Part shown: positions 1 to 64,000 of the stretch, piece after piece
Layout of the letters: every line of letters begins with the position of its first letter
Numbering within the stretch: the first letter of the stretch is position 1
Origin: Psammoneis japonica
Lineage: Eukaryota
Direction: 5' to 3'
Assembly: GCA_008632985.1 (NCBI GenBank)
Contig: QPGO01000109.1
Location: 186,001-250,000 of the forward strand
DNA: 64,000 bases
Position numbers and translations under genes: made by a program
Notes under the pieces: generated by a model
Database searches by the model: none
What the model saw: the letters and a program-made list of their open reading frames with translations, nothing else
What the model was told of the DNA's origin: nothing

Positions 1-668
1 GGAAATCAGCCCAACGGAGAGATGCAGAGGCGGAAGTCAAGGTCATTTGCTCCAGATCAAGTGAACATCTTGCAAAGGACAGGTCCACCTTGTTTGACTC
101 GGTGGAAGAACACTTGACTCATTCTGCTTGCAGATTGCAAAATTAGTTGGAAATGGTGAGACCCATGTTTAAATCCAGCATTGAGGAGGCGAAGTGGCTT
201 GAAGTGAGGGGCACTCTTGCTGTTGCTGGTTGCTTTGGTGTGGTTGGGTTTTGTTTTTGACGGAGCAAATTTGTGCAAAATGGAACACTTGTGTGGCCTC
301 GAGAAGGGCAGAAAACGATCACGTCACATGTTTCTTCTCATCACCGTTGAAAAGCCACCATCAAAACCTTTGTCCACCAGCAACTGGCAATGAATCTGCA
401 GAGGTGTGGCTTTGTGAAGTGGAGCCGTCAAGATGAAATTTGGAAGAACGCCACTTGATTGCACTGAAATGCCTCCCAAATTTTCCGACACCAATCCAGA
501 CATGCTCAACAGTGACAAAGCACAACAAGCAAGGAAGAAGCAACGTTTTTCTGAAGAAAAAGAGAATGATGGGATGTCAATTGAAGAGTTGGATTCAATC
601 AGGCAACAAATTGCACCTCGGTTTGTCCACTTGGATTCAACTCGAGCCGCAATGTTTTTGCTCCAACC

Positions 669-3098
669 TTGGTTTACCCCAATGACATTGATGCAAAGAC
701 AGTTGTGCAAGATTGCATTGACATTTTGTCTGCTGTTGTCAATCATCCACGTGGCCACAAGACAGTGTTGCCTGACCAGGATGACAAGAATCTAGCTGCC
801 AACTGTGAAAAGGCATCCATTGGGCATCGTGCACTTTGCATCATGGCAGCACTTCAGGCCACACTCAACAACCTCAAGGGGGAAGGAAAAGAGATTGAGG
901 GTGATGTGACTTGGGGTGAGTGCTGTGGGTGTGCTGTGAAAAGGCCAGAGGAGGATGGCATTGCTGCCATTGGCATTTGGCGCAAGCGGGAGACCACTTT
1001 TCTCAAAACACCAAATGAGGCAAACCTGCACTCCCACCTTTTTTAGCAGCAATCCTGAAGTCAAGAATGCATTTGTTTGGCGCGCAATGCACAATCTGAA
1101 AGATCTTTCAATTGAGTTGATGCACAAGCACCTTTGCCAGAAGACAATTCCTGCGCTGCTGCTGAGCGCAAAGAATGATGTTGTGGTGGAAGATGATGAC
1201 GAATTTGAGCAAACCATTGAATCCACTGGTGAATCTCATTTGCTGACTGAAGATGAGGAAGATGCCAGAAGTTCATTTCTGAAAACGTTTGGACCAAGGA
1301 CATTTTCTATTTTGACAGTGTTGCGGTGGATGCATCTTCTTGGATTCAAGCATGCTCACAGGCTGAAAAGCTTTTGTGTTGATGGTCACAAGAAGCCCGC
1401 CATGAAGGCGCATTGAAAACAATTCACCAGATGATGCCTTGAGTTGGAGACGAGGTGCTGCAGGTGGGTGCAAATTCCACTGGAAGAAGCGACAGAGCTC
1501 ATGAATGCAGGCTTGGTTCCAAATCTTGGTCAGGACTCTCTCTTTGCTCGAGATGGAAATGTGTGTGTTGAGTTCCATGTGGACGACTGTGGCAGCTTTC
1601 ATGACATGATCACTCAATCCGCCGACCCGAAAGTGTGGGAATGTGTTGGATGTCCAAGCCACCAGTTTCCTGCCAGTGCAAAGCCAGCTGTGTTGTGGGG
1701 GCAAGATGAGGCCATTTTCAAACAGCTTCCATTGAACAACAAGGCCCCATGGTGAGACAGCACTGGTTCCGAAAGATGAGGGCCTTGGAACAATGCCCTC
1801 TCTTTTTGTGTGTTGGGAGTTTGGCCCAGTGCAAAGTCTTGATGATGATTTGCTCAAGAAAGTGAATGACAAAAGGAGCAGAGCTGTGTGCTGAGATGAA
1901 GCAGCAGCAACCGAAGCACAAGGGTCCAATTCCAAGAAAGATGTGAAGACGTTGCTGCTTGTCTGCGAATTTGAGTGTGGGCAGAACAATGAGGGACACT
2001 GGATGCACAACCACGTGGTGACGCAGCTTGAAGATGTTGTTGATGCACTTGCCGAAAAGTGTCCTGAATTTGATTGCATTTTCTTTTTTGACCACTCGTT
2101 GGGCCATTCAAAGCAGCTTGAGGACGGCTTGTTGGTCTTCAAGATGAACCTGGGGTGGGGTGGGAAATGCAAGATGAGAGACACTAAATTGACAGAATGT
2201 GTGGGAGAGCATGAGAATGCACAAAGGCTGCAAGTTGGTGACACACAATCAATGACATTCCAAGACGAGGATGAAGGGCCTCACCTGATGGATCCAGAAG
2301 AGCGACTCCAACAAAAGGAAGACACGCCAACAGATGAGTTCAAGACTGTTGACAAATTCAGAGAAGAGCTGGAAAATGACTTGAAGGCAAATGTTCCAAA
2401 CCACTCAGTGCCAAAGGGCACCACAAAGAAAGATTTGCAGGATGACTGCAAGAAAGCAAACATTCCAATCAAAAAGACAGTGCAGAAGATTCTCCCGGGT
2501 CAGCGCAGCAAGCCAAAAGGGTTGCTTCAAGTGTTGACAGAAAGGGGGTTGATTGATGCCAACCTAAGAGTGTGGAAAGGGAGGGATTAAAGATCAGTGT
2601 GGGAATTGCATCGAAAATGCAGAGCCAACAGAAATGCTTGCCTCTTGTGAAAATTTCTCCAAGGAAACTGCACTGCTTCAGCATCATGATGCATGTCGCA
2701 TGGGAGTCCACACAATCTTGACTCCAAAATGTCATGCTGAATTGGCGGGGGAAGGCATGGAGCATCTTTGGGCCTGTGCAAAAGGTCAGTGTCAAAACCT
2801 CTTCCTGTCAGAGAAAAGCAGAAAAGACAATTTCAAGAAATTGGTCAGGTGTTGCTTGTCAGATGAGGTGTTGTCAATGGAGCACATGCACAAGTTTGCA
2901 AAGAGAGCATGGCAGTGCATTCAGGCTTGCCATGCCATTGACAATGGACACATTGAGGACACCAAGAGGGTCCATGAATTTGGACCCATTGCCCTCAACA
3001 AGGTTGTCAAAATGTTCAAGGCGCGCCATTGTGCTCTTGATTTTGCTTTCAAGTTCATCAAGAGCAACGAATTTTTGAAATCGTGCAGCCCGCTGTAG
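669..3098 (+). pseudogene. Fragmented DDE transposase (IS630/Tc1-like C-terminal motif), TpA-depleted
   Basis: Consecutive ORF pieces carry FCVDGHKKP, WGQDEAIF, PKDEGLG, FECGQNNEGHW, FFFDHSLGH and TPKCHAELAGEGMEHLW. These resemble the YVDGHE / DES / EGYW / FDxSxGH / PKxHxEL motifs of eukaryotic DDE transposases. Several frameshifts and stops. Confidence 0.7.
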
Positions 3099-3204
3099 AA
3101 ATTGCACGGGGACAAAGACACAATGGCTGGTCACACTCACTGTGAACAACCCAGAGCCAATTTCATTTTGTGCCATGTTGCATGGATTCCCACACCACAT
3201 GGCG

Positions 3205-3486
3205 TCAGCACAATTCCAGCCACACTGCACTGTGACATCAACAGTTTTTTGGATCACGTCGCATGTCGCGCATGCACATTTCTGTGTGCGACATTCTACA
3301 AAATTGTTTCACTCAACATTTGTGAGAATCATGCAAACACACTGGGCATGTTCTCAAATGTCTGCAGAACACACCCGGGCAAACTGTTGATGATGTGCTG
3401 CAAGTGTGAAGGAGGAGATGCACTCGCAAAATTGCCTCTTTTTCTGTATGTCACACGGAGAGTCCCACCTGGGACTGGAGCCCATC
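3205..3486 (-). mobile_element. Decayed relative of MITE-A (or right end of the upstream transposase element)
   Basis: 3226-3290 matches the reverse complement of 29220-29280. 3449-3486 (tgtcacacggagagtcccacctgggactggagcccatc) matches the reverse complement of the MITE-A left end. Confidence 0.65.
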
Positions 3487-5330
3487 AACAGACAATTCAT
3501 GCACCTCTGGCCCGCAGGCTTGAGGGTTCAACAGGAATCATTTTACGGCTCTCAGAGTCATTGCACAGAAATTGCGTGGAAGAGCACCAGAAACAATTGT
3601 CTGCAGTCTGTCTGCCCATCCACACTCAAATGTCAACTTCTCAGGAAATGAATCAACTGGAATTTTGTCTGACCAAAGGCATTGCTCTTCTCCATGCAAA
3701 TCAAGATGCCTTTGGTCAGACAACATTTCAACTGAGTTCCCCCAAAAAATTGCCAGCTCCAATCACCCTCTCGCACAACATTGTGCGCACTGTGCATTTC
3801 TGCACAGTTTGGCATTTTTCCCTGTGCAAAATGACAATTGTGACTCTTGCAACATTTTTGAATGATTCCTGTTGAGGGGGGAGCACTTTGGGACAAAAAG
3901 GGGAATCCCCCCGACAAAAAAAGTGGGGGCCCAGTTTTTGGAACACACCATCATGCTGCCTGTCAAACCCAGCAGGGAATGCCCTCTGGCCAGCAGGAGC
4001 CAGGTTAAACCATCATCATGCGACATCCATTGCACACACTAAACTGCAGCCTGCTCTCTGGATGGGCACCTGGACAGGCCTTTTGTTGCACGCAAGAAAG
4101 AGAGAGTGTGTGATCTTGTCTGAGACTCTTGTTTGGTTCTCATTGAACAAGCTCCTCAGGAGAGAAAAGACTCGTCTGCAGCAGGCGCATCATCCTCCAT
4201 GGTGTGTTCGTTCAACAGCATCTTCTTGCAATTTGCAATGGATGGGTGTCTTCATTGCAGTTTGCATTCAGCATGCATTGTGCACTGTGCACCATGCGCT
4301 CATCATGGTCTGTGCTGCATGGCATGTGGTGTGTCCTGGTGGCTCACAGCCCATGTCATCAGACAAAATAAACTGGGGAGCCCCAGCTGGCTCCCCCCTG
4401 AACCCTTGGGCCCACTGGCACACATGACAGACAGATGGACATTGCATGAGCCAGGGGTTGCTGGAGCCACAGGCCTGGCATGTTGACATCAAGCGCTCAT
4501 TTTGTGCCACAACATTGTGCAAAAATCATGCCATGCAACGTCATTGCTCTTGAAACTTGAAGCAGCCAAAAGGTTGTGGGCAACCATGATGAAAAATGAA
4601 AACCTGATGGTTCTGGTGGCAACAAGCAAGTTTGTTCTCAATGGGACATTGTGTTGCTGTCATGTGTTCTTTTTGCTTCATTGTGACACGTGACTTTTTT
4701 GATTGAAGTCAATCCACAACATCTTGTTTTCCACTTGCAAACATGCAAAACACACGCAAATCCCACTTGTTGCCTGTCCAAGTTGCAACTTGATGGAAGT
4801 TTTGGTTGCCCGAATCTCCCTGATGCAATGGATTTGGGTCAAGGTGAAGTCATTCAATTGCGTGGAAAAGAAGCGTGGCAAAATTTTGATGAGAACACCG
4901 CTGTTGATGCTTCCAATCATTGGATGGATGCCGGAGCATTTGTTGTGAGGTGAGAACTCGAGGGCAAGTTTTGTGACATTTTCTGTTGTTGTGCTCACAA
5001 AATCAATTGTTTTCAACGTCTTCATTGTCAGGGTGAAGCTTTCTTGCCTGTTGGAGAAGCGAAGTGCAGATGAGAATTTTGTTGCACAGATCAAACGTCT
5101 GAGGAGCCGCTCCCCACCAGCAACCAGCACCACTTTCTAAGATGAACAAGCTCATGGCATGTGCAGAAGTTGTGCACAGAAGTGCACTGTCGGACAGATG
5201 ACGGCCGTGCAATTGACTGCAATTTGCATGACAAATTTCCAAATTGCCATTCATTCAATGCCGATGATGACGATGGCAATTTTCAGATGCTGACAGAGGA
5301 CTAGTTTGCAACAGGCACTCAACACATTAA

Positions 5331-5675
5331 TCAATTGCACCATGGAGAATGCACATGTGTAAAGAAAGTCCCCCGGACGAACTCATGATTGTTTTGCAAT
5401 CGAGTGCATGAAATGAAAAACAGAGAGCTCTGTTTTGGTGTGACATTTTGCTTTCGAATGGAGGTTGCTCGTGGGGACTTTCATGACTGAACACATTCTT
5501 AAACTTAAAAACTAAATGTCTGCAATGACAAAAGACTCTGGGACATGTTGCTGTCATCGCCATCGTTGCGACAACGCACCACCGTCACTCGCCGATTTTT
5601 GGCGATGAGGCGCGCAGTGCGCTGAGCGTTTCTTGCACAGCAGAAGAAATCCTGAAAAATCAAATTGTCGTGCCT
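5331..5675. repeat. Dispersed ~350-bp repeat, copy 1
   Basis: Colinear with 21636-21982 (shared agaaagtcccc, ttttgctttcga, actttcatgactga, actaaatgtc, caatgacaaaagactctgggaca, gacaacgcaccacc). Confidence 0.75.
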
Positions 5676-7384
5676 TCACCCCTTTGTTCTGTGAACACCT
5701 TAAGAGCCCTAGATGACCAGCTTAGACACGCATTACATCAACGACAGATCTCTCAGAGAGTTCACACAACTTAGAGACTTTCGTCTGCTGCTTCAGTTGG
5801 ACCAGCCCGGCCCATCATCACCTCCAGCCCAACAGCTTCCGGCATCTCAAGCACTTGCCATGCTTTGCTTTTCACTCCAATCACCCACAATCATTGCAAT
5901 TGAGAATGCTTGGCAAGGCACTGTTGATTTGAAGACAATGTGTGATGAATCTCCTTGCAGCCCGAGTCGATTTGGTTGTCAAGTTGGGCGGCTGGCAAAC
6001 CACTTCCAGGCGGATCTGTGTCTGTTCTGCTCATGCAGAACCACCCCGAAAAGCAAGACACCTCATCCTGTCATCTGCTATGCACATGCGAGTGAACAGA
6101 CGTGATTGCATCTGTGCACTCCGACTTGAACCTCAGAAACGGCGTTGCCGGTCGATGCACCCGCGGCAGAAATTTTGATGAAGAGCAAAAAAAGCGTCAG
6201 CAAAAGTGTGACATTTGACAGTTTGAGTGGTGATCACCCACTTGTGTCCATCCCATGGGATCAATCAATGCATTCCAAGTGTGCTTGCCTCTCAAATGAA
6301 GACAATGACGAAGTCGCAACAATCAACCTTGTGGACAGCATGTTCTTGCCACACAAAAGCACGAAGTGCGGCGGTGCTCGACCAACAACCACGAACATCC
6401 GGAGGTAACTCCATCCACACCAGCACTTTTGTTGATTCGTTCAATGAATGTATGGACATTTTGTGCACTTCGGTCATAGAGGCATTCGCAACCTTCGATT
6501 GGGATGGAGGCAAAAACAGCAAAAATGCATTGGAACAGTGGCAGATCGGCAATCGCCACACCACATGTTTCCAACAAGGTTTAGAAAGACACCGCAGATG
6601 CGATTACCGCTCGATTATTAACATTAACGCCGCCGTAAACGATTTGCTCACCATGGTCGAAATCTTTTTTTCTCGTGCAAAAGCACGAGGATTGGGGGGT
6701 GGCGGACGAACGTCCACAAAGGCACTGTAGCACATACACCTAAATTCGTACGTTTCACCCTCGAACCCGCGCCGCATCGCATTATTTCTCGGCAACCCCC
6801 TTTGACCTTGTTGCGAGGCCTTCGCATCAAGTATCAGAAGCTTAAGGCGGGCCGTCGGCTTATTTTTTTCGCACGTCTTTTCCGGGTTTTAACGCGTTTT
6901 TGACGGGTCGCGACAGAAAATAACACGACAAAAGCACGAGCGACAATGATGATGTTCGCGACGAGCGGTGAGTTGCAAAGTATCACCTCACGAGGGATAC
7001 TCATTGGTTTTATTATCGTCATATAGTTCAGATTGATTTATATGCTTTCGTCCCTCGTGCCACTGGGCCAATTTTGAGAGATAGCGTAATTGCCGTCATC
7101 GTCGTGCTTCGATCGCGGTGCCTGATGTTCTCGTTTTCGTGGGCGATCGAACAATTCTTGTATTTAAAATTAATAATTATAAATAAACGTATTCAAACAC
7201 ATTGCTAATTTTAGGATAAACGCGGAAAAAATGGGTCGGCGGTCCCCCTTAAAGACTCCAAGAGCGAACCTAAGAAGTATTTTGAGAGTCATATGAGATA
7301 TGGCAAATGAGTGGTATCGATTGAGGCAACTATTGGATAAAAACGATAAGAGCACTGAACTCTCATCATACCGTGACGTCTGAA

Positions 7385-8018
7385 ATGAATAACAGCTGGA
7401 CCGGCGGCAGCGCTGTTCCTCCGCCTGCCTTTGAAAACAACATGGCTTCGCAGAGTACACTGCCTTATAATCAAGAGCAGCAGTATAATCAGGTGACACC
7501 GCAGTCATCTACGTACTACAACCGAAACAAGAACAGCAATAAACAGATGTTCGCCTGTCTGTACCGGTACACCAAACAGCTCACGCAAAAACGCAAGGTA
7601 TGGCACGACGGGAAACTCACACTGACAAAGTCACCGTCGTCCTTTCATATGGTATTGCTCAAAGCGACTCCAAGTCTCGGTACGACAGGAACAGCTTTGG
7701 AAGAGTGTGATTTGACGATACAGCAGGGACAAATGATGATTGCATCCGGTAGTGACGAGACTGTGGAAACCGAGAAACACCTTATTCAAGTGCAAGGGCC
7801 GTGGATAGAGCCATCGAATCGCATATCAACGACTCCAAACAATAGTGGTGGTCCGTCCACAGGGATGCAAAAGATACTCAGGACGAAATTTCGTAAACCG
7901 AATCGATTTATTCCTCCTCCTCCGCAACAGCAAAAAGCGCCATCACTTCTCGGGAAACGGACTCGTCCTTTACAACCGGGAGAGTTGCAACGACGACATT
8001 ATGGAGAATCTTGCCCAC

Positions 8019-8049
<31 letters not shown>

Positions 8050-8995
8050 GCTCTATGGTGGCTCTCAACAACCGTCCAACTGGGGTGGACAACAAGAACA
8101 GCGCCACAGCTCTCACCCGTCCAGTGGCGGTGGACCACACGAATATCGTCCTTCCTCGAATAACAATCACTGTGCGACGCCGAGTTACCCAGAGCCTTCT
8201 CGAAACACTCTGGGTCATCCTGAGCCGTCGGAAAATCATGCAAGAGGACCAGTAGCTGGTTTCAACTACGCTCACTCGAATATGAATACTGGCTTTGCGT
8301 CTGGTAATCCGTATGCACAGGGTTCTCGTGAGAATAGGACGCCCCAGCAGCAGCATCAACCTTCTCGTGTTGACAACAACGACTGCCAACAATTCTCATC
8401 GAACCAACCGCCACCGCCCATTATGGATGCCACACGTGCTCCTCCAACGAGTCATTTTGTCAGAAACGGTGACGGACACGACGGTAACAAGGAGAATCAT
8501 CGTCAGCCGCAAGACATGCAATCTACTGATAGGACGCGTCCAAGCCAGAACTCCTTTGCCAATAACGACTTTGATCCAAACAGTATCTATGGTGAAGAAG
8601 AGGATGACGACGACATGAATCATCACAATGATGCGCAAAGCACGGCTCCCTGGCACGGGAATTATAATACCGCATCTACCAATAGTAGTATTACAAATGC
8701 GTGGGGCCCTGCTTTAGACACGAATCGCCAACAAGAGCCGCGTCCTTCTGGAACGCTGTCTTCTCACAAGAATGTCCCGTCTGGAGAACAAGACAATACG
8801 GGAGTCGCAGAAAAGAAGCCATTGTCCACGAATCAATTGCTCCAACTCTTTGGCGTGGGATCGGCTGCTCCAACGGATGCCAGCGATACAGAACGCGTCT
8901 CTGAAGAGGTTCGAGGCAATCCTGCAACTGCACCGTTGGATGGCAATGACAATGACGGTACCCCCAACAATGACAGAAAACCAATATGCTTTTGA
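7385..8995 (+). CDS. DUF2439 (ZGRF1/Mte1 N-terminal-like) domain protein with long Q/N/P-rich disordered tail
   Basis: Motif LYRYTKQLTQKRKVWHDGKL followed by LEECDL...ETEKHLIQV; normal Tyr content. The true C-terminus may run in the other frame to 9044. Confidence 0.7.
8024..8050 (+). repeat. (CAG)n polyQ microsatellite in CDS
   Basis: Nine tandem CAG. Confidence 0.9.
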
Positions 8996-9258
8996 TTTAC
9001 CGTCTCAATCGTCCTCTGACTCTTCGTCGCTGGACGATGACTAGCTAGAGCGTCGAGTCCTACTTGTAGCGGAAAAAGTAGAACAGCGTCTTTTTCAAAC
9101 ATTATAGCTAGGACGAAGCTGTTTATACTTCTACTTGACGACTGCGTTGTATTCTACTCGAGGGAACGCTAGCTATCTCCACATCACACAAAGCTGCTCC
9201 AAGCTCTTCTCATGGTCAAGGTCAACATCTCCGCCGGTTTTCACCATTTATATTTTCC

Positions 9259-12200
9259 TCATCGAAAACTCCAACGAACGCCAATTTCACCCAAGCGTTC
9301 CTCACGGTCTCGGTTAAGTCTCCCAGTCTTCTTCGCTTGACGTTGCCTACTTAACCACGCTCCAAGGTTCTTTCCATCCTCCACATGGCTGCATCGAACG
9401 TTGCAGCCCCCCTCCCGTTCTTTGAATTGAACAAGAAGTCGATACATTGCTTCCCAACGTTCAGACGGAAGATACCAAGCAACACCAACCTCTTTGAGCC
9501 GTTCCTCAAGAGCACTGTCCAGCTTTCCAGCATTCCTCAAAACACGCTGTTTCTTTAGCCACTCTCCAAGGTTCTTTCCATCCTCTTTGTGCTTTTGTAC
9601 AACGTTGCAGCCCCCCTCCCGTTCTTTGAATTGAACAAGAAGTCGATACATTGCTTCCCAACGTTCAGACGGAAGATACCAAGCAACACCAACCTCTTTG
9701 AGCCGTTCCTCAAGAGCACTGTCCAGCTTTCCAGCATTCCTCAAAACACGCTGCGTACTTAACCACCTTCCAAGGTTCTCTCCATCCTCTTTGTGCTTTT
9801 GTACAACGTTGCAATCACCCTCCCGTTGTTTGAATTGAACAAGAAGTCGATACATTGCTTCCCAACGTTCAGAAGGAACATTCCAAGCAACACCAACCTC
9901 TTTGAGCCGTTCCTCAAGAGCACTGTCGAGCTTTCCGGCATTCCTCAAAACACGCTGCGTACTTAACCACCTTCCAAGGTTCTCTCCATCCTCTTTGTGC
10001 TTTTGTACAACGTTGCAATCACCCTCCCGTTGTTTGAATTGAACAAGAAGTCGATACATTGCTTCCCAACGTTCAGAAGGAACATTCCAAGCAACGCCAA
10101 CATCTTTGAGCCGTTCCTCAAGAGCACTGTCGAGCTTTCCGGCATTCCTCAAAACACGCTGCGTACTTAACCACCTTCCAAGGTTCTCTCCATCCTCTTT
10201 GTGCTTTTGTACAACGTTGCAATCACCCTCCCGTTGTTTGAATTGAACAAGAAGTCGATACATTGCTTCCCAACGTTCAGAAGGAACATTCCAAGCAACG
10301 CCAACATCTTTGAGCCGTTCCTCAAGAGCACCGTCGAGCTTTCCGGCATTCCTCAAGGCACGCTGCGCACTTAACCATGTCCCGAGGTTCTTTCCATCCT
10401 CTTTGTGTCTACGTGGAACAAGGCAATTCCCCTCCCTTTCTTTATAAACCAAAAGCAATCCATGCATTCGGTCCCAATTGCTTTCACGATTCTTGTACTC
10501 CGTAATTGCTCGATTCGTGATAATAGTCTTCATTTCACGCGGCATTGAGTCTGAAAGCATGAATGATTCAAGTACCCGAGATGGGAATTCTGTATCAAGC
10601 AGAGGCCTTCCGAGTCTCGCGCTCTCGTCAATCACAAACACGACATCTTCCCGTAATTCGGGATCCAATCCTACCATCGCATTGAATGCTAATGTGAAAG
10701 ATTCATAGCCACCTTCATCTTCGATAAATTCAGTATCACCAGTTATAGGCACTGGTACCAAAACGTATCCACGCTCTTTGCCAGGAGCCTTCCGGCTAAC
10801 ACGACCAATCATTTGGCGCGCGTCAACGGTACTTCGGACAGGATCTGCCATCACCACTAACTCCCAATCTGCCTCGTCCACACCGGTCGCCAAAACCCTA
10901 CAGTTGGCAACAATCGATTTGGTCGCGTGTTTGGCATTTGACAATATCTCTTCCCGCTTGGTAGGTGACATGTCCGAGCTGCCACTAACCGCAAATGCGG
11001 CTATATCGTCCTTCTCAAGAACTGGGGCTGCGTCACGCACAAAAGCACGAGCACGGTAGTTCATGGAATGGAACGAAACGGCGCTACTCACATTGAGCTT
11101 GTGAAAAGCCGCTTGAACTACAAATGGCAGTAGGTAATCCTTTGAGAGTGCCGGTGGGACGGAACCGTCAAGGAGCGGATCAGCAAGGACGGCGCTGATT
11201 TCGTCGGCATCCAATACACAAAGTGTGATTGGAACGGTGATATTTTGTTTCACGGCATCACTTAGCGTCCGTTTCGCGAGGCATGGTCCAAATAAGGTTG
11301 CATTGTTAAAACTGCGGACACCAGTGACTTTCTTGGGCTCTGAGCTTCTATTAGGAATGAGCGTTCGCGAACCATCCTTGCAAAGCTTTCCACCAATAAT
11401 GTCAACCTGTTGAGGAGCCTCCGTATACCGACGAGGCGTGGCTGTTAAAAAAAGGCGATAGTCAACTGGGAGCCGCGAGTCATAGAGACCATAGCCAGAA
11501 AGTTTGCCAAGCCCTTCCATCTCGTGCGCCTCGTCAAACACGGCAAACCCCATTTTGGCACCAAGCTGCTTTAGCGCCTCTCCCACCTTGGGTAAGGACC
11601 TGTAAGTGCAGCAAATAAATGATAATCCGTTTTCTTCTGAACCAAGAAAAGCTGCAATCTCATCAGAAGAGGTTGAGCAGCCCTCGGTTCGATTGGTCTG
11701 GCTCGCCACAATTAATCGCGAGTGAGGCACGTGATCAAGTACTCCGAACCTATCCAAGTCATCCAGTACTTGATCCACGAGTTTCAGAGTCGGTGTGACA
11801 TAGATGACTGACTGGAGCCTTGTTCGTCTTGAACCAATTCCATCTAATGCAAACATTTCAATGCTCTTCAAGGCAAGCAGCGTTTTACCCCATCCCGGTG
11901 GTAGCTGGACGTTTGCCCTGGGAACGTATTGAGGAGAATCTTGAGATTGTTCAGTGTTGCTGTCCAGATTGTTGCCTCCTCCCCTTTCTCCTCCATTCGA
12001 TGACGATTTAACTTGGCAAAAGTGTTGAACAATTGAGTCCAAAATGTCATCGTGGCGATTGTCTTGCTCTTGGTGTTTTTCTTGGTTTCCCTCTGACGTA
12101 CTTGAACGTATCTCTGATAATGTTGTTTTTGTTGTTTGTTCTGCAGGTCTCGCATGATCTCGTTTGTCTCGACAGCTCTCTATGGAACGAGATAATCCAG

Positions 12201-12426
12201 ATGCTGGTTCAGCACTAGCGAAACAAGCACCATGTGTGGCTGGCTCAACACATGCTTCCGATACTGCTGTATCATTCAAAATCTCGACGCTTGCGACCTT
12301 GAGGTGAAAAGCACTGCGTCTCCGTGCATTGCCTCTTGATTGTCCGATTTTTGTTGACTGGAACGTTGATATAACAGCAAGCTGCAAAAGCAGCACAAGA
12401 AGGAAAAGAGCTTGGGTATAACCCAT
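9259..12426 (-). CDS. SF2 (ResIII/DEAH-type) helicase with six C-terminal helicase-associated (HA) repeats and a predicted signal/transit peptide
   Basis: Walker A LPPGWGKT, DEAH, TAT, motif V LATGVD, motif VI QMIGRVSR. Repeats WEAMYRLLVQFKQREGDCNV...LGRWLSTQR...RLKDVGVAW. N-terminus MGYTQALFLLVLLLQLAVIST-F (ATG at 12426; ORF open from 12486). Confidence 0.88.
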   Translation of the reverse strand: MGYTQALFLLVLLLQLAVISTFQSTKIGQSRGNARRRSAFHLKVASVEILNDTAVSEACVEPATHGACFASAEPASGLSRSIESCRDKRDHARPAEQTTKTTLSEIRSSTSEGNQEKHQEQDNRHDDILDSIVQHFCQVKSSSNGGERGGGNNLDSNTEQSQDSPQYVPRANVQLPPGWGKTLLALKSIEMFALDGIGSRRTRLQSVIYVTPTLKLVDQVLDDLDRFGVLDHVPHSRLIVASQTNRTEGCSTSSDEIAAFLGSEENGLSFICCTYRSLPKVGEALKQLGAKMGFAVFDEAHEMEGLGKLSGYGLYDSRLPVDYRLFLTATPRRYTEAPQQVDIIGGKLCKDGSRTLIPNRSSEPKKVTGVRSFNNATLFGPCLAKRTLSDAVKQNITVPITLCVLDADEISAVLADPLLDGSVPPALSKDYLLPFVVQAAFHKLNVSSAVSFHSMNYRARAFVRDAAPVLEKDDIAAFAVSGSSDMSPTKREEILSNAKHATKSIVANCRVLATGVDEADWELVVMADPVRSTVDARQMIGRVSRKAPGKERGYVLVPVPITGDTEFIEDEGGYESFTLAFNAMVGLDPELREDVVFVIDESARLGRPLLDTEFPSRVLESFMLSDSMPREMKTIITNRAITEYKNRESNWDRMHGLLLVYKEREGNCLVPRRHKEDGKNLGTWLSAQRALRNAGKLDGALEERLKDVGVAWNVPSERWEAMYRLLVQFKQREGDCNVVQKHKEDGENLGRWLSTQRVLRNAGKLDSALEERLKDVGVAWNVPSERWEAMYRLLVQFKQREGDCNVVQKHKEDGENLGRWLSTQRVLRNAGKLDSALEERLKEVGVAWNVPSERWEAMYRLLVQFKQREGDCNVVQKHKEDGENLGRWLSTQRVLRNAGKLDSALEERLKEVGVAWYLPSERWEAMYRLLVQFKEREGGCNVVQKHKEDGKNLGEWLKKQRVLRNAGKLDSALEERLKEVGVAWYLPSERWEAMYRLLVQFKEREGGCNVRCSHVEDGKNLGAWLSRQRQAKKTGRLNRDREERLGEIGVRWSFR
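9270..10480 (-). repeat. 204-bp in-frame tandem repeat, ~6 units (HA domains)
   Basis: Exact 204-bp periodicity (shadow ORFs at 9351, 9555, 9759, 9963, 10167); central units nearly identical. Confidence 0.95.
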
Positions 12427-12498
12427 TATTGTCTGAGGCGATTGAGGGAGAAGACACGACGAAAAATAACTCGAGAGAAACAACATTAGCCCTAGGGA

Positions 12499-15400
12499 TT
12501 AATGGGCTGATGCCATTGGTGTCGGATGGTTGATGGCGTTTGATGTCTGGTGTTGCGCGATGTTGTGTGCGTGCGTTGCGAGTCCCTGCTTGCACCACTT
12601 GTCCTCGTCTTCCCAGTCAGGGTGCTTGGGGAACTTCATTTTTAGCGCTTCTTTGACCTTTCCAAAAATTCGCTGCTTTGCGTCAATCCCCAACAGCCCG
12701 TTGGAGGGATTGTCATGCCGACAGATGGGCTCACATGACAAGAACTTGCTGAAGCGCATCACAAGTGTCCTGAGGTGGCATCCATCCACATGACGTTCCT
12801 CCAACCCGCGAAACGGCTTGTCTTGCTTTTTGTCTTGAAACGTGTCGAACGTTTTGATTGCAGCCTTGTCGCCACTCATGGCAGAAGGGGCCCCAGACGC
12901 CTCAGTGATTGGCTCCCCAAGGGTCAAAGAGGGCATGCTGCATGGCTGCTCTGTGGTTGCAGGTGGCTTCTGTGGCTGCGTCTGTGTTTTTGTGAGACGA
13001 CATCTCCTCTGTGTTGTGTCTCTCGTCTCGAGCTTTGGCACGGCATCGCAGAAGTCTTGCGGATGGTGCTGAGTCTGATGATGTAAAAATTCTTGTGTGC
13101 ATGCAGACATGGTGTGTTCCACCAACTTCAACTTTCAGAGAACTTTCGGGTTGCTTCTTCTGAAAGTTGCCAACTCCATTCCGGAAAAATCTTCAACACA
13201 CGTGACTCAGGATAATTTCACACATGCCGATTTGCAACCTTTTTCCAGTGTTGTAAAATCGTCAACTTTCTCCCAACAATCACGGGTCGCAACCATCGAT
13301 TGTGCGCGGCTTCGCAGCAATCAAAAGATCGCAATGCGCGTGCTTGCCACGTGTGACAATCGACTGCAATCGCGATCGAGGTTGGCCCCCACTCGGAATT
13401 CGCGCGCCCCATGCAGGGGCACCCCTCCCCTGTGCAACAACGCATTTTTTGTGAATGAACACCACGTTTTGGTCAATTTTTGGTCCTGTGTTCACCGAAA
13501 ATCCCGTTTCACACGACTGAATTTTAGACACGAATCGATCGTGATCGATTGCGAACACGATTGCGATTGTTGTGACCAGTGCCGGACAAACAATCAGCAG
13601 ATTGCAGTCATTTTGATCACGATCCGCAATCGAGTTGCAAACAGGATTGCAGCTGAGTTGGCGATTTTACAATGGTGCCTTTTTTGCGAACATTTGGCCC
13701 ATCATCTGTCCGTCAGAATGTGGATTTTTGTGACCCTTCAGGCCTTTTTCACCGCGACACAGCACGGCACAATGGCGCCATCATGCCATTGTGATTTTGA
13801 GCACAATGGAAGGTGGGACATCGGTCGCCAATGATTGCATTGGTCCCTTTTGATGCTCTGAATGCTCGAATGTGTCATCGGTGACCGATGCCCCACCTTC
13901 CTTTGTCATGAAAATGCCATCTCTTTTTCGCCATGGCCGCACCACGTGCCAAGCGTTGAGCGATCTTGTGAGTGATGACAAGGCATGCACATCTCTGCAT
14001 GATTTAGTGCGCGTCATTTGAATTTCCAATTTTCTCACACAACATCATCAACCGTCATCGTTGTTCATGTGGCCATGGCATCCAGCAAGAAAAATGGCAG
14101 CGATGCAGGAAAGAAATGATTTGTTGTCCTGTTAAAAAAAGAGAGTCAACAATGCTCTCGTTCTTTTGATGGCACACGTCTTGGCAAGCTTTGATGGGAA
14201 ATGGCAAAACTCAGGCGACATTTGCCGTGTGCTCCAGGTTGGCGGCATTGCAGGTGGAACAGCCCAAAGTGACACGCCGGATTAAATCCAGAAGGGATCT
14301 GGATCCAAGGGCTTGGTTTCATTTTGCAGAAAGTCTGATGACAATGAAAGGCACTGCCATTCAGTGAAATTTGAATCTGACCCCGATGCTCCCGAATCTC
14401 AAGCCCACATTCAAATTGAGTCATTCCGGGTCGACTTGTTGGCGTGCTGCATGGTTCACATGATTCCCTTGTTGAATCTGTTGATGCTCACATTGCACAA
14501 TCGACGTGTTCCAGCAGCACGTGAACCAAATCATGCACAAAAATGACATTTGCGCAATTTTTGCGTGGCCCCTGACTTGCGATCGAACTTTCACCACCAA
14601 AAGCATGGATTCACACAAATGCAAATGTTTTGCAACACTGACAAGACTCGTGTGAGTGTTGCAATGTCATTTTCATTGCGCCATCTGTGTTTTTCATTGC
14701 ATCAAAAGATTTGCAACACAACGGATGATTTTCGGTGAAAGTGTTGCTTTCATTTGGATGTCACCCAAACGCGTCTTTCTACGATGCTGCTTGGCAGGTT
14801 TTCCACCTGCAAAGAAATCCCAGCATAAATCTGCTGACGCACAATCAGCATTGAGTCCACTGAGGAAGTTTGTGACACACATCCCATGAGGACTTGAACA
14901 CCCCTCAAAAAACTGTTTGCATGTCCATGCTCTAGAAACCCACAAAAGTCAATCCGTCTGAGCATTTTACATGAACATGCCACACACACTAAAAGACACA
15001 TAAATCACATTCAAAATTGATTGTTGTTTTGTGCGTCACCTGGGACTGGAACAATCTGTTTTGTGGCAGTGGCAATCATGGTGGCATTGATTTTTTCAAC
15101 TGCCATTGCAGTTGGCGACATTGCATCTAGAGTTGCAATTTACAATGTCATCACATTCTTTGAAAGCATCCTCTTCTTCAGACGACTCAGCTGCCGGCAT
15201 CCGTGCAGTTGTCATGGCAAAGAAACAGCTCTCGCTTTTTCTTTTCAGTGTTGATTGGAGGGAGAAAAAAATTCTCAGATTGCACGTAATTTCAGCACTG
15301 AAACACAAGTAGAACAGACAGCAAAAAGATGCGCAGGCCAACCCACATTCGCCAAATGGGATTCACGTGGCAGCCCTTCATGCCAGTGTTGACCAATTGC

Positions 15401-17520
15401 CAGGATCGACTGCAATCAGCCTCACTTTGATTGCAATCGCAACTGCAAACTCGATTGCAATGACCTGATTTTGGGAAGAGCCAAGGTCGCAATCACAGTC
15501 GACTGTTGCGATCAATTGCAGCCACAATTCGAGCTCTTTTTTTAGCTGAAATCAGCAAAACAGCTCAACATCTTTGCCTGCGGCGGGCTTTTCTCCTGCA
15601 TGGAGTGTGCTCTTGTGCAGAGAGCGCCGGCTCTGCCCGGCGGGGCAACTGCAATCACAGCTGCAATCTGTTCATCAGACTGCGCAATTGCTGCGTGATT
15701 GCAGTTGACCAGTTGCTGTTCCACAGCGATGCAATCAACTGGCTGCAATCTGATTGCTGCAGAAAACTTTGCAACCAGTTGACCCTGCTTCATGCCAGCC
15801 TGTTTCTTGAACTTGAGCATGTGCCGGCATGCACTTCAATGGGTGGAGTCGATCACACATTGAGACCCACCCAAGATCTCCAACCATTGAAATTTCTCCA
15901 TGTGCTTGCAATGCAACTTTTTGTGCATGGATGTGAAGGATCTCATTGAACTTGTCACAAAAAAATCCTCCCCTCTTTTTCTGATCCGGCCAGTTCATGA
16001 GTTTCAGTGCACTGACCAAAGTGTCCGACAAGCCGATGCTGACAGGCAGGTGGTGATTTGAGACCCATGCAGAAATGTGCGTGATTTCAGTGCTGGAGAT
16101 CAGATGCGCCCTGCAAGGGCCAAGGATTTTTCTGGGGGGTGAAAAGGGTGGCAATCGAATGCTCTCATCATGCTGTTTCAAACGCGATGCCTCTTGATTT
16201 TTTTCGACCAACAGAAAATTCTACGCATTTTTGTGCCACGCCCCACGCGGGTCTTAATTTGTGCCGGGTCTCATTTTGGGATCGACTCCTCTGCATCACC
16301 ACGTGAAAGGTGGGACATTGCAGCCACAGGCCCGGCACATTGTCTGTTCTTCAGTCTGCTGCAGAAAAATCACAGGAGACTTTGTGTGGAATCATCTCAC
16401 CACCTTTTCAGCTTTTTGATTGCCTCGCATTTCCACATTTTTCTTTCAATGATCACCTTTTGCAGATGACAATGGCTTTTCCTTTGGGTGTGAAACAATC
16501 ACACTGTGATGGACAGCTGCATCTGTACGACACGTGCAACATTTTGACGCTGCAGTCTTTGGCGTGGCACAGGTGGCACCATGGATGGCATCGTTGATGC
16601 AGTCGGCATTTGTGTTGGCGTTGGAGCAGCCGGCGATTCAGTCGGTGGTGTTGGAACAGTCTAGAGGCGGCGTTTGTGTTGGCGCAAGTGGCGTTGCAGT
16701 TGGAGCAGGCAGTGCTGGGTGGTTGCCTGTGTGGGACTTGGCGTCGGAGGTTGGAGCGAGATGTGGTTGGTGCAGCGGTGTTTGTGTTGGCGCAGGTGTC
16801 GTCATTGACAGCGTCATTGACGCAGGCGGTGTTGTCGTATTTGGCATTGGAGCAGCCGGCGACATCAAGTTGGCAACGTTGGAGTGGGTGGTGTTGGCAT
16901 TGGCACAATCAGCGACATTGGTGGAGGCGATGGCGCAGGCAGCATTGGAGTCATTGCAGGCAGTGTTGTTGGAGCAGCAGGCGGTTCTGGATGGCTGGGG
17001 GTGGCTGTGTGGGATTTGTTGTTGGAGAGATGGATTCTGTGATGGCAGTGGTGTTGGGTGGGTGACTGTTTGTGTTTGACTGCAATGCAAGGTAAATTTT
17101 CCAGCAGCTCCAGTGTTTTTAATTTCCTTTGCTGCAATGCTCAACCTTGACTCTCTCGATTCTTCGCCAAAGCTTTCATCTTGAGAAAAACTTGACACCA
17201 AGATTGTGGAGCTTCATTTTCGGTGGCCAGAAAGTGCAATGGTGCCCAAGACTTTGCAACAGGCTCTTCATCAGAGAGGACAAAGTGCTCGCCAGTCAAG
17301 TCAATCTCAAGCAACAACTGTGTTTGCTCTGGCCCTTGCTGCAAGAGATGGGTCATCCTTTTCTTTGTTTCTTTGCGTGGCTCAACTTCTTGAAGACCGC
17401 TTGCACTTCTGGTGAGTTGCGCTGGGCTGTTCAACGCGCATGGCAATCAATTGTCTGCCTTGCACTCACCATTGTTTCTGCTGCATTGTGCACAGGTGTT
17501 GTCAGCCGACGCGTCAGCTG
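12499..17520. mobile_element. Nested, degraded repeat block of unassigned families (TpA-depleted)
   Basis: Tyr-free broken ORFs, GATTGC/GCAATC-rich blocks at ~13250-13670 and ~15400-15790, and an embedded MITE. No assignable intact gene. Confidence 0.5.
14503..15053. mobile_element. MITE-B, old TpA-eroded copy
   Basis: Starts gacgtgttccag, ends cacctgggactggaac (last bases lost), aatc on both sides; colinear with 29616-30144. Confidence 0.85.
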
Positions 17521-17587
17521 AGGCGCTCGCCAACTCCTCATTCTCCGCCACAATTGACTTCAGTGAGGAGATGGCAGAATCTTTGTA

Positions 17588-20500
17588 GAGACGACAAACC
17601 TGGACACCCACCACAATCAGTCACGCGAACATTTTTGAAGAAAGGAATCTCACAATTTTGAACAAAAAAATAGAAAAAGTTGCGCTTTCTGTGAATCTAA
17701 GATTCCCTCTGATCGCCGCAACAACAGCGCAGGAATTGCATCCAACACAAAACCGTGGAATCTTTTTCACGCAGAAGTGTCGTTGCAATGTTGTTGCATT
17801 TGTTGACGACACAACAACCGTCCAGCTGCAGGCACCATCCGTTTTAGCCTCTCCACCCCCATGGGGATCCGAGTGCAAAGTTGCCTGCAGCTGGAAAGCA
17901 TGCAGAAGGCTGTGGCAACATCATTTCAGACCGTGTCGGCGTGTGACCGGCATTGAAACGACTTTGCGGCGGTGATTCGACGTGAGTGTGATGTGTCTGA
18001 TGAAGAAACATGCTCAATGCGGGGTTGCCAAATGATTCTCTGGCAAGAGATGCTCGGCACATCAATGCAAGTGAAGAGAATGGAAATGGAATGGGGACGT
18101 TCCGAAAAGAGTGTGCGCCAAGTGTTCTTCCAAATGGCGACAAAAATTCGAGCAACAGCAAGGTCAGATGCTGCTTTGTCACCAATGAAGGAAAACTCCC
18201 ACCTCCTGACAAAGCTGGAAACTTGTGGTGCAATCACATTGCCACCAAAGTTGTCTCTCCTGCAGTTTGTTGCAATGTGAGTGAGACGGACAAGAACAAG
18301 CTCCAAAGTGTGCTCAGCAAAGCACTGAAGAAAAGGAAAGAAAGGGAGAAGAAAAAGAAGGGCAAAGGAGGAAAGGAGCAACAAACAAATCCATCTGCTC
18401 CTCCTGCTCCTGCTCCTGCTCCCAGTCCTGCCACCTCCTCCAATGAAAACAATCAAACTGAGACACCGACAAAGAGAAATGCTGCTGGTGGCGATGGAGA
18501 CCAGGATCTGCTCTCGCCCATGTCGCAAGGCATTAAGAAGAAACACCCTTGCAAATTTCAGAACTCTCGTGACAGTCAAGGGAGGAAGCACATTGAATGG
18601 GAAGAATTGAGTGATGAGCAAGTGGCCAGAGCAGACAGCATTGCCAGCAACACTTTGAGAAAGCACGCGAACGAGCTTGAACAGCCACTGACAGTGCTGT
18701 CAAACAAGAACAAAGCCATGGCGAGTAAACTGCTAGACTTGCTTAAATCTTGCATGGAGTGTGCAAGTCAATTGGCTTGTGTGAGCAGCACCCAGGATGC
18801 AGACATGATGGACAAAGAAATTGTGGACGGCGTGCACGACTTCCTAGAGAAGCACAAGAGCCACGGTGCAGTTCCCACTGAAGTGCGCAATGCTGTTGAT
18901 GCAGTCATGACTGCTGCTTGCCACAGCTTAAAAGATTCTGCCAGTGGTTCAGACTCTTACAAGACTTCAACCAATCGTGTGGCGGAACGCCTGGGCACCC
19001 GATGGCACAAGGCAGACGACAGTCGAAAGCGAGCTAGAGAAATTAAGGAAAGCGAGGATGTTTTCGAAATTCGACCATGGAAAAAACGGAGTGACTGCAC
19101 ATGCGATCAAGCTCAGCCATGCGCACTCAAATTTTGTCATTCAGAAGAAGGATCTCGTGTTGATGCAGAGTCCAGTGGAGTTTGCAAGGAAAAGGATCCA
19201 GCAACGGGAAAAGTCGTCGCTCATCCAGCTCGAGCATGGAACGACACGACTCTTGAGAGCCGATTCGAAGCATTCCAAAAATCAGAAGCACATCGGACCT
19301 TTCAAGACACCTGTGAGAGCTCAACAGGCAAAGAACGATTCCGTGGCTGCACATGCCCTTGTGTGCAGGACCCGTCTGAACATTCTTGTGTTGATTTGCT
19401 GAAGACTGGACTGGAGGAGTGCATGAAATCATTGAACAAAGCGTCGAGCAGTCCATGTGTTGAAAAGCGAGTAGAAAATTGCACTTGTGACTTACACACT
19501 CAAATGAGAGAGGATGAGGATGATGGGAAAGGTGCTGACAACATCTTTTCATTGCTGGGAACAAACCACAGACAACTCGTTAAAGCATCATGCTGTCCGG
19601 CAAAGGAGGAACCAATGCTCTGCACAGAGGTCGGAGGCTGTCCACCCAAGCCAATCCCTTGGAAATGCACACACGGGAACTGTCAGAGTTGTGGAGTCAA
19701 AAAGATGAAGCTGCAAGAATGTAAAGCACTCACCGAGTGCGACATTAAAGTCCCGGCAAAGGAATGGTTGCTGGCGCCGAGAGCTGGGGCCAATGCGAAA
19801 GGGGAACAAAACACGCAGACAGAACTGACGGATGTCGAGCTGCCAGTGAAAACCGTCATAGAGCGACTGCTGATGCAGCTGGAGAAATGCAGAAAGCACC
19901 ATTGTGAGACTGAACTTGTCAATCTCATACGACGCATTGATGCACACACCTTTGCCCTCCAGGAGCTGCCAATCTTCACTGACTTCTCCGCAACGTGCGA
20001 TCTTCGAGCCTGCCTGACCGACAATTGCTCCATGGATGCCCGCGCCATCCTCTGCATGTTTGTTGTTTTACATTCTCCGAGGACAATCACAGTTGAGCAC
20101 AATGGAGTGGACAAGGAGTGGCGAGTTAACGAATGCGATGTCTGGCACTTCTTTGGCGAAACAATGTCAAAAGGAAAGAAGAACGACCACGTCTTCCACA
20201 ACGCATGCCTTCTCGAGATTGTCCAACACTGCAAGCGTCAATTCAAGCGCAACAGTGTCGAGTTAATGAGAACAATGGTGTGGACCGACAACTGTGGCCC
20301 TCAATGCAAGTGCAATCAAAACTTTTTGAGAATCTCAAGATTTGCAAGCACAGTCGACGGGGTTACAGCAACTCACCGGTTTGCCCAGAAACGTCATTTT
20401 AAATGTGTTTGGGATGCAGCAGGGAAGGTGGTGAAGCATTGCATGCGGCGTGTGGAGCTCCGCAGAGCAAGATTGCCCATGGCATTTGATTGCTTCAAGG

Positions 20501-21410
20501 CGATGCGACAAGAGCTCGGGAACTGCAAACCTGCGACCGACTGGAATGCCCTTGAAGCATCCAAGCATCCTGACATCCTTGCAAAGAAAAGATTCGTGGC
20601 ATCCAGAAGATTTTTTGGACATGCAACTGAAAAGAAAGAGCAGTTTGAGCAGCTGCAAAACGAATTCAAGAACATTGCATTCACCGACCGTGAAAACGCA
20701 CCTCAAGGAACCCGAGTCAAGGACACCCAGAAACTTCATCAAGCATCTGGTTTTCTCAATCCAAAGCCACAGGACCCAAGCAAGTGGAAGATCCTTGCAG
20801 CGAAAATGCCTTGTTCGTGCCTTTGTTGTCGAAAGAAAGTCCAAGAGACCTGTCCGTTCAAGCACATCACAGATTCAAAGGCGTGTTGGGTGAGAGAACG
20901 AATCGACAACTCGGCGAGAACAGCAGAATTACAAGGGCAGCTCGAGACACACTTGCCGCAACTTGCTGAGGTGTTTGGAACGAGTGACATCACCAAGAAA
21001 ATGATCCAGGACAAGCTCAGACTGCTTGGACTGCCGATGTCAGGCCTCAAACACGAGGTTGCGCAATGTCTTGTTGATCACATCCGTTCCGGAAATGCAG
21101 ATGATTCGTCTCCGCCACTTGCTGTGCATTGTGCTGTTGTGGAAACTGACATGCACAATGATGAGAATGAAGACGATTTGGATGGTGTTGAGGAGGCGGA
21201 GGAGGCAGAGATGCCATGGCGCAGACAACAAACTCGTGTCATTGATTGTTGTTGTTGTTGTTTTTTGAGTGATCAAATGAGTGGTGCTGAGCGCACCTCG
21301 CGTGTTTTTTGCATTCATGACTCAAAGCCAAAAAAATAAAAAATTCGCTGAAACCATTGCCCTCTTTGACACCTGATTGTGGTGGGTGTCCCTGGGCCAA
21401 CACACTCTCT
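17588..21410 (+). mobile_element. Sola2-like DNA transposon
   Basis: Perfect 19-bp inverted repeat ggacacccaccacaatcag (17602-17620) / ctgattgtggtgggtgtcc (21373-21391) flanking a transposase ORF. Exact termini and TSD not resolved. Confidence 0.65.
18010..21339 (+). pseudogene. Sola2-like DDD transposase with C-terminal SAP-like motif, hypermutated (1 Tyr in 1109 aa)
   Basis: FTDFSA, WTDNCGPQCK and HFKCVWDAAGKVVK resemble the DF(S/A)ENY, SDxCxxQYK and HGKGxxDGxG motifs. KKMIQDKLRLLGLPMSGLKHEVAQCL is SAP-like. Confidence 0.7.
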
Positions 21411-21635
21411 CCAATGTCAGGTCAGCTAGAGCTGATGCCAGTTTGTGTGGACTGGATTTTTGGCTCTTGATTGAGGCATGCGCACAATGAGCACACAGCA
21501 GCGCAATGTCAGACAGAAGACAGTCATGCATTTTTTGCGATTTGCATGACAAATTGCCGTCGACGCCGACGATGACGATGACATTTTTCTCAAGCTCATG
21601 CAGGATGACTTTGAAATGGGCACTTGTCACAATGA

Positions 21636-21982
21636 TCGATTGCACTGTGTAGAACACGCACATGCACAGAAAGTCCCCCTGACGAAGTCTCAATCATTGA
21701 CAATGAATGCACAACAGTGACAGGTTGGAAAGCAGAGCTCGGTGTTGGTGCGACGTTTTGCTTTCGAGTGGAGATTGCTCTCGGGAACTTTCATGACTGA
21801 GTGCATTCTCGTGCTTAACAAACTAAATGTCCACAATGACAAAAGACTCTGGGACACATCGCTGTCATTGTTGTCGTCATGACAACGCACCACCATCATG
21901 TCGCTGATTTTCAGCGATGATGCGTGCAGCGCGCACGAAGTTTCCAGCACAAAAAAAATTCAGAAAGTCCAATCGTCTTGCC
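21636..21982. repeat. Dispersed ~350-bp repeat, copy 2
   Basis: Colinear with 5331-5675. Confidence 0.75.
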
Positions 21983-23476
21983 ATCCATCAGATCGTTGTG
22001 CGATTACCTTGAGTCTTCAAAGTGTCTGGTCAAAGTCTTGTGGGGGTCAGCAGCCACTCGGCTTGATGATGAGCATCTGCAGCACATTTTTCTGGAGAAA
22101 CGGTGGCCACGCGGCTTGATGATGACGAGCTTTTATCAGGAGACAGTGCAGTTTCTTCTTCTTCATTGTTGGTAGAATGTAAAGCTAACTTCATTTCATT
22201 GCATTTTGCGTGCCTCGAAACTTGGTCGTCGACGACTTGGAATTCACTGGTGCAAGTGCACGATTCCTCCTTTGCGTGCTCGGGAACGATTGCAACAACG
22301 GTTTCGCCACAAAGATCACTGGTCTTGAGCTGACTGCAAGTCTCCTCAATCTTTTTCCTGGTGCATCATCCACATGCACAAAGAAAGGGGTCGTGGTCAA
22401 TGTGAAGCAACGTGCTGAAAAGAAGTGAGTCGGGCACCACCTTGGCACTCTTCACATTGTGCTGCACCATCCAGAATTTTTCTCTGGGGAAGCACCCTTC
22501 CAGACATCCACTAATTTATTAAACCATTCAATGAATGCATTAGCGATTGACAAAACCTCTGACGGTGAAGTTTTTTGGCTGACTCGTGCTCTGTCGGAGG
22601 CAGCAAACAACAACACAAAATGTGAGGTGAGTCATTCAAATGTAGAAATGGCAACTTAAATCGAGCTTGGGAAGCGGAGTCGCCATGCAGGGATCTTCTT
22701 ATGGGTATAAGTAAGACATTCATGCCCCGATTCCGCTTCCCATGTCAACATTGACGCCACCGCAACCGACAGACTCACCATGGTGGGGTGGAGTGTTTCG
22801 CCGTGCAAAAAGCACGGGAGTGTCGGAAGGGTGGACGAACACCGAGCACAACATTTGAGTCGAAGTATTCGAGCTACAAGGTCCCTTCACGTACCGGTAG
22901 GGCCTTTCACGTGGTGACGTGGGCTTTTCGTCTGTGGTCAGCCCGTCACACCGTTGGCCCCGTCATCACGCACAGTCGTCGTGAAGTTGCGACCCATACA
23001 TAAAATGATAATCTACTACATCTCGGCTTATGGGCGGGGTAGGCTCCTAGTAGCTAGAGATGGGGATAGATTGCAATTCTCAAGTCCGCAACCTTTAATA
23101 CATTCAAATGCTCTAAATTGAGCACAATGAGTCATAGAGATGCTATTGTATGTAGGGCTAGTCTTATTATGTTCTCTCCCGATCTCCGTAGGACTTTTGT
23201 TTCGCAACAACAAGCACGATAGAACCCCACGACCGGATCGAAAGGAAACTCCGCGAAGCAAATGTAACCTACAAAAACTTGTTTCCATTTCCTATCCTGA
23301 AATACGTATCTTTTTCGTCCTTGAATAATAAATCATACCGATGCAACTACTTACAAGCAAACTATAAGGTACGCAACGACCTCTTTCTTTGTACTTTAAC
23401 CTAAAACTAGTTTCATCCAACGAATAGTCAGACCGAATCACTAGCTAATCTCCTCACCACGTTTTAAATGATAGTT

Positions 23477-24226
23477 TCAAACATAACTAGTTTCTGCCGG
23501 TTGCTGTTGTTGCTGTTGTTGCGCTCCACCCAAGAATCCAAACAATCCCGATCGTAGCATCGACATGGCACCGGCTTGAGCACCCTGTTGCATCATTTGT
23601 TGAAATTTCGCCTTTTGATCGGAACTGCACTTGTAATATCCATAGACATTGGCAATACTCAAACTGAGCGCCATGACGACCGTCAACAACCACCTCAATT
23701 CCAATTTGAGTAAACCAATCACAAAGAGTCCCGCCCAGACACATGGTGTCGCATACAGGACGGTCCAAAAGACACGTGAATCAAACTTGTTGACTACAAC
23801 ATGCTGTTGTTGGTTGGCAGCCGCCGATTCAAAAATCCATCGCGTCGTGTTTCCTTCAATTTTATTCCACCACCGCAATCCCACCAAGAGACGTCCGGTA
23901 ATGTTTTTGACGACCCAAAAATCGGCACTCAATAATAAAATACAAAGGACCGTAACGGTAATAAAATTAGCACCACCACCAAAGAAACCACCAAAAATAT
24001 ACAACACAAATGCGAGCGTCTTGAAGAGAACGTGAAACAAACAAACCGTAGGATGTGCACTCTGCTGTACCAACGCTGCCATGGTGCCGGATGGAGTGGA
24101 AGCAGTGGTGGAAGTCACTGAAGACGTAGCAGCAGCCGAGTCCATGGGGCCACTGGGGAGTGGTGGAGGCTGGTTACCGCCGCCGCTGCCTTCAATGTTG
24201 AATTGCAAGTCATGAGAAGATGCCAT
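23477..24226 (-). CDS. TVP23: Golgi membrane protein TVP23/FAM18 (DUF846)
   Basis: HPTVCLFHVLFK, DFWVVKNITGRLLVGLRWWN, WIFES, FWTVLY, NVYGYYKC. Confidence 0.93.
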   Translation of the reverse strand: MASSHDLQFNIEGSGGGNQPPPLPSGPMDSAAATSSVTSTTASTPSGTMAALVQQSAHPTVCLFHVLFKTLAFVLYIFGGFFGGGANFITVTVLCILLLSADFWVVKNITGRLLVGLRWWNKIEGNTTRWIFESAAANQQQHVVVNKFDSRVFWTVLYATPCVWAGLFVIGLLKLELRWLLTVVMALSLSIANVYGYYKCSSDQKAKFQQMMQQGAQAGAMSMLRSGLFGFLGGAQQQQQQQPAETSYV

Positions 24227-24303
24227 GGTCGATGTTGCGAGTGTTGTGTTGTGCCAGAAAAAAGTCTCTCTGCTGTTGCGGTCTTGCGGTCGTCCGTAAT
24301 CAA

Positions 24304-24473
24304 TGCAAGCTCAAGCTGAAAACTGATGTCAAAACAAAGAAGTGAGTAGACCGAAGAGAGGGGAGCCTACAGCAAGCGTTAGCGAACGCTGGCGAGCCTC
24401 TCTCAAACGGCTACGTTAATCTAACATCCAAAATTAATGCTATATATCAGAAGCGTGCGAGTGAGTTGCTGCA
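24304..24473 (-). repeat. Gypsy 3' LTR (170 bp)
   Basis: Direct repeat of 30477-30641, adjacent to the PPT. Confidence 0.95.
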
Positions 24474-24596
24474 CTCTTCCCTTCCATGATCCGAAAGAAC
24501 TAGAGGATCATGCAAAGGGCCAAAAACCAAGGACCAAAACCAAAAACAAAGACAACAACAGGAGGAAACCCAGGTGTTGGGAAGAAAACCCCCTGA

Positions 24597-27500
24597 TCAA
24601 CCGCGAAAAGGAATCAGGCGCCGAATGTTGAGGCACTCAACCACATGAGGAGCTCGACAAACCGAGAGTGTGCCATTTACATGCACTTGAACAACAGGAC
24701 AAGGACCATGAGCACGAGGCTCGAGTCTGGATGGCTCAATGTGCTTGATTAGAACTTGATCACCCACTTGATGATCGCAGGATCTTCTCTTGGCATTGGC
24801 TCGTCGCAAGTTGTCGTTGATCAGCGTCTGGCGATGGCCTTGAATCGTCAACAAATCCGCCAGCACTGGGACATCCAAGATCATGTCACGTCCGAACACC
24901 ATGGCACCTGGTGAAATCTGCAAGGAACGGGAAACAGCACAATGGGTTGCACACATTGCAGTTGCCAAAGCATCGTCCATGAGGCTGGCTGCATCTTGAA
25001 GGTTTTGAGGTGGATCAGAAGCAATGAGCGTGTGCAACACATTGCCGACAGTCTGGTGCATTCATCCACAAATGGCGTTGGCTTGAGGGTTGTGTGAAGC
25101 AGTCGGCACATCATCAATTCTGGCTCGTTGCAATGGCATCTGAAATTCATGCCCGGTGAACTCGCCGCCGTCATCGTGGATGCATCGATTCGGTCTGGGA
25201 TGGCGTGCAAGCCAGCAGTTTTCGAATTGGTTGGCAACATGTCGAGCAGTTTCATTCTCAATTCTCACCAGTTCAACAAGATTGGAGACAGGATCAACAC
25301 AGGTCAACGCGCGAAACTCAATCTTTCCATTCGGCACTTTGATTTTCCACGGGCCAATGAGGTCAATCGCCACTTCCGACCAGGGGGTCAATGGAGCTTC
25401 TCGTTCGGGCAGCTCTCCACAGCCAGGACCCAAAGTTTTGTTACGTTGGCAATCAGCACAAGAACATTCATCACACATGCGACGTAACCCAGGGTGACAA
25501 CAATGAGCCTGGATTGTTTCACGCATGCGCTGGCTTCCAGCATGGCCAAGGACGAGATGACACCACCGTAAGATGTCGGGCATGAGCGCAGTCGGCAAAC
25601 AAATTTTCCATTGTCCTGGAGAATCATTTGATCGCATACGATGACACACAAGCAGTCGATTGTTCACACATTCCACGAGGAAACGATCAGGGTGAGCAAT
25701 GCGCATCTGGTTCAATTGTTGGTCCTCGAACTGGTGCTCTTGAATCCGTTGTAACGTCATTGGATTTTGCATCTCCTGCATCGTAGGGTAATTCAAAAAA
25801 GAATCGAACAGTTCTGGCTCATCAACAAAGAAAGAGAAGAAGTGTGAGTGGCCTTCATTTTCAATGTTGCGACAACACTTGAATCGGCATGTGCCGAGCT
25901 CCAAGTCCTCATCGCGGAAATCCTTGACTTCGGATGGTTCCTCACTCGGCACCAACTTCGAATCGAGCGGAGCAAAATTAACAACAGTTCCTTTACCCGG
26001 AGCCAAGCTCTTCCCTTCAGAGGGAGGATCCATGCAAGGCAAACGAGAAAAACAATCAGCCAAGACATTCAAGCGGGCTTCGACACAATGGAATTGAGGG
26101 GCAAAGTCTTCAAGAAAGAGGCGCCAACGGAGCACACGTTGTGAATTTAAGGTGCAAAAGGCAAGGTTCTTGTGGTCGGTGAATGCACGCAAGTCGCCGC
26201 CAAGAAGCATTGTTCGGAATTCGCGGAAGCACATGACAATGGCCAAGAGTTCTTTTTCGATCGTCGAGTGGTTTTGTTGCGCCGCATTCAGCTTTCGAGA
26301 CCAACATGCAACAGGTTTTCCGACTTGTGCAATTGCTGCGCCCATTTGGCAATCACTGGCATCGGTGTAGACATGGAAGGGTTTGTTGTGATTCGGGTGC
26401 GTCATCAACGTCTCGGCCGCTAGCACTGCTTTCATCTCTTCGAACGCTGCCTGACAATCTGTTGTCCATGTCCACGAGCCTTTGCCTGTGAGATCTGTCA
26501 AGGGTTTCAACAAGTGAGAATGCCGAGGCCACATGTTGCGACAGCATGTCACAGCACCAAGGAACAAACGAAGCTGCTTGACATTTTCCGGAGGTTGCAT
26601 TCGCAGAACAGCTTCCACTTTCTTCTTCCACGGACGAATTCCAGTCGGAGTTAGCCAATGCCCAAGGAAATCCGTTTCCTGCACACACCATTCACATTTC
26701 AAAGGGTTCACTTTAAATCCAGCTTCTTCCAAACGTTGCAGGAGTTTGTCGAGACGAGCAAGGTGAACATCAAAATTGTCATCAAATTGAGCGAGATCAT
26801 CAACACATGCGTCAACGTCCAAGTCATGTGCAGTTTTCTCAATCAAGCATTGTGCAATGTCCGGAGCCGGCTTCAAACCCATTGCTGGACGGCAGCATCG
26901 ATGCTTTCCAAAGGGTGTCACGATTGTCATCAGATCTTTGGAATCGTCGTCCAGTTCAAACGTACAGTGCATCATTGAGAGATCCAACTTTGTAAGAAAT
27001 TTGTGCCCGGCTCTCTTTTGCAACACATCTTGAATGATCGGCAAGGGACAAACCTTGCGCTTGAGGGCTTTGTTGAGTTCCCGAAAGTCGCTGAGCCACC
27101 GCACTCGACCATCTTTCTTCGGTCGAATAAAGGCACCTGCAGCCCATTCCGAAGTTCCGGCTTCTTCAAGAACGCCAAGAGCCACTGAGTGATCTAATTC
27201 TCGCTTGAAAGTCTCGAGATCATTGTGCGGCACTGCACACGCTCGAGAATGGCGCGGAACGGCATTGGGATTAATGTCAAGGTGAACTTTTTCGCCAGCA
27301 CACTTGCCAAGGGTGCCATCAAAAAGAGCAGTGTGTTTCTCCAACACGAGACGCAATTTCTCTTGTTGTTCGGCAGCAAGATGCTTCTGAGCTGAAGCTG
27401 CTTCAGACGGGGACGTCTCCTCACACTTTGCATCGAGGATGCAACTGTCCCACACGTCATCATCATCAGCCAGCTCATCAGTTAAATCATCGAGCCATTG

Positions 27501-28088
27501 TTGGATGCCAGTCCGCTGATTCTTCGGCTTCATTGCAATGCTTGAACCGAGCCACTTGACAATTCCGTGTTCGAAATCCAACGTGATGCCCGCTCTCGCC
27601 AAGAAGTCCTGTCCAAGGATCACATCATGTTGGCAGGGTGAGTCAAACACATGCGCATGCATGCCATCAACATGTTTGGTCTTGTCGAATTCAGGGAGCA
27701 CCAAGTCCTGCAATCAAACATAACGAGTTGATTCGAATTCTCCTGCTGTTGTCCTAAACTTTGCACGAATCGGTCCTGTCTCTTCCAATGCTGGAACCGC
27801 TCCAACCGGCAACACCCGAGCATGAATCATTGGGTGGGTTCCACCGGAATCAAGCAACACCCGCATCACGCGCTTGCTTTCCTCATCTTGAATGAATCGC
27901 GCCATGAATGAGGTTGCAGGGACCACATTTGATGGTTCAAATGGTTTTGTTTTTGGAGTTGGTGCAGCGCACTCAAGTCCCACATCGTCTTCATCATTCA
28001 CAGCACAATTTCTGAAATCATCATCATCAAATAAATCAGCAGCGTGTGCACAACAATCATCAACACAATCAGTGCAATCATCAAACAC
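24597..28088 (-). pseudogene. Gypsy pol (protease, RT, RNase H, integrase) with in-frame stops
   Basis: LLDSGG protease; LSDFRELN, LDLSMM, TPFGK, ACVDDL (YxDD); YTDASD, IEKELL, TDHKNL; HLVLGH...CADCQ; IDLIGP, DDGGEF, PQANAI. Confidence 0.93.
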
Positions 28089-28924
28089 ATGAGAATCAGG
28101 AGCGACACACTCGGACGACAGCTCTTCAAGCTCATTGGGTCAGTGTTGACCGCGTCCCGAGAAGCGACCACCAGGTCGAAGAATTCCCGTTCCACCTCGA
28201 TGCTCTCGAGGCCCTCCCATCGAATCAAGATGATGGCTTTCAGCAGACCAATCATCAGGAGGAGCCGTTCTGGCCGGATTGCCGCAACCGCCGCCATCTG
28301 CATTGGTTCGGGTGTCGTTTTGACACTGCATGTGAGAGCCACCATCATCATGATGCTCGCCGCTGTTGCCGCCAGAGTTGCAGTTTCCGCGACCACGGCC
28401 TTGCCAACCACGACCTTGCGCTCCGCCACAACCATGACCTCCGCCTCAACCGCCACCTCGACTGCCACGGCCACCATGTCCGCGACCTCCGCGATCAGCT
28501 CTTGGACGGCAGTTGTTAGAGTCAGGATTCATGGCGCAATCTCTCCACTTGTGATTGTGAGCATGCCAAGGACATTGAGGTTCTGGGTCAGTGCGGTTGC
28601 CTTTCTTCTTGGCAGAGCCGCCACCTTTCAACTGTCTGTCTTTGCGCTTCTTCGAAGTCTTCTTGTTCCCATCTGCAAATGATTTCTCCGTGCTCACACA
28701 CGTGACAATTTCCGCTGACGCATCATTTCCAATCGTGCGTCCTGCTCTTGCATGCATCTCGCGCCACGACAAAGGGAAGCTGTCGAAGATCATCTTCTTC
28801 TTCTGGTTCTGAGTGACAACTGGATTGTTTCCCGGCAACTTGTTCGTGTGTCACACTGAGGTCTCCATTCGATCTGCGTGTGCCTGCACTTCAACATCAT
28901 GTGGCTTTTTAAGAGAGAGCAAGT

Positions 28925-29313
28925 GACGCGTTCCAGCCCTGGGTGGGACTCCGTGTGACATTGGGCCCGTAGAATTCTACGTGCGAGCTCAGCAGTACGA
29001 GAATTTAATCAATGGACACATTTATCTTCAACATCAAATAAACGGCCAAGTTTGTGGTGCAATTACGCCTCTCACCACTCGACGTTTTTGCAAATGCACC
29101 TGCCCTGCGCGATTCTCAAGACATCACAGAATCGCACTGTAACAAAAAATGTCAAAAGTTGTTGGACGGATCGCTCAACAAGTGCACCGTAAAATGACAC
29201 AAAACATCAAAAAAATCACGTAGAAATCTACGTGCGCGACATACGACGTGATTCAAAAAACTGTCGATGTCACAGTTCAGCAGTGCGAGGTCCCACCAGA
29301 CCTGGAACGCGTC
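28925..29313. mobile_element. MITE-A (389 bp), TIR GACGCGTTCCAG, 4-bp TSD aagt
   Basis: aagt|gacgcgttccag...ctggaacgcgtc|aagt; second copy at 52472-52861. Confidence 0.92.
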
Positions 29314-29615
29314 AAGTGTTCAATCATCGTGTCACGCGCTTCAGTTTCACAATGTGACAAATAAAAATGAGCCAATTCTTGGTCAAAACGAGCCACCGTC
29401 TTTTGCGCATTCGGAATCGCCATGGTGAGATTGGACCATTTGTCTTCAGCGGCATCTGTCAACACTTCCTCGAAATTGTCAAACAGTTCTTCGCCTGCAG
29501 TGAATTCAAGTTTTGCAGCCAGTTTACGAAAACGATCTTCCACGAACAACAACGCTTCAATGCCATTAGTTCCATCAAAACAAGGGCACTTCTTCGTACG
29601 CGTGCTACCATCATC

Positions 29616-30144
29616 GACGTGTTCCAGCCGCTCGTGAACCCAATCGTGCACAAAAACGACATTTGCGCGATTTTTGCGCGGTCCCTAACTTACGATCGAA
29701 CTTTCACCACCAAAAGTATAGATTTACTCAAATATATATGTTTTGCAACACTAACAAGACTCGTGTGAGTGTTGCAATATCATTGTTATTGTGCTATCTA
29801 TGTTTTTCATTGCGTTAAACGATTCGTAACACAACGGATGATTTTCGGCGAAAATATTGCCGTTACAACGATGCTATTTGGTATGTTTTCTACCTACAAA
29901 AAAATCTCAGTATAAATCTACTGACGTACAATCATTATTGAGTCTACTGAGGAAGTTTATGATACATATCCCATGAGGATTTGAATGCCCCTCAAAAAAC
30001 TATTTAAATGTTCATACTCTAGAGTCCTATAAAAGTCAATCCGTCTAAGTATTTTTATTAAAATGCTCCATACACTAGAATATACATAAATTATATTCAA
30101 AATCCGATTGTCGTTTTGTGCGTCACCTGGGACTGGAACACGTC
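29616..30144. mobile_element. MITE-B (529 bp), young TpA-rich copy, TIR GACGTGTTCCAG, 4-bp TSD catc
   Basis: catc|gacgtgttccag...ctggaacacgtc|catc. Confidence 0.92.
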
Positions 30145-30476
30145 CATCATGCGATTGAGTCAATTTTGCAAGTTCCAAATCCGAGTGAGCAAATTTCACA
30201 GCATGCAAAATGCACGGTTCTTTAAGACTCTCGCGATTGCTCATCAGGCCAAGTTGGTCCTCCAAGAAACTGCTTCAAGCACTCTACCTTCGACTCGAGT
30301 TGTGCAACCCGAATCGCCAAATCTTGTTCGCATTGTTTTCGTGTCTCCTTTTGCCGTTTTTGTTCCAAAGCCCAATTCGCTGCCTTCGCTCTCAACATTC
30401 TTTTCTCTTGTTTCGTAAGCCTGTTAGTTGCATCGTTGTTTCTCATTCAGCTCTTTACAATCGACTGTAATTACAG

Positions 30477-30641
30477 TGCAAGCTCAAGCTGAAAACTGAT
30501 GTCAAAACAAAGAAGTGAGTAGACCGAAGAGAGGGGAGCCTAAGCGTTAGCGAACGGTGGCGAGCCTCTCTCAAACGGCTACGTTAATCTAATATCCAAA
30601 ATTTATACTATATATCAGAAGCGTGCGAGTGAGTTGCTGCA
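30477..30641 (-). repeat. Gypsy 5' LTR (165 bp)
   Basis: Direct repeat of 24304-24473 with a 5-bp indel. Confidence 0.95.
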
Positions 30642-31010
30642 ATCAACGGTCGGTCATTTGTATTAGAAATAAGTATGTTAAAGAACGTAGAAGATGATTT
30701 AATTTTGATTTTGGATTTCTCCCTCCAACACGCACATCGCGCGAAACAAACACGCGCATCGTCTCACGTGCCGGGTCGCGACGGACAAGCACATTCATGT
30801 CATTGCCGAGAATAACGTATCTTCACTTTCAACAGTGCCAATTCTCTCTCTTATACCACAGAGAAAAGAAGAACTGTCTGTAAAGAGTGAACCAATAGAG
30901 TAGTTGGTTCGATTGGTTTGGTTGGAGTACGTTGTCTCATCCTTCTGCTTCTCGAACTACGAACTACATCTCACATCTCACCTCGTTATAATGATATAGA
31001 GCTTTGCAGG

Positions 31011-32607
31011 ATGTTACTACGGTTGTTGTTGTTGTTATCGTGCTTGTTCCAATTTGCACTCGCAGATACTCCCGAACAAAACTTATGCGGCTTGTATTTG
31101 GCTCCCTCGTCCATTCCCAATGCGGGTCTCGGTGTGTTTGCGGGTCACCAATCGTTTCAACCTGACGATTTGGTGGTGCATGGTGATTTGGTAGTGCCAT
31201 TGTATGACATGCCCCAAGATGCGTATCCCATTTTTCCATGGGATGATTATACGTGGGGTGCCGATGGGACCTTTCCAAATGGACATGAAGAACAAGACGA
31301 TGAACACACGATAACGGCAGCCATTTTTGGAATGGGTGCTGCGATTAATTGCATGTTTGGATTGGTCAATGTCGATGCCACCCTGCCCAAATCGGACAAT
31401 GCCGGCTTGCATCGTTCTCGAGATCCAGGAATCGGTGCCTTTACTCCGTATCATGATCGGAAAATATACGCTTATACAGAGATTCCCGCCGGTATGGAAT
31501 TGTTTGGGAGTTATGGTGAACCCTACTTTACAACACGTACCGAAATTTATGGTTACATTCCCTTTGAAGACAGCTTTAAGCAAGCCGATCAAGTCATTCG
31601 GAAATTTGTCAATCTCACCAAGAATGCAACCTTGTGGAGGACTGCTGCCAAGGAGGAAACTTCAAATTCATCGCGACGCTTTGGTGCTCTGTGGGACACG
31701 ATTGTTGGTATGAAACATGGAATTGGATTTGAATCAAGAGCCCTTCATGCATTGCCAGAGGAGTATTCTTCCGTAAAACACATTGCCGAGATTGGTACAT
31801 CCCTAACACATTACAATCGATCCATTCGTACCATGGAATGGCTCGAAGAACATGGCAAGTGTGCCGATAACATTCGACCGGGACTATCGACCCTTCCTCA
31901 AGCGGGCCGAGGAGCCTTTGCCACGCGATTTATACCCAAGGGTGGCTTGGTCGCTCCGGCTCCCTTGATCCATATACCCGATCGGGCCATTTTGGATATC
32001 TATGACGACGATGATAAGGACAAAGTGGTTCATCAACAACTATTGCTCAATTATTGTTTTGGACATGCCAATTCGACATTGTTGCTCAGTCCTTATGGCA
32101 TATTTACAAGTCTCATTAATCACTCATCTCAAACACCAAACGCCAAGATTATATGGTCGAAACACATGGCCCACGCGGAATGGAAAAACATGTCGGTCGA
32201 ATCCTTGAACAAGTATTATCATGCCGGATTGGCATTTGATTTTGTAGCATTGCGGGATATCCACAAGAATGAAGAAATACTCATTGACTATGGACCCGAA
32301 TGGGAAGATGCATGGAAGGAGCACGTCAAGACGTATGTTCCCGTCAAGGATTCTATTCAGTATCAGACTGGATTTGAATTAAATGAGGATCTTGACCGTA
32401 TATTGTGGTCATACGACCAATATCCATACTATTCGCCAAATGTCACAATTTGGATGCATGGTATCTATCTCGAGTACCTCAGCGGAACAACAGCGTCGGA
32501 AAAACAACAACTTGACTATTGCATGATTCGAATCGTTGGACATTATTTTGTTGGCAAACAAGTCTTGTACAATGTCGAAGTCATTGAGAGGATCGAGGAG
32601 GACGACG

Positions 32608-32640
<33 letters not shown>

Positions 32641-32801
32641 GAGAAATTTTCAAACACGTAGTGTTTGGTGTGCCTCGTGATGCTATTTTGTTTAAAGATG
32701 AACAATACACCCGCGATCATCAAATGCATTCGGCATTTCGACACACAATGATGATTCCAGATGACATGATGCCGACGGCTTGGAAGAATTTGGTAAATTG
32801 A
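31011..32801 (+). CDS. Signal-peptide protein with two SET-like domains
   Basis: MLLRLLLLLSCLFQFALA signal; CGLYLAPSSIPNAGLGVFA...INC...EIPAGMELFGSYG; STLPQAGRGAFATR...SLINHS...EEILIDYG. Confidence 0.8.
32610..32640 (+). repeat. (ACA)n poly-Thr microsatellite in CDS
   Basis: About ten tandem ACA. Confidence 0.9.
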
Positions 32802-33181
32802 AAACGAATATAGACACTTGCGTTGTATAATAGCGCCTTTCGAAAATCATGCGGACGGACAGTTGTCGCTATGGTTTTAGTACAATATACCGTAGCGCTC
32901 GCTTTTCCACGGTGCCGTGCCAAGAGAGAACTGTCACTAACGCCTCTACCAGTAGTAGCTACAAACGAAATACGATAGAGAGCTAGCGCAAATACTGGTA
33001 CTGTCGGAAACCTTTCCCTAAATTACAACACTATTACTATCGCGCAGTAGGCTCACAACAGCTTACGATATCCGGTGATAGTGAGCGACGAGGTTCCCAC
33101 CGCAATATAAACAAATACACTCATAGATCCAAAGCGGCCGAAGACCACTGAATCTTCACAAAAGATGGAAGAGTTTCAAAT

Positions 33182-35395
33182 TCAGTATGGGCAAGTATTC
33201 GGAGTGCAGTAGCCTCCCTTGAACTTTCCTCCCTTCCTCCAGCAAACTGCCTTCCTGAAAATCTTGCATTTGCCCTTGGTTCCCAAACAGCAGGCACCAG
33301 GCTTATCCGAGATTGGGCAGGTACCAGGTTTGCACACTGTACCCAATCCAACAAAGTGTCCCTTCTTGAGGCCACACTGCTTCTCCTTGACCACAATGCA
33401 TGAGTTATCCGATAAGCAGCAGGCACCATATGCGGCTGGGCAAGTCCTCTTGTTGCACTTCTTTCCAGGAGTGAAATCACCTCCTCGCTTCTTGCACACC
33501 AATCCCTTGAGGTTGCGGCACAATCCCTTCTCTGGGAAGCAGCAAGCTCCGACCGTGTTCGAGTTATCAGGTGGACAGGTATTGTTGGGACCGCAGTGTG
33601 TGCCATCACCAAAGTAATGACCGTAACGCCGCTTGCAGTTTCCAGGCTTGAGTTTGAGACAACGGCCCGTCTTGAGGCAGCAAGCACCAGTCTTTCCGAA
33701 AGTCGGGGGTTTTGTAGGACGAACTGGAACGGGACAAGAGTTGTTGGGACCGCACGGTTTGCCAACTCCCTTGAAATCACCGTCTCTCTTCAAGCAATTT
33801 CCCTGTCTGAGAACCAGGCAACGCTTATTCTTGAGGCAGCATGCACCCTTGTTGTCTACAGGAGTGGTCGGTGGTTCGGTGGGCGTAGGGCCGGGGCATT
33901 GGATGTTGTCGCAGGTGTTTCCAAATCCAAAGAACTTTCCTTGGCTCAACAGAACACAGGAAGTAAAGGAGGAAATGTAGCACATGGGATCTCCGGGGAA
34001 GCAGCAAGGACCTTCGGGGTCGTCCGGATTCGGAGGAGAAGGAGTGGGGCTCGGGGTGATAGGGCAGTGGATATCGTCGCAGTTGCCTCCATTCACGAAT
34101 TGTCCACCAGGCTGGCTAGCACATGTTTGTTCCGAGGAATCGGGAAGGCAGTATGGAAGTCCATTTCGAAGAGTAATGCAGCAAGCACCGGATGGGGACG
34201 GCGACGGGGGCTCGGTGATTGGGCAAACAATGTCTTTCGTGCATGTTGGTCCTTCACCAAGCCACTGACCCATGTTGACCTTGGTACAAGTTTCGAAGGA
34301 TGTCGTGAAGCACCTGTCGAACCCTGGGACGCAGCAACCTCCAGCACCAGGTTCCACTGTAGGAGAAGGGGTTGGTGGGTCGGTAATCAAGCAAATTTCG
34401 TTCTTCTCGTCACACACGGTACCGAATCCACGGAATCGTCCAACAGCTCTCTTACAGTCGAGCCTTGTCAGCTCGGCACAAATCTCGCCGCCATTGACGC
34501 TATCAAGGCAGCACGCGCCGGGCACATGCTCAATGGTAGTAGGAGAAGGGGTTGTGGGAACCTTGGTGGGAGCAGCAGTAGGGGCTGGGGTGGGAGCCGG
34601 AGTGGGAGCGAAGGTCGGCTGTTTGGTGGGGCAAACACCGTCTTCAGGCTTTCCGCACATGACTCCGCGACCCTTGAAGTCACCTCCAGCAATGTTACAC
34701 TTGCTCTTGAATTCGTAGGTGCAACCTCCGTCAAGGCAGCACGCGCCCCTATCGGGACAAAGACCTCTCGTACAGTTCACACCGGCGGCAACAAAGCTGC
34801 CACCGAGGAGACCGCAAGATTGCTGGGAGGTGTTATCAAGGCATCCATCCCAAGGCGTGCAGCACGCACCGGGACCATCCTCGAATCTGGTCGGACTAGG
34901 AGTAGGCTTGGCGGTAGGAGCACCGGTGGTAGGGGCCATGGTGGGCTCCTTCGTAGGAGACTTGGTGGGCTCCGCGGTTGTTGGTGCCGGGGTAGGAGGT
35001 GTCGTAGGCGTAACCGTAGGTGATGGAGTTGGGCAGACGAATGTGTCGCAGTCGACGCCAAAGCCGTTCCACATGCCATTGAAGTTGGGATGCGTGCACG
35101 AGTGGTAGGACAGAGTGTAGCACGTGAAATCCTTGCAGCAACCACCGAGACAATCCGTAGTACAGTTTCCGCCCTCAAACCATTTACCCTTGACGGCGTC
35201 GCAAGCGACATCTGAAATTCCCGAGTCAGCTGGAATACAGCTGTCCTTGCCGTGAGGACTGCAACAGATACCGGGGGGCGAGTACAAATCTCTCTCGACC
35301 GGCAAATCAAACGCGACCTCGTCTGAGCCGGCTTGGGCAAGCCACGGTGTAACCAAAGCCCCAACGCTCACGAATGCTGTGAGCGCGAACTTCAT
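33182..35395 (-). CDS. Secreted Cys-rich protein with ~13 G(A)CC modules, Pro/Thr linkers and a Lys-rich C-terminal part
   Basis: Signal peptide MKFALTAFVSVGALVTPWLAQA; repeated GxCC-x(n)-C-x(n)-C-x3-GG.F.G.G..C...C; PTxxPT linkers. Confidence 0.85.
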   Translation of the reverse strand: MKFALTAFVSVGALVTPWLAQAGSDEVAFDLPVERDLYSPPGICCSPHGKDSCIPADSGISDVACDAVKGKWFEGGNCTTDCLGGCCKDFTCYTLSYHSCTHPNFNGMWNGFGVDCDTFVCPTPSPTVTPTTPPTPAPTTAEPTKSPTKEPTMAPTTGAPTAKPTPSPTRFEDGPGACCTPWDGCLDNTSQQSCGLLGGSFVAAGVNCTRGLCPDRGACCLDGGCTYEFKSKCNIAGGDFKGRGVMCGKPEDGVCPTKQPTFAPTPAPTPAPTAAPTKVPTTPSPTTIEHVPGACCLDSVNGGEICAELTRLDCKRAVGRFRGFGTVCDEKNEICLITDPPTPSPTVEPGAGGCCVPGFDRCFTTSFETCTKVNMGQWLGEGPTCTKDIVCPITEPPSPSPSGACCITLRNGLPYCLPDSSEQTCASQPGGQFVNGGNCDDIHCPITPSPTPSPPNPDDPEGPCCFPGDPMCYISSFTSCVLLSQGKFFGFGNTCDNIQCPGPTPTEPPTTPVDNKGACCLKNKRCLVLRQGNCLKRDGDFKGVGKPCGPNNSCPVPVRPTKPPTFGKTGACCLKTGRCLKLKPGNCKRRYGHYFGDGTHCGPNNTCPPDNSNTVGACCFPEKGLCRNLKGLVCKKRGGDFTPGKKCNKRTCPAAYGACCLSDNSCIVVKEKQCGLKKGHFVGLGTVCKPGTCPISDKPGACCLGTKGKCKIFRKAVCWRKGGKFKGGYCTPNTCPY

Positions 35396-36342
35396 GTTTG
35401 CCTAGTAGTTCACTGAATTCTTCTCTTCGAAAAAGTGTGAACTGCTTTTTGTGAGAGAAATTGTATGCCCTCTGGATTTGTGAAAATGCGAAATCCTCGC
35501 AGATATCTACGACTAGCGGTATGATAAGAAGAATCGTCATAAGTATTTTGACGCAAAAGCAACCCATCAAACTTTTTCGTGTGCCTGCGCTTTTCATTGA
35601 ATAAGTGTTGCAGTTGCAATACAGAAGAGAACTATAGTTTCCGTCTGCATTCACAACACTTATGTGCTGTACAAGAACTAAGGAGTTAGCAGGAAAAGCT
35701 TGCGTCTGCATTCTCTAACGAAGGTAACGCAACAAAGTGTTTGGGGGTTTACCGCGACCAACCAATGTGTTTTCGATACGGAAGAGCTCCGTAGATTGGA
35801 CAGAGTGTAGTCATTTCTTAAGTGTTTGTGATGACTGTAATCTGTCATTATGACAGCGATTTATTTATTCCGTTAAATAATGTTTTGTCCAACACGAACA
35901 TTATTCACTTGACACTATTTAGGAAAACTTTGACATGTCCGCAATGTCAGATCGACATATTTATTTAAAAGCAAATGTCACACTACCGATTTTTAATCTA
36001 AGCACTTTTCAGCATTTGCAAGAGCGACATTAAAACAGACAAATTGTTTTCCTGGGGCACAGATGTTTCGAGGGCGCCCAGAGCCAAAGACAGTCATCAC
36101 GGAATGCCCCTCAACTGAAGCAGTGTCTTCTTATGCAATGTTGGCGAAAGTGCTTTAGGGTTCAGTCTTGCCGGCGCGCGGCAGGCAGGCGGTTGTCGCG
36201 CATCATACTGCGCGAGTTTGTTTTGGCGGGAAGCCGCCGCACGAACACCCCACACCTACCCCTCCCCCCGACCACGGCAATCGGCGATGTTGTTTCGGAC
36301 GTTCGAAGAGGACGAGTAATTAGTGGGAGTCATTCAGCAACC

Positions 36343-37248
36343 ATGTCTACTACCACTCCTTACAGTAGCGAAGGCTTTGACGTGGACGCTATAGCCGAAT
36401 CTGGTAATTCAAGTGACGAAGTAGTACTTGAACTGGGAGGAGGAGCGACCGTGATTCCCAATAAGCGGGAACCAGAGAAGCTTCAGGAGCAAGAGGAGGA
36501 CCCGGCGATTGCTGCGTCTCAAGAGCATAAGGCCCGGGGAAACGACTGGTTTAAGCGAGGCAATTACTTGGAAGCCTACGATTGTTACACGGACGCTGTC
36601 GAGGCGTGTCCTGGTCCTTACACAGGCAAGGCTTTGTTGGAGCTCAGAGACGCCCATGATGAGAAGGAACGACTGAAAGCAAACGAAGAGTTTCGAAAGC
36701 GAGATGATTTACGTCGACGAGAAACTCAGGAGCAGGAAAAGAAGGATACGGATGGAACTGATTCCAACACCAATGGCGATAGCGAGACGCGGCCCAAACC
36801 AAAGCCTTTTGAGGCGCCTTCCCATCCATACGCCAAGGAGCTTTCGGTTTATCACTGCAATCGGGCTGCTTGTTGTATGCATTTACAGCGTCTGGAAGAA
36901 GCCCTTAAAGACTGTGACGTGGCCTTGTTGCTGCAACCAACTTATATCAAGGCCTTACTTCGCCGTTGCTCTGTCTACGAACAATTGGAAAAGTATGACG
37001 ATGCACTCGAGGATGCCCTGACGATCAAAAAGCTAGATTCGTCTAAACTCAACAAATCCACCATTCCCCGTTTGGAACGACTGCGCAAGGAACAGCTCGA
37101 GAAACTCAAGGAGGAAACAATTGGACAGCTCAAGGATCTTGGCAATTCTATTCTGGGCAACTTTGGACTCTCCTTGGATAACTTTTCTGCGGTTCAAGAT
37201 CCCAACACCGGATCCTACAGTATATCGTTCAATCAAAATGGCAAATAG
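36343..37248 (+). CDS. TTC1: Tetratricopeptide repeat protein 1-like (TTC1)
   Basis: KARGNDWFKRGNYLEA, HCNRAAC, PTYIKALLRR TPRs; family C-terminus LKDLGNSILGNFGLSLDNF...DPNTGSYSISF. Confidence 0.88.
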   Translation: MSTTTPYSSEGFDVDAIAESGNSSDEVVLELGGGATVIPNKREPEKLQEQEEDPAIAASQEHKARGNDWFKRGNYLEAYDCYTDAVEACPGPYTGKALLELRDAHDEKERLKANEEFRKRDDLRRRETQEQEKKDTDGTDSNTNGDSETRPKPKPFEAPSHPYAKELSVYHCNRAACCMHLQRLEEALKDCDVALLLQPTYIKALLRRCSVYEQLEKYDDALEDALTIKKLDSSKLNKSTIPRLERLRKEQLEKLKEETIGQLKDLGNSILGNFGLSLDNFSAVQDPNTGSYSISFNQNGK

Positions 37249-39237
37249 AGGCGGTACTTGAGTCGAAACTTATATTTTTTAGTCTAGGTATTTCCTTGGA
37301 TTAGATAGAGAGCATGAATGTCAAAGTAGTGGATTATAGAGAGAGTCTCTTGTATGATTCGTGCAAGTAGCTATTTTGCAACAAAAATACAAACGCGGTC
37401 TCTTTCTCCACAATACTACATCACTCTAGCTAGAACGGGTCACTATTTCTGGAACGTTCTTTATGAGACTAAGAATCACTACTAAAGCGGAGCACTTGAA
37501 TCTTACACTTCTTGGACAAGTATTAGAATGTTGATTGTCGTGTAATCGGAGGATCACATCATGTCGTTGGTTGCAGCACCGGAATGCACTAATTCTTTCC
37601 ATTCTTTTGAAATGTTCATCGATTCTTCCTTGATCTGTAGTGCCATTTTGATTGGCATCTCCCTTCCTAAATTGCATCGGTTGCTCCGACCATTCTTCGT
37701 CCGCTTTGGAAGGGAGGACCAAACCGGTGAACCGATCCGCGATCTCGTGATGAGTCATTCGGACAAATCACGAGACTGTCGCAAGACAATATGACTATTC
37801 ATGACTATTCGTACCCGAGTATTATTCATATCAGAAACGAGAATTCCAGGACGAGGCAAGCCACAATATCCAAGATTTACTCATCACTTTTAACTTTTCC
37901 CTTCTTCTTGTTTTCAAGAGGAGATCGATGGAGTTTTCTTTCCTTGTTTTCCCTTCATTCCCTTTACAATCTTCTGGATCGACCTTTTCGCGCAGATGCA
38001 GCAGAGTCACGTACAGGTACCGGACTTGCTGTGTGCGTCCAGTTGAGAACTCATTCTCTCTTGTTTCCATCAACGATCTCAATGCCTCGTTGCGAACTTT
38101 GAACCCCACAGTGACCGAGTTGCTTCGATTCAAACTCGTAAAAGTGCAAACCAATGAACGATCCAACCCAATATACATTTCCAATCAAGGGCAGGTGTGT
38201 TTTGCGCGCAAGACACACTTGTATTTGGCGATGACCACGGTTGTAGACTATGTATGTTGCTTCCAATTCTTCTGAAAATAACTTTTCACGAAAGTCACCA
38301 CTTGGGGATATTACCAAGCACGAGGTTCGTCGTGCTGCCCAATCACGACGCTGCCGCACCTCCGTGTTTGCAATCACGATTGGCGCTGCCACAGAATAGC
38401 ACCTTGCGAAAATGGAACTGGTGGAACGGCGAGTATGAAACAGTGTAGTCCTACAACAACTCGGTCCGCATAACAATATGCGTGTCCGTAAGCTGGCAAG
38501 TCAACGGGCTATGAATGAAATTGATGAGCAAATGGTAAATGATGCTTCAATCGGTAGCGGCACGGCCCTTTATGAGTGGGCCTGTGTCCAGAAAGCTAAC
38601 GGAACAACTTCCTCTACACGATGAAGAAGTTGCAGAAGCAGCTGGTGCTTCAAACTACAGTCAACAACAAAAAGGGCCATACTAGACATAAACAAGAGTT
38701 ATGACTGGAGAGGATATAAGAGGAGTCTCCAGAATGCAGCTGTGGCTTAGAACTGAACTAGGTATAGAAGTATGATGGATAATACATCTTTTCCTTTCTC
38801 ATATATCCTCTGCTTCTTGTAACCTCTTTATGTTACGCACAATATCTGGCATGTATTCTTTTCTTGCATCGCCGCTTTCTAGCTATAATCGCTGACCCGA
38901 GTGTTCTTACAGGTTGGCCGGGAAAGATATATTTCGCCATCAAGTCGGAGATTCCTATGGTACAGTACTTCAAAAGGCAGATGACAATACCGGTACGAGA
39001 ACAAGAATGCAAGCAACCGGATCTACCGTATATCATCACAGCAGGCCTGTTAATCTTCATGAGGCAACTATAATCTGATAGTAACAGCGCCTTCACGTAG
39101 TAAGCAGTTCTTTGAAGCTGGTAAAAGTAGTAATAGGTCTGCATAATTATTATTTTTTACGCTAAGGCGCCGAAAACAGTCGGCACGTGTGGATACTATG
39201 TTGACATATAGAGTGGGCTGAATCCTCCGTAGAGCCT

Positions 39238-40302
39238 TCATTTCTTCCCTTTAAGGTATGCTAATTCGGCCTCAAGTTCTTGAATCTTGAGATCCTTTGG
39301 GCATGGCTTTCGGCGGGGCGACATGGCCATGGCCTTGGACGCGTCTTCCATCATCTCTTTTGCGTTGTCACGGCCAAAAAGCTCTGCTGCTACTTCAGAG
39401 GTGTCATCCAAGCCAAAAACGTCAATAATCTCTGGTAAAGAGAAGCCCAAGTAAACGGAAAAGCGGATCTTGAGTCCCTTCGTCTTGCTCATGTAGAAAT
39501 TGCAATTTTCGCACACTTTGTTGGCGTCAATGCCGTTGTTCTTGAGATCATACATGCGGGCAATCACTGTGGTTGGTGGCATCATCTTAATCTCCAAAAC
39601 GCTCTTTACTCCTACGTGGTCTTGAAGCTCCTCATCTGACATGTTAGCGCATGCCTTGGCGTGCGGGGGTAAAGTCGCGTACCCACGAAGAGTCTCGGAA
39701 TATAGCTCCGACTTGGTACGGTTCTTGATTGAGGAAGAAGCCTCTTCACGTGCCTTGACTTCATGGCGTTCCCAATTGCTCTGCTCCACCACTGCCTGAT
39801 TGTATCCTGCCTGAAACTCGGTTCGTCTTACTACAACAGCGGTCTCCCATTCATCCCACTTAGCGCGGATACGATTGACATTCTCCTTACAGGCGTTGTT
39901 GTAACCCTGTGCGAAATCTTCAGCCTTCTTACAGAATTCGTACCTCGCGGTGTTTTGCTTGATGTTGTCGTCAAGCCGAGGCTGGTAGGTCGAGTCAAGC
40001 TTGTCAAGTGTCACCACGTCGGCTTCGTGGATGCCCCAAATGTCGCAAGGGATTTCATCCTCCTCGAGGACGGCAAGGACCTTCTTGGAGGCGCTGTCAA
40101 GACAGTTAACATCTGGACGCTGACCAGCCGCCACATGCCCGGTGATAGGGGTGAGAATCACCCGATCTACGCGACGGCGTTTCGCAGAAGAATGGGACGG
40201 CGAGCGATGGGGCGTGCGGAACGGTGGTGAGGAAGTCGTCAAAGGCGATGGAGCTGCAGCCCTCCGAATAGAAGTGGGTATCGCAGGGCCGGGGGTAAAC
40301 AT
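39238..40302 (-). CDS. Hypothetical protein (~350 aa, coiled-coil centre)
   Basis: Long ORF with normal composition; probable upstream intron ~40313-40394. No family recognised. Confidence 0.55.
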   Translation of the reverse strand: MFTPGPAIPTSIRRAAAPSPLTTSSPPFRTPHRSPSHSSAKRRRVDRVILTPITGHVAAGQRPDVNCLDSASKKVLAVLEEDEIPCDIWGIHEADVVTLDKLDSTYQPRLDDNIKQNTARYEFCKKAEDFAQGYNNACKENVNRIRAKWDEWETAVVVRRTEFQAGYNQAVVEQSNWERHEVKAREEASSSIKNRTKSELYSETLRGYATLPPHAKACANMSDEELQDHVGVKSVLEIKMMPPTTVIARMYDLKNNGIDANKVCENCNFYMSKTKGLKIRFSVYLGFSLPEIIDVFGLDDTSEVAAELFGRDNAKEMMEDASKAMAMSPRRKPCPKDLKIQELEAELAYLKGKK

Positions 40303-40808
40303 CGTGAATGCTAACAAGAACAAGAACGCGGTGATATGTGAGAGCGATGCTTCAGCAGCAAGTATGATATCTTAGAACGAGACAAGAGACTTACCGTTTG
40401 CTTGTCCTCTTACAAAATGCAGCGAAAACAAAAAGTGATAGCTTCACCGCAACCCGATTTCGTCACGTGAAAAGCTGTCCTCTGTACCAACCGTACTGAT
40501 TTCAACGTGGACTGTGTTTCAAAAAATGAGTTTCAAAATTTTTCGAATTTGAAAAAGAACGTCAGTCGGAGTTTCGCTGCACGCGCCACGCGCATGCACC
40601 GACCTCTTGGTGGACACCAAAGAGGTTCGACCATGCTTCGAGACTTGAACAGATTGAAGGTGCTACCTGTCATGGTGTCATTGACGAAGAAGAGGGTATG
40701 GATATTGCATTGGGCATCGTGTCGTGGATCTCATGCATCATTTTTGGGATACTGCTGAACGCTCCCGCTGAATTGAATACCGCCGCCGCATACAGACAGT
40801 TCTCTTCT

Positions 40809-41143
40809 TTTAACGGCGTTCGTACAAATTTAACGCACGGCTAACCGTCTAGTATATCTCCACGGGATGCTACGAAAGGATATGTCTTTTTTCGTTCCGC
40901 AAACGGCTTATTAACAGTATTCGTGACGAAGTTACAGGTAATGAGTCATGACGTCATAATTTAACGGCGTTCGTTGTATTGTTTAGGAGTTTAACGCACG
41001 GCCTAACATAACCGCTCCGTTTTAACGCACGGCTTCAGCTTTTCGAAAATATTTTAATGATCGCTTAGAATATGTAGATAGCATTTCAAAACGGTTAGCC
41101 GTGCGTTAAAACGGAGAGGGTATGTTAGGCCGTACGTTAAAAC
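40809..41143. repeat. Cluster of TTAACG(CAC)GGC motifs with a ~45-bp inverted repeat
   Basis: 40990-41034 is the near-perfect reverse complement of 41097-41142; further motif copies at 40809, 40829 and 40961. Confidence 0.8.
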
Positions 41144-41919
41144 AGGCTGGGAATGATATTCTGGGCGTTATATTATTTAAGGATAGTAAACGGCTTGTTA
41201 AATGGAGGCGTAGACCAACTATGTAGAGGCGGGTTGCACAATGGCGAGAACGACCCGCAGCTTATCGTGTGGCCTTCTCGTCGGGCTTGTACGAAAGGAC
41301 AGAGAACCCGCACTTTTACTGTATTTGTGCTGAGCGAGGGTTCCTGCTACAAGTATTGCACTCTCTCAGGGCCTATTAGAGAACTCCACCATACAGTGGA
41401 GAGTAGCTCTACTGTAGTAGAGGAAAGAAAGTGGGATGTGAGAGACCGTGCAAGGTGCATTCTATAGTAGAAGACGCTACATGTGTAAAAACTGCCTGTC
41501 CTCTTCACATTGCAAACTACTGCTGCTTTGTACAGGATGTTTTGAATGACAAGAATAAGAAGGAACTACAGCATCCGGAACATTCTACTCGCTACAATAA
41601 GATGCAAAGTTAGCTCTATACTTCTGTTGTGTTCACGCAATGGATCATGCTCAATTCTTGCTGCTCCCTTTATCCCTTTTTCGTTAAGCACCGCATGCCT
41701 CATTGACAATGAAGTATGAACAAGCTGCAGGAAGAGCGACTGCTGAACGGACAGCCGAACAAAGCAGTAGAATTGCATGCGAAGACTGAAACATCAGCGA
41801 CGAAGCTTCGAAAGAAAGCCCCGTGCAAGCTTACCGCGCGTTCTTGCTTCTACAAGGGCTTGGCGGCTTGGCGGGGTCTCAATTTGCCGTCATGACTTCT
41901 CGTATGCCTCGTCCCCACT

Positions 41920-43507
41920 CTAGTTTGTTTCTTCCTCTTCATTCACTGGGGCATCAAACAATGTAGTAACGGATGCCCTTGATGGTCTCGTCAAGTTTCG
42001 AACCGCCCCAATGGTTTGATGCGACTCAATGTTGGTTGGAACATGCAGGTTTGTTTTTTCACTGACTGCTCCGTCAATTTCAACCGTAACCTGTTTGGGT
42101 GCTTCAATCGTTTCATCAAAGATTGGATCGACACATGGATTAGACTGTTGGTGGGGAATACACAATAGATAAATGGTTATAAGTAAGAGAAAAGAAACGA
42201 TACAATGTAATCCACCATGATCATGTCTCGCATATCGCTACGAGTCATCTCACCTCTCCACCTCGACCTGTTGTTTCCAGAAATCGAAATTTGGAAATCA
42301 CCATGCGATGGCCACACAAGGTTGCAGTCGCCTCTCGACAAAGTCGATGCACCTTGGTGAGCTCGACATCGTGCAAACTCAAACACTCTAGTGGAATTCG
42401 ACAGAGCGTCGTATGAATGAATCCATCGCCAGAACCCAACCCGGGAGTCTTGGCTTCAATCGTGTGCTGCCGTTGACTGAGACCTCGAGCAGGTGGCGGT
42501 GTCTCTCCGAGACGAAAGGTGGCAGTAGCACTGGTGTGCTCTTCCATCTTTTTATGACCATACGTCAGCGGCTGCAGCCGACTATCGTGTGATTCGGTAG
42601 TGAAACAACGAACAATTTCCTAGAACGTGTGTAAACAATCAAACAAAATAAGCGTGAGTACGAGATTCATCGGCATTGATTTAAAACCACACTTGTGTGC
42701 AAATGTACGTACTTCTCTCAATCGAACAATCGGATCAATGGAATCTCCGTGCCGATCGTAAATAATTGTCCCATCCTCATTGGTTCGATGGCCAACACAT
42801 CGCCAGAGAGCTACAAGCGTCTTGCCACCCAACAAGACAATTCGTTCCAATTCAATCTGAAAGGCGTAATGAAATTCCAAATAGAGCGTTTGACGAAATC
42901 GAGCAGCCAATTCCTGGGACAATTCCTGATTTTCCTTGGGCGGCAGTCGAATTGTATGCCACCACCAGGGAACAGCTACGGTAACATGCATGTCTGTACT
43001 CGGGATCATGTTTAATTCGGGTATCCAAGCACCCCGTGTGTGCATGTCACTCGAATGCTGCAAGGGTGACAATATCAAGTCACGAGCCTTCGTCAAGAGA
43101 GCACACGTTGTCGAGTCGCACATGCAAATGACAGTGCGATGGCTTTTGGTACCCTCATTGGCATAACTCAAGATGCGTCCCAATTCCTCGTTTCTCTTTT
43201 TCAAGAGCAAACCATAATTCCCAACTCCCAAAACGAGTTCTTGTACATGAGCTTCGCGAGCCTTTTCATAATACGACACGGTCCTCTTTTTGTTTGCCTC
43301 TTCTACTGTACTCTGTGGATCCAGCGTAAGACTCTTAAAGTGGCTCAGAACAGAATGCAGCGCTTCGCCTCCGTGATCGTGTTCTTCTTCCGCTTGCCAT
43401 TGCGATCGGCGTTTCCGATAAAATCCATATGCGATATAGACTGCAAGGCTACAAAAAGCAGTAACTGAAGCGGCTGTAAAGGCAACAGGCTTGTGGCTGA
43501 TCGTCAT
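41920..43507 (-). CDS. Three-exon protein with N-terminal membrane anchor and two HxT motifs (2H phosphoesterase-like)
   Basis: Introns ~42620-42712 and ~42149-42253 (GT-AG) join the ORFs 42620..43507, 42245..42547 and 41920..42165; motifs DMHVTVA and FIHTTL. Confidence 0.65.
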
Positions 43508-43938
43508 GGTGAGAGCGCTGCGGGGGAGCTGAGCAGAATGAATGCGAGGCGTGCGAGAGGTGCGTCAATGCAGTGCCCAACAGAGAATGGGAATGTGTGC
43601 TATTTTTCTCCGATTTTGCGCTTGGTGAGAAACGACGAAGCTGGATGGAGCACAAGTCTGTCTTTTATTTTGACTAATCAAATGATAAGTAGAAATAAAG
43701 GATAATGTAACTTTACTCCGTACAGTATAGAGTCCTCCTATGCAAAATATAGTTACGTACTCCTAGAGTAAAAAAGAGGCATCGACCAGGCGTGTCAATG
43801 GGTCTGTTTGCGCGCAGGGCTCTGGATTATTCTCTATAGAAGAGCCCTTTTCTGTAATGTGTATATTGAATGTAAACATGTAGCAACCGATAAGCTCATA
43901 GAGCGACTTGCTCTGGTCAGATGTAGAAAGAAATGTAG

Positions 43939-45939
43939 CTACGGGCGAAAGTGTGGAGAATCATACCAATAAGGCACGGGCTTGACCTCTGGAGTTCCCT
44001 CCTTTTCAGGAAACTCGTACGGAGTCGTCTTGGACGCATCCTTGCAAAAGGCTTCAATCTTTTGTTTAGGATCACACTGGTCCATGGCATTCTTGAGATC
44101 ATCATTGCAATTCCACATTTGAATGGTAATGCCGTCTTGGTCGGCCATTTCAATCAAGCGATTCACAAGTTCCTCCACTCCGGTAAATTCCACAGTCGTG
44201 ACGTGCTGCATATCCAGCACAATGCTTTCCGTATTTTTGATTTTGCGCTCTTGAATACGGTGCATCAAATCGTCAATGACAAACATGGAATTGAAATTGA
44301 TGGGTCCCTCCAACTGCCACGCGGTAGTTGTGGCATCCATTTTTTCCTTGTGAAAGGAAAGGTGCTCTTCCTCGCCGGGTTGAAAGTATCCCACTTGATC
44401 ATCTACCGTCCTCTTGAGTGGTACTTGAATCTCTTCATGCTGGAGTTTCCCATAATCAATATTGAGCGCCAAGGCTGAGAGACACCCAATACCAATACCT
44501 TCCGCCAGTCCAAATGAAATCATACCGGCAAACGTTGCTAAAAACGGAAGCGTATCCATTTCATCCACGGCGTGACAATGTTTGAATTCTTGAGGATTCA
44601 GCATACCCACTCCGGTCGTAATGAGCATACCCGACAAGGCCGGCATGGGAATCATGGCAATGCTATCACTCATAAAGACGACACTGCTAAAGACAAAACC
44701 CGCCTGCACCAGAGCCGGAAGTCGTGTTTCGGCATTTAATCGAACATTGAGACTGGACCGAGCAATGACGGACGTGACGGGCATACCCATAAAGACGGCC
44801 GAACCCATATTGGCCAATCCCTGTCCAATCAATTCTTGATCTGGATTGTGCTTGTAGGACGTTTTTTTCATTTTCTCCAGAGCCGCACACGACAAGAGTG
44901 ATTCGGCACTGGTCATGGCATAAATCAAAAAGACAGTAGCCGACAGGGACGGCAACGACTCGAGGGACGGTACCATGGGCATGCCAAACTGAAAGGCTTC
45001 GAGTCCACTCGGGATGGCACCAATCATGGCCACATCCAGTCCCAGTGTATGGGTAGCCACCGTGGCACCACCCACCGCCAATAAAGCCGATGGCATTTTC
45101 GGGTGAATCTTGGGGAGCAAAAACATGGCGGCCGACGTTCCGACCGCAAGCGCTGCCGCCGAAGGATTCATGGCGGATAAATTCTCGCCAATAAAGGATA
45201 TCGTCTCGATTGGATTCAACCCGGCAGGAGCCGTCATGCCGAGTGCTTTTGGAACTTGTCCCGATAAAATCATGGTCCCGACTCCCGTCGTAAAGCCCGC
45301 AATGACCGATACAGGTACCAACTTGGCCAAGACACCGAGTCGCGTCACTCCGGATGCGAGTTGGAGACCACCACAGGCCAATGTAATGAACGGGAGCGCT
45401 TCCAATCCATGTTCTGTCACGGCTCCCACAACGAGTAGACTAATCGCAGCGGCGGGTCCCGTGACGGCCAGAGTCGTACCACCCATGAGTCCCCCGGCCA
45501 CACCCGACACGGCTGCCGTCACGAGTCCCACCTCGGCCGGAACACCACTGGCCACGGCAATGGCGAGCGACAATGGAACCGCGACACAACCCACGGTCAA
45601 TCCCGCAGACACGTCGGTAAGGAGCGTGTCTTTTTGAAACATGTTTTTCCATTCTGGTGCCAGAGACTTGATTCCAAAATCCATAATCCAAGACTTTTTC
45701 GTTTTATTGGCATCAATGTCTGATTTTTCTTTTTCTTCTTCGTCTTGTTCCGATACAGCAGAGGTAGACTTGAGCATGATGCTCCCTACTAGATGATTAT
45801 CAAACGTAGGAAAGCTTGAAGCAGCAGGAAAGTAGCTGCTGCTGCTGCTCACCTTGAAGAATCGACTGCTGCGATGTGCTAATACTCGAGATGAAATCAT
45901 TCTCTGACCCTGGCGGTGTAATAGGAATGCCGTCCTCAT
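43939..45939 (-). CDS. SulP/SLC26 anion transporter with STAS domain and Arg/Ser-rich presequence
   Basis: DVSAGLTVGCVAVPLSLAIA, GPAAA, VIAGFTTG, ESLLS, QELIGQGLAN, IARS; STAS LEGPINF...IVLDMQHVTTVEFTG. Confidence 0.92.
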   Translation of the reverse strand: MRTAFLLHRQGQRMISSRVLAHRSSRFFKVSSSSSYFPAASSFPTFDNHLVGSIMLKSTSAVSEQDEEEKEKSDIDANKTKKSWIMDFGIKSLAPEWKNMFQKDTLLTDVSAGLTVGCVAVPLSLAIAVASGVPAEVGLVTAAVSGVAGGLMGGTTLAVTGPAAAISLLVVGAVTEHGLEALPFITLACGGLQLASGVTRLGVLAKLVPVSVIAGFTTGVGTMILSGQVPKALGMTAPAGLNPIETISFIGENLSAMNPSAAALAVGTSAAMFLLPKIHPKMPSALLAVGGATVATHTLGLDVAMIGAIPSGLEAFQFGMPMVPSLESLPSLSATVFLIYAMTSAESLLSCAALEKMKKTSYKHNPDQELIGQGLANMGSAVFMGMPVTSVIARSSLNVRLNAETRLPALVQAGFVFSSVVFMSDSIAMIPMPALSGMLITTGVGMLNPQEFKHCHAVDEMDTLPFLATFAGMISFGLAEGIGIGCLSALALNIDYGKLQHEEIQVPLKRTVDDQVGYFQPGEEEHLSFHKEKMDATTTAWQLEGPINFNSMFVIDDLMHRIQERKIKNTESIVLDMQHVTTVEFTGVEELVNRLIEMADQDGITIQMWNCNDDLKNAMDQCDPKQKIEAFCKDASKTTPYEFPEKEGTPEVKPVPYWYDSPHFRP

Positions 45940-47158
45940 TATTTTTGCTGTATTTTCGATTCGATGCTCTTTACTGAACAAATACAAAAACAGAGGGATT
46001 ATTGTAGCTGGTGTGACTGATTATTTGTTGTGAGCGACCGTATGCAATACAATCAGCTCTATCGAGCAATCGCTGTTGACTTTGATGTGCACAAATGAGA
46101 ATACTGATGATGTGATACGCCAAAGACACCAACAAAAAATGGATTCAACGACAGCTGGTGTCGGCCCATGAGCCAATAACAAATTGATTGGAAGTTGTTG
46201 AGTGGTGCCGGAACTGACCACGTCATGCGATGGCTGTCAACTTTGATTGCCAGTAGATCCTACGTGATTTTCATACTGCATCAAAACTTCCCTCCGATGC
46301 AACGGAAGATTTTGAAATTTGACTTCAACCATGTAACCGACAGGCGTATGTAGAAGAAGTACTGAATTGAACAGTGCCGTAGAAAGCTGTGCAATTTCGG
46401 TGTACAAAAACTTCAATTGAGAAATATTGCCCCTACTTGACGGAAATTGAAAACAGGTCATCGTGACATCATGCTATCTCTTGCCGGCCGGCGCGTGTCG
46501 GAGGGACTTTTGCGATTTTTCAAAAAAAGATATGGTCTGCACGTCTATCCACCGCATCACTTGGTGTTCACGGCCCGCCCACGGACGATTCTCGATCCTG
46601 TTGACACCCGACAAAGCCAGCTGTGGTCATTTAGGCTGATTTTAGATAGAGGAACTGTCTCGGACAAGACACTTGGCTCTGAAAAAGATTCATGGGCAAT
46701 AAATATTCCCGAGTTTGCGGGCATCTCGAACAATCAAAAATCTCTTGGTCGAGTTCAAAACAATTTGGATATATAACAAAATTTGAATCTGACTAAGTAA
46801 CCATTATTAAAAGGCTCGTTTAGGGGAAGACAGTGAAAATGTCTAGCGAGAGTCCTACATATAAGGGATGGCTTAACAATAACTGTTCGATTATATAGGA
46901 TAGTCACGAGAAGTGACCAATAGTATGTCTTTTCCACGGAAAATCCAATATTACAAAAACAATTATGAAGACAAATGGCAGCTCACATACCACAAAAATA
47001 TCTGTAAACGGCGTACGGCGTTCTCTCGTGTCAACATCACTTCAGAATCATCTTTTTGTGTAGTCTACACTCTTCTCACTTTTCTTGCGCATCAAGATTC
47101 ATCAAAGAGTCACGCACGCAAGAAAAAAAAACAAGATTTCAACAGGCAAATCATCAAG

Positions 47159-48512
47159 ATGAAGTTCTCTATTGTGAGTACCTTGTTCCTTGCTGTGGCT
47201 GCCCATGGCCACGAGCAAGACGACAGGCAGCTGGACGGTGTGTATCCGACTGGAGCTTGTTGCAACCCCGACAAGCGCGAGTGTAAAGATGGTGTCATTC
47301 AGAAGGATTGTACGTACGGATCCTGGTTGGGTGCGGGCACTACGTGTGCCGCGAACTGCGTCTTTCCACCTCCGCCGACGCCAACTGTTCCGCAGCCCTT
47401 TCCGGCTCCCACCCCGGCTCCGACCCCACCTCCGACTCCTACGCTCAACTTTGTTCCCGGAGCTTGTTGCTACAGTAGGCTTCCGTGTGCCGTATCGCCC
47501 AAAACGTTGTGTGACAACACCGGAGGAGACTGGAAAGGCGGCGCTACTAACTGTCAGATGCCTGGCATCTGCCCTACCGAGTTTGAACCCACTCCGGCTC
47601 CCCAGACGAACCTCCGTCGGATTCGGGATTCGGAGCCTGTTGCTACGCCGCGACTCAAGTAAGTTATTTTCTACACGAGAACATTTTGTTTGCATCTGTT
47701 TTTCTATCGTGTCCGCTCAAACTTACCATATTTTCTCTTTTATTATCCTTGTCATTGTAGACTTGTACCTTGAGTCCAAAGAGCACTTGCGATGACACGA
47801 ATGGCAAATTCGTTGGTTTTGGAAGCAACTGCCGTGGCGATGCTTGTGGTTTCCCTCCAGCCCCGACTCCTCCACCCCCGACTCCTGGAAAGACTCCGAC
47901 GCCTCCGACTGGAACGCCTCCGACTGGAACGCCTCCGACTCCAGGTGGGGGAACACCTCCCAGCGTGGTGCCTCCCGGTGAACGAGGTAAATACCGTCTC
48001 TTCGCATTCGTTGTGCCTGTCTGAACGAATCTTGTTTTCTGACCCTTGATAACTATCTTTCATCATTTTGCAGGTGCGTGCTGCTTCACTTCTGGAAAGA
48101 AGGAATGTCTGATCCTAAGGCCCGGAGTTTGCCGCAGAAAGGGCGGACATTTCGTTGGCCCTGGCACTTACTGTGGTCCTCGTAACACCTGCCCAACCGG
48201 TCCGAAACCACCCATCAAGCCTCCGATCAAGCCGCCAACTACTGTAGTAAAGATTGGATCTTGTTGCTTTAAGAAGGAGGGCAAATGCCTCAATCTCAAG
48301 AGGGAGCTTGCTGGCGTCTGGGAGGTCACTTTGCCGGCAAAGGTATTCTTTGTAGCCCGAGGACTTGCCCTGAAGCTTTTGAGCGTGGAGCCTGCTGCTT
48401 CCCTGGCGGTAAGTGCAAGGTTCTACCCAAGTCCAGGTGCCACAAGAAGGGAGGGAAGTTCGAGGGCGGCGCTTGCTACCCAAAGAAGTGCCCCAAGAAG
48501 CCTTACTATTAG
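47159..48512 (+). CDS. Second secreted GACC-module protein (paralog of 33182-35395), 3 exons, two apparent 1-bp frameshifts
   Basis: Signal MKFSIVSTLFLAVAAHG; introns 47659-47760 and 47987-48073; C-terminal GACCFPGGKCKV...KGGKFEGGACYPKKCP matches the paralog. Confidence 0.75.
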
Positions 48513-48813
48513 TTGCGTCGAGACTGCCGGAGACTTTGCCGAGCTCCTCTTTAGGATACCGTGTATGCATATTGCAGTTTCGAAGCCTACAGCCTTGCAT
48601 TTTTCTCGTGGTGTGACCAATCATGGGAAAAGGTTGTGGCTTTTGTATGAAAATGCATATCATTGTTTAAGATTAGGATATTTGTTTTAGCTTGAAAAGC
48701 TTCCGTCTTTTGCTATCTGCACAAGTGAGTACCGGTAGTTCTTTTCAACAAGTTGCTCTTTGGTCCGCCGGTTGCGTGCGCACTCGTGACATGAGGCCGA
48801 CGCGATATACCGA

Positions 48814-49860
48814 TTGGTCCCGATGGATGCAAAAAGAAGGAATCGCTTGAGCTGCTCCTTAAATGACGAAGACACAGTCTTGGGCACCACGAGCGTTTCT
48901 CACGATGCCATGATGGTAGCTTCCGAAACGGGAATTACCGGTCAACGTAGAATTGGTGACGGTGGAGCCTCCTTGGAGTTTCGTGTGACCCTCTCCGCCG
49001 TACTCGAACCCACGGATGCGGATACCCTTGTCAAGGATGATATTTCCAAACTAGACCTCACTGCATCCTCGAATCACCCTCGCAAAGCCAAGGGGGCAGC
49101 TCGTCTCACTGTTTTGAAAGGCTGAGGATTTGAAGTGGAAAACAGGAAACACCGATTGATCAAGCGTAGGGACGTGCCGGATGTCTACCGCAAGAGGAGG
49201 ACAAAGACGATCCGAAAAACTTATACCAGATAGTGGAACGAAGCAGCAGACTATTTGTTGTTAGATCATGGACAGATTATCAACATTGAAGTGTTTGACG
49301 AGGACGAGAGACGAGAAAGGGCGCACTGAATTAATCTCACGTATTGGGCGGTGCCCCTGACCCCACTTTCACCCCAGATTGTCAAAATGTGTAAAACACC
49401 CCTGTTTTGTAAAACGCCCTAGTAACAAGCAGCGGCTTGGGTCGTCATGGTGCTTTCGACAGTCGAGTCGAGCAGTTTTTGGTGTTTGCGCATTCAAATC
49501 GCGCGCACTGACAGTGAATGTTCACTTCCGGGTTCCTTTTGGTTTGGGTTCGCCATCAAAAATGACCAACGACAGACTGACGACAGACCGACGAATGCTC
49601 GAAAAAGCCTGCTACGTAGGATCCTACGTAAGATATAGGGTAATGAGCCAAAATGTGTGTTTTACACGACGAAGCACGTGTTTTACAGAATAACACGTGA
49701 TTTTACGATTCCCCCCCTCCCCCCCCCTTCACCGCGAAGGTTGCGCCCAACACGTGAGATTAATTCAGCGCGCCCAAAAGGACGACGAGCTCGTAGGGGC
49801 TAGGATCAATGTTGGAAAACTGTTGGCAGCTGGAGACCGAACGGACGTGGAGCTTTTCGA
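48814..49860 (+). pseudogene. C2-domain gene fragment with stops, split by a MITE
   Basis: ARLTVLKG*GF...DVPDVY...KTIRK...WNEAADYLLLDHGQIINIEVFDED...(MITE)...DDELVGARINVGKLL resembles a C2 domain. Confidence 0.5.
49319..49775. mobile_element. MITE-C, 32-bp TIR starting GGGCGC, probable 3-bp TSD (PIF/Harbinger-like)
   Basis: gggcgcactgaattaatctcacgtattgggcg / cgcccaacacgtgagattaattcagcgcgccc, flanked by aaa on both sides. Confidence 0.82.
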
Positions 49861-51063
49861 AGCAGGCAAGCCAAGCGGAAAGTGCATTTCCACACGCTGC
49901 GACTTTGTCAACCCATGAAGGAGCAGTCAAAGTGTGTGCCTTTTCAATTTAGTGGTAGATGCTCAGAGCACCTGCGACGAAAGCAGTCCAGAACACTTCA
50001 CTGGATCGAAAGATTGCGCGATGCGAATCATCTCAGAGATCGGGTGCCCAAGGCACAACAGCATGAAGGATGTCTCCTTCCGCTTGATGAAGCTGTCGGA
50101 CCCATTTTCCACATGGCAGGCCCATGTGCTCGGCAATTTTTTGCTTGTAGATAAGAGAAGCACAGCAATGAGCACCCGTGCATTGTGTGAGTGCTTTGCA
50201 AACACACACTTGTGGAACACGTCGTCCAAAACCTTCGGGTTCTCCGTGCAGTTGTCGACAACTCAAGCATGAAATCTCCATTCCGAAGCCATTTCTTCGA
50301 CATGTGCAACAAATCTCCATACAACGTGGCACTTGCCAGACAGATTTCATGATCCTGTGCCCATGGTTGACGTCTGTCAATCTGCCTGTCGACTGCGCGC
50401 AATCGCGCGCTTCAATTTTCAAATTCCGCCATCAAAACTCTGCTCGACATTGCAGTCATAATTTTTCAGTCAACGACTTTTGCAACAACAACAGCTGCTA
50501 GTTTACAACCTTGAGCATCAGCTCTTTTGACATCTGCAGTCATGGATCGGTGCAACAAGTGGTCATCGAGCCCAAACGCAGTGTGCAGAGTCTTCAACCG
50601 GAACTGCACCAATCCACCGCGTTCTCGTCGAACGCAACAGTCATCTCAAGCCGTCGATCGTCCGTTTCAAACGGAATCGCCGTTCATCGATTCGACAGAC
50701 GTCTCCAGTCTGTCGACGTCGATGCTGCGCACAGCTGAGCCTCCCTCCTTCGTCGATGGGCTCGCATGCATTTTCCCGCCACCGGAGCCGATCCACGGAG
50801 CCGGAATCATCATCGTCAAGCGTCGTCATTTCCGGCCATTGCGATGCCAAACCCGGATTGAGTCGTTTTGAACTCTCCGAGTCCACACCAAGTCAAGACC
50901 TGCCTCTCACACCATTCGACGATGATGCTCTCGTTGCCGATTGATTGTTGAGCTTCTGCGGCAGTCTCCCAACGATGCGGCGTTCAGAACTTCATTTTGC
51001 CGTTTGTGTTTCAAACTCTACGTAGCTTCAGTGCCAAGTTCTGCGCATTGATTCAAATCCACC

Positions 51064-53215
51064 ATGGCCGGAACGCCGTCAACGACTCCGTCCAAGACCC
51101 CCAAGGGCACCAAGACTCCGCAACAGAGGAGTCAGACTCCTCAACCTTCTCGAACCGGCAATGGGACATCTGCTGCTCCCGCTGGCAATGACAGCAGTTC
51201 CACCACAGGAGCCAATCAACCTCCGCCTCCTCCAAGGCGTGGAGGAATCCATCCAGAACATGGGCGACACATGGGCGGTTCTCCATCAGACGATGACTGC
51301 ATGCCCAAGCTGCCTCGTTCCTGCCGCTCAACTGACCAGTGTCGCGACAAGAAGATTCTACCGCACATCGAGCGCACTCTTCGCGAAGCTCGAGATGGAA
51401 CACTCGTCGTCAAGTTTTACGGAAACCTCGAGCTCACTGACACGACCTCCAACGAGCTCGATCAATCCCACTTCGTTCAGGCCATCCATGCCCTTGTCAA
51501 GGAGCATGGCTTGGAGAACTTCTTCACTGTGAAACTCGAGAAGAAGGTTGTGTCGCCATTCGACCATCTCCACTCTTTTACGGTCGACGAGGTGATTGCC
51601 GAGTGCCTTCATCGCGCCAACGTCGCCAAGGACTTCACTGCCTGTGACGATTACGAGCACAACGACATCGCTCTCTCCCGATTGGTTGTTGAGTCTAGAA
51701 TCTCCCACCGATTCCGCGAGAAGATCGAGGTCCAATTCGGACATGACGATCTCTTTGAGCACTGCCCCGGTCAAGTCCATTTGATGATGGCTTTGGACAC
51801 TTGCAATGCGTCTGCCACACATGACGTTGCCCAAGCTGCCGAGGACCTTGATGCTCTGTCGCTTGTGTCCTGCCCGGGTGAGGACGTGACTGAGTTTGCT
51901 GCCGAAGCTCTCCGTCTCACCAAGCTGCTCCAAGCCGGACATGCGTCACCCATTGACCTCGGGTCGAGCATTCTCAAGAAGTGCCAGAAAACCTCCTGCG
52001 AGGCATTCAATTGCAAGATTTACGCCAAGTTGGACAAGGTGTCGACCATGGAACACAAGTGTCGCCTTGGCGATCCCAAGGCGATTGCCGCGGACTCCAA
52101 ACATGATGAACTCGGGCCTGCAGCGTGCATTTCCTTCTTGCAGAAGGAGCATCGCTTCTACGTTGCCGACAAGGATTGGCCCGGACTTTCAACCAAGCTC
52201 CCTCAGAGCAACAACGCTTCCAAGACCGGAAAAGGAGCCTGCAATGCATGTGGTGCTCCAGACCACTGGGCCAACGATCCCAAGTGTCCCAAGTGTGCCG
52301 AACGTCAGAAGCGCAAGAAAGAAAAACGTGAGCAGCGTCGACAGAACAGTCGCAAGGACAACCCAACGGTTCCACCTGCCACCACCCTGCCTCCTGCGTC
52401 TTCCGTTGCGGTTGACACTGTCCCTGCTGACAAACAAGCCAAACTCAAGGAGTTGCTCACCAACGAGCCCCGACGCGTTCCAGCCCCAGGTGGGACTCCG
52501 TGTGACATTGGGCCCGTAGAATTCTACGTGCGAGCTCCGCAGTACGAGAATTTAATCAATGGACACATTTGTCTTCAACATCAAATAAACGGCCAAGTTT
52601 GTGGTGCAATTATGCCTCTTGCCACTCGACGTTTTTGCAAATACGCCTGCCCCACGCGATTCTTAAGACATTATAGAATCGCGCTGTAACAAAAAATGTC
52701 AAAAGTTGTTGGACGGATCGCTCAATAAGTGCACCGTAAAATGACACAAAATATCGAAAAAATCACGTAGAAATCTACGTGCGCGACATACGACGTGATT
52801 CAAAAAACTGTCTATGTCACAGTTCAGCAGCACGAGGTCCCACCTAGACCTGGAACGCGTCCCCCATCGTCACACCCGTCCGGCGGATCTATCCAAACCC
52901 GTCGTGAACAAGTGCGGTTCGACCACGCATTTTTGTGGAAAGTGCACTTGCAAGCACACCGGCATTCGGGGGATGTGTGCGAATCACAAGGAGTCAGATC
53001 ATGTTTGCAAACCACTGAAACAAGAACCACCTGCGGCCAATCTTACCTCCATTGATGACCCAGATTCGGGCGTCCCACCTGGGCCACCCGCTCAGACTGC
53101 TCCAGACCCAACCAATGCGCCCGAGCCCTCTCCTGCTGAGGACGAGCTTGTTTGGACTGGATTCCATTGCTGTGTGGTCGAGGACTCGTCTCCTCCCACC
53201 CCGTCTGTCGCGTGA
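51064..53215 (+). pseudogene. Copia gag interrupted by MITE-A
   Basis: Zinc knuckle CNACGAPDHWANDPKC; second Cys/His cluster FCGKCTCK...NH after the MITE. Confidence 0.8.
52472..52861. mobile_element. MITE-A (390 bp), 4-bp TSD cccc
   Basis: cccc|gacgcgttccag...ctggaacgcgtc|cccc; homologous to 28925-29313. Confidence 0.92.
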
Positions 53216-53353
53216 GTCTCCTGCAAACCCGCTTCTGCGTCTCAGAGGGAGCGCCTGCCAGTTGCAGTCGAGACTGTCAAACCTGAAGATGCTGACGACT
53301 TCAGCGATTGCTTCGATGCATGTGACGACCTGTCTTGGGACGATTCCATTGTT

Positions 53354-56300
53354 GTGTTTCCGCCCACGACTCCTCCTTCATCCAGTGTCCCTGCTTCGGG
53401 TGCTCCGGCTCCTGCGGCTGAGTTTTTCTTCGATGCCGAGTCCGGACCCAAACCCGCGCCGGATCCACCGGTTCCCCAAGCTCACCATCTGTTGCCATGG
53501 GATCTCCTCAAGCTCCCGCTCTTTTGGATCTCTGCAATGATTTGGGAGGGTCTCCTGTGGCTCGTCTGCTCCCAGGATGATCCCCCCCCTCCTCCCCGCC
53601 GTGTGCATCGCCTCAAGCACCGCCCTGCGCTGCATCGCTGCCCCTGTCGTTGGGGCATGATTGCGTGCGCGATTGCGCTTTGGCATTTTGTGTGCGGCGG
53701 CGCTGTCCCTCCCCACCCCTTTCAATCATTGGACCGCCTCTCTTCTCAAACATGCGAAGTTGTCTCCGCTCTCGATGAGTGCGTCGATCCATCGCCCGGT
53801 GCGTTCGTCCAGCACCATGCCATCAAGGTCAGACAATTCAAATGTGAGTTGGCGCACTCAGAGGGAGACAAGCAAGACACCGCCACTCTGCCTTTCGAAC
53901 TTTCCGAGTTGGTTGACAAGAGTGACAATGACCATTTCTTTGATGCGTGCACGGAGCTCCCCGTCCATGCGGAATGCTTCTTCGATGCTGACACCTTCCG
54001 CGAGTCTGACTGCTCGAGCCCGGACATCTTCGGCATTGCTGACTTGTGTCACGCCCGCTACTTCGTCGACTGCACCAATGCTCCGGAGCTCGCTGCGGAG
54101 GATCCCTCGGCCTCCCCCGCTTTGCCGACCTCCGCTGCACTTCGTGCCATTTCCGGGGAGACCCAACTTGCGCGTCTCGCCACTGATCCCCAGGCCCTCT
54201 TCCACATCGGACCAAGTGATCTCCAGGTCATTTTTGATGCTGGTGCCTCGCAGGCCATCACTCCTGACGAGAAAGATTTTGATGGTCCGATCAAGCACTG
54301 CCAGACCCCGCTCTGCCTCGGCGGCATGGCTGACGGCATGTGCATCACTGGTGAGGGCACCGTCACGTGGACCTTTCAAGCCAGGGAGGGTCACGAAATT
54401 ACTGTCCAGCTCCGCGCCTGTCTCGTCCCGTCCTCCAAGGTTCGCCTGCTTTCTCCACAATGTCTCTTCCATGCAGACGGCACCAAAGGACATTTTTGGG
54501 GTGACAGTGAGATTTTCAAGGTTTGTTTCGCAGACACGCCGGAGTTGACGCTTGAGTGCGACGAGCGCTCCCACTTGCCGGTTGGCTGCGCGACTCTCGG
54601 TTCTGTCCATGCACCACAAGTCAATTTGAGCACCATTGGCGACCCGGACAACCTCAATCTGTCTGCTGGACAGAAGCTTCTCAATGAATGGCATGCGCGC
54701 TTTGGGCACTTACATTTTCCCAAGATCCAAGCTCTGCTCCGTGGCCATCCGTTCGAGGCCATGAAATTCAAGGCAGCATCCAAATGCGACATTCCAAAAT
54801 GCGACACATGCGAACATGCCAAGGCTCATCGCCGTTCTTTGAAGTCTACCATTCACAAATCCGACCCCAAGCGCGATGGCGCATTGAAGGCTGACCATCT
54901 CAATCCGGGCCAGTCCGTCAGCGTTGACCATTTCGAATCGCGTCTCAAGGGCCGCACCTGTGATTCATGCGGCAAACCGTCCTCCCAGCAGCATGTTGGC
55001 GGCTGCATCTTTGTCGACCATGCCTCTGGTTACATCCACGTTGAACACCAAGTCGGTTTCTCCACTGTCAAGACTGTTCGAGCGAAACAGGCATGTGAGA
55101 CCATGGCAATGGGACACGGCGTGATCGTCCAAACTCACCTCACCGACGGTGGCGCTTTCAAGGCCAACCAGTTTGTTTCCCACGTCCATGACTCCCAGCA
55201 ACGCATGCGCTTTTGTGGTGCCAACGCTCATCATCAAAATGGTGTTGCCGAACGCTCCATTCAGTCCATCTCCAACATGGCTTGCGCCATGATCCTCCAT
55301 GCTTCGATTCACTGGTGTGGTGGCATCGACAGCTCTCTGTGGCCCATGGCGGTGCACTGTGCTGCCCACATCTGTGATGCTGCTCCCGGTGCCCATGGTC
55401 TGTGTCCCGCCGACATCTTTGCTGGCTCTGCCGTCCCGTGCCACCGCCTCCGCGATCTCCATGTTTGGGGTTGTCCCGTCTACGTCTTGGATCCCAAATT
55501 GCAAGAGGGCAAGAAACTTCCCCGTTGGCAGCCGCGTTCTCGGCGTGGTGTCTTTCTCGGACTCAGTCACATTCACGCCAGTGAGGTGCCATTGGTCCTC
55601 AATCTCAATGCTGGCTCCATCACTCCCCAGCACCACGTTGTGTTTGACGATCTCTTCACCACAGTTGCTTCGATCGCGAGGGAGAGCGAACCGCCGGATC
55701 ACTGGGAAGAATTGTGGTTGGAGAATGCCACTCAAATTCCCTTGGACTCATCCGATGGACCGTTGTTCCTTCAAGACGACTGGCTTGCTCCTGCTGAACT
55801 TGAACAGAAACGACGACATGAGACTGGGGAATGCAATGTTCGTGCTGCACGTCAACAGCAGCAGAACTCACCGAAACCCGTTGAGAAGCCAACACCTGCA
55901 GCGGATCCTTTGCCAACTCCAAATCCACCGTCGTCTACACCATCGATGCCAACAACTGCAGTTGATCCATCACCGACACCACCGCCACAAACACCGTCGC
56001 TTCAAAACCCATCATCGCCAACACCTCCGGTTGACGATCCTCCACCTTCAGTTGCACGTCCGCCACCTGCTGCTGGCGATGGTCCGGGCACGTCAGTCCC
56101 ATCCACGACTGCTCCAGTCCCACCTGAACCTTCATCCACGACTGAGACACCAGGGGTGCGCCGATCCCAACGTTCGAACAAGGGTGCGCGCACAACTGCT
56201 CGTTTCGCCAATGAAGCACATCTGGCTTCTGTTGTCCCTGACGATGTTGGAGGACAACAGGCTCAGCTTGCCCATTTCGCTGAGATCCAGACTGACTGTG

Positions 56301-58015
56301 ATTCGGGTGTTTTGGACATTCAGGACCCGCGGATCTACGCCGCTAAAGTCAAACGCGATGCGGATAATCCGAATGTTCGCGAGGCTCTCTCGGGTGATTT
56401 CGCTGAGCAATGCATTGAAGCCATGAAGACGGAGGCATCTGCTCTTGTAAATCGTAAAACGTGGCAATTTGTGAAACGGGAGAAGTCAATGAACATGCTC
56501 AAGTCCACGTGGGCATTCAAGTTGAAACGATTGCCGGGTGGCACGCCGCTTGAGTTCAAAGCGCGATTTTGTGTCCGAGGAGATCCACAAAAAGAGGGAG
56601 TTGACTGCTTCGAGACCTGCGCTCCAGTGGTCCAATGGTCGACCATCTGTCTCGTGCTGAGCGCTGTCCCACAAGAAGGATGGACCACCCGTCAGGTCGA
56701 TCACACCAACGCTTTTGCGCAGGCCGAGATGACGGAAGACGTTTGTGTCGAACCACCCAAGTGTTTCGCTCCCAGTTCGGGATCCAATGTTGTCTTGAAG
56801 CTGCTCAAGAGTCTCTGCGGTCTCAAGCAAGCTCCCAAGTGCTTCTTTGACAAGCTGCGTGAAGGATTGTTGGAACGTGGATGGACCCAGTCGCAAGTCG
56901 ACCCGCGCCCATTTTTCAAGGACGGCATGATTTGTGTAGTCTGTGTTGATGATGCTGTCCTCGCTGGCAAGAATGGAGCCACTCTAGAACATGAGATCAA
57001 GGCTCTAGGCATCCAAGACGACGAACAACGCCATGCATTCGAGTTGCGAAACGAGGGAGAAGTTGGTGACTTCCTCGGCATCAAGATTCGCAAAACCGGA
57101 CCCAAGGAATTCCTCCTCACCCAGCCTGGACTTGTTGACAAGGCCCTCAAAACAGCTGGCATGGAAGATTGCCGCTCTTCTCCCACTCCTGGTGCTGCCT
57201 CTCCATGTCATGCGGATAAAGAGGGAGCCGAATTCGACGAGAACTGGGACCACCGTTCCGTCATCGGCATGTTGATGCATCTGTCATCCAACTCCCGACC
57301 AGACATCTGCTGCGCCACGCATCAAGCCGCCCGTTTCTCACATGCTCCCAAGCATTCCCATGCGATTGCGGTGAAGCATGTTCTGCGCTACTTGCAAGGC
57401 ACCAAGGACAAGGGACTCTGTCTGCGCCCTGGCGACAACGAACGTGTTGATTGTTTCGTTGACGCCGACTTCGCCAGCCTCTACGGTCACGAAGACTCTC
57501 AAGATCCGGTCAGCGTCAAGTCCCGCACCGGATGTGTCATCTTGCATTGCGATTGTCCCATTTTATGGGTTTCTAAGCTGCACACGCAAATGGCACTCTC
57601 CACCATGGAAGCCGAGCACCTTGCTCTGTCGGCTGCGATGCGCGACCTGATTCCGATTCGTGAAATTTTGAAGGAATTCAAGTGTCATGTTTTCGGTCTC
57701 ACGGATTACAAGACCCCTGCCACCACCAAGTCCAAGGCCTTTTCAGATGCAAAGGATGGTGCGATCCCTTCTTCAGCAGTTTATGAAGACAATCAGGCGT
57801 GCCTCAAGTTTGCGAAAATGGCCAAGTTATCTCCACGTGCCAAACACATTGGCATTCCCTGTCATTGGTTCCGCACCAAGGTTGAGGCTCTTGAGATCCG
57901 GATTGAGCCTGCAGGAACTGATTCCCAGTTAGCTGATCAATTTGCAAAGGGACTTGTTGCTGACAAGTTTGAATCTGGTCGGTTGAGTCTCTCAGGCTGG
58001 CAGCTCTGCGGTTGA
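53354..58015 (+). pseudogene. Copia pol, open frame but catalytically mutated
   Basis: VIFDAGAS protease; WHARFGH...CDTC; VSVDH, TDGG, QNGVAER; FKARFCVRG, LKSLCGLKQAP, VVCVDD; DADFA, STMEAE, EDNQAC, QLADQFAK. Confidence 0.93.
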
Positions 58016-59270
58016 GAGGGAGAGTTGACGTCTGTCAATCCACCTGTCGACTGCGCGCAATCGCGCGCTTCAATTTTCAAATTCCGCCATCAAAACTCTG
58101 CTCGACACTGCAGTCATAATTTTTCAGTCAACGACTTTTGCAACAACAACAGCTGCCAGTTTACAACCTTGAGCATCAGCTCTTTCGATGTCTGCAGTCA
58201 TGCATCGGCACAACAAGTCCCGCCCCCAATGTTGGTTGCAATCAAGTGTCAAGACCGGCCTTCATCCAGGTTCTGGTGAACTCCAAGTTGTCCAAAAGAG
58301 AGGGCTCGATCTGTTTTTGGGCTTGATGCGCAGCAACTGATTCAGCACCAAAACGCCCAAGAGCAGGAAGTGCCCCAACAACTAGCGGCAAGCAAGCCAG
58401 TTGAAGGTCATGTCTTTGGCAACTCCGACACATGCAATTTCGGGGTGAGCAAGCCGAAGTTCCTCTGGTGCGTTTTCGAATTCTATTTTTCCAAACACAA
58501 GAGCCGCCGCAATCACATCTGGTGCGGTTCGCAGACAAATCGGAACCTCGTCCTGTGATTCAGGATCTCCACTTGACGCCAAAGCAGCAATTGCAACCTT
58601 TCCGTTTGCCATCAAATTATGCGGCAGATCCCAATGAGAAACTTGCTTGCATCCCTCCAGTGCCAATGCCTTCATTGCCTGATTCTCTGGGCTTGATGGA
58701 TTGTCCAAACAGCGAACTGCAGGAAAAGCTTGAAAGGCAGCGCATGCAATCTCAATGTCATTCTTCCATTCAGGCTCGCGATCATTGAAGTTGATTTTGC
58801 GTTTTCCAATGGAAGACAAGACAGATTCACGGTTCTCCTTCTTCACTTCTAGAGTCGGGACGACGCCTGAGTTGATTGCCTCCTCGAGTTCTGCCACGTG
58901 ATGACGGAGTCTGCCATTTTCTTGTTCCAGTTCAGCAATGCGCTGCGTTTGTCGAGGCGCGATTCTTCCATTTTCAATCTCTTGTTGTTGGATGCAATGA
59001 TGACAAGACGATGGGACTCACAATGAAGAAAACAAGTGATTGCTGCGTGCGGCAAAGGGAAGGATTTTGAAAAGAATGGAGAATGGCCGCATCATTGTTT
59101 CGATCACGATTGATGAGAGGACTGTTCTCTCTGGGCAGACCTTGTGCCCCCAAGAACTGTCATGCATGTTGGGTGTTTGCCTCTCTGCGAAGACAAACAT
59201 TGAACATTCACAAAAAATGAATCACACAATGACCACCCAGTGCTGTTGTTGTTGCAGATGTCTTGGGCAG

Positions 59271-62200
59271 ACAGTGGGACCTTGTCAGGCTGCTGAGGTC
59301 ATCTTGGCTCTTGGCCAGCATCAGAGAGTGCAACCTTGTGACTCGCACTTTCCTTGTGAGGCCCAGTCAAAAGCACTGCTGCCAAAAATGCCAGCCTGTT
59401 GACTTCACATGTTGCCAACACTCCAAGCTGACAAAATGTGTGTGCTTTGTCTGACACATCTCAGTGCTTTCCTGACAACTGTGTGCAGACCAAACAAGTG
59501 CACACAACAGCTGTCTTGCATGCTTTGGTGCGGCGCTGGGTGGCTTGTTGTGTGCTGCAAATGTTTTCAATGCTTGTCTGATGTTTTTAAATTGAGCTTG
59601 GTTTTAACTTCCTCCCACTGCCCTGTGCAGCTAACTCACCACCACCTGTTGACTGAACATGCAACCCACATTGTCGTGCTTCCCACAGAGCAGTGCTTCT
59701 GCACACACAGATTTCCAGCAGCACATGCTCTGCAAAAGCGTGTGCCCTCTCCTCAAACACAGAAGATCCAGAGTGCCCAGCATTGTGATTTGCCCCAAAG
59801 TTGGCATGCTGAAGTTTGCCCCACAAAGTTGGCATGCACAGTTTCTCCCCAAAGTTGGCATGTGCCAAATTTGGTGCCAAAGTTGTTGGCATGCCGAATT
59901 TTGCCCAAAGTCAGCATGCCAAGTTTCCCCAAAGTTGGGCTCTGAGTTTTGTGCCAAAGTTGGCATGCCAAATTTTGCCCCAAAGTTGGTCTGCTGAGTT
60001 TCACTCCAAAGTTGGCATGCCGAGTTTCGCCCCAAAGTTGGCATGCCAAGTTTGGCTCCAAAGCTCATGCGCCAACTTTGTGGCACCAAAGTTGGCATGC
60101 CAAGTTTTGCCCCAAAGTTGGTCTGCCGAGTTTCACCCCAAAGTTGGCATGCACAGTTTTGCTCCAAAGTTGGCACACACAGTTTTACCCAAAAGTGGTT
60201 GACCTGCCAATTTTTGCCCCAAAGCTGGCATGCCAAGGTTGCTGATCAAGCGAGCATGCCAAGTTTGGCATGGCATGCCGAGATTCACACCAAAGTTGGC
60301 ATGCCGAGTTTTGCCCCAAAGTTGGCATGCCAAGTTTGGCACCAAATTTGGCATGCCAAGTTTTGCCCCAAAGTTGGCATGCCGAGTTTTGCCCCAAAGT
60401 TGGCATGCCAAGTTTTGCTCCAAAGTTGGCATGCCAAGTTTTGCCCCAAAGTTGGCATGCCGAGTTTTGCCGCAAAGTTGGCATGCCAAGTTTTGCTCCA
60501 AAGTTGGCATGCCAAGTTTGGCCACAAAGTTGGCACGCCAAGTTTTGCTGCCGCAAAGTTGGCATGCTGAATTTTGCCCCAAAGTTGGCATGCCGAATTT
60601 TGCGTCCAATCTGTGGGATCAGCATTGCTGTGGACAGCCTGCAGACACACGAAAGTGGCATCATTGGTGGCCACGGTGGGGATGCCCACTGCACTTGCCC
60701 CAAAGTTGGCACGCTGAGTTTGGCACCAAAATTGGCATGCCGAGTTTCACCCCAAAGTTGGCATGCTGAGTTTTGCCCCTCAGGTGACAGTGGGACCTTG
60801 TCAGGCTGCTGCTGGGGCTGTCTTGGCTCTTGGCCAGCATCAGAGGGTGCAACCTTGTGACTCGCACTTTCCTTGTGAGGGCCCAGTCAAAAGCACTGCC
60901 ACCGAAATGCCAGCCTGTTGACTTCTCACTCACATTGCCATCACTCTAAGCTGACAAAATGTGTGCTTCATCTGATGCATCTCAACGCTTTCCTGACAAC
61001 TCTGCAGACCAAACAAGTGTGCACAACAGCTGCCTTGTGCTTTGGCATGGCGCTGGGTGGCTTCTTGTGTGCTGCAAATGTTTTCAATGCTTGTCTGATG
61101 TTTTCAAATTGAGCTTGGTTTTAACTTCCTCCCACTGCCCCTGTGTGGCTAACTCACCACCATCTGTTGACTGAACATGCATCTCACATTGTCATGCTTC
61201 CCACAGAGAAGTGCTTCTGCACACACAGATTTCCAGCAGCACACATGCTCTGCAAAAGCATGTGCCTTCTCCTCAAACACAGAAGATCCAGAGTGCCCAG
61301 CACTGTGATTTGCCCCAAAGTTGGAACACCAAGTTTTGCCCCAAAGTTGGCATGTTGAGTTTTGCCCCACAAAGTTGGTGCGCACATTGTCTCCCCAAAG
61401 TTGGCGCATGCCAATTTTTGCCCCAAAGTTGGCATGCCAAGTTTGCCCCAAAGTCAGCATGCACAGTTTTGCCCCAACGTTGGCATGCTGAGTTTCACCC
61501 AAAAGTGGTCGACCTGCCAAATTTTGCCCCAAAGCTGGCATGCCAAAGTTGCTGACCAAGTGAGCATGCCAAGTTTGGTGCAGCATGCCAAGATTCATGC
61601 CAAAGTTGGCGTGCCAAGTTTTGCCCCAAAGTTGGCATGCCGAGTTTGGCGCCAAATTTGGCATGCCGAGTTTTGCCCAAAAGTTGGCATGCCAAGTTTC
61701 AAACCAAAGTTGGCATGCTGAGTTTCGGCCGAAAGTTGGCCTGCCAGGTTTTGCCCCAAAGTTGGCATGCTGAGTTTCGCCCAGAAGTTGGCCTCCCAAG
61801 TTTGACGCCAAAGTTGGCATGCCAAATTTGCTGCTGTTGGCACCAAAGTCAGCATGCTGAGTTTTGCCCCCAAGTTGGCATGCCAAGTTTTGTGCCCAAG
61901 TTGGCATGCCAAGTTTTGCCCCAAAGTTTGCTTGCATCTCGTCATTCACAACATGATGATGACAACACACGTGCTTGAACCGGCAACCCAGAATTGGGTT
62001 GAGGTCACTTGCTTGATGAAGTTGCCCCACCTGCATTCGACAACCCCAATGAACATCCAAGGAAGACATGGGAGACAGAGTGCTGTCCCACTCATTGTGT
62101 GGGGATGTGCGCCAATTTGCAGCAGAAGGTGCTGCCTTCAATGTCAACTGGGGTGACACAGCCATCAATGGTGGCAATGTGCTGCAGGCTGTCAGGAACC

Positions 62201-62300
62201 TTGAGCAACCAGTCGTTGATGTCTCATGTTTGTGCTGCTCAAGCTGTCCACAAGAGTGCATGCCAAGTTTTGCATCCCCCAAAAAGTTGGCATGCCCAAT
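59271..62300. repeat. ~1.5-kb tandem duplication, each unit containing a 26-bp satellite array
   Basis: acagtgggaccttgtcaggctgctg at 59271 and 60788; arrays of CCAAAGTTGGCATGCCAAGTTTTGCC at ~59790-60780 and ~61310-61930. Confidence 0.9.
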
Positions 62301-63689
62301 GCTGTGATGTCCCAATCAGAGCTGGAGTGTGCCCAAAGTCAGAGGCACACCACTGCATGCACCATGCAGCACCTGCTGCTGACACAATGTCGGGGCCCTG
62401 AGGACGGCATGTGTGCGCCATTGTGCACTTCTGTGCACGCTGTTGGCAACACAATGCTGAGCACAATGTCGCAGCAGCTGTGCAACAAAGACAGCAATGC
62501 AAAGTGATGCAGTGTGAAAGAGGAGGAGAAACATGGTGATGGGCACCTGTTTTTTTTTCATTGACCACTCAGTGGTCAGTGATTGCAAACTTTTTTGTGT
62601 TGGGCAGTCAGTCAGGCAGTCGGGCAGTCGGTCGGGTTGTCGGTCCATCTGAATTTGAGAGTGTGTCCCTCGGATTTTGGAACGGCATGGGTTGTTTGGT
62701 GCAAATGAATTGTTTGGATTCGCAGAATGATTGTTGAGGACATCAGATGTTGTGGGGACATCCTAAAAAGTTGATGAATTCCCTGTGATGGGTGCATGGA
62801 ACGTTTTTTCAGGAGAGCTTGAAAGTGCTTTAAAATTGGGGTTGCTGGCGTGGCATGTTGAAAAATGCACTGAGCTTTGAATGAAGAGAATTCATTGTGA
62901 ATTGCACACAAAACAGTCGTGTTGGAAAAAACATGTCAAACAATGACTGTGTTTGTGCGATGCACCATTTTGGCAATGAATTGGAAAAAAGAGTGTCCGT
63001 GCACCTCGCCACAGCCCCAAGAATGACACGAGCCACAAAATGCAACAGTCATCCACGTCACCGTTGCCGGTGGCCATGCCACACAGCTGCCACAATGCCA
63101 GCCCCCCATCGGTGCCATGCAGCAGGGCCCTGCATGCTGGCAGGAGGGGGCAATGCAGCACACAACGGCACACACCCACAAAGAAAGACAAGTGATCAAT
63201 TCTCCCCACAGGCCTGGTTTTTTGCTGAACGCTCTTTTTTTTTTTGCTGGCGGCAAGCCTGATGTTTGTGTGTGGACATTTGTGTGTGCAACATTGGGCA
63301 ATCAGTGCCACCACATTGTCCACACATGTGGCTGCAACAACTGAAAAATGTGAGTGCTCTGTGATCCTGCAAGCAATGCTGTGCCTTCACACATGCATGT
63401 TTGAAATTTCAAATTTTCCGCGACTTGTCGAAACGCAATGACAGTGGCGACCACGAAAAATGCAATGCACTCCATCAATGGCCACAAGCAAACTCACCAC
63501 AATGCTGACACATGTCAACAGCAGCATGTGACTCATTTCATGTGCGCGTGCCTTGCTGGGCTTTGATGTTGATTGATTGCTGTGAAAACAGCTGCAACGT
63601 TCAATTTTTTGCCCATCGCTTTTCGACTGCACAAGCCAACAATGAGCCTGTTGCACCTGCACTTGTCAATTCTGCCGCACATGAGTTCT

Positions 63690-63791
63690 CACGAGATGCA
63701 ATGCACTGTTGATTGTTGTGGCTCTTGAAGGTGACACCAAGTTCACGAGATGCAACACACTGTTGATTGTTGTGGCTCTTGAAGGTGACGC
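63690..63791. repeat. 54-bp tandem duplication
   Basis: cacgagatgcaa..cactgttgattgttgtggctcttgaaggtgac at 63690 and 63744. Confidence 0.85.
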
Positions 63792-64000
63792 TGTTGAAGA
63801 AACGGCAAACATGTGGAGTTGCCATGGTGTGGTGGTTCTTGCGGTTTCCGGCTGTGGCATTTTAATGGCAAACCTGCTGTGCTGAAACTGAGTTGTGCTT
63901 GTTGAGTTAGCATGGCTGCCTCTTTGTGCATCATGTGCCCATCATTCTCAGTGGCGGGGCTGCCAGAAAAAAAAGACGTTGTGTTTGGCAGAAAAAAAAC

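Follow-up and report, generated by a model that had tools for sequence, protein, structure and literature searches.

Near-saturated loss of TpA from mobile DNA in a diatom genome window, with TpA-specific hypermutation as its probable cause

Mobile DNA in part of the genome of the diatom Psammoneis japonica has probably undergone transition hypermutation that is specific to TpA and acts on the DNA after insertion, likely by adenine deamination that is targeted to silent chromatin. The window, by which we mean the whole stretch that was analysed, is a single one of 64 kb (assembly GCA_008632985.1, contig QPGO01000109.1, positions 186,001-250,000 of the forward strand). Of the TpA dinucleotides in the window's transposons, about nine in ten are gone, close to saturation, which is the targeted pattern that a 2026 report described from viral insertions of an unrelated alga. 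The signature is the one that was measured de novo in integrated viral DNA of Bigelowiella natans.

TpA depletion in mobile DNA

The observed/expected ratio (o/e) of TpA is at most 0.2 in 32 of 64 one-kb segments. Per-kb values are 0.02-0.18 at 1-6000, 13001-22000, 25001-29000, 50001-52000, and 53001-64000, and 0.46-0.89 in genic stretches. Inside the depleted blocks, TG and CA reach an o/e of 1.2-2.1. TpA density is 5.1/kb in these blocks versus 42.4/kb in the host genes between them: given the host density (1,131 in 26,683 bp), 1,446 TpA would be predicted in the 34,104 bp of depleted blocks, which contain 175. The edges are sharp. For example, TpA at normal density ends at 12500, and the only ones that follow are at 12643 and 13084, which places the left edge of block 2 between 12500 and 12643. 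Within this one window, then, depletion is confined to mobile DNA and host genes are spared. The depleted blocks consist of Copia, Gypsy, MITEs, and unclassified repeats; the main features are as follows.

1-6400, no strand: depleted block 1, unclassified repeats; per-kb TpA o/e 0.03-0.17, CpG o/e 0.25-0.64
12650-22400, no strand: depleted block 2, made up of several repeats, among them a MITE copy and the 1111-aa ORF; 6.4 TpA/kb
18004-21339, + strand: repeat-encoded ORF of 1111 aa (putatively "Sola2-like"); 1 Tyr, 64 Cys, 39 His
24290-24476, - strand: Gypsy 3' LTR, 92% identical to 30461-30644; 11 TpA, o/e 0.87, undepleted
24477-28924, - strand: Gypsy internal region (Pfam RVT_1, RT_RNaseH, Integrase_H2C2, rve); TpA o/e 0.10, hypermutated
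30461-30644, - strand: Gypsy 5' LTR; 14 TpA, o/e 1.01, undepleted
49960-50365, no strand: TA-poor DNA just upstream of Copia; 3 TpA in 406 bp, o/e 0.12
50366-58218, + strand: Copia, with 195-bp LTRs at 50366-50560 and 58024-58218 that are 95% identical (Pfam RVT_2, gag_pre-integrs, SH3_retrovirus)
58219-64000, no strand: depleted block 4c, unclassified repeats and 26-nt satellite arrays (families D1-D3); 2.6 TpA/kb, 23.5 CpG/kb

A first-pass annotation of this DNA had described TA-poor, TG/CA-rich blocks with normal genes between them and a near absence of tyrosine from the proteins of the elements. Both observations hold: Tyr occurs once in the 1111 aa of the "Sola2-like" ORF, twice in 883 aa of Gypsy, and 8 times in 1599 aa of Copia. 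Seven host ORFs contain 1.3-5.0% Tyr. The block coordinates given there are right about the depletion but take in nested MITEs at 28925-30140 and 52472-52861 that retain much of their TpA (o/e 0.46, 0.87, and 0.69), and both Gypsy LTRs are undepleted.

Copia is hypermutated throughout, with a TpA o/e of 0.10 in the interior, 0.21 in one LTR, and 0.15 in the other; 500 base shuffles of the interior gave 267 TpA on average and never fewer than 231, and the actual count is 28. In Gypsy, 11 and 14 TpA remain in the two LTRs, against an o/e of 0.10 in the interior, and a simple model of whole-element targeting or a spreading domain does not predict such exact sparing. A purine-rich tract directly adjoins the 3' LTR on the element's strand. 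Between this LTR and the first Met of a DUF846 gene are 64 bp; the 5' LTR precedes the first Met of a SET-domain gene by 367 bp. We considered whether gene promoters might shield the LTRs, but depleted DNA begins 14-150 bp from the first Met codons of a helicase gene.

Block 1 has 4.5 TpA/kb, 108 TG/kb, and 105 CA/kb; none of its ORFs of at least 200 aa has a Pfam match, and its segment 5156-5677 is 72% identical to 21475-21985 in block 2. Depth in read contigs varies along block 2 from 2 to about 250 times single copy. The 1111-aa ORF has 880 relatives at E <= 0.001. A Pfam search of the ORF gave no family, and of eight relatives searched against Pfam, five gave nothing and three gave only a SAP domain; the atlas lead, DUF7869/DDE, scores below the level that is considered reliable. 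Public protein fragments related to this ORF contain 0-0.8% Tyr. Blocks 1 and 4c are low in CpG as well as TpA (CpG o/e 0.22-0.47), whereas CpG is normal in Gypsy and Copia (54-74 per kb), which lost TpA equally.

Direction, specificity, and strands of the changes

Protein outgroups fix the direction of change. At 57 columns where the outgroups conserve Tyr, the window has Cys at 29, His at 15, Tyr at 6, and another residue at 7, so that 44 of the 57 show the products of A-to-G or T-to-C transitions, in line with a spectrum made up almost wholly of such changes. By element, the counts are Cys 13, His 8, Tyr 5, and other 5 for Copia (31 columns); Cys 14, His 6, Tyr 1, and Arg 1 for Gypsy (22 columns); and Cys 2, His 1, and Phe 1 for the 1111-aa ORF (4 columns). 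Both reverse transcriptases have CVDD in place of the YxDD box. All 240 Copia and Gypsy relatives among the matches listed contain 2.3-4.5% Tyr.

The changes are specific to TpA. When A-to-G changes at codon position 1 are polarised with outgroups, 25 of 30 follow a T, versus 119 of 323 unchanged codons that start with G (p = 8.5e-7), and a T still precedes just 5 of 176 conserved codons that start with A. TA falls from 38-43 per kb in host DNA to 2.6-6.4 per kb in the depleted blocks; AA and TT together are intact (115-175/kb versus 156-161/kb in host DNA), and AT is not depleted either. Total YpR stays at 239-254 per kb as TG and CA replace TA. Together with the outgroup polarity, this bears out the earlier proposal of a real transition process from TpA to TpG or CpA. 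Host TpA contexts, used as a proxy for ancestral contexts, suggest a preference for R-TA-Y. In repeat pairs, this appears as a trend only: 17 RTAY sites were lost and 2 kept, versus 29 lost and 15 kept in other contexts.

Cys and His outcomes are interleaved along the elements, and the order of outcomes in a polarised pair of MITEs is without runs, so both strands were hit in independent events. There is a mild excess of A-to-G on the sense strand (29 Tyr-to-Cys versus 15 Tyr-to-His, p = 0.049). The Copia LTRs differ from each other at 10 aligned columns, including three TG/CA double sites and one TA/CA site; because they diverged at TpA sites, the changes occurred after integration, in DNA.

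MITEs support the same view. There are two pairs in the window.

14500-15053, + strand: MITE "14500" copy A, in depleted block 2; 6 TpA, hypermutated
29613-30140, + strand: MITE "14500" copy B, nested in Gypsy; 47 TpA, o/e 0.87, unmutated
28925-29313, + strand: MITE "28925" in Gypsy, 94% identical to 52472-52861; TpA o/e 0.46, partly mutated
52472-52861, + strand: MITE "28925" in Copia; 19 TpA, o/e 0.69, little mutated

Among the 44 TpA of copy B that align to copy A, 40 are TG (16) or CA (24) in copy A, and there are no reverse cases. If the pair is polarised, 43 of 47 TA sites changed, followed by CG (12 of 26), AA (11 of 58), and TC (9 of 32). In non-coding elements such as these, polarity is inferred, and a TG-versus-CA difference between copies may stem from an ancestral CpG. 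This ambiguity matters for the CpG-poor blocks 1 and 4c. The MITE at 28925-29313 is bounded by terminal inverted repeats of 12 bp, with a target duplication of 4 bp; duplications of this length are typical of Sola elements. That MITEs are affected and that the Copia LTRs diverged at TpA after insertion agree with the first-pass view that the process acts on DNA and on both strands.

The younger nested MITE is unmutated within a saturated Gypsy, and the Gypsy segments flanking it (copy B) have a TpA o/e of 0.22. The summed contig depth of copy A is 7,000-16,000, compared with about 55-75 for a single copy. Mutation state does not appear to follow copy number: a MITE at roughly 100-250 times single-copy depth is unmutated and an element with about two copies is saturated, although contig depth is a rough count and insertion age confounds the comparison.

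Proposed mechanism and alternatives

We propose that an A:T pair of a TpA step, on the top or the bottom strand, would be converted to G:C, which would yield TpG or CpA. Through many independent events on the two strands, silenced elements would have lost about 90-97% of TpA, with adjacent host genes left normal. Elements would be inactivated by missense changes, from Tyr to Cys or His and from the catalytic YxDD to CVDD, which fits the earlier claim that the process is confined to mobile DNA and disables it; signals that contain TA would presumably be erased as well. By enumeration, changing TpA to TpG or CpA can create no new stop codon, so long dead ORFs persist. The likeliest chemistry appears to be that an enzyme deaminates adenine to hypoxanthine where a T precedes it, probably with sites flanked as R-TA-Y hit most readily. 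Targeting would most likely be by silent-chromatin domain and not by copy number.

TpA is self-complementary, so sequence data cannot separate adenine deamination from a thymine-directed route. In such a route, the T of TpA would be modified in silenced DNA, for example to 5-hydroxymethyluracil (5hmU) by a TET/JBP-type dioxygenase, and mispairing or faulty repair would give T-to-C; the other strand would read A-to-G, and the outcome would be identical. We consider this unlikely. In dinoflagellates a TET/JBP homologue does make 5hmU, mostly in repeats, where it silences transposons, and in older work T was preferentially replaced in TA and TC (PMC11572971, as far as the accessible text goes). 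On the other hand, base-resolution mapping in Breviolum minutum found 5hmU without sequence preference (PMC11071213, accessible text), and we found no evidence for 5hmU in diatoms in the literature consulted. Also, a preference for TC predicts changes at TpC, and in the polarised MITE pair TC lags far behind TA (9/32 versus 43/47). The first-pass annotation had suggested error-prone repair by a Pol-eta-like enzyme; this could be patch repair as in phase 2 of antibody hypermutation, with 5mC-deamination mismatches in methylated repeats as the trigger. The A-to-G errors of Pol eta fall preferentially on WA motifs, among which TA is a hotspot. CpG decay in blocks 1 and 4c fits this idea, as does the frequency of CpG-type differences when repeat copies in the reads are compared (13 of 37 classified events). 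But AA and TT show no depletion where 85-94% of TA is gone, which makes TA, and not WA, the target; AA sites in the MITE pair changed at 11/58 versus 43/47 for TA; and Gypsy and Copia lost TpA equally with CpG at normal levels. We therefore think it very unlikely.

RNA editing is harder still to reconcile with these data. Under this explanation, an ADAR-like enzyme would edit double-stranded transposon RNA (U-A to U-I) and reverse transcription would fix the change. ADARs usually prefer a U upstream of the edited A (10.64898/2026.01.13.699255, available text), the sense-strand excess is in the expected direction, and the Gypsy LTRs are spared while the interior is hit. However, MITEs, which have terminal inverted repeats and 4-bp target duplications and move as DNA, are hit; the 15 Tyr-to-His changes can only come from the antisense strand; TpA differences between the Copia LTRs arose once the element had integrated; and the same preprint, in its available text, regards ADAR as metazoan. 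The footprint of a process confined to the sense strand of an RNA intermediate is not what we see, and we give this explanation a very small chance. A similarly small chance goes to a base-calling or polishing artefact, in which modified TpA in repeats would be misread as G or C depending on the strand and the TAs would truly be present. TG and CA are randomly mixed, as strand-dependent misreading would make them; for run X1 no sequencing platform is recorded, and the assembly may have been built from or polished with that run. Nevertheless, read-derived unitigs with k-mer depth of about 55-140 match the transposon block with 0-9 differences per 246-651 nt, and short unitigs of that depth require accurate reads; because read-derived contigs are equally TA-poor, an assembly artefact is unlikely. 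A metagenome contig (L062) without DNA similarity to the window has a TpA o/e of 0.04, TG of 1.64, CA of 1.69, and a CVDD box, and on its sequence it is an independent instance of the TpA-loss signature. The Tyr-poor public relatives of the 1111-aa ORF argue against an artefact as well, and the mutations in B. natans were called from Illumina data (10.64898/2026.01.13.699255, available text). Finally, the elements might avoid TA by selection (for example because of an RNase that cuts UpA) or come from a TA-poor donor. Cytoplasmic RNAs and RNA viruses are known to avoid UpA (PMC3829696), but catalytic and conserved Tyr residues have been replaced, depletion is just as strong in non-coding MITEs and satellites, the TpA content of sister copies varies with location, and 79 of 80 metagenomic Copia relatives have a TpA o/e of 0.38-0.92. 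We find this explanation scarcely credible. Deamination of adenine at TpA in silenced DNA is the reading we prefer.

Comparison with known systems

Like fungal RIP, the process would be a dinucleotide-specific transition hypermutation that cripples mobile DNA within the genome and leaves sharply bounded blocks of skewed composition. RIP uses cytosine-methyltransferase-like machinery and acts premeiotically. It converts CpA/TpG to TpA and creates stops; here the direction is the opposite, as the first-pass annotation had recognised, given the Tyr to Cys/His polarity and the T before 25 of 30 position-1 changes. The C-to-T changes at CpA, excess TpA, and premature stops that mark RIP are not the pattern here. 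RIP is triggered by duplicated sequence beyond a threshold of length and identity; copy number did not appear predictive here, as far as rough contig depths confounded by insertion age can tell. ADAR and APOBEC3 share deamination-based restriction of repeats, and ADAR prefers a 5' U, but their substrates are RNA or single-stranded cDNA, their footprints are on one strand, and they affect only retroelements; here, derivatives of DNA transposons are hit, on both strands, and changes accrue after integration. CpG decay driven by 5mC also occurs in blocks 1 and 4c and feeds the same pool of TG and CA, but it cannot remove TpA, and CpG is normal in Gypsy and Copia, where the loss of TpA is full.

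The first-pass annotation knew of no described pathway with this signature. In fact, exactly this signature was measured by Mettrop et al. (bioRxiv 10.64898/2026.01.13.699255; our statements concern the available text) in mutation-accumulation lines of B. natans, where viral inserts change from TpA to TpG or CpA. In two inserts, 230 of 231 de novo mutations were A-to-G or T-to-C, all at TpA; the rate was about 1000-fold over background, only some lines were active, and an ADAT2-like adenine deaminase was proposed. B. natans is a chlorarachniophyte (Rhizaria) and P. japonica is a stramenopile; we found no report of TpA hypermutation in diatoms in the literature, and "diatom" and "stramenopile" occur 0 times in the available text of the preprint. 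There, the rate was measured directly, while here the process is known from its footprint alone. Depletion in the proven targets of B. natans, one NCLDV insert and one virophage insert, is moderate (Rho 0.45 and none); in the diatom window it approaches saturation in LTR elements, MITEs, and satellites (o/e 0.03-0.15). The effect of flanking bases (R-TA-Y versus Y-TA-R) and the spared LTRs are seen here only, as far as that text goes. Nevertheless, 19 of the 64 one-kb segments pass the cut-offs of that study, and its low-TpA coding sequences are enriched in reverse transcriptase and DDE endonuclease domains. The two cases have in common the dinucleotide, the two products, the sparing of host genes, the targeting of foreign or mobile DNA, and, over the long term, a footprint in which TpA is low and CpA+TpG high.

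TpA depletion of mobile DNA

The TpA content of the window is strongly bimodal. By per-kb dinucleotide counts, the ratio of observed to expected TpA (o/e) is 0.35 for the whole window; it is 0.02-0.18 per kb at 1-6000, 13001-22000, 25001-29000, 50001-52000, and 53001-64000, versus 0.46-0.89 per kb in genic stretches. TpA o/e is 0.2 or less in 32 of the 64 one-kb windows, and TG and CA rise in the low-TpA blocks to o/e values of 1.2-2.1. So the initial description of TpA-poor, TG/CA-rich blocks lying between normal genes was accurate. The depleted blocks have sharp edges. They contain 175 TpA in 34,104 bp, while 1,446 would be predicted from the density in host DNA (1,131 in 26,683 bp). Similarly, the interior of the Copia element has 28 TpA, whereas 500 shuffles averaged 267 and never fell below 231. 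The depleted blocks consist of mobile DNA, and the repeats in the window are:

50366-58218: Copia element with 195-bp LTRs
24290-30644, minus strand: Gypsy element; its LTRs are 184-187 bp, and a purine tract adjoins the 3' LTR
28925-29313 and 52472-52861: MITE family "28925", two copies
14500-15053 and 29613-30140: MITE family "14500", two copies
18004-21339, plus strand: repeat ORF of 1111 aa in a depleted block
Elsewhere in depleted blocks: unclassified repeats and 26-nt satellites

The two MITE families are related: both have 4-bp target duplications and 12-bp inverted termini that vary at a single base. All but one of the four copies sit within LTR elements, and summed contig depth suggests on the order of 100-250 genomic copies of the "14500" family. 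The 1111-aa ORF had been labeled as Sola2-like, but its score in an atlas family look-up was under the reliability mark, so that label is unconfirmed. The 26-nt satellite arrays (59885-60600 and 61284-61997) form a duplication with a spacing of about 1.5 kb, part of it inverted; the inverted arms (60339-60545 and 61628-61834) are 74% complementary. The arrays lie within a block where TpA and CpG are both scarce.

The host genes have almost no introns. The products that Pfam identifies are a ZGRF1-like protein, a helicase with six HA (helicase-associated) domains, a DUF846 protein, a SET-domain protein, a TPR protein, and a SulP sulfate permease. The permease's best relatives are 56-80% identical and include named pennate diatoms, which places the window in a diatom rather than in Bigelowiella. 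The six HA domains correspond to six tandem 204-nt repeats (9193-10512) that are 73-95% identical. A 739-aa ORF (33182-35401, minus strand) in the most GC-rich genic part (58%) is 10.6% Cys and matches no Pfam family; because its TpA usage is normal, its Cys content is not a product of hypermutation. Also, 152 nt of TA-rich intergenic DNA (40990-41141) are palindrome-like, with a 74% match to their own reverse complement.

Depletion of CpG follows a different map. CpG o/e is 0.22-0.47 at 1-5000 and 59001-64000, and the other blocks are not CpG-poor. Because the Gypsy and Copia elements have lost TpA yet have normal CpG, TpA loss is separable from 5mC-type decay. The CpG-poor and CpG-normal repeat blocks may differ in age or in chromatin state.

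TpA is the ancestral state

If TpA mutated to TpG or CpA, then Tyr codons would have become Cys or His codons. We compared the Copia element to 40 relatives (MAFFT, fast settings) and considered the 31 columns in which at least 70% of the relatives have Tyr. The window's element has Cys in 13 of these, His in 8, Tyr in 5, and another residue in 5. Its retention of Tyr is just 16%, versus 58-100% for each other residue. In the Gypsy element, the 22 conserved-Tyr columns contain 14 Cys, 6 His, 1 Tyr, and 1 Arg; in the 1111-aa ORF, the 4 such columns contain 2 Cys, 1 His, and 1 Phe. The Cys and His at conserved Tyr positions that the first-pass annotation had pointed out are thus seen, against relatives, in all three elements. 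Tyr makes up 2.3-4.5% of every relative listed (120 Copia and 120 Gypsy) and 0.1-0.5% of the window's ORFs, and both of the window's reverse transcriptases have CVDD where the family motif is YxDD.

A second polarized test considered replacements that require A-to-G at codon position 1. Of 30 such changes, 25 follow a T, as compared to 119 of 323 unchanged codons that start with G (p = 8.5e-7). T still precedes 5 of the 176 conserved codons that start with A. Together, these two tests imply that TA was the ancestral state and that TG and CA are the products. For non-coding repeats, the same polarity is probable given their context and the coding elements.

Specificity and sequence context

The four YpR dinucleotides total 239-254 per kb in every block, whether host or repeat, and only their partition shifts: TA goes from 38-43 per kb to 2.6-6.4 per kb in depleted blocks. 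Neither AA+TT nor AT is depleted. This rules out GC-biased gene conversion, as a general W-to-S drive would also deplete AT, AA, and TT. Error-prone repair by a Pol-eta-like enzyme, which had been suggested as a cause, should leave a WA-motif signature, and it is excluded by the intact AA+TT and AT and by the constant YpR. A UV "TA photoproduct" would leave the restriction to transposable elements unexplained, and we know of no transition bias for this lesion.

The 175 surviving TpA hint at a wider context. ATAT does not occur among them, GTAC occurs twice, and ATAC/GTAT occurs 5 times, while TTAA (31), CTAG (18), and CTAA/TTAG (30) exceed their share among host TpA contexts by a factor of 2.7-3.5. 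Pairs of repeats show a weak trend in the same direction: RTAY was lost 17 times and kept twice, while other contexts were lost 29 times and kept 15 times. We consider a preference for R-TA-Y to be a lead, as the host contexts serve as a proxy for the ancestral ones. Among the polarized MITE events, the flanks of the mutated A did not differ from those of its unmutated partner on the other strand, and the excess of product 4-mers was too noisy to assign a per-strand flanking preference.

Mutation of both DNA strands after insertion

The MITEs show that the changes occurred in DNA. The copy at 14500-15053 has 6 TpA and its sister at 29613-30140 has 47. At 40 of the sister's 44 aligned TpA, the first copy has TG (16) or CA (24); there are no changes in the opposite direction. 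The order of TG and CA outcomes across these 40 sites shows no runs. Similarly, a runs test of seven depleted blocks gave z of -0.80 to +0.51, with no sign of processive one-strand bursts, although ancestral TG and CA dilute this test.

The LTRs of an element are identical at integration, so differences between them arose afterwards. The two Copia LTRs differ at 10 columns, of which 7 are accounted for by three TG/CA double sites and one TA/CA site. In principle, a TG-versus-CA double site could stem from an ancestral CpG. However, the LTR pair has a single CG/TG difference and CpG is normal in the Copia element, which makes TpA the far likelier source. Double sites in CpG-poor blocks are ambiguous and were left out of the evidence.

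Both strands are affected, as had been argued from the sequence: Tyr-to-Cys (29) and Tyr-to-His (15) changes are interleaved along the ORFs. The sense-strand outcome is in excess, but this is borderline (p = 0.049).

Evidence from other data

Sequencing run X1, for which we had read-derived contigs, argues against an artifact. These contigs are short unitigs with a k-mer depth of about 55-75 over single-copy host DNA. Across 16.4-20.4 kb, the summed unitig depth is 106-142, and the unitigs carry the TA-poor sequence, departing from it at 0-9 positions per 246-651 nt. Only accurate reads would give exact 31-mers at this depth. X1 is primary-data support, but it is not fully independent, as it may be the assembly's own data and its platform is unrecorded. 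We classified 37 events among the 40 variants listed (there are 274 more): 9 were TpA-type, 13 were CpG-type, 9 were other transitions, and 6 were transversions.

The signature also occurs in metagenomic data. Of 80 metagenomic relatives of Copia, 79 have TpA o/e of 0.38-0.92. The exception, a 1789-bp Copia fragment (L062), has o/e of 0.04 for TpA, 1.64 for TG, 1.69 for CA, and 0.20 for CpG, and it has a CVDD box. At the DNA level it does not resemble the window, and it is independent support for the signature. Across these metagenomic loci, 6 of 1,180 one-kb windows have TpA o/e below 0.2, but the patterns used for the scan called for Tyr or Phe in two motifs and so selected against mutated copies. 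Another metagenome contig (L046) has a milder low-TpA stretch (251-1750, o/e 0.16-0.19).

Of the 150 relatives listed for the 1111-aa ORF, seven (P0388, P0404, P0405, P0417, P0430, P0462, and P0485) are short fragments from JGI, Logan, and NCBI contigs that have 0-0.8% Tyr and raised Cys and His. They may represent hypermutated copies from other data sets. Where an unmutated relative has Tyr, they mostly have C, H, or F, in counts that are too small to weigh.

Targeting

TpA o/e for the parts of each LTR element

LTRs: 0.87 and 1.01 in the Gypsy, 0.21 and 0.15 in the Copia
Interior: segments at 0.10, 0.22, and 0.22 in the Gypsy, 0.10 in the Copia
Nested MITEs: 0.46 and 0.87 in the Gypsy, 0.69 in the Copia
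Flanks of the Copia: 0.12 and 0.05

The nested insertions are younger than their hosts and less mutated, as might be expected of a gradual or episodic process. An element's state does not seem to follow its copy number: a MITE copy is untouched even though its family has a summed contig depth of 7,000-16,000, while the 1111-aa element, with roughly 2 copies, is saturated. A trigger that is purely repeat-induced is therefore less likely, although the age of the insertions confounds the comparison and contig depth measures copy number roughly. A preprint on the alga Bigelowiella natans describes a single-copy NCLDV target, which points the same way (10.64898/2026.01.13.699255).

The Gypsy LTRs (24290-24476, with 11 TpA, and 30461-30644, with 14) have normal TpA. 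They are 8% diverged, with just 2 TpA-type differences. Two outward-facing host genes have their first Met at distances of 64 and 367 bp from them, so the LTRs may sit in open promoter chromatin. The helicase gene is a counter-example, as the distance from its first Met codons to depleted DNA is 14-150 bp.

Mechanism and consequences

What we observe is a process that acts on DNA at TpA, causes only transitions, affects both strands in many independent events, is confined within this window to mobile DNA, and inactivates it. Pol eta, RNA editing, artifact, and selection each fail at least one of our tests. The process is probably enzymatic, and the simplest chemistry would be deamination of adenine to hypoxanthine. 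The natural substrate of TadA/ADAT2 is A34 of tRNA, which is always preceded by U33, so a requirement for T-A is what a DNA-acting derivative of these enzymes might keep. However, tRNA position 32 is usually a pyrimidine, which does not match the purine that appears to be preferred two bases upstream of the edited A. A thymine-directed route via 5hmU would have an identical outcome in sequence, and we think it quite improbable. In dinoflagellates, 5hmU is reported to mark and silence transposable elements (PMC11572971), and the evidence that it prefers TA is conflicting (PMC11572971, PMC11071213).

By enumeration, changing TA to TG or CA turns no sense codon into a stop, while TAG and half of the outcomes of TAA become sense. 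Because stops are lost and none are created, frames of 883-1599 codons stay open in dead elements. At 51000-58000 and in other depleted blocks, many ORFs of 200-380 aa overlap one another on both strands and in several frames (for example, 53661-54548 plus, 53858-54709 minus, and 54965-55747 minus), as expected if loss of TpA eliminates TAA and TAG, two of the three stop codons. Gene finders are likely to mis-call such frames as Tyr-free, Cys/His-rich "hypothetical proteins."

Comparison with known systems

Hypermutation of cytosine is an established form of genome defense (RIP and APOBEC). For an adenine- or thymine-directed counterpart on nuclear DNA, there is so far one 2026 preprint on one alga, so the statement that no described pathway has this signature is out of date. 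In 15 mutation-accumulation lines of B. natans, 231 of 302 nuclear single-nucleotide mutations were in an integrated NCLDV and a virophage, and 230 of these 231 were A>G or T>C, every one at TpA (10.64898/2026.01.13.699255). Rates in the inserts were about 1000-fold over background, in some lines only; reverse transcriptase and DDE domains were enriched among 324 coding sequences with low TpA; and the authors put forward an ADAT2 homologue as their candidate for the enzyme. Neither diatoms nor stramenopiles are mentioned in the preprint (10.64898/2026.01.13.699255). We found no report of the signature in a diatom or in anything else besides Bigelowiella, in a literature search whose coverage excludes most subscription journals, so the diatom case appears to be new.

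The near-saturated footprint in diatom transposons means that the process is not limited to one species or to viral inserts. Diatoms have tractable genetics and great ecological weight, and genomes that bear the footprint can now be compared by their deaminase and dioxygenase genes to search for the enzyme. A natural TpA-specific A-to-G editor of DNA would be of interest for base editing.

Our tentative proposal, to which we give somewhat less than an even chance, is that diatoms and chlorarachniophytes share a host-encoded A:T-to-G:C DNA base editor that is specific for TpA (best at R-TA-Y), acts in silenced chromatin, and wrecks transposons and integrated viruses by missense changes and erasure of signals rather than by stop codons. 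If so, then the enzyme would found a new class, either of DNA adenine deaminases or of thymine modifiers, and the system would be an ancient defense of the SAR lineage and the mirror image of fungal RIP.

Follow-up and report, generated by a model that had tools for sequence, protein, structure and literature searches.

In a diatom DNA window of 64,000 nt (the whole stretch analysed), TA steps have been erased from one of two copies of a short transposon and largely kept in the other. The erasure is very probably due to a mutator that converts TA to TG or CA in mobile DNA, and TA content would then work as a clock only locally. The transposon keeps the label MITE-B, coined in the preliminary description, and its two copies are as follows.

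14503..15052, + strand: MITE-B copy A, stripped of TA (only 6 left, o/e 0.14); left TIR complete, right TIR lacking its last 5 nt; probable TSD AATC
29616..30144, + strand: MITE-B copy B, TA-rich (47 TA, o/e 0.88), within a Gypsy gag; 12-nt TIRs, TSD CATC (4 nt)

MITE-B has the features of a MITE: it is short (529-550 nt), bounded by 12-nt TIRs, flanked by a 4-nt TSD with a known empty site, and present in many copies (1051 contig pieces align to an 811-nt stretch around it, no single piece spanning the whole). No ORF of at least 150 aa was found within either copy, no autonomous partner carrying the MITE TIRs was found in the 64,000-nt window, and a pattern search of metagenome contigs with the MITE 5' end gave no match. 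A sequence comparison of the window with other stretches likewise gave no look-alike.

Copy B has 16 TA within its first 245 nt, where copy A has none, in agreement with the preliminary description, whose three quoted example changes are present in the sequence. In copy A these 16 sites read TG (8), CA (7) and AA (1), and seven CpG of copy B read TG (4) or CA (3). Over the whole element the 47 TA of copy B become TG (16), CA (23) or another dinucleotide (4, one of which adjoins an indel and depends on the alignment), with 4 remaining TA; 9 of 26 CpG have decayed by transition. Transitions at A/T bases affect 39/94 positions within TA and 10/240 elsewhere (Fisher p = 3e-16), those at C/G bases 9/50 within CpG and 3/137 elsewhere (p = 4e-4). 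These counts and transition tests bear out the earlier proposal that two processes, TA erasure and CpG decay, converge on TG/CA. The copies had also been called a before/after pair. TA has indeed been erased site by site, but the two are cousins, not a literal pair: they differ at 27 of 522 other aligned sites and a 26-nt segment of copy A is absent from copy B, which is not the ancestor of copy A.

The same depletion is seen in other mobile DNA of the window.

12499..22500, no strand assigned: TA-stripped mobile block hosting copy A (o/e 0.08-0.10)
18004-21339, within that block: transposase-like frame
50366..58218, + strand: dead Copia element, with LTRs at 50366-50560 and 58024-58218
28925..29313, + strand: MITE-C copy 1, TSD AAGT, in the Gypsy gag; same TIR type as MITE-B
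52472..52861, + strand: MITE-C copy 2, TSD CCCC, in the Copia gag (host o/e 0.10)
3225..3288, − strand: part of a third copy of MITE-C, within an older block, with TA and CpG sites turned to TG/CA

The Copia LTRs are stripped (3 and 2 TA), with about 67-78% of TA lost at 2/195 other differences (1.0%); no TSD was recognised for this element. MITE-C copy 1 has 12 TA and has lost about 33-54%, copy 2 has 19 and has lost about 6-35%. These losses are given as ranges because TG-versus-CA doublets, of which the Copia LTR pair has three and the MITE-C pair four, arise from CpG as well as from TA. Both MITE-C copies are richer in TA than their hosts. A Pfam search of the block hosting copy A returned nothing useful and no hit for the transposase-like frame, whose look-alikes are unnamed or DUF7869 only and which has no link to the MITE TIRs.

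The changes have one spectrum and one direction, occur on both strands and are restricted to mobile DNA. Between copies A and B, A>G follows T at 39/94 positions, A at 4/113, G at 4/59 and C at 2/67. TA o/e is 0.04-0.14 in mobile blocks and 0.55-0.66 in gene regions, while AA+TT is not depleted (about 1.14-1.39 in stripped blocks, 1.16-1.20 in genes). Stripped DNA keeps 6 RTAY in 33 kb against 335 in 25 kb of gene DNA, and 79 YTAR against 156 in the same lengths; RTAY is hit hardest and YTAR least. Loss of TA rises with loss of CpG (rho = 0.51, 30 bins, p = 0.004). In the contig set X1, 68 of 109 variant places in the MITE-B family are A>G or T>C. TG and CA follow each other at random along copy A (22 runs, 19.9 expected); processive one-strand runs were not found there, and neither one-strand motif, TAY or RTA, was predictive of the direction in that copy (9 vs 9-10 at asymmetric sites).

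We propose that copies A and B go back to a MITE ancestor rich in TA and that mobile DNA is exposed to a DNA-level mutator which would turn the A of a TA step into G on either strand, giving TG or CA, with slower CpG decay alongside yielding the same products. Copy A or its ancestors would have spent long in the mutating state, at the cost of about 85-90% of their TA and 35% of their CpG. Copy B, to judge from its nesting, would have jumped into a Gypsy gag already short of much TA and lost few sites since. Our best guess for the enzyme, tentatively held, is a candidate TadA/ADAT-like adenine deaminase acting in silenced, CG-methylated chromatin, replication then fixing the lesion as G. Some of the divergence fits this explanation poorly: ten A/T transitions between the copies lie outside TA, 4 of 47 TA show transversions, and two TA steps in the 26-nt segment of copy A, as judged against a TA-rich contig end, read CG, which is beyond what one deamination explains.

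These CG steps would suit repeated or patch-wise events, and a different chemistry with the same targeting is a serious possibility: polymerase eta-type patches near methylated CpG, oxidised thymine pairing with G, or deamination of methyl-adenine. TA loss follows CpG decay, both flanking bases matter, as they would for a preference in duplex shape, and sequence does not tell whether the damaged base was A or T. The polymerase eta variant is at odds with the AA steps, which changed like other non-TA contexts, and with the undepleted AA+TT.

Under the mutator, many TA-poor copies, perhaps copy A among them, could also have been copied from masters that were already stripped, so that a TA-poor copy need not be old. 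We consider such inheritance possible but on balance doubtful; it is compatible with the main explanation. Copy B has no TA in its first 70 and last 49 nt, and because MITE ends lack TA, stripped copies would stay usable as masters; they may still be able to jump, and TA-poor copies may be born TA-poor. Among the X1 variant rows examined (the best 40 of 110 by support), 10 of 19 TA rows have one direction at more than half of the depth, up to 0.85, and 15 of 17 sites in copy A show the direction listed (p = 0.001 for a 50:50 split; p = 0.002-0.03 from site shares). However, the best-supported rows favour the majority direction, contig depth is not copy number, and a context wider than four bases could yield an equal skew. 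The host of copy A is equally stripped, and copy A has lost CpG and part of a TIR, as expected of an old copy; in other pairs the doublets are independent changes.

The element that hosts copy B and its surroundings comprise the following parts.

24304..30641, − strand: dead Gypsy LTR retrotransposon, host of copy B and MITE-C copy 1; TSD ATCAA (5 nt) on both sides; between two divergently oriented host genes
30477..30641, − strand: Gypsy 5' LTR, 12 TA kept (o/e 1.01)
24304..24473, − strand: Gypsy 3' LTR, 10 TA kept (o/e 0.89), two lost (1 TG, 1 CA)
25065..27713, − strand: Gypsy pol frame with RT, RNase H and integrase (TA o/e 0.10)
29314..29611, − strand: gag segment between the two MITEs (TA o/e 0.22)
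30149..30460, − strand: gag N-terminus with leader, flanking copy B on its other side (TA o/e 0.22)
23477..24226, − strand: unstripped host gene (DUF846), whose first ATG lies about 80 nt from the Gypsy 3' LTR
31011..32801, + strand: unstripped host gene with a SET domain, some 370 nt away from the Gypsy 5' LTR; its nearest Atlas clusters are diatom proteins

Copy B had been placed inside a TA-stripped gag. It does lie inside gag, splitting a frame that homologues carry unbroken, but its flanks are only part-stripped (0.22, against 0.10 in pol), with 5 TA per about 300 nt on each side; the four conserved Tyr columns of 29314..29611 read His (2), Tyr (1) and Phe (1). At RTAY, the most sensitive sites, copy B keeps 17 and its two flanks keep 1. 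Since copy B interrupts the stripped gag and contigs with the empty site exist, it probably arrived after most of the local mutation, and the order of events first suggested is the most likely one. Age and position are nevertheless confounded at copy B because the gag flanks are less stripped than pol.

The stronger claim, that TA falls steadily with time since insertion and so dates insertions in general, is improbable. Nested TA-rich MITEs do exceed their hosts in TA o/e (0.88 vs 0.22, 0.46 vs 0.07-0.22 and 0.69 vs 0.10), and the MITE-C pair (0.5% divergence, losses of up to 35-54%) and the Copia LTRs (1.0%, 67-78%) fall in the expected order. The Gypsy LTRs, on the other hand, keep 22/24 TA at 2/165 other differences (1.2%), and they are as old as the stripped interior, with which they share one TSD; that interior has lost 19 of 20 conserved Tyr (p = 4e-9, for site sets that are not like for like). 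The claim is contradicted by these LTRs, set against their own interior and against the Copia LTRs. Moreover, copy B carries four near-private background changes (29935, 30024, 30025 and 30078, each against 92-100% of X1 depth) yet few TA losses, and TA loss saturates within about 1% background divergence. At best, then, TA loss measures how long a copy and its forebears have been in chromatin that is being mutated; TA content can rank nested insertions within one locus but gives no dates across loci. Position besides time sets exposure, since the LTRs next to host promoters are spared; the sparing is seen in one element, and although position is its presumed cause, it could also reflect inheritance from a master with a stripped interior.

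It is very unlikely that the pattern arose from a modified base misread in sequencing or from A-to-I-edited retrotransposon RNA copied into DNA, even though the sequencing platform of the window and the X1 library are not on record. Strand-coherent misreading would give long runs of TG or CA where the order is random, and a modification of one strand would spare roughly half of the TA. From RNA editing only TG would be expected on the coding strand, but Gypsy pol and gag show products of both strands (14 Cys vs 12 His, or 13 with the TSD-adjacent codon); MITEs are out of its reach and the LTR doublets arose after insertion.

The direction of change, TA loss as first proposed, was tested against an ancestral TG/CA state, and the relatives are TA-rich. 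Over about 180-230 nt, single contigs in X2, X3 and X5 differ from copy B by one A>G at most and lack T>C altogether, and they share the letter of copy A at the non-TA sites 29728, 29737 and 29820; X1-X3 come from one sample, possibly the very one from which the window derives, and X5, a single 179-nt contig of low depth, is uninformative on habitat. At the TA site 29725-6 both products are present in X1 (shares 0.44 and 0.35). In Gypsy pol, conserved Tyr has become Cys 12 times and His 7 times and is kept once, conserved Cys or His has become Tyr at 0/20, and TA>TG/CA is compatible with 27 of the 40 changes seen at conserved columns; across 120 pol homologues Tyr>Cys/His occurs in 37 of 2385 cells. 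Of the nine Tyr columns in gag, seven read Cys/His. Metagenomes supplied seven related Gypsy loci as a baseline; these are practically unstripped (pol TA o/e 0.38-0.77 in 7/7) and keep Tyr at 103 of 115 covered conserved-Tyr positions. No stripped relative was found among the 120 homologues, in searches that favour intact proteins. A RIP-like gain of TA in copy B by C>T from a TG/CA ancestor, which two sequences alone could not have distinguished since TA against CA/TG is also the RIP pattern, is refuted by these outgroup and protein tests, by the two products at one site and by the nine CpG that copy B would have had to gain as well, and is as good as dismissed.

Literature searches found a targeted A:T>G:C DNA mutator for one rhizarian alga only; were one to act, close to saturation, on several classes of transposon in a diatom, the stramenopiles would be included as well. 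It is conceivable, though we think it unlikely, that diatoms and the rhizarian alga share an adenine-directed DNA mutator as a transposon defence, the mirror of RIP, which would follow silenced chromatin, halt at promoter-adjacent DNA and favour RTAY; MITEs with TA-free ends would escape it and multiply in stripped form, so that the mutator shapes transposon survival. CRISPR knockouts are possible in stramenopiles (PMC9998398), so the enzyme could then be found. In practice, LTR-LTR and copy-to-consensus ages would come out too high in such genomes wherever TA and CpG sites are left unmasked, and a majority-rule consensus would recover the stripped form, not the active one. The A/B pair is a non-coding example that can be polarised and followed site by site; how limited the clock is can be seen in the same window.

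The Sola superfamily has a 4-nt TSD, Sola termini and a Sola DDD transposase partner. MITE-B, with its 4-nt TSD, may be of Sola type: like such MITEs it is short, non-coding, TIR-bounded and present in many copies, and a DDD-type transposase-like frame lies nearby, without link to the MITE TIRs. Polymerase eta in somatic hypermutation mutates A:T at WA motifs, with A>G favouring TA, and mutates AA too, unlike the case here, where AA is at background (4/113). Fungal RIP changes C>T at CpA, makes TA from CA/TG and lowers GC; it is triggered by duplication and has a RID-type methylase and premeiotic timing. As in RIP, dinucleotide-specific transitions wreck repeats on both strands and spare genes, but the direction is opposite, TA being removed here and none gained. 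The 204-nt tandem repeats of a host-like helicase gene keep 3-5 TA each (o/e about 0.3), which together with the spared, duplicated Gypsy LTRs argues weakly against duplication as the trigger.

Methyl-CpG decay in silenced transposons would account for the second, slower process (9/26 CpG lost in copy A) but leaves TA untouched. Methylation of this kind, DNMT5-dependent in Phaeodactylum tricornutum (PMC9998398, PMC12344493), suggests how targets of the putative mutator may be marked. The closest system is Bigelowiella natans, where a preprint describes hypermutation at TpA in the integrated DNA of NCLDVs and virophages (Mettrop et al., bioRxiv 10.64898/2026.01.13.699255, 2026). There TpA changes to TpG/CpA on both strands, in foreign DNA only, de novo and in some lines only, at a rate about 1000-fold above background; TpA-poor transposon domains were found, transposons were suggested as targets, and an ADAT2-like (TadA/ADAT class) candidate deaminase was proposed, not shown (10.64898/2026.01.13.699255). 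The main text of this preprint (10.64898/2026.01.13.699255), the only relevant report in the literature searched, mentions neither 'diatom' nor 'CpG'; the searches, which covered few subscription papers, gave no report of such TpA mutation in diatoms. Both systems show A>G/T>C at TpA (here 39/94 vs 10/240) with both products (16 TG and 23 CA in copy A), and in both mobile DNA is affected and host genes are spared, the targets here being transposons, not viruses. B. natans is a rhizarian with single-copy viral inserts and, as described, mild depletion (Rho 0.45). The present case is a diatom, in which LTR elements, DNA transposons and MITEs are near saturation (o/e 0.04-0.14), with CpG decay alongside, a preference for RTAY and spared LTRs next to genes; a TA loss of about 70% at 1% LTR divergence would, indirectly, imply a rate roughly 100-fold or more over background.

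The alignment of the two MITE-B copies extends over the whole length of the element, and both begin with an identical 12-nt TIR. The elements concerned are:

MITE-B copy A: 14503-15052, plus strand, TA-stripped; right TIR minus its last 5 nt, probable TSD AATC
MITE-B copy B: 29616-30144, plus strand, TA-rich; right TIR complete, TSD CATC
Dead Gypsy element, host of copy B: 24304-30641, minus strand; TSD ATCAA
Dead Copia element: 50366-58218, plus strand
MITE-C (same TIR type as MITE-B): one copy in the same Gypsy gag, one in the Copia gag, a fragment at 3225

We take Sola to be a candidate superfamily for these MITEs. As had been described, copy B splits the Gypsy gag: homologues are unbroken across the insertion site, and contigs from sequencing run X1, which may represent further members of the Gypsy family, show empty-site junctions (29611 joined to 30145, 29612 joined to 30147). 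X1 contigs also contain shorter MITE-B forms, with ~250 nt of the middle gone (29847-29860 to 30106-30114). The Gypsy lies between two divergently oriented host genes (24226-31011), formerly probably a short shared promoter region.

Our counts for the first 245 nt agree with the preliminary description: A lacks TA altogether and reads TG at 8 of B's 16 TA sites, CA at 7 and AA at 1; at 7 CpG of B, A shows TG or CA. Along the full element B carries 47 TA, which correspond in A to TG (16), CA (23), TA (4) and other letters (4); four show transversions, and 9 of B's 26 CpG are decayed in A. A/T transitions between the copies affect 39/94 positions within TA and 10/240 outside (p = 3e-16), C/G transitions 9/50 in CpG and 3/137 other bases (p = 4e-4). 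The remaining aligned sites differ at 27/522 positions and A has a 26-nt segment absent from B, so B is related to A as a TA-rich cousin, not as its ancestor; the site-by-site TA difference stands, a literal before/after pair does not.

Contigs of four runs (X1, X2 and X3 from one sample, X5 from a different study) were compared with 29480-30290; X1 gave 1051 contig pieces, the others one contig each. In the X1 pieces 68 of 109 variant places are A>G or T>C. Among the best 40 of 110 variant rows, 32 fall in the MITE: 19 are TA>TG/CA, 2 the reverse (B has TG/CA where other contigs have TA) and 11 other. One TA site carries both products, TG and CA. The single contigs of X2, X3 and X5 lack T>C and contain one A>G at most, yet they agree with A at three sites outside TA; this puts TA at the root. 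Of 20 pol tyrosines shared by 80% or more of 120 homologues, the host Gypsy has 19 changed (Cys 12, His 7), and its 20 conserved Cys/His positions include no change to Tyr; TA>TG/CA accounts for 27 of 40 changes at conserved pol columns. The nine gag Tyr columns read Cys or His (7), Tyr (1) and Phe (1), this Phe also occurring in 4/18 homologues. In seven related pol regions of metagenomic origin the observed/expected (o/e) TA ratio is 0.38-0.77. The direction is thus TA loss; ancestral TG/CA, named beforehand as the contrary outcome, was found neither in the contigs nor in pol/gag nor in related pol. In a related Gypsy locus CpG is strongly depleted (o/e 0.39) and TA is at an ordinary level (0.63), so elsewhere CpG can decay with no loss of TA.

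The process is limited to mobile DNA: TA o/e is 0.55-0.66 in gene regions and 0.04-0.14 in mobile-DNA blocks, with sharp borders. It acts at the DNA level on both strands, since coding-strand products in the Gypsy are balanced (14 Cys, 12 His), TG and CA follow one another at random along A, non-coding MITEs are hit and TG-versus-CA doublets are present between the two Copia LTRs. It is TA-specific: by preceding base, the rate is 39/94 for T, 4/113 for A, 4/59 for G and 2/67 for C. Survival is biased by sequence context, the TA left in 33 kb of stripped DNA being RTAY 6, mixed 80 and YTAR 79, compared with 335, 570 and 156, respectively, in 25 kb of gene DNA. A one-strand motif gave no prediction of the TG-or-CA direction. 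TA and CpG loss covary (rho 0.51, 30 one-kb bins), which fits a common dependence on the silenced state. According to two reports (PMC9998398; PMC12344493), DNMT5 puts CG methylation on transposons in Phaeodactylum; by analogy, stripped DNA here may be methylated.

Silenced chromatin would target the mutator. A TadA/ADAT-like enzyme deaminating adenine is a tentative candidate for the chemistry; other chemistries, taken together, are likewise possible, if short of probable. In the segment absent from B (14760-14785), two adjacent TA of a TA-rich contig end are CG in A and CA in other contigs, and these two TA-to-CG steps are beyond a single deamination. The four TA transversions are likewise not accounted for by such a process.

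Every nested TA-rich MITE holds more TA than its host, RTAY sites are kept 17 times in B and once in its flanks, and these gag flanks are depleted relative to gene level (5 TA, expected 13.9; p = 0.006 each flank). B therefore probably arrived after most local mutation, as originally proposed; the general insertion-age clock built on that proposal is contradicted by the Gypsy, whose LTRs keep 22/24 TA, sensitive contexts included, whereas the interior of the same insertion is stripped. These LTRs otherwise differ at 2/165 positions plus one indel; the Copia LTRs, with 2/195 other differences, have lost ~67-78% of their TA (doublets counted as TA-derived). Activity after insertion is demonstrated by two pairs (the Copia LTRs and the MITE-C copies), sparing by the Gypsy LTR pair. 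The TA-loss signal saturates near 1% divergence. Host start codons lie ~80 and ~370 nt from the spared LTRs, and stripping is weaker in the gag next to the 5' LTR than in pol; the site of B is therefore in part sheltered. At four positions B departs from 92-100% of the X1 depth, yet its TA losses are few (at least three).

TA-poor copies may alternatively have inherited their state, stripped copies going on to transpose, as the TA-free ends of B would allow. Among the best 40 of 110 rows, the product direction repeats across copies (more than half of depth in 10/19 TA rows) and A agrees with it at 15/17 sites, although wider sequence context or the choice of best-supported rows could also explain the repetition. 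TA loss most plausibly reflects the time that a copy's lineage has spent in the mutating state: the local ordering holds, the general clock does not.

Two further features complete the list:

Transposase-like frame: 18004-21339, plus strand; 1111 aa, stop-free, WTDNC motif, TA-stripped
Helicase gene: 9259-12498, minus strand; six helicase-associated domains encoded by 204-nt tandem repeats

The former, possibly Sola-like, gave no Pfam match; of its 22 homologues, all unnamed, some contain a SAP domain. The latter has a TA o/e of ~0.3, below other genes, yet is unstripped. An old repeat pair (5156-5704 and 21475-22013; 71% identical, both stripped, CpG the main difference) may mark related DNA transposons. 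The TA-poor stretch left of the Copia 5' LTR (49800-50365) is either an older element or spreading of the process. A tandem duplication of roughly 1.5 kb with a 26-nt satellite (59250-62000) is nearly devoid of TA and CpG and has 10 TG-versus-CA doublets per 528 aligned nt. A TA-rich inverted repeat of 152 nt in a gene-rich region (40990-41141) is perhaps an unstripped small element. The secreted-looking proteins of 33182-35401 (minus strand) and 46904-48690, rich in cysteine and proline with repeated CC motifs, come from ordinary TA-bearing genes and are distinct from Tyr-to-Cys products. The window is eukaryotic and its most likely source a diatom: the three Atlas clusters nearest to the SET-domain host gene occur most often in Bacillariophyta.

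RIP is ruled out, TA being lost here and not gained. The open-access literature searched yielded no diatom report of such a mutator. The same signature has been seen de novo in viral inserts of B. natans, and transposons were already suggested as further targets in that work (Mettrop et al.). Of five listed features of B. natans TpA hypermutation, all three that we tested are found here; by this likeness the mutator would work as the B. natans system does, common machinery being only a candidate. The MITE-B pair is a real, clean example of an unusual mutator, of a kind described once in the literature searched.

Follow-up and report, generated by a model that had tools for sequence, protein, structure and literature searches.

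In Neurospora and other ascomycetes, repeat-induced point mutation (RIP) is a mutational genome defence that acts by one transition type in one dinucleotide context and leaves sharply bounded tracts. In animals, APOBEC3 and ADAR enzymes cause deaminase-type hypermutation of retroviruses and retrotransposons on cDNA or RNA during replication. The TadA/ADAT tRNA adenosine deaminases act on A34, whose 5' neighbour in the anticodon loop is the invariant U33, a T-A context, and engineered TadA variants (adenine base editors) deaminate A in DNA. The Ty1/Copia and Ty3/Gypsy lineages of diatoms are named CoDi and GyDi.

The closest described case is TpA hypermutation in the alga Bigelowiella natans (Mettrop et al., bioRxiv 10.64898/2026.01.13.699255). 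According to the main text of this preprint, of the 231 new mutations that two viral regions of mutation-accumulation lines acquired, 230 were A-to-G or T-to-C changes, each of them at TpA, and new mutations arose at about 1000-fold the background rate. The targets are integrated giant-virus and virophage DNA, and reverse transcriptase and DDE domains are over-represented among low-TpA coding sequences. ADAT2 was put forward as a candidate, and RIP was also drawn on as a comparison (bioRxiv 10.64898/2026.01.13.699255). The words diatom, retrotransposon and tyrosine do not occur in the main text of the preprint, which appears to be the only description of a TA-to-TG/CA process so far and concerns another alga.

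Here, we analysed a stretch of 64,000 nucleotides of diatom nuclear DNA, referred to below as the window. Based on the results, it is very probable that a DNA-level process converted almost all TpA of two integrated LTR retrotransposons of the window to TpG or CpA, and that this process is of the B. natans kind. As in the main text of the preprint, TpA alone was hit and became TpG and CpA on both strands, in clustered windows of mobile or foreign DNA, with host genes spared. The two cases differ in host (a diatom, i.e., a stramenopile, versus a chlorarachniophyte, a rhizarian) and in targets, which are LTR retrotransposons and other repeats here and viral regions there. Erasure is close to saturation here (TA observed/expected 0.0-0.2, versus 0.45 in the B. 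natans viral region), and only a historical footprint is seen here, whereas the preprint reports new mutations.

The likeness to RIP lies in mobile DNA riddled with a single kind of transition, a strong dinucleotide skew and sharp tract bounds. However, RIP makes TpA from CpA and creates stop codons, whereas the process here destroys TpA, removes TAA and TAG and would act by missense. Fungal RIP (C:G to T:A at CpA) was rejected as a candidate: TpA is depleted 5- to 30-fold in the erased blocks, TG/CA is raised and the polarity is opposite. RIP also mutates both duplicates, whereas a 530-base repeat of the window has one saturated copy and one that was left intact. A RIP-like duplication trigger was likewise rejected, given 6 versus 47 TA in these repeat copies and 12 and 19 TA kept by an abundant MITE. 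Like the hypermutation by APOBEC3 and ADAR, the process here would be of the deaminase type and would inactivate retroelements, with its traces fossilised in the genome; the APOBEC3 and ADAR changes are on one strand and common to both LTRs, whereas here both strands are affected and the LTRs diverged independently. Editing of this one-strand, LTR-shared type does not describe the window, with its 24 Tyr to Cys and 11 Tyr to His changes and Copia LTRs that differ at three TG-versus-CA sites. The T-A context of the natural target adenine recalls TadA/ADAT, and we put forward, by analogy, the hypothesis that such enzymes may be linked to the process; no TadA/ADAT gene lies within the 64-kb window.

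Counted in 500-base bins, TA observed/expected was 0.00-0.26 in the blocks 1-6500, 12500-22500, 24500-29300 and 50000-64000, with one exception in the last of them, bin 52501-53000 (0.59), which contains a nested MITE. In the gene blocks, it was mostly 0.4-1.2, with the lowest bins at 0.30. TG and CA rose to 1.3-2.3 observed/expected in the depleted blocks. CG was not elevated in their bins, as expected if a mutated site is no longer a target. The block edges are sharp and lie at genes. Some TA-erased blocks are without a recognisable retroelement protein, and the erased DNA contains long open frames on both strands, one of them with 1111 codons and without a family match. The coordinates of the features are collected in Table 1.

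Table 1. Features of the window, with positions counted from its first nucleotide.
Feature	Position	Strand	Remarks
TpA-erased copy of Gypsy leader-like repeat	14500-15053	.	6 TA; pairs with 29613-30140 (47 TA)
Ty3/Gypsy LTR retrotransposon, LTR to LTR	24290-30644	-	Direct repeats, purine tract, pol alignment, domain order
Gypsy LTRs (direct repeats)	24290-24476 and 30461-30644		92% identical
TpA-erased tract of Gypsy interior, LTRs and leader left out	24480-29600	.	TA observed/expected 0.04-0.26, 500-base bins
Gypsy pol reading frame	24603-28010	-	1136 codons, two in-frame TGA; tblastn with three relatives
Gypsy pol long frame (P0002)	25062-27713	-	
Gypsy RVT_1 domain	26655-27122	-	Pfam; carries DACVDDL, TPFGKHRCC, LDLSMMHCTF
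DACVDDL	26793-26813	-	Gypsy pol
TPFGKHRCC	26892-26918	-	Gypsy pol
LDLSMMHCTF	26958-26987	-	Gypsy pol
MITE copy in Gypsy gag region	28929-29313	.	~385 bases, terminal inverted repeats, 12 TA kept
TA-retaining leader repeat (partner of 14500-15053)	29613-30140	.	Gypsy leader, adjoins SET-domain gene, 47 TA
Host gene block, internal control	30891-49900	.	SET-domain, TPR, sulfate-permease genes (Pfam); TA observed/expected 0.36-1.20
Ty1/Copia LTR retrotransposon, whole	50366-58218	+	LTRs, polyprotein alignment, domains; TpA-erased throughout except nested MITE
Copia LTRs	50366-50560 and 58024-58218	+	95% identical
Second MITE copy	52476-52861 (52472-52861 in the repeat pairing)	.	Splits Copia polyprotein frame; 19 TA kept
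Copia pol frame (P0001)	53216-58015	+	1599 codons without stop
Copia RVT_2 domain	56456-57190	+	Pfam; carries VDCFETCAP, KSLCGLKQ, VVCVDD
VDCFETCAP	56600-56626	+	Copia pol
KSLCGLKQ	56807-56830	+	Copia pol
VVCVDD	56936-56953	+	Copia pol
DHRSVIG	57248-57268	+	Copia pol, after RVT_2

The element on the plus strand is a Ty1/Copia retrotransposon: the integrase precedes the reverse transcriptase, LTRs flank the element and the RVT_2 domain scores 106.5 bits against a Pfam cut-off of 31.6. Pfam domains in its pol frame are gag_pre-integrs (residues 485-536), SH3_retrovirus (745-812) and RVT_2 (1081-1325), and relatives of the polyprotein align to 51247-52356 and 52868-58000. Apart from the nested MITE, its TA observed/expected is 0.00-0.20. 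The element on the minus strand is a Ty3/Gypsy retrotransposon, as seen from its LTRs, a polypurine tract immediately preceding the 3' LTR, an RVT_1 score of 44.9 bits (Pfam cut-off 29.6) and the domain order RVT_1 (residues 198-353), RNase H (416-537) and integrase (707-876). Its best PDB matches are Ty3 structures (E = 6e-40); in the alignment with one of them, the reverse transcriptase 4ol8, YLDD lies over the CVDD of the window. The TGA stops have their first bases at 27716 and 25064, the latter falling on a conserved Arg. Between 24445 and 29606, TA positions are sparse, except within the MITE. Both polyproteins have their nearest relatives among environmental and diatom proteins, with 56-65% identity, the named ones being from Fragilaria crotonensis.

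A first-pass annotation of the window had reported CVDD in place of YxDD in both retroelements. All seven motifs that it quoted are indeed present in the two long reading frames. The alignment to RVT_1 and RVT_2 profiles that it proposed placed motifs inside both domains, with the above scores exceeding the cut-offs. The span given for the phenomenon, 26790-56960, falls short of DHRSVIG, which begins beyond 56960. Most of this span, between the two elements, consists of ordinary host genes that lie outside the phenomenon.

To describe the losses by residue, each element was compared with 120 relatives (240 in total), and a column was taken as conserved when at least 80% of them shared one residue. 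Tyrosine was kept in only 2 of the 27 Tyr columns of both elements, the others reading Cys (15), His (9) or Phe (1), versus 471 of 513 (92%) other conserved columns kept (Fisher p = 6.7e-23). The picture was the same in each element: 11 Tyr columns of Copia gave 1 kept, 5 Cys, 4 His and 1 Phe, with 213/236 others kept (p = 4.8e-9), and 16 of Gypsy gave 1 kept, 10 Cys and 5 His, with 258/277 others kept (p = 5e-15). When all columns with a plurality of Tyr were included (n = 49), 4 were kept, 24 read Cys, 11 His and 10 another residue; Tyr to Cys was thus commoner than Tyr to His (p = 0.04). In a reverse look-up, Tyr columns held 9 of the 24 Cys and 4 of the 18 His of Copia, and 15 of the 38 Cys and 7 of the 32 His of Gypsy, versus 0.0-0.1 Cys and 0.5-1.3 His in an average relative. 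True Cys and His columns were kept. The domain orders fit the superfamilies of CoDi and GyDi; in contrast, the window copies are mutational wrecks, with Tyr shares of 0.50% in Copia and 0.23% in Gypsy (relatives' medians 3.07% and 3.56%). Three database Copia proteins (P0512, P0499 and P0484) likewise keep 0 of the 11 Tyr columns, 7-8 of which read Cys or His.

Each Tyr to Cys or Tyr to His change is one transition from TAY. Other conserved residues changed in the same context: all six Thr to Ala changes read t|GCN (from t|ACN, across the codon border), all five Ile to Val changes read t|GTN and the Lys to Glu change reads t|GAA, while Leu gave way to Pro in two cases (CCA) and to Ser (TCA). 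Ten motif positions had been regarded as ancestral tyrosines. For eight of them (Copia 1135, 1201, 1243 and 1346; Gypsy 249, 250, 273 and 303), at least 80% of relatives have Tyr; the other two, Copia 1131 (Y66/F51) and Gypsy 271 (F64/Y54), are mixed Tyr/Phe columns among 120 relatives each.

The YxDD column itself is Y115/W4/F1 in the relatives of Copia and Y108/F12 in those of Gypsy (120 each), and Cys occurs in 0 of the 240. Based on sequence comparison, both elements would thus be reverse-transcriptase members by descent that lack the YxDD tyrosine of functional enzymes. There are good grounds for the view that missense changes made by the process would destroy function: this tyrosine is Cys in both elements, and the reverse transcriptase domains score below those of the five nearest relatives (77.4-86.6 bits for RVT_1 and 125.2-149.6 bits for RVT_2). 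Permanent inactivation of both elements is the probable result. Other lesions are also present, namely a MITE in each element and the two in-frame TGA in Gypsy pol. It appears that a TpA process rewrote nearly all Tyr codons of these two now dead elements after their insertion, including the core tyrosine of the copying enzyme.

TA is the ancestral state, because two unrelated LTR superfamilies read Cys or His where 108-120 of 120 relatives have Tyr. This had been proposed in the first-pass annotation from the same changes in both superfamilies, and it agrees with the column counts and with the DNA repeats. In the repeat pair 14500/29613, 39 sites are TA in the partner and TG or CA in the 14500 copy, with 0 in reverse; together with 35 of the 49 plurality-Tyr columns reading Cys or His, this establishes that the changes are transitions from A:T to G:C at TpA. 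They postdate integration. Over 195 bases, the Copia LTRs differ at 10, and 6 of these mismatches fall within three TG-versus-CA dinucleotides; therefore, the change took place post-insertion, on chromosomal DNA and on both strands. The repeat pair 5156/21475 has 13 TG-versus-CA sites, and the two MITE copies, which are 94% identical and whose alignment shows their ends and inverted termini, have 4.

Both strands were changed site by site. Runs tests on the order of TG and CA in the depleted blocks gave z between -0.72 and +0.36, i.e., no strand tracts, and both Cys and His outcomes are found in each element. The flanking bases modulate the loss: R-TA-Y was lost most and Y-TA-R survives best, the density ratios of the flank classes presuming that the erased DNA once shared the TA make-up of the gene blocks. 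Among 149 surviving TA, 62 (42%) are YTAR, versus 16% in gene blocks (p = 1.8e-12). In the repeat pair 14500/29613, TA followed by a pyrimidine survives in 0/33 cases versus 4/13 for TA followed by a purine (p = 0.004). A strand-specific T-A-Y model was not supported, since YTAY sites in this pair gave TG 7 and CA 8. At Tyr codons, Cys:His likewise did not differ significantly with the preceding base (purine, 10:6; pyrimidine, 14:5; p = 0.72).

Every Tyr codon is TAY, so that A to G on the sense strand gives Cys and on the antisense strand His. The process never makes a new stop codon, and it deletes TAA and TAG. We suggest the following mechanism. The agent may be an enzyme acting on silenced chromatin, and the likeliest candidate would be a DNA adenine deaminase with a T-A preference, although a lesion on the paired T would leave an identical footprint. 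Modified or damaged thymine in TpA (e.g., an oxidised or hydroxymethylated T mispairing with G) or biased repair, producing T to C and hence TA to CA on one strand and TA to TG on the other, would explain the symmetric footprint with both outcomes at similar rates and no strand tracts. A to G and opposite-strand T to C are indistinguishable from sequence alone, the R-TA-Y rule works equally as a rule on T, and the strand-specific deaminase prediction fails at the YTAY sites. Nevertheless, we consider a thymine-based agent rather unlikely: no sign of such a base in this organism emerged from the analyses, the excess of Tyr to Cys over Tyr to His better fits a sense-strand T-A-Y preference, and adenine deamination is what the sole published case proposes, as a hypothesis in the preprint's main text (bioRxiv 10.64898/2026.01.13.699255). 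ADAR-like or APOBEC-like editing during replication, with the RNA or cDNA of the retroelements changed prior to integration, might be considered as both elements replicate via RNA, the sense-strand change to Cys is commoner, and ADAR enzymes, as the preprint mentions, favour U preceding the edited A (bioRxiv 10.64898/2026.01.13.699255). However, LTRs are identical at integration, yet those of Copia differ at three TG-versus-CA sites, and eleven Tyr to His changes require the other strand. The process also reached part of the nested MITE, a DNA-type element whose two copies show independent outcomes; in Gypsy, it saturated the interior but spared the LTRs and leader of the same transcript; and TA-erased blocks exist without a recognisable retroelement protein. 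Pre-integration editing, in place of a change of chromosomal DNA, is therefore very unlikely.

An assembly or base-calling artefact, in which modified TpA in transposon DNA was misread as TG or CA, was weighed against contigs of one sample (run X1), which may be the source of the assembly itself and therefore give weak independent confirmation. Among the 40 of 608 differences listed, these contigs fully contradict the window at at least 17 Copia places, reading TA at 6 and CG at 6 where the window has CA/TG. The TA readings speak for an artefact, as does the possibly shared source; however, hundreds of contradictions would be expected in 7.9 kb of Copia if all sites were miscalled, as opposed to the at least 17 among those listed. 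Miscalling seen from both strands should also yield CG and TA calls, yet CG is not elevated, and the edges are sharp and biologically sensible, at genes. Moreover, according to the preprint, the same change was measured by short reads in B. natans lines (bioRxiv 10.64898/2026.01.13.699255), and an artefact seems highly improbable. We give hardly any credence to the view that low TA is an adaptive or compositional trait of active elements whose CVDD enzymes work. It could draw on the stop-free Copia frame and the 95% likeness of the Copia LTRs, but a process that removes TAA and TAG would leave such a frame open in any case, and long open frames occur on both strands of the erased DNA, including the 1111-codon one without a family match. 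Cys does not occur at the YxDD tyrosine in any of the 240 relatives, 25 of 27 strongly conserved Tyr were lost versus 92% of other conserved residues kept, a MITE splits the Copia frame and Gypsy pol has two TGA stops.

For the preferred reading, hypermutation of chromosomal DNA at TpA, the genes of the window serve as an internal control. The neighbouring host genes were spared. The sulfate permease has 1.30% Tyr (relatives' median 1.14%) and kept 2/2 Tyr columns and 313/319 others, and host ORFs contain 1.3-5.0% Tyr, whereas the ORFs of erased DNA, pol included, have 0.09-0.50%. The LTRs and leader of Gypsy retain TA (11, 14 and 47), though the interior is saturated, and both copies of the highly abundant MITE keep most of their TA. 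We infer that tract edges follow chromatin state and not element or repeat borders. The summed contig depth over the Copia MITE was 69,335-135,316, versus 46-60 over the neighbouring gene.

The window comes from the nuclear genome of a eukaryote, a diatom. The best named relatives of a sulfate-permease frame (693 codons) belong to Bacillariaceae sp., Nitzschia inconspicua, Cylindrotheca fusiformis and Pseudo-nitzschia (59–62% identity, where a percentage is given), and for the Copia polyprotein the named relatives come from Fragilaria crotonensis. A helicase gene with six HA domains was also found; six tandem 204-base units (9193–10512) match these domains.

Based on the observed/expected ratio of TA by bin, two kinds of DNA alternate along the window. 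The gene blocks mostly show values of about 0.4–1.2 (lowest bins 0.30), while the other blocks are erased, i.e., nearly every TpA has been turned into TpG or CpA. The only exception among the latter is a bin with a nested MITE (0.59). TG and CA reach 1.3–2.3 observed/expected within the erased blocks. Low CpG (observed/expected 0.13–0.58) was found only in erased 1–6000 and 59000–64000, and CpG stays at 0.8–1.0 in the Gypsy and Copia tracts. Since CpG is kept in these tracts despite TA erasure, TpA loss precedes CpG decay. At 59885–62000, arrays of a 26-base tandem repeat form two blocks, separated by about 1.5 kb, in TA- and CpG-poor DNA.

Features of the window and their positions (window coordinates)
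Feature	Position	Strand	Remarks
TA-erased blocks	1–6500, 12500–22500, 24500–29300, 50000–64000		sharp edges; TA observed/expected 0.00–0.26
530-base repeat, erased copy	14500–15053		6 TA
1111-codon open frame	18004–21339	+	no Pfam match
DUF846 gene	23477–24310	−	spared Gypsy part directly upstream
Gypsy LTRs	24290–24476 and 30461–30644	− (element)	92% identical
Gypsy pol	28010–24603	−	tblastn alignment of relatives
Gypsy pol in-frame stops	25062–25064, 27714–27716	−	only two in 1136 codons, both TGA
MITE copies	28929–29313 (inside Gypsy), 52476–52861 (inside Copia)		about 385 bases, inverted termini
530-base repeat, partner in TA-normal Gypsy leader	29613–30140		47 TA
SET-domain gene	from 30891		spared Gypsy part directly upstream
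Copia LTRs	50366–50560 and 58024–58218	+ (element)	95% identical
Copia polyprotein	51247–52356 and 52868–58000	+	tblastn alignment

According to Pfam, the domain order of Gypsy is RVT_1, RNase H and integrase, and in Copia the integrase domains precede RVT_2. A purine tract lies immediately before the Gypsy 3′ LTR, and the polyprotein frame of Copia is split by the MITE. A tblastn search with both polyproteins and five relatives found no further Copia or Gypsy copies in the window. In the other erased blocks, a Pfam scan of 64 open frames gave only four weak matches, all below the cut-off.

The first-pass annotation had argued from seven motifs, including the YxDD of reverse transcriptase read as CVDD, that tyrosine, and hence TA, is the ancestral state. 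All seven motifs were recovered in two reading frames, with DHRSVIG lying 290 bases past the end of the interval it had given. Among 120 relatives per element, eight of the ten positions it had named as ancestral tyrosines are 81–100% Tyr, and the other two are mixed Tyr/Phe columns. In the relatives, the Tyr of YxDD is occupied by Y115/W4/F1 for Copia and Y108/F12 for Gypsy, and Cys was found in none. In the Ty3 reverse transcriptase structure 4ol8, YLDD aligned over the Gypsy CVDD, and in the remaining two Gypsy motifs the His and Cys aligned with Tyr residues of the structure; searching the PDB by sequence with the RT region of Copia gave no match.

Columns conserved in at least 80% of the 120 relatives were counted for each element (Copia, RT–RNase H region, residues 1040–1599; Gypsy, residues 130–883). 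Copia keeps one of 11 Tyr columns, the others having become Cys (5), His (4) and Phe (1), vs. 213/236 of its other conserved columns (Fisher p = 4.8e-9). Gypsy keeps one of 16, with 10 Cys and 5 His, vs. 258/277 (p = 5e-15). When both elements were pooled, 2/27 Tyr columns were kept vs. 471/513 others (p = 7e-23). Every Tyr codon contains TA, which accounts for the replacement of conserved Tyr by Cys and His. In the permease, used as a control, both conserved Tyr columns (2/2) and 313/319 other conserved columns were kept.

The reverse look-up, in which we asked which columns hold Cys or His, was run with 120 leave-one-out controls and agreed with these counts. Plurality-Tyr columns hold 9 of the 24 Cys and 4 of the 18 His of Copia, and 15 of the 38 Cys and 7 of the 32 His of Gypsy, vs. 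0.0–0.1 Cys and 0.5–1.3 His in an average relative; genuine Cys and His columns are retained in both elements. The Tyr content is 0.50% in Copia and 0.23% in Gypsy (medians of the relatives 3.07% and 3.56%), and host reading frames contain 1.3–5.0% Tyr vs. 0.09–0.50% in pol and other erased-DNA frames. The Pfam scores are reduced as well: RVT_2 of Copia reaches 106.5 bits vs. 125.2–149.6 in the five nearest unaltered relatives, and RVT_1 of Gypsy 44.9 bits vs. 77.4–86.6. The polarity argument is correct, with Tyr columns turned into Cys/His in both superfamilies.

Outside Tyr codons, conserved changes obey the TA rule as well, also where TA spans a codon border: Thr→Ala changes read t|GCN (6/6), Ile→Val changes read t|GTN (5/5), the single Lys→Glu change reads t|GAA, Leu→Pro changes read CCA (2/2) and a Leu→Ser change reads TCA. 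Four Arg→Cys/His changes are consistent with CpG decay. In the representative library, identity to the nearest relative is only 57%, too distant for polarising non-conserved sites.

TpA erasure is unable to create stop codons, and TAA and TAG are lost through it. No stop interrupts the 1599 codons of the Copia frame, and the Gypsy pol stop at 25064 lies over an Arg conserved in three relatives, consistent with CGA→TGA. With stops never created and TAA/TAG lost, inactivation would proceed through missense change, and we accept the first-pass annotation on this route; a MITE insertion is present in each element as well. Erased DNA also contains many overlapping open frames of at least 100 codons on both strands, which are likely a result of TAA/TAG loss and not genes.

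The timing of the process can be read from repeated copies. In the 530-base repeat, 39 sites have TA in the partner and TG/CA in the erased copy, none show the reverse and four TA are common to both. LTRs are identical at integration. The Copia LTRs mismatch at 10/195 positions, six of which fall in three TG-versus-CA dinucleotides, and each such site implies an ancestral TA (or CG) struck independently in each LTR; the old repeat pair starting at 5156 and 21475 has 13 TG-versus-CA sites. Such differences between once-identical copies indicate that chromosomal DNA was changed once the elements had inserted. The process struck both strands, as seen from 24 Cys and 11 His over 49 plurality-Tyr columns. 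No strand tracts were found in the erased blocks (runs test of TG/CA order, z −0.72 to +0.36).

Fungal RIP and animal cytosine deaminases are the best-known forms of mutational genome defence. In RIP, the polarity is the reverse and each of the two copies of a repeat is mutated; the window differs from it in both features. Editing of RNA or cDNA before integration would affect one strand and leave edits common to both LTRs, and neither is the case here. CG is not elevated in erased DNA, which is consistent with a process that requires intact TpA and ends once either base has been altered. The read contigs bear on the possibility of a wholesale base-calling artefact. One DNA sample, represented by three contig sets (X1–X3), matches the stretch with a word share of 0.46; no RNA sample was listed as matching it. 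Among the 40 listed of 608 differences, all contigs contradict the window at 17 places in Copia, six of them with TA and six with CG where the window has CA/TG. So few contradictions among the listed differences argue against such an artefact, although assembly and contigs may come from one source. X2 and X3 contigs give almost no cover of Copia or Gypsy. Over the permease gene (44573–45879), an X1 contig differs from the window at 11/1310 positions and an X2 contig at 3, which points to another haplotype or strain, or to assembly differences.

The observation is real, and the window carries TpA-specific hypermutation of a recently described kind, here in diatom LTR retrotransposons. Mutation of A:T pairs at TpA by a dedicated process has one earlier report, a 2026 preprint on the rhizarian alga Bigelowiella natans (10.64898/2026.01.13.699255). 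According to its text, 15 mutation-accumulation lines, of which only some were affected, yielded 231 new mutations in integrated DNA of a giant virus and a virophage, 230 of them A→G or T→C, all at TpA; reverse transcriptase and DDE domains were over-represented among coding sequences low in TpA, and Mettrop et al. proposed an ADAT2 homologue as the candidate agent. The words diatom, retrotransposon and tyrosine are absent from the main text of this preprint. In our literature search on the TpA-hypermutation signature, it was the sole description, and none concerned diatoms. The elements of the window display every sequence-testable feature of the B. natans hypermutation as described there, but differ from that case in host lineage (diatom), target class (LTR retrotransposons) and near saturation.

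The Gypsy interior (24480–29600) is saturated, and the leader (29600–30460, 47 TA) is spared along with the two LTRs (11 and 14 TA); thus, the tract edges differ from the element edges. The MITE copies retain 12 and 19 TA. Their summed contig depth is 69,335–135,316 vs. 46–60 over the neighbouring gene, a depth that is not equal to copy number. Targeting is not simply a matter of repetition or element borders, and we infer that chromatin state sets the tract edges. A scan of the LTR edge for bacterial promoters and terminators found nothing and has no bearing on a eukaryotic host. Compared with each other, the MITE copies have seven TA-versus-TG/CA and four TG-versus-CA sites. Hence, the MITE is mutated only in part, its losses being partial and independent between the two copies, and the process was probably still active after the MITE landed.

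It is conceivable, though in our judgement rather unlikely, that a natural DNA adenine editor guided by chromatin is common to diatoms and chlorarachniophytes, namely a TadA/ADAT-like deaminase working on silenced DNA with edges at active promoters. Such an enzyme would be recruited to silenced DNA and erase TpA, disabling mobile elements for good; at the protein level it would mutate tyrosine specifically and never introduce a stop. Active promoters, and not repeat homology, would set the tract edges, so that Gypsy LTRs beside host genes would be spared. Should the agent prove to be a DNA adenine deaminase, engineered adenine base editors would have a counterpart in nature. A saturated footprint in diatom retrotransposons would extend the process to a second major marine phytoplankton lineage and widen its scope to ordinary transposons. 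The tyrosine read-out offers a simple assembly-only polarity test for any element with a conserved protein.

There is also a hazard for annotation: erased DNA without TAA/TAG gives long spurious frames and Cys/His-rich predicted proteins, and three of these are already in public sets. They were found by searching with the Copia RT–RNase H region, where four of the best 150 representatives are Tyr-poor. Three of these four (P0512, P0499 and P0484) are 35–37% identical to the query, contain 0.05–0.76% Tyr and keep 0/11 conserved Tyr, with Cys/His at 7–8 columns instead; for comparison, 4, 6 and 10 of the 11 are retained in three ordinary matches of that search. Cys/His on the Tyr columns of these proteins indicates that the signature is present in other elements or organisms.

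Erasure depends on the flanking bases. Among surviving TA in erased blocks, 62/149 (42%) are Y-TA-R vs. 16% in gene blocks (p = 1.8e-12), and TA density relative to gene blocks rises from 0.013 for R-TA-Y through 0.088 (R-TA-R) and 0.117 (Y-TA-Y) to 0.269 for Y-TA-R. In the 530-base repeat, TA survival is 0/33 before a pyrimidine vs. 4/13 before a purine (p = 0.004). The excess of Cys over His (24 vs. 11, p = 0.04) may arise because, read on the sense strand, every Tyr codon is T-A-pyrimidine. As for the struck strand, a choice by the flank (TG before a pyrimidine, CA after a purine) was not significant in the repeat pair (p = 0.74 and 0.24), and the preceding base had no significant effect on the Tyr outcome (Cys:His 10:6 after a purine, 14:5 after a pyrimidine; p = 0.72). 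The Y-TA-Y sites of the pair gave TG in seven cases and CA in eight.
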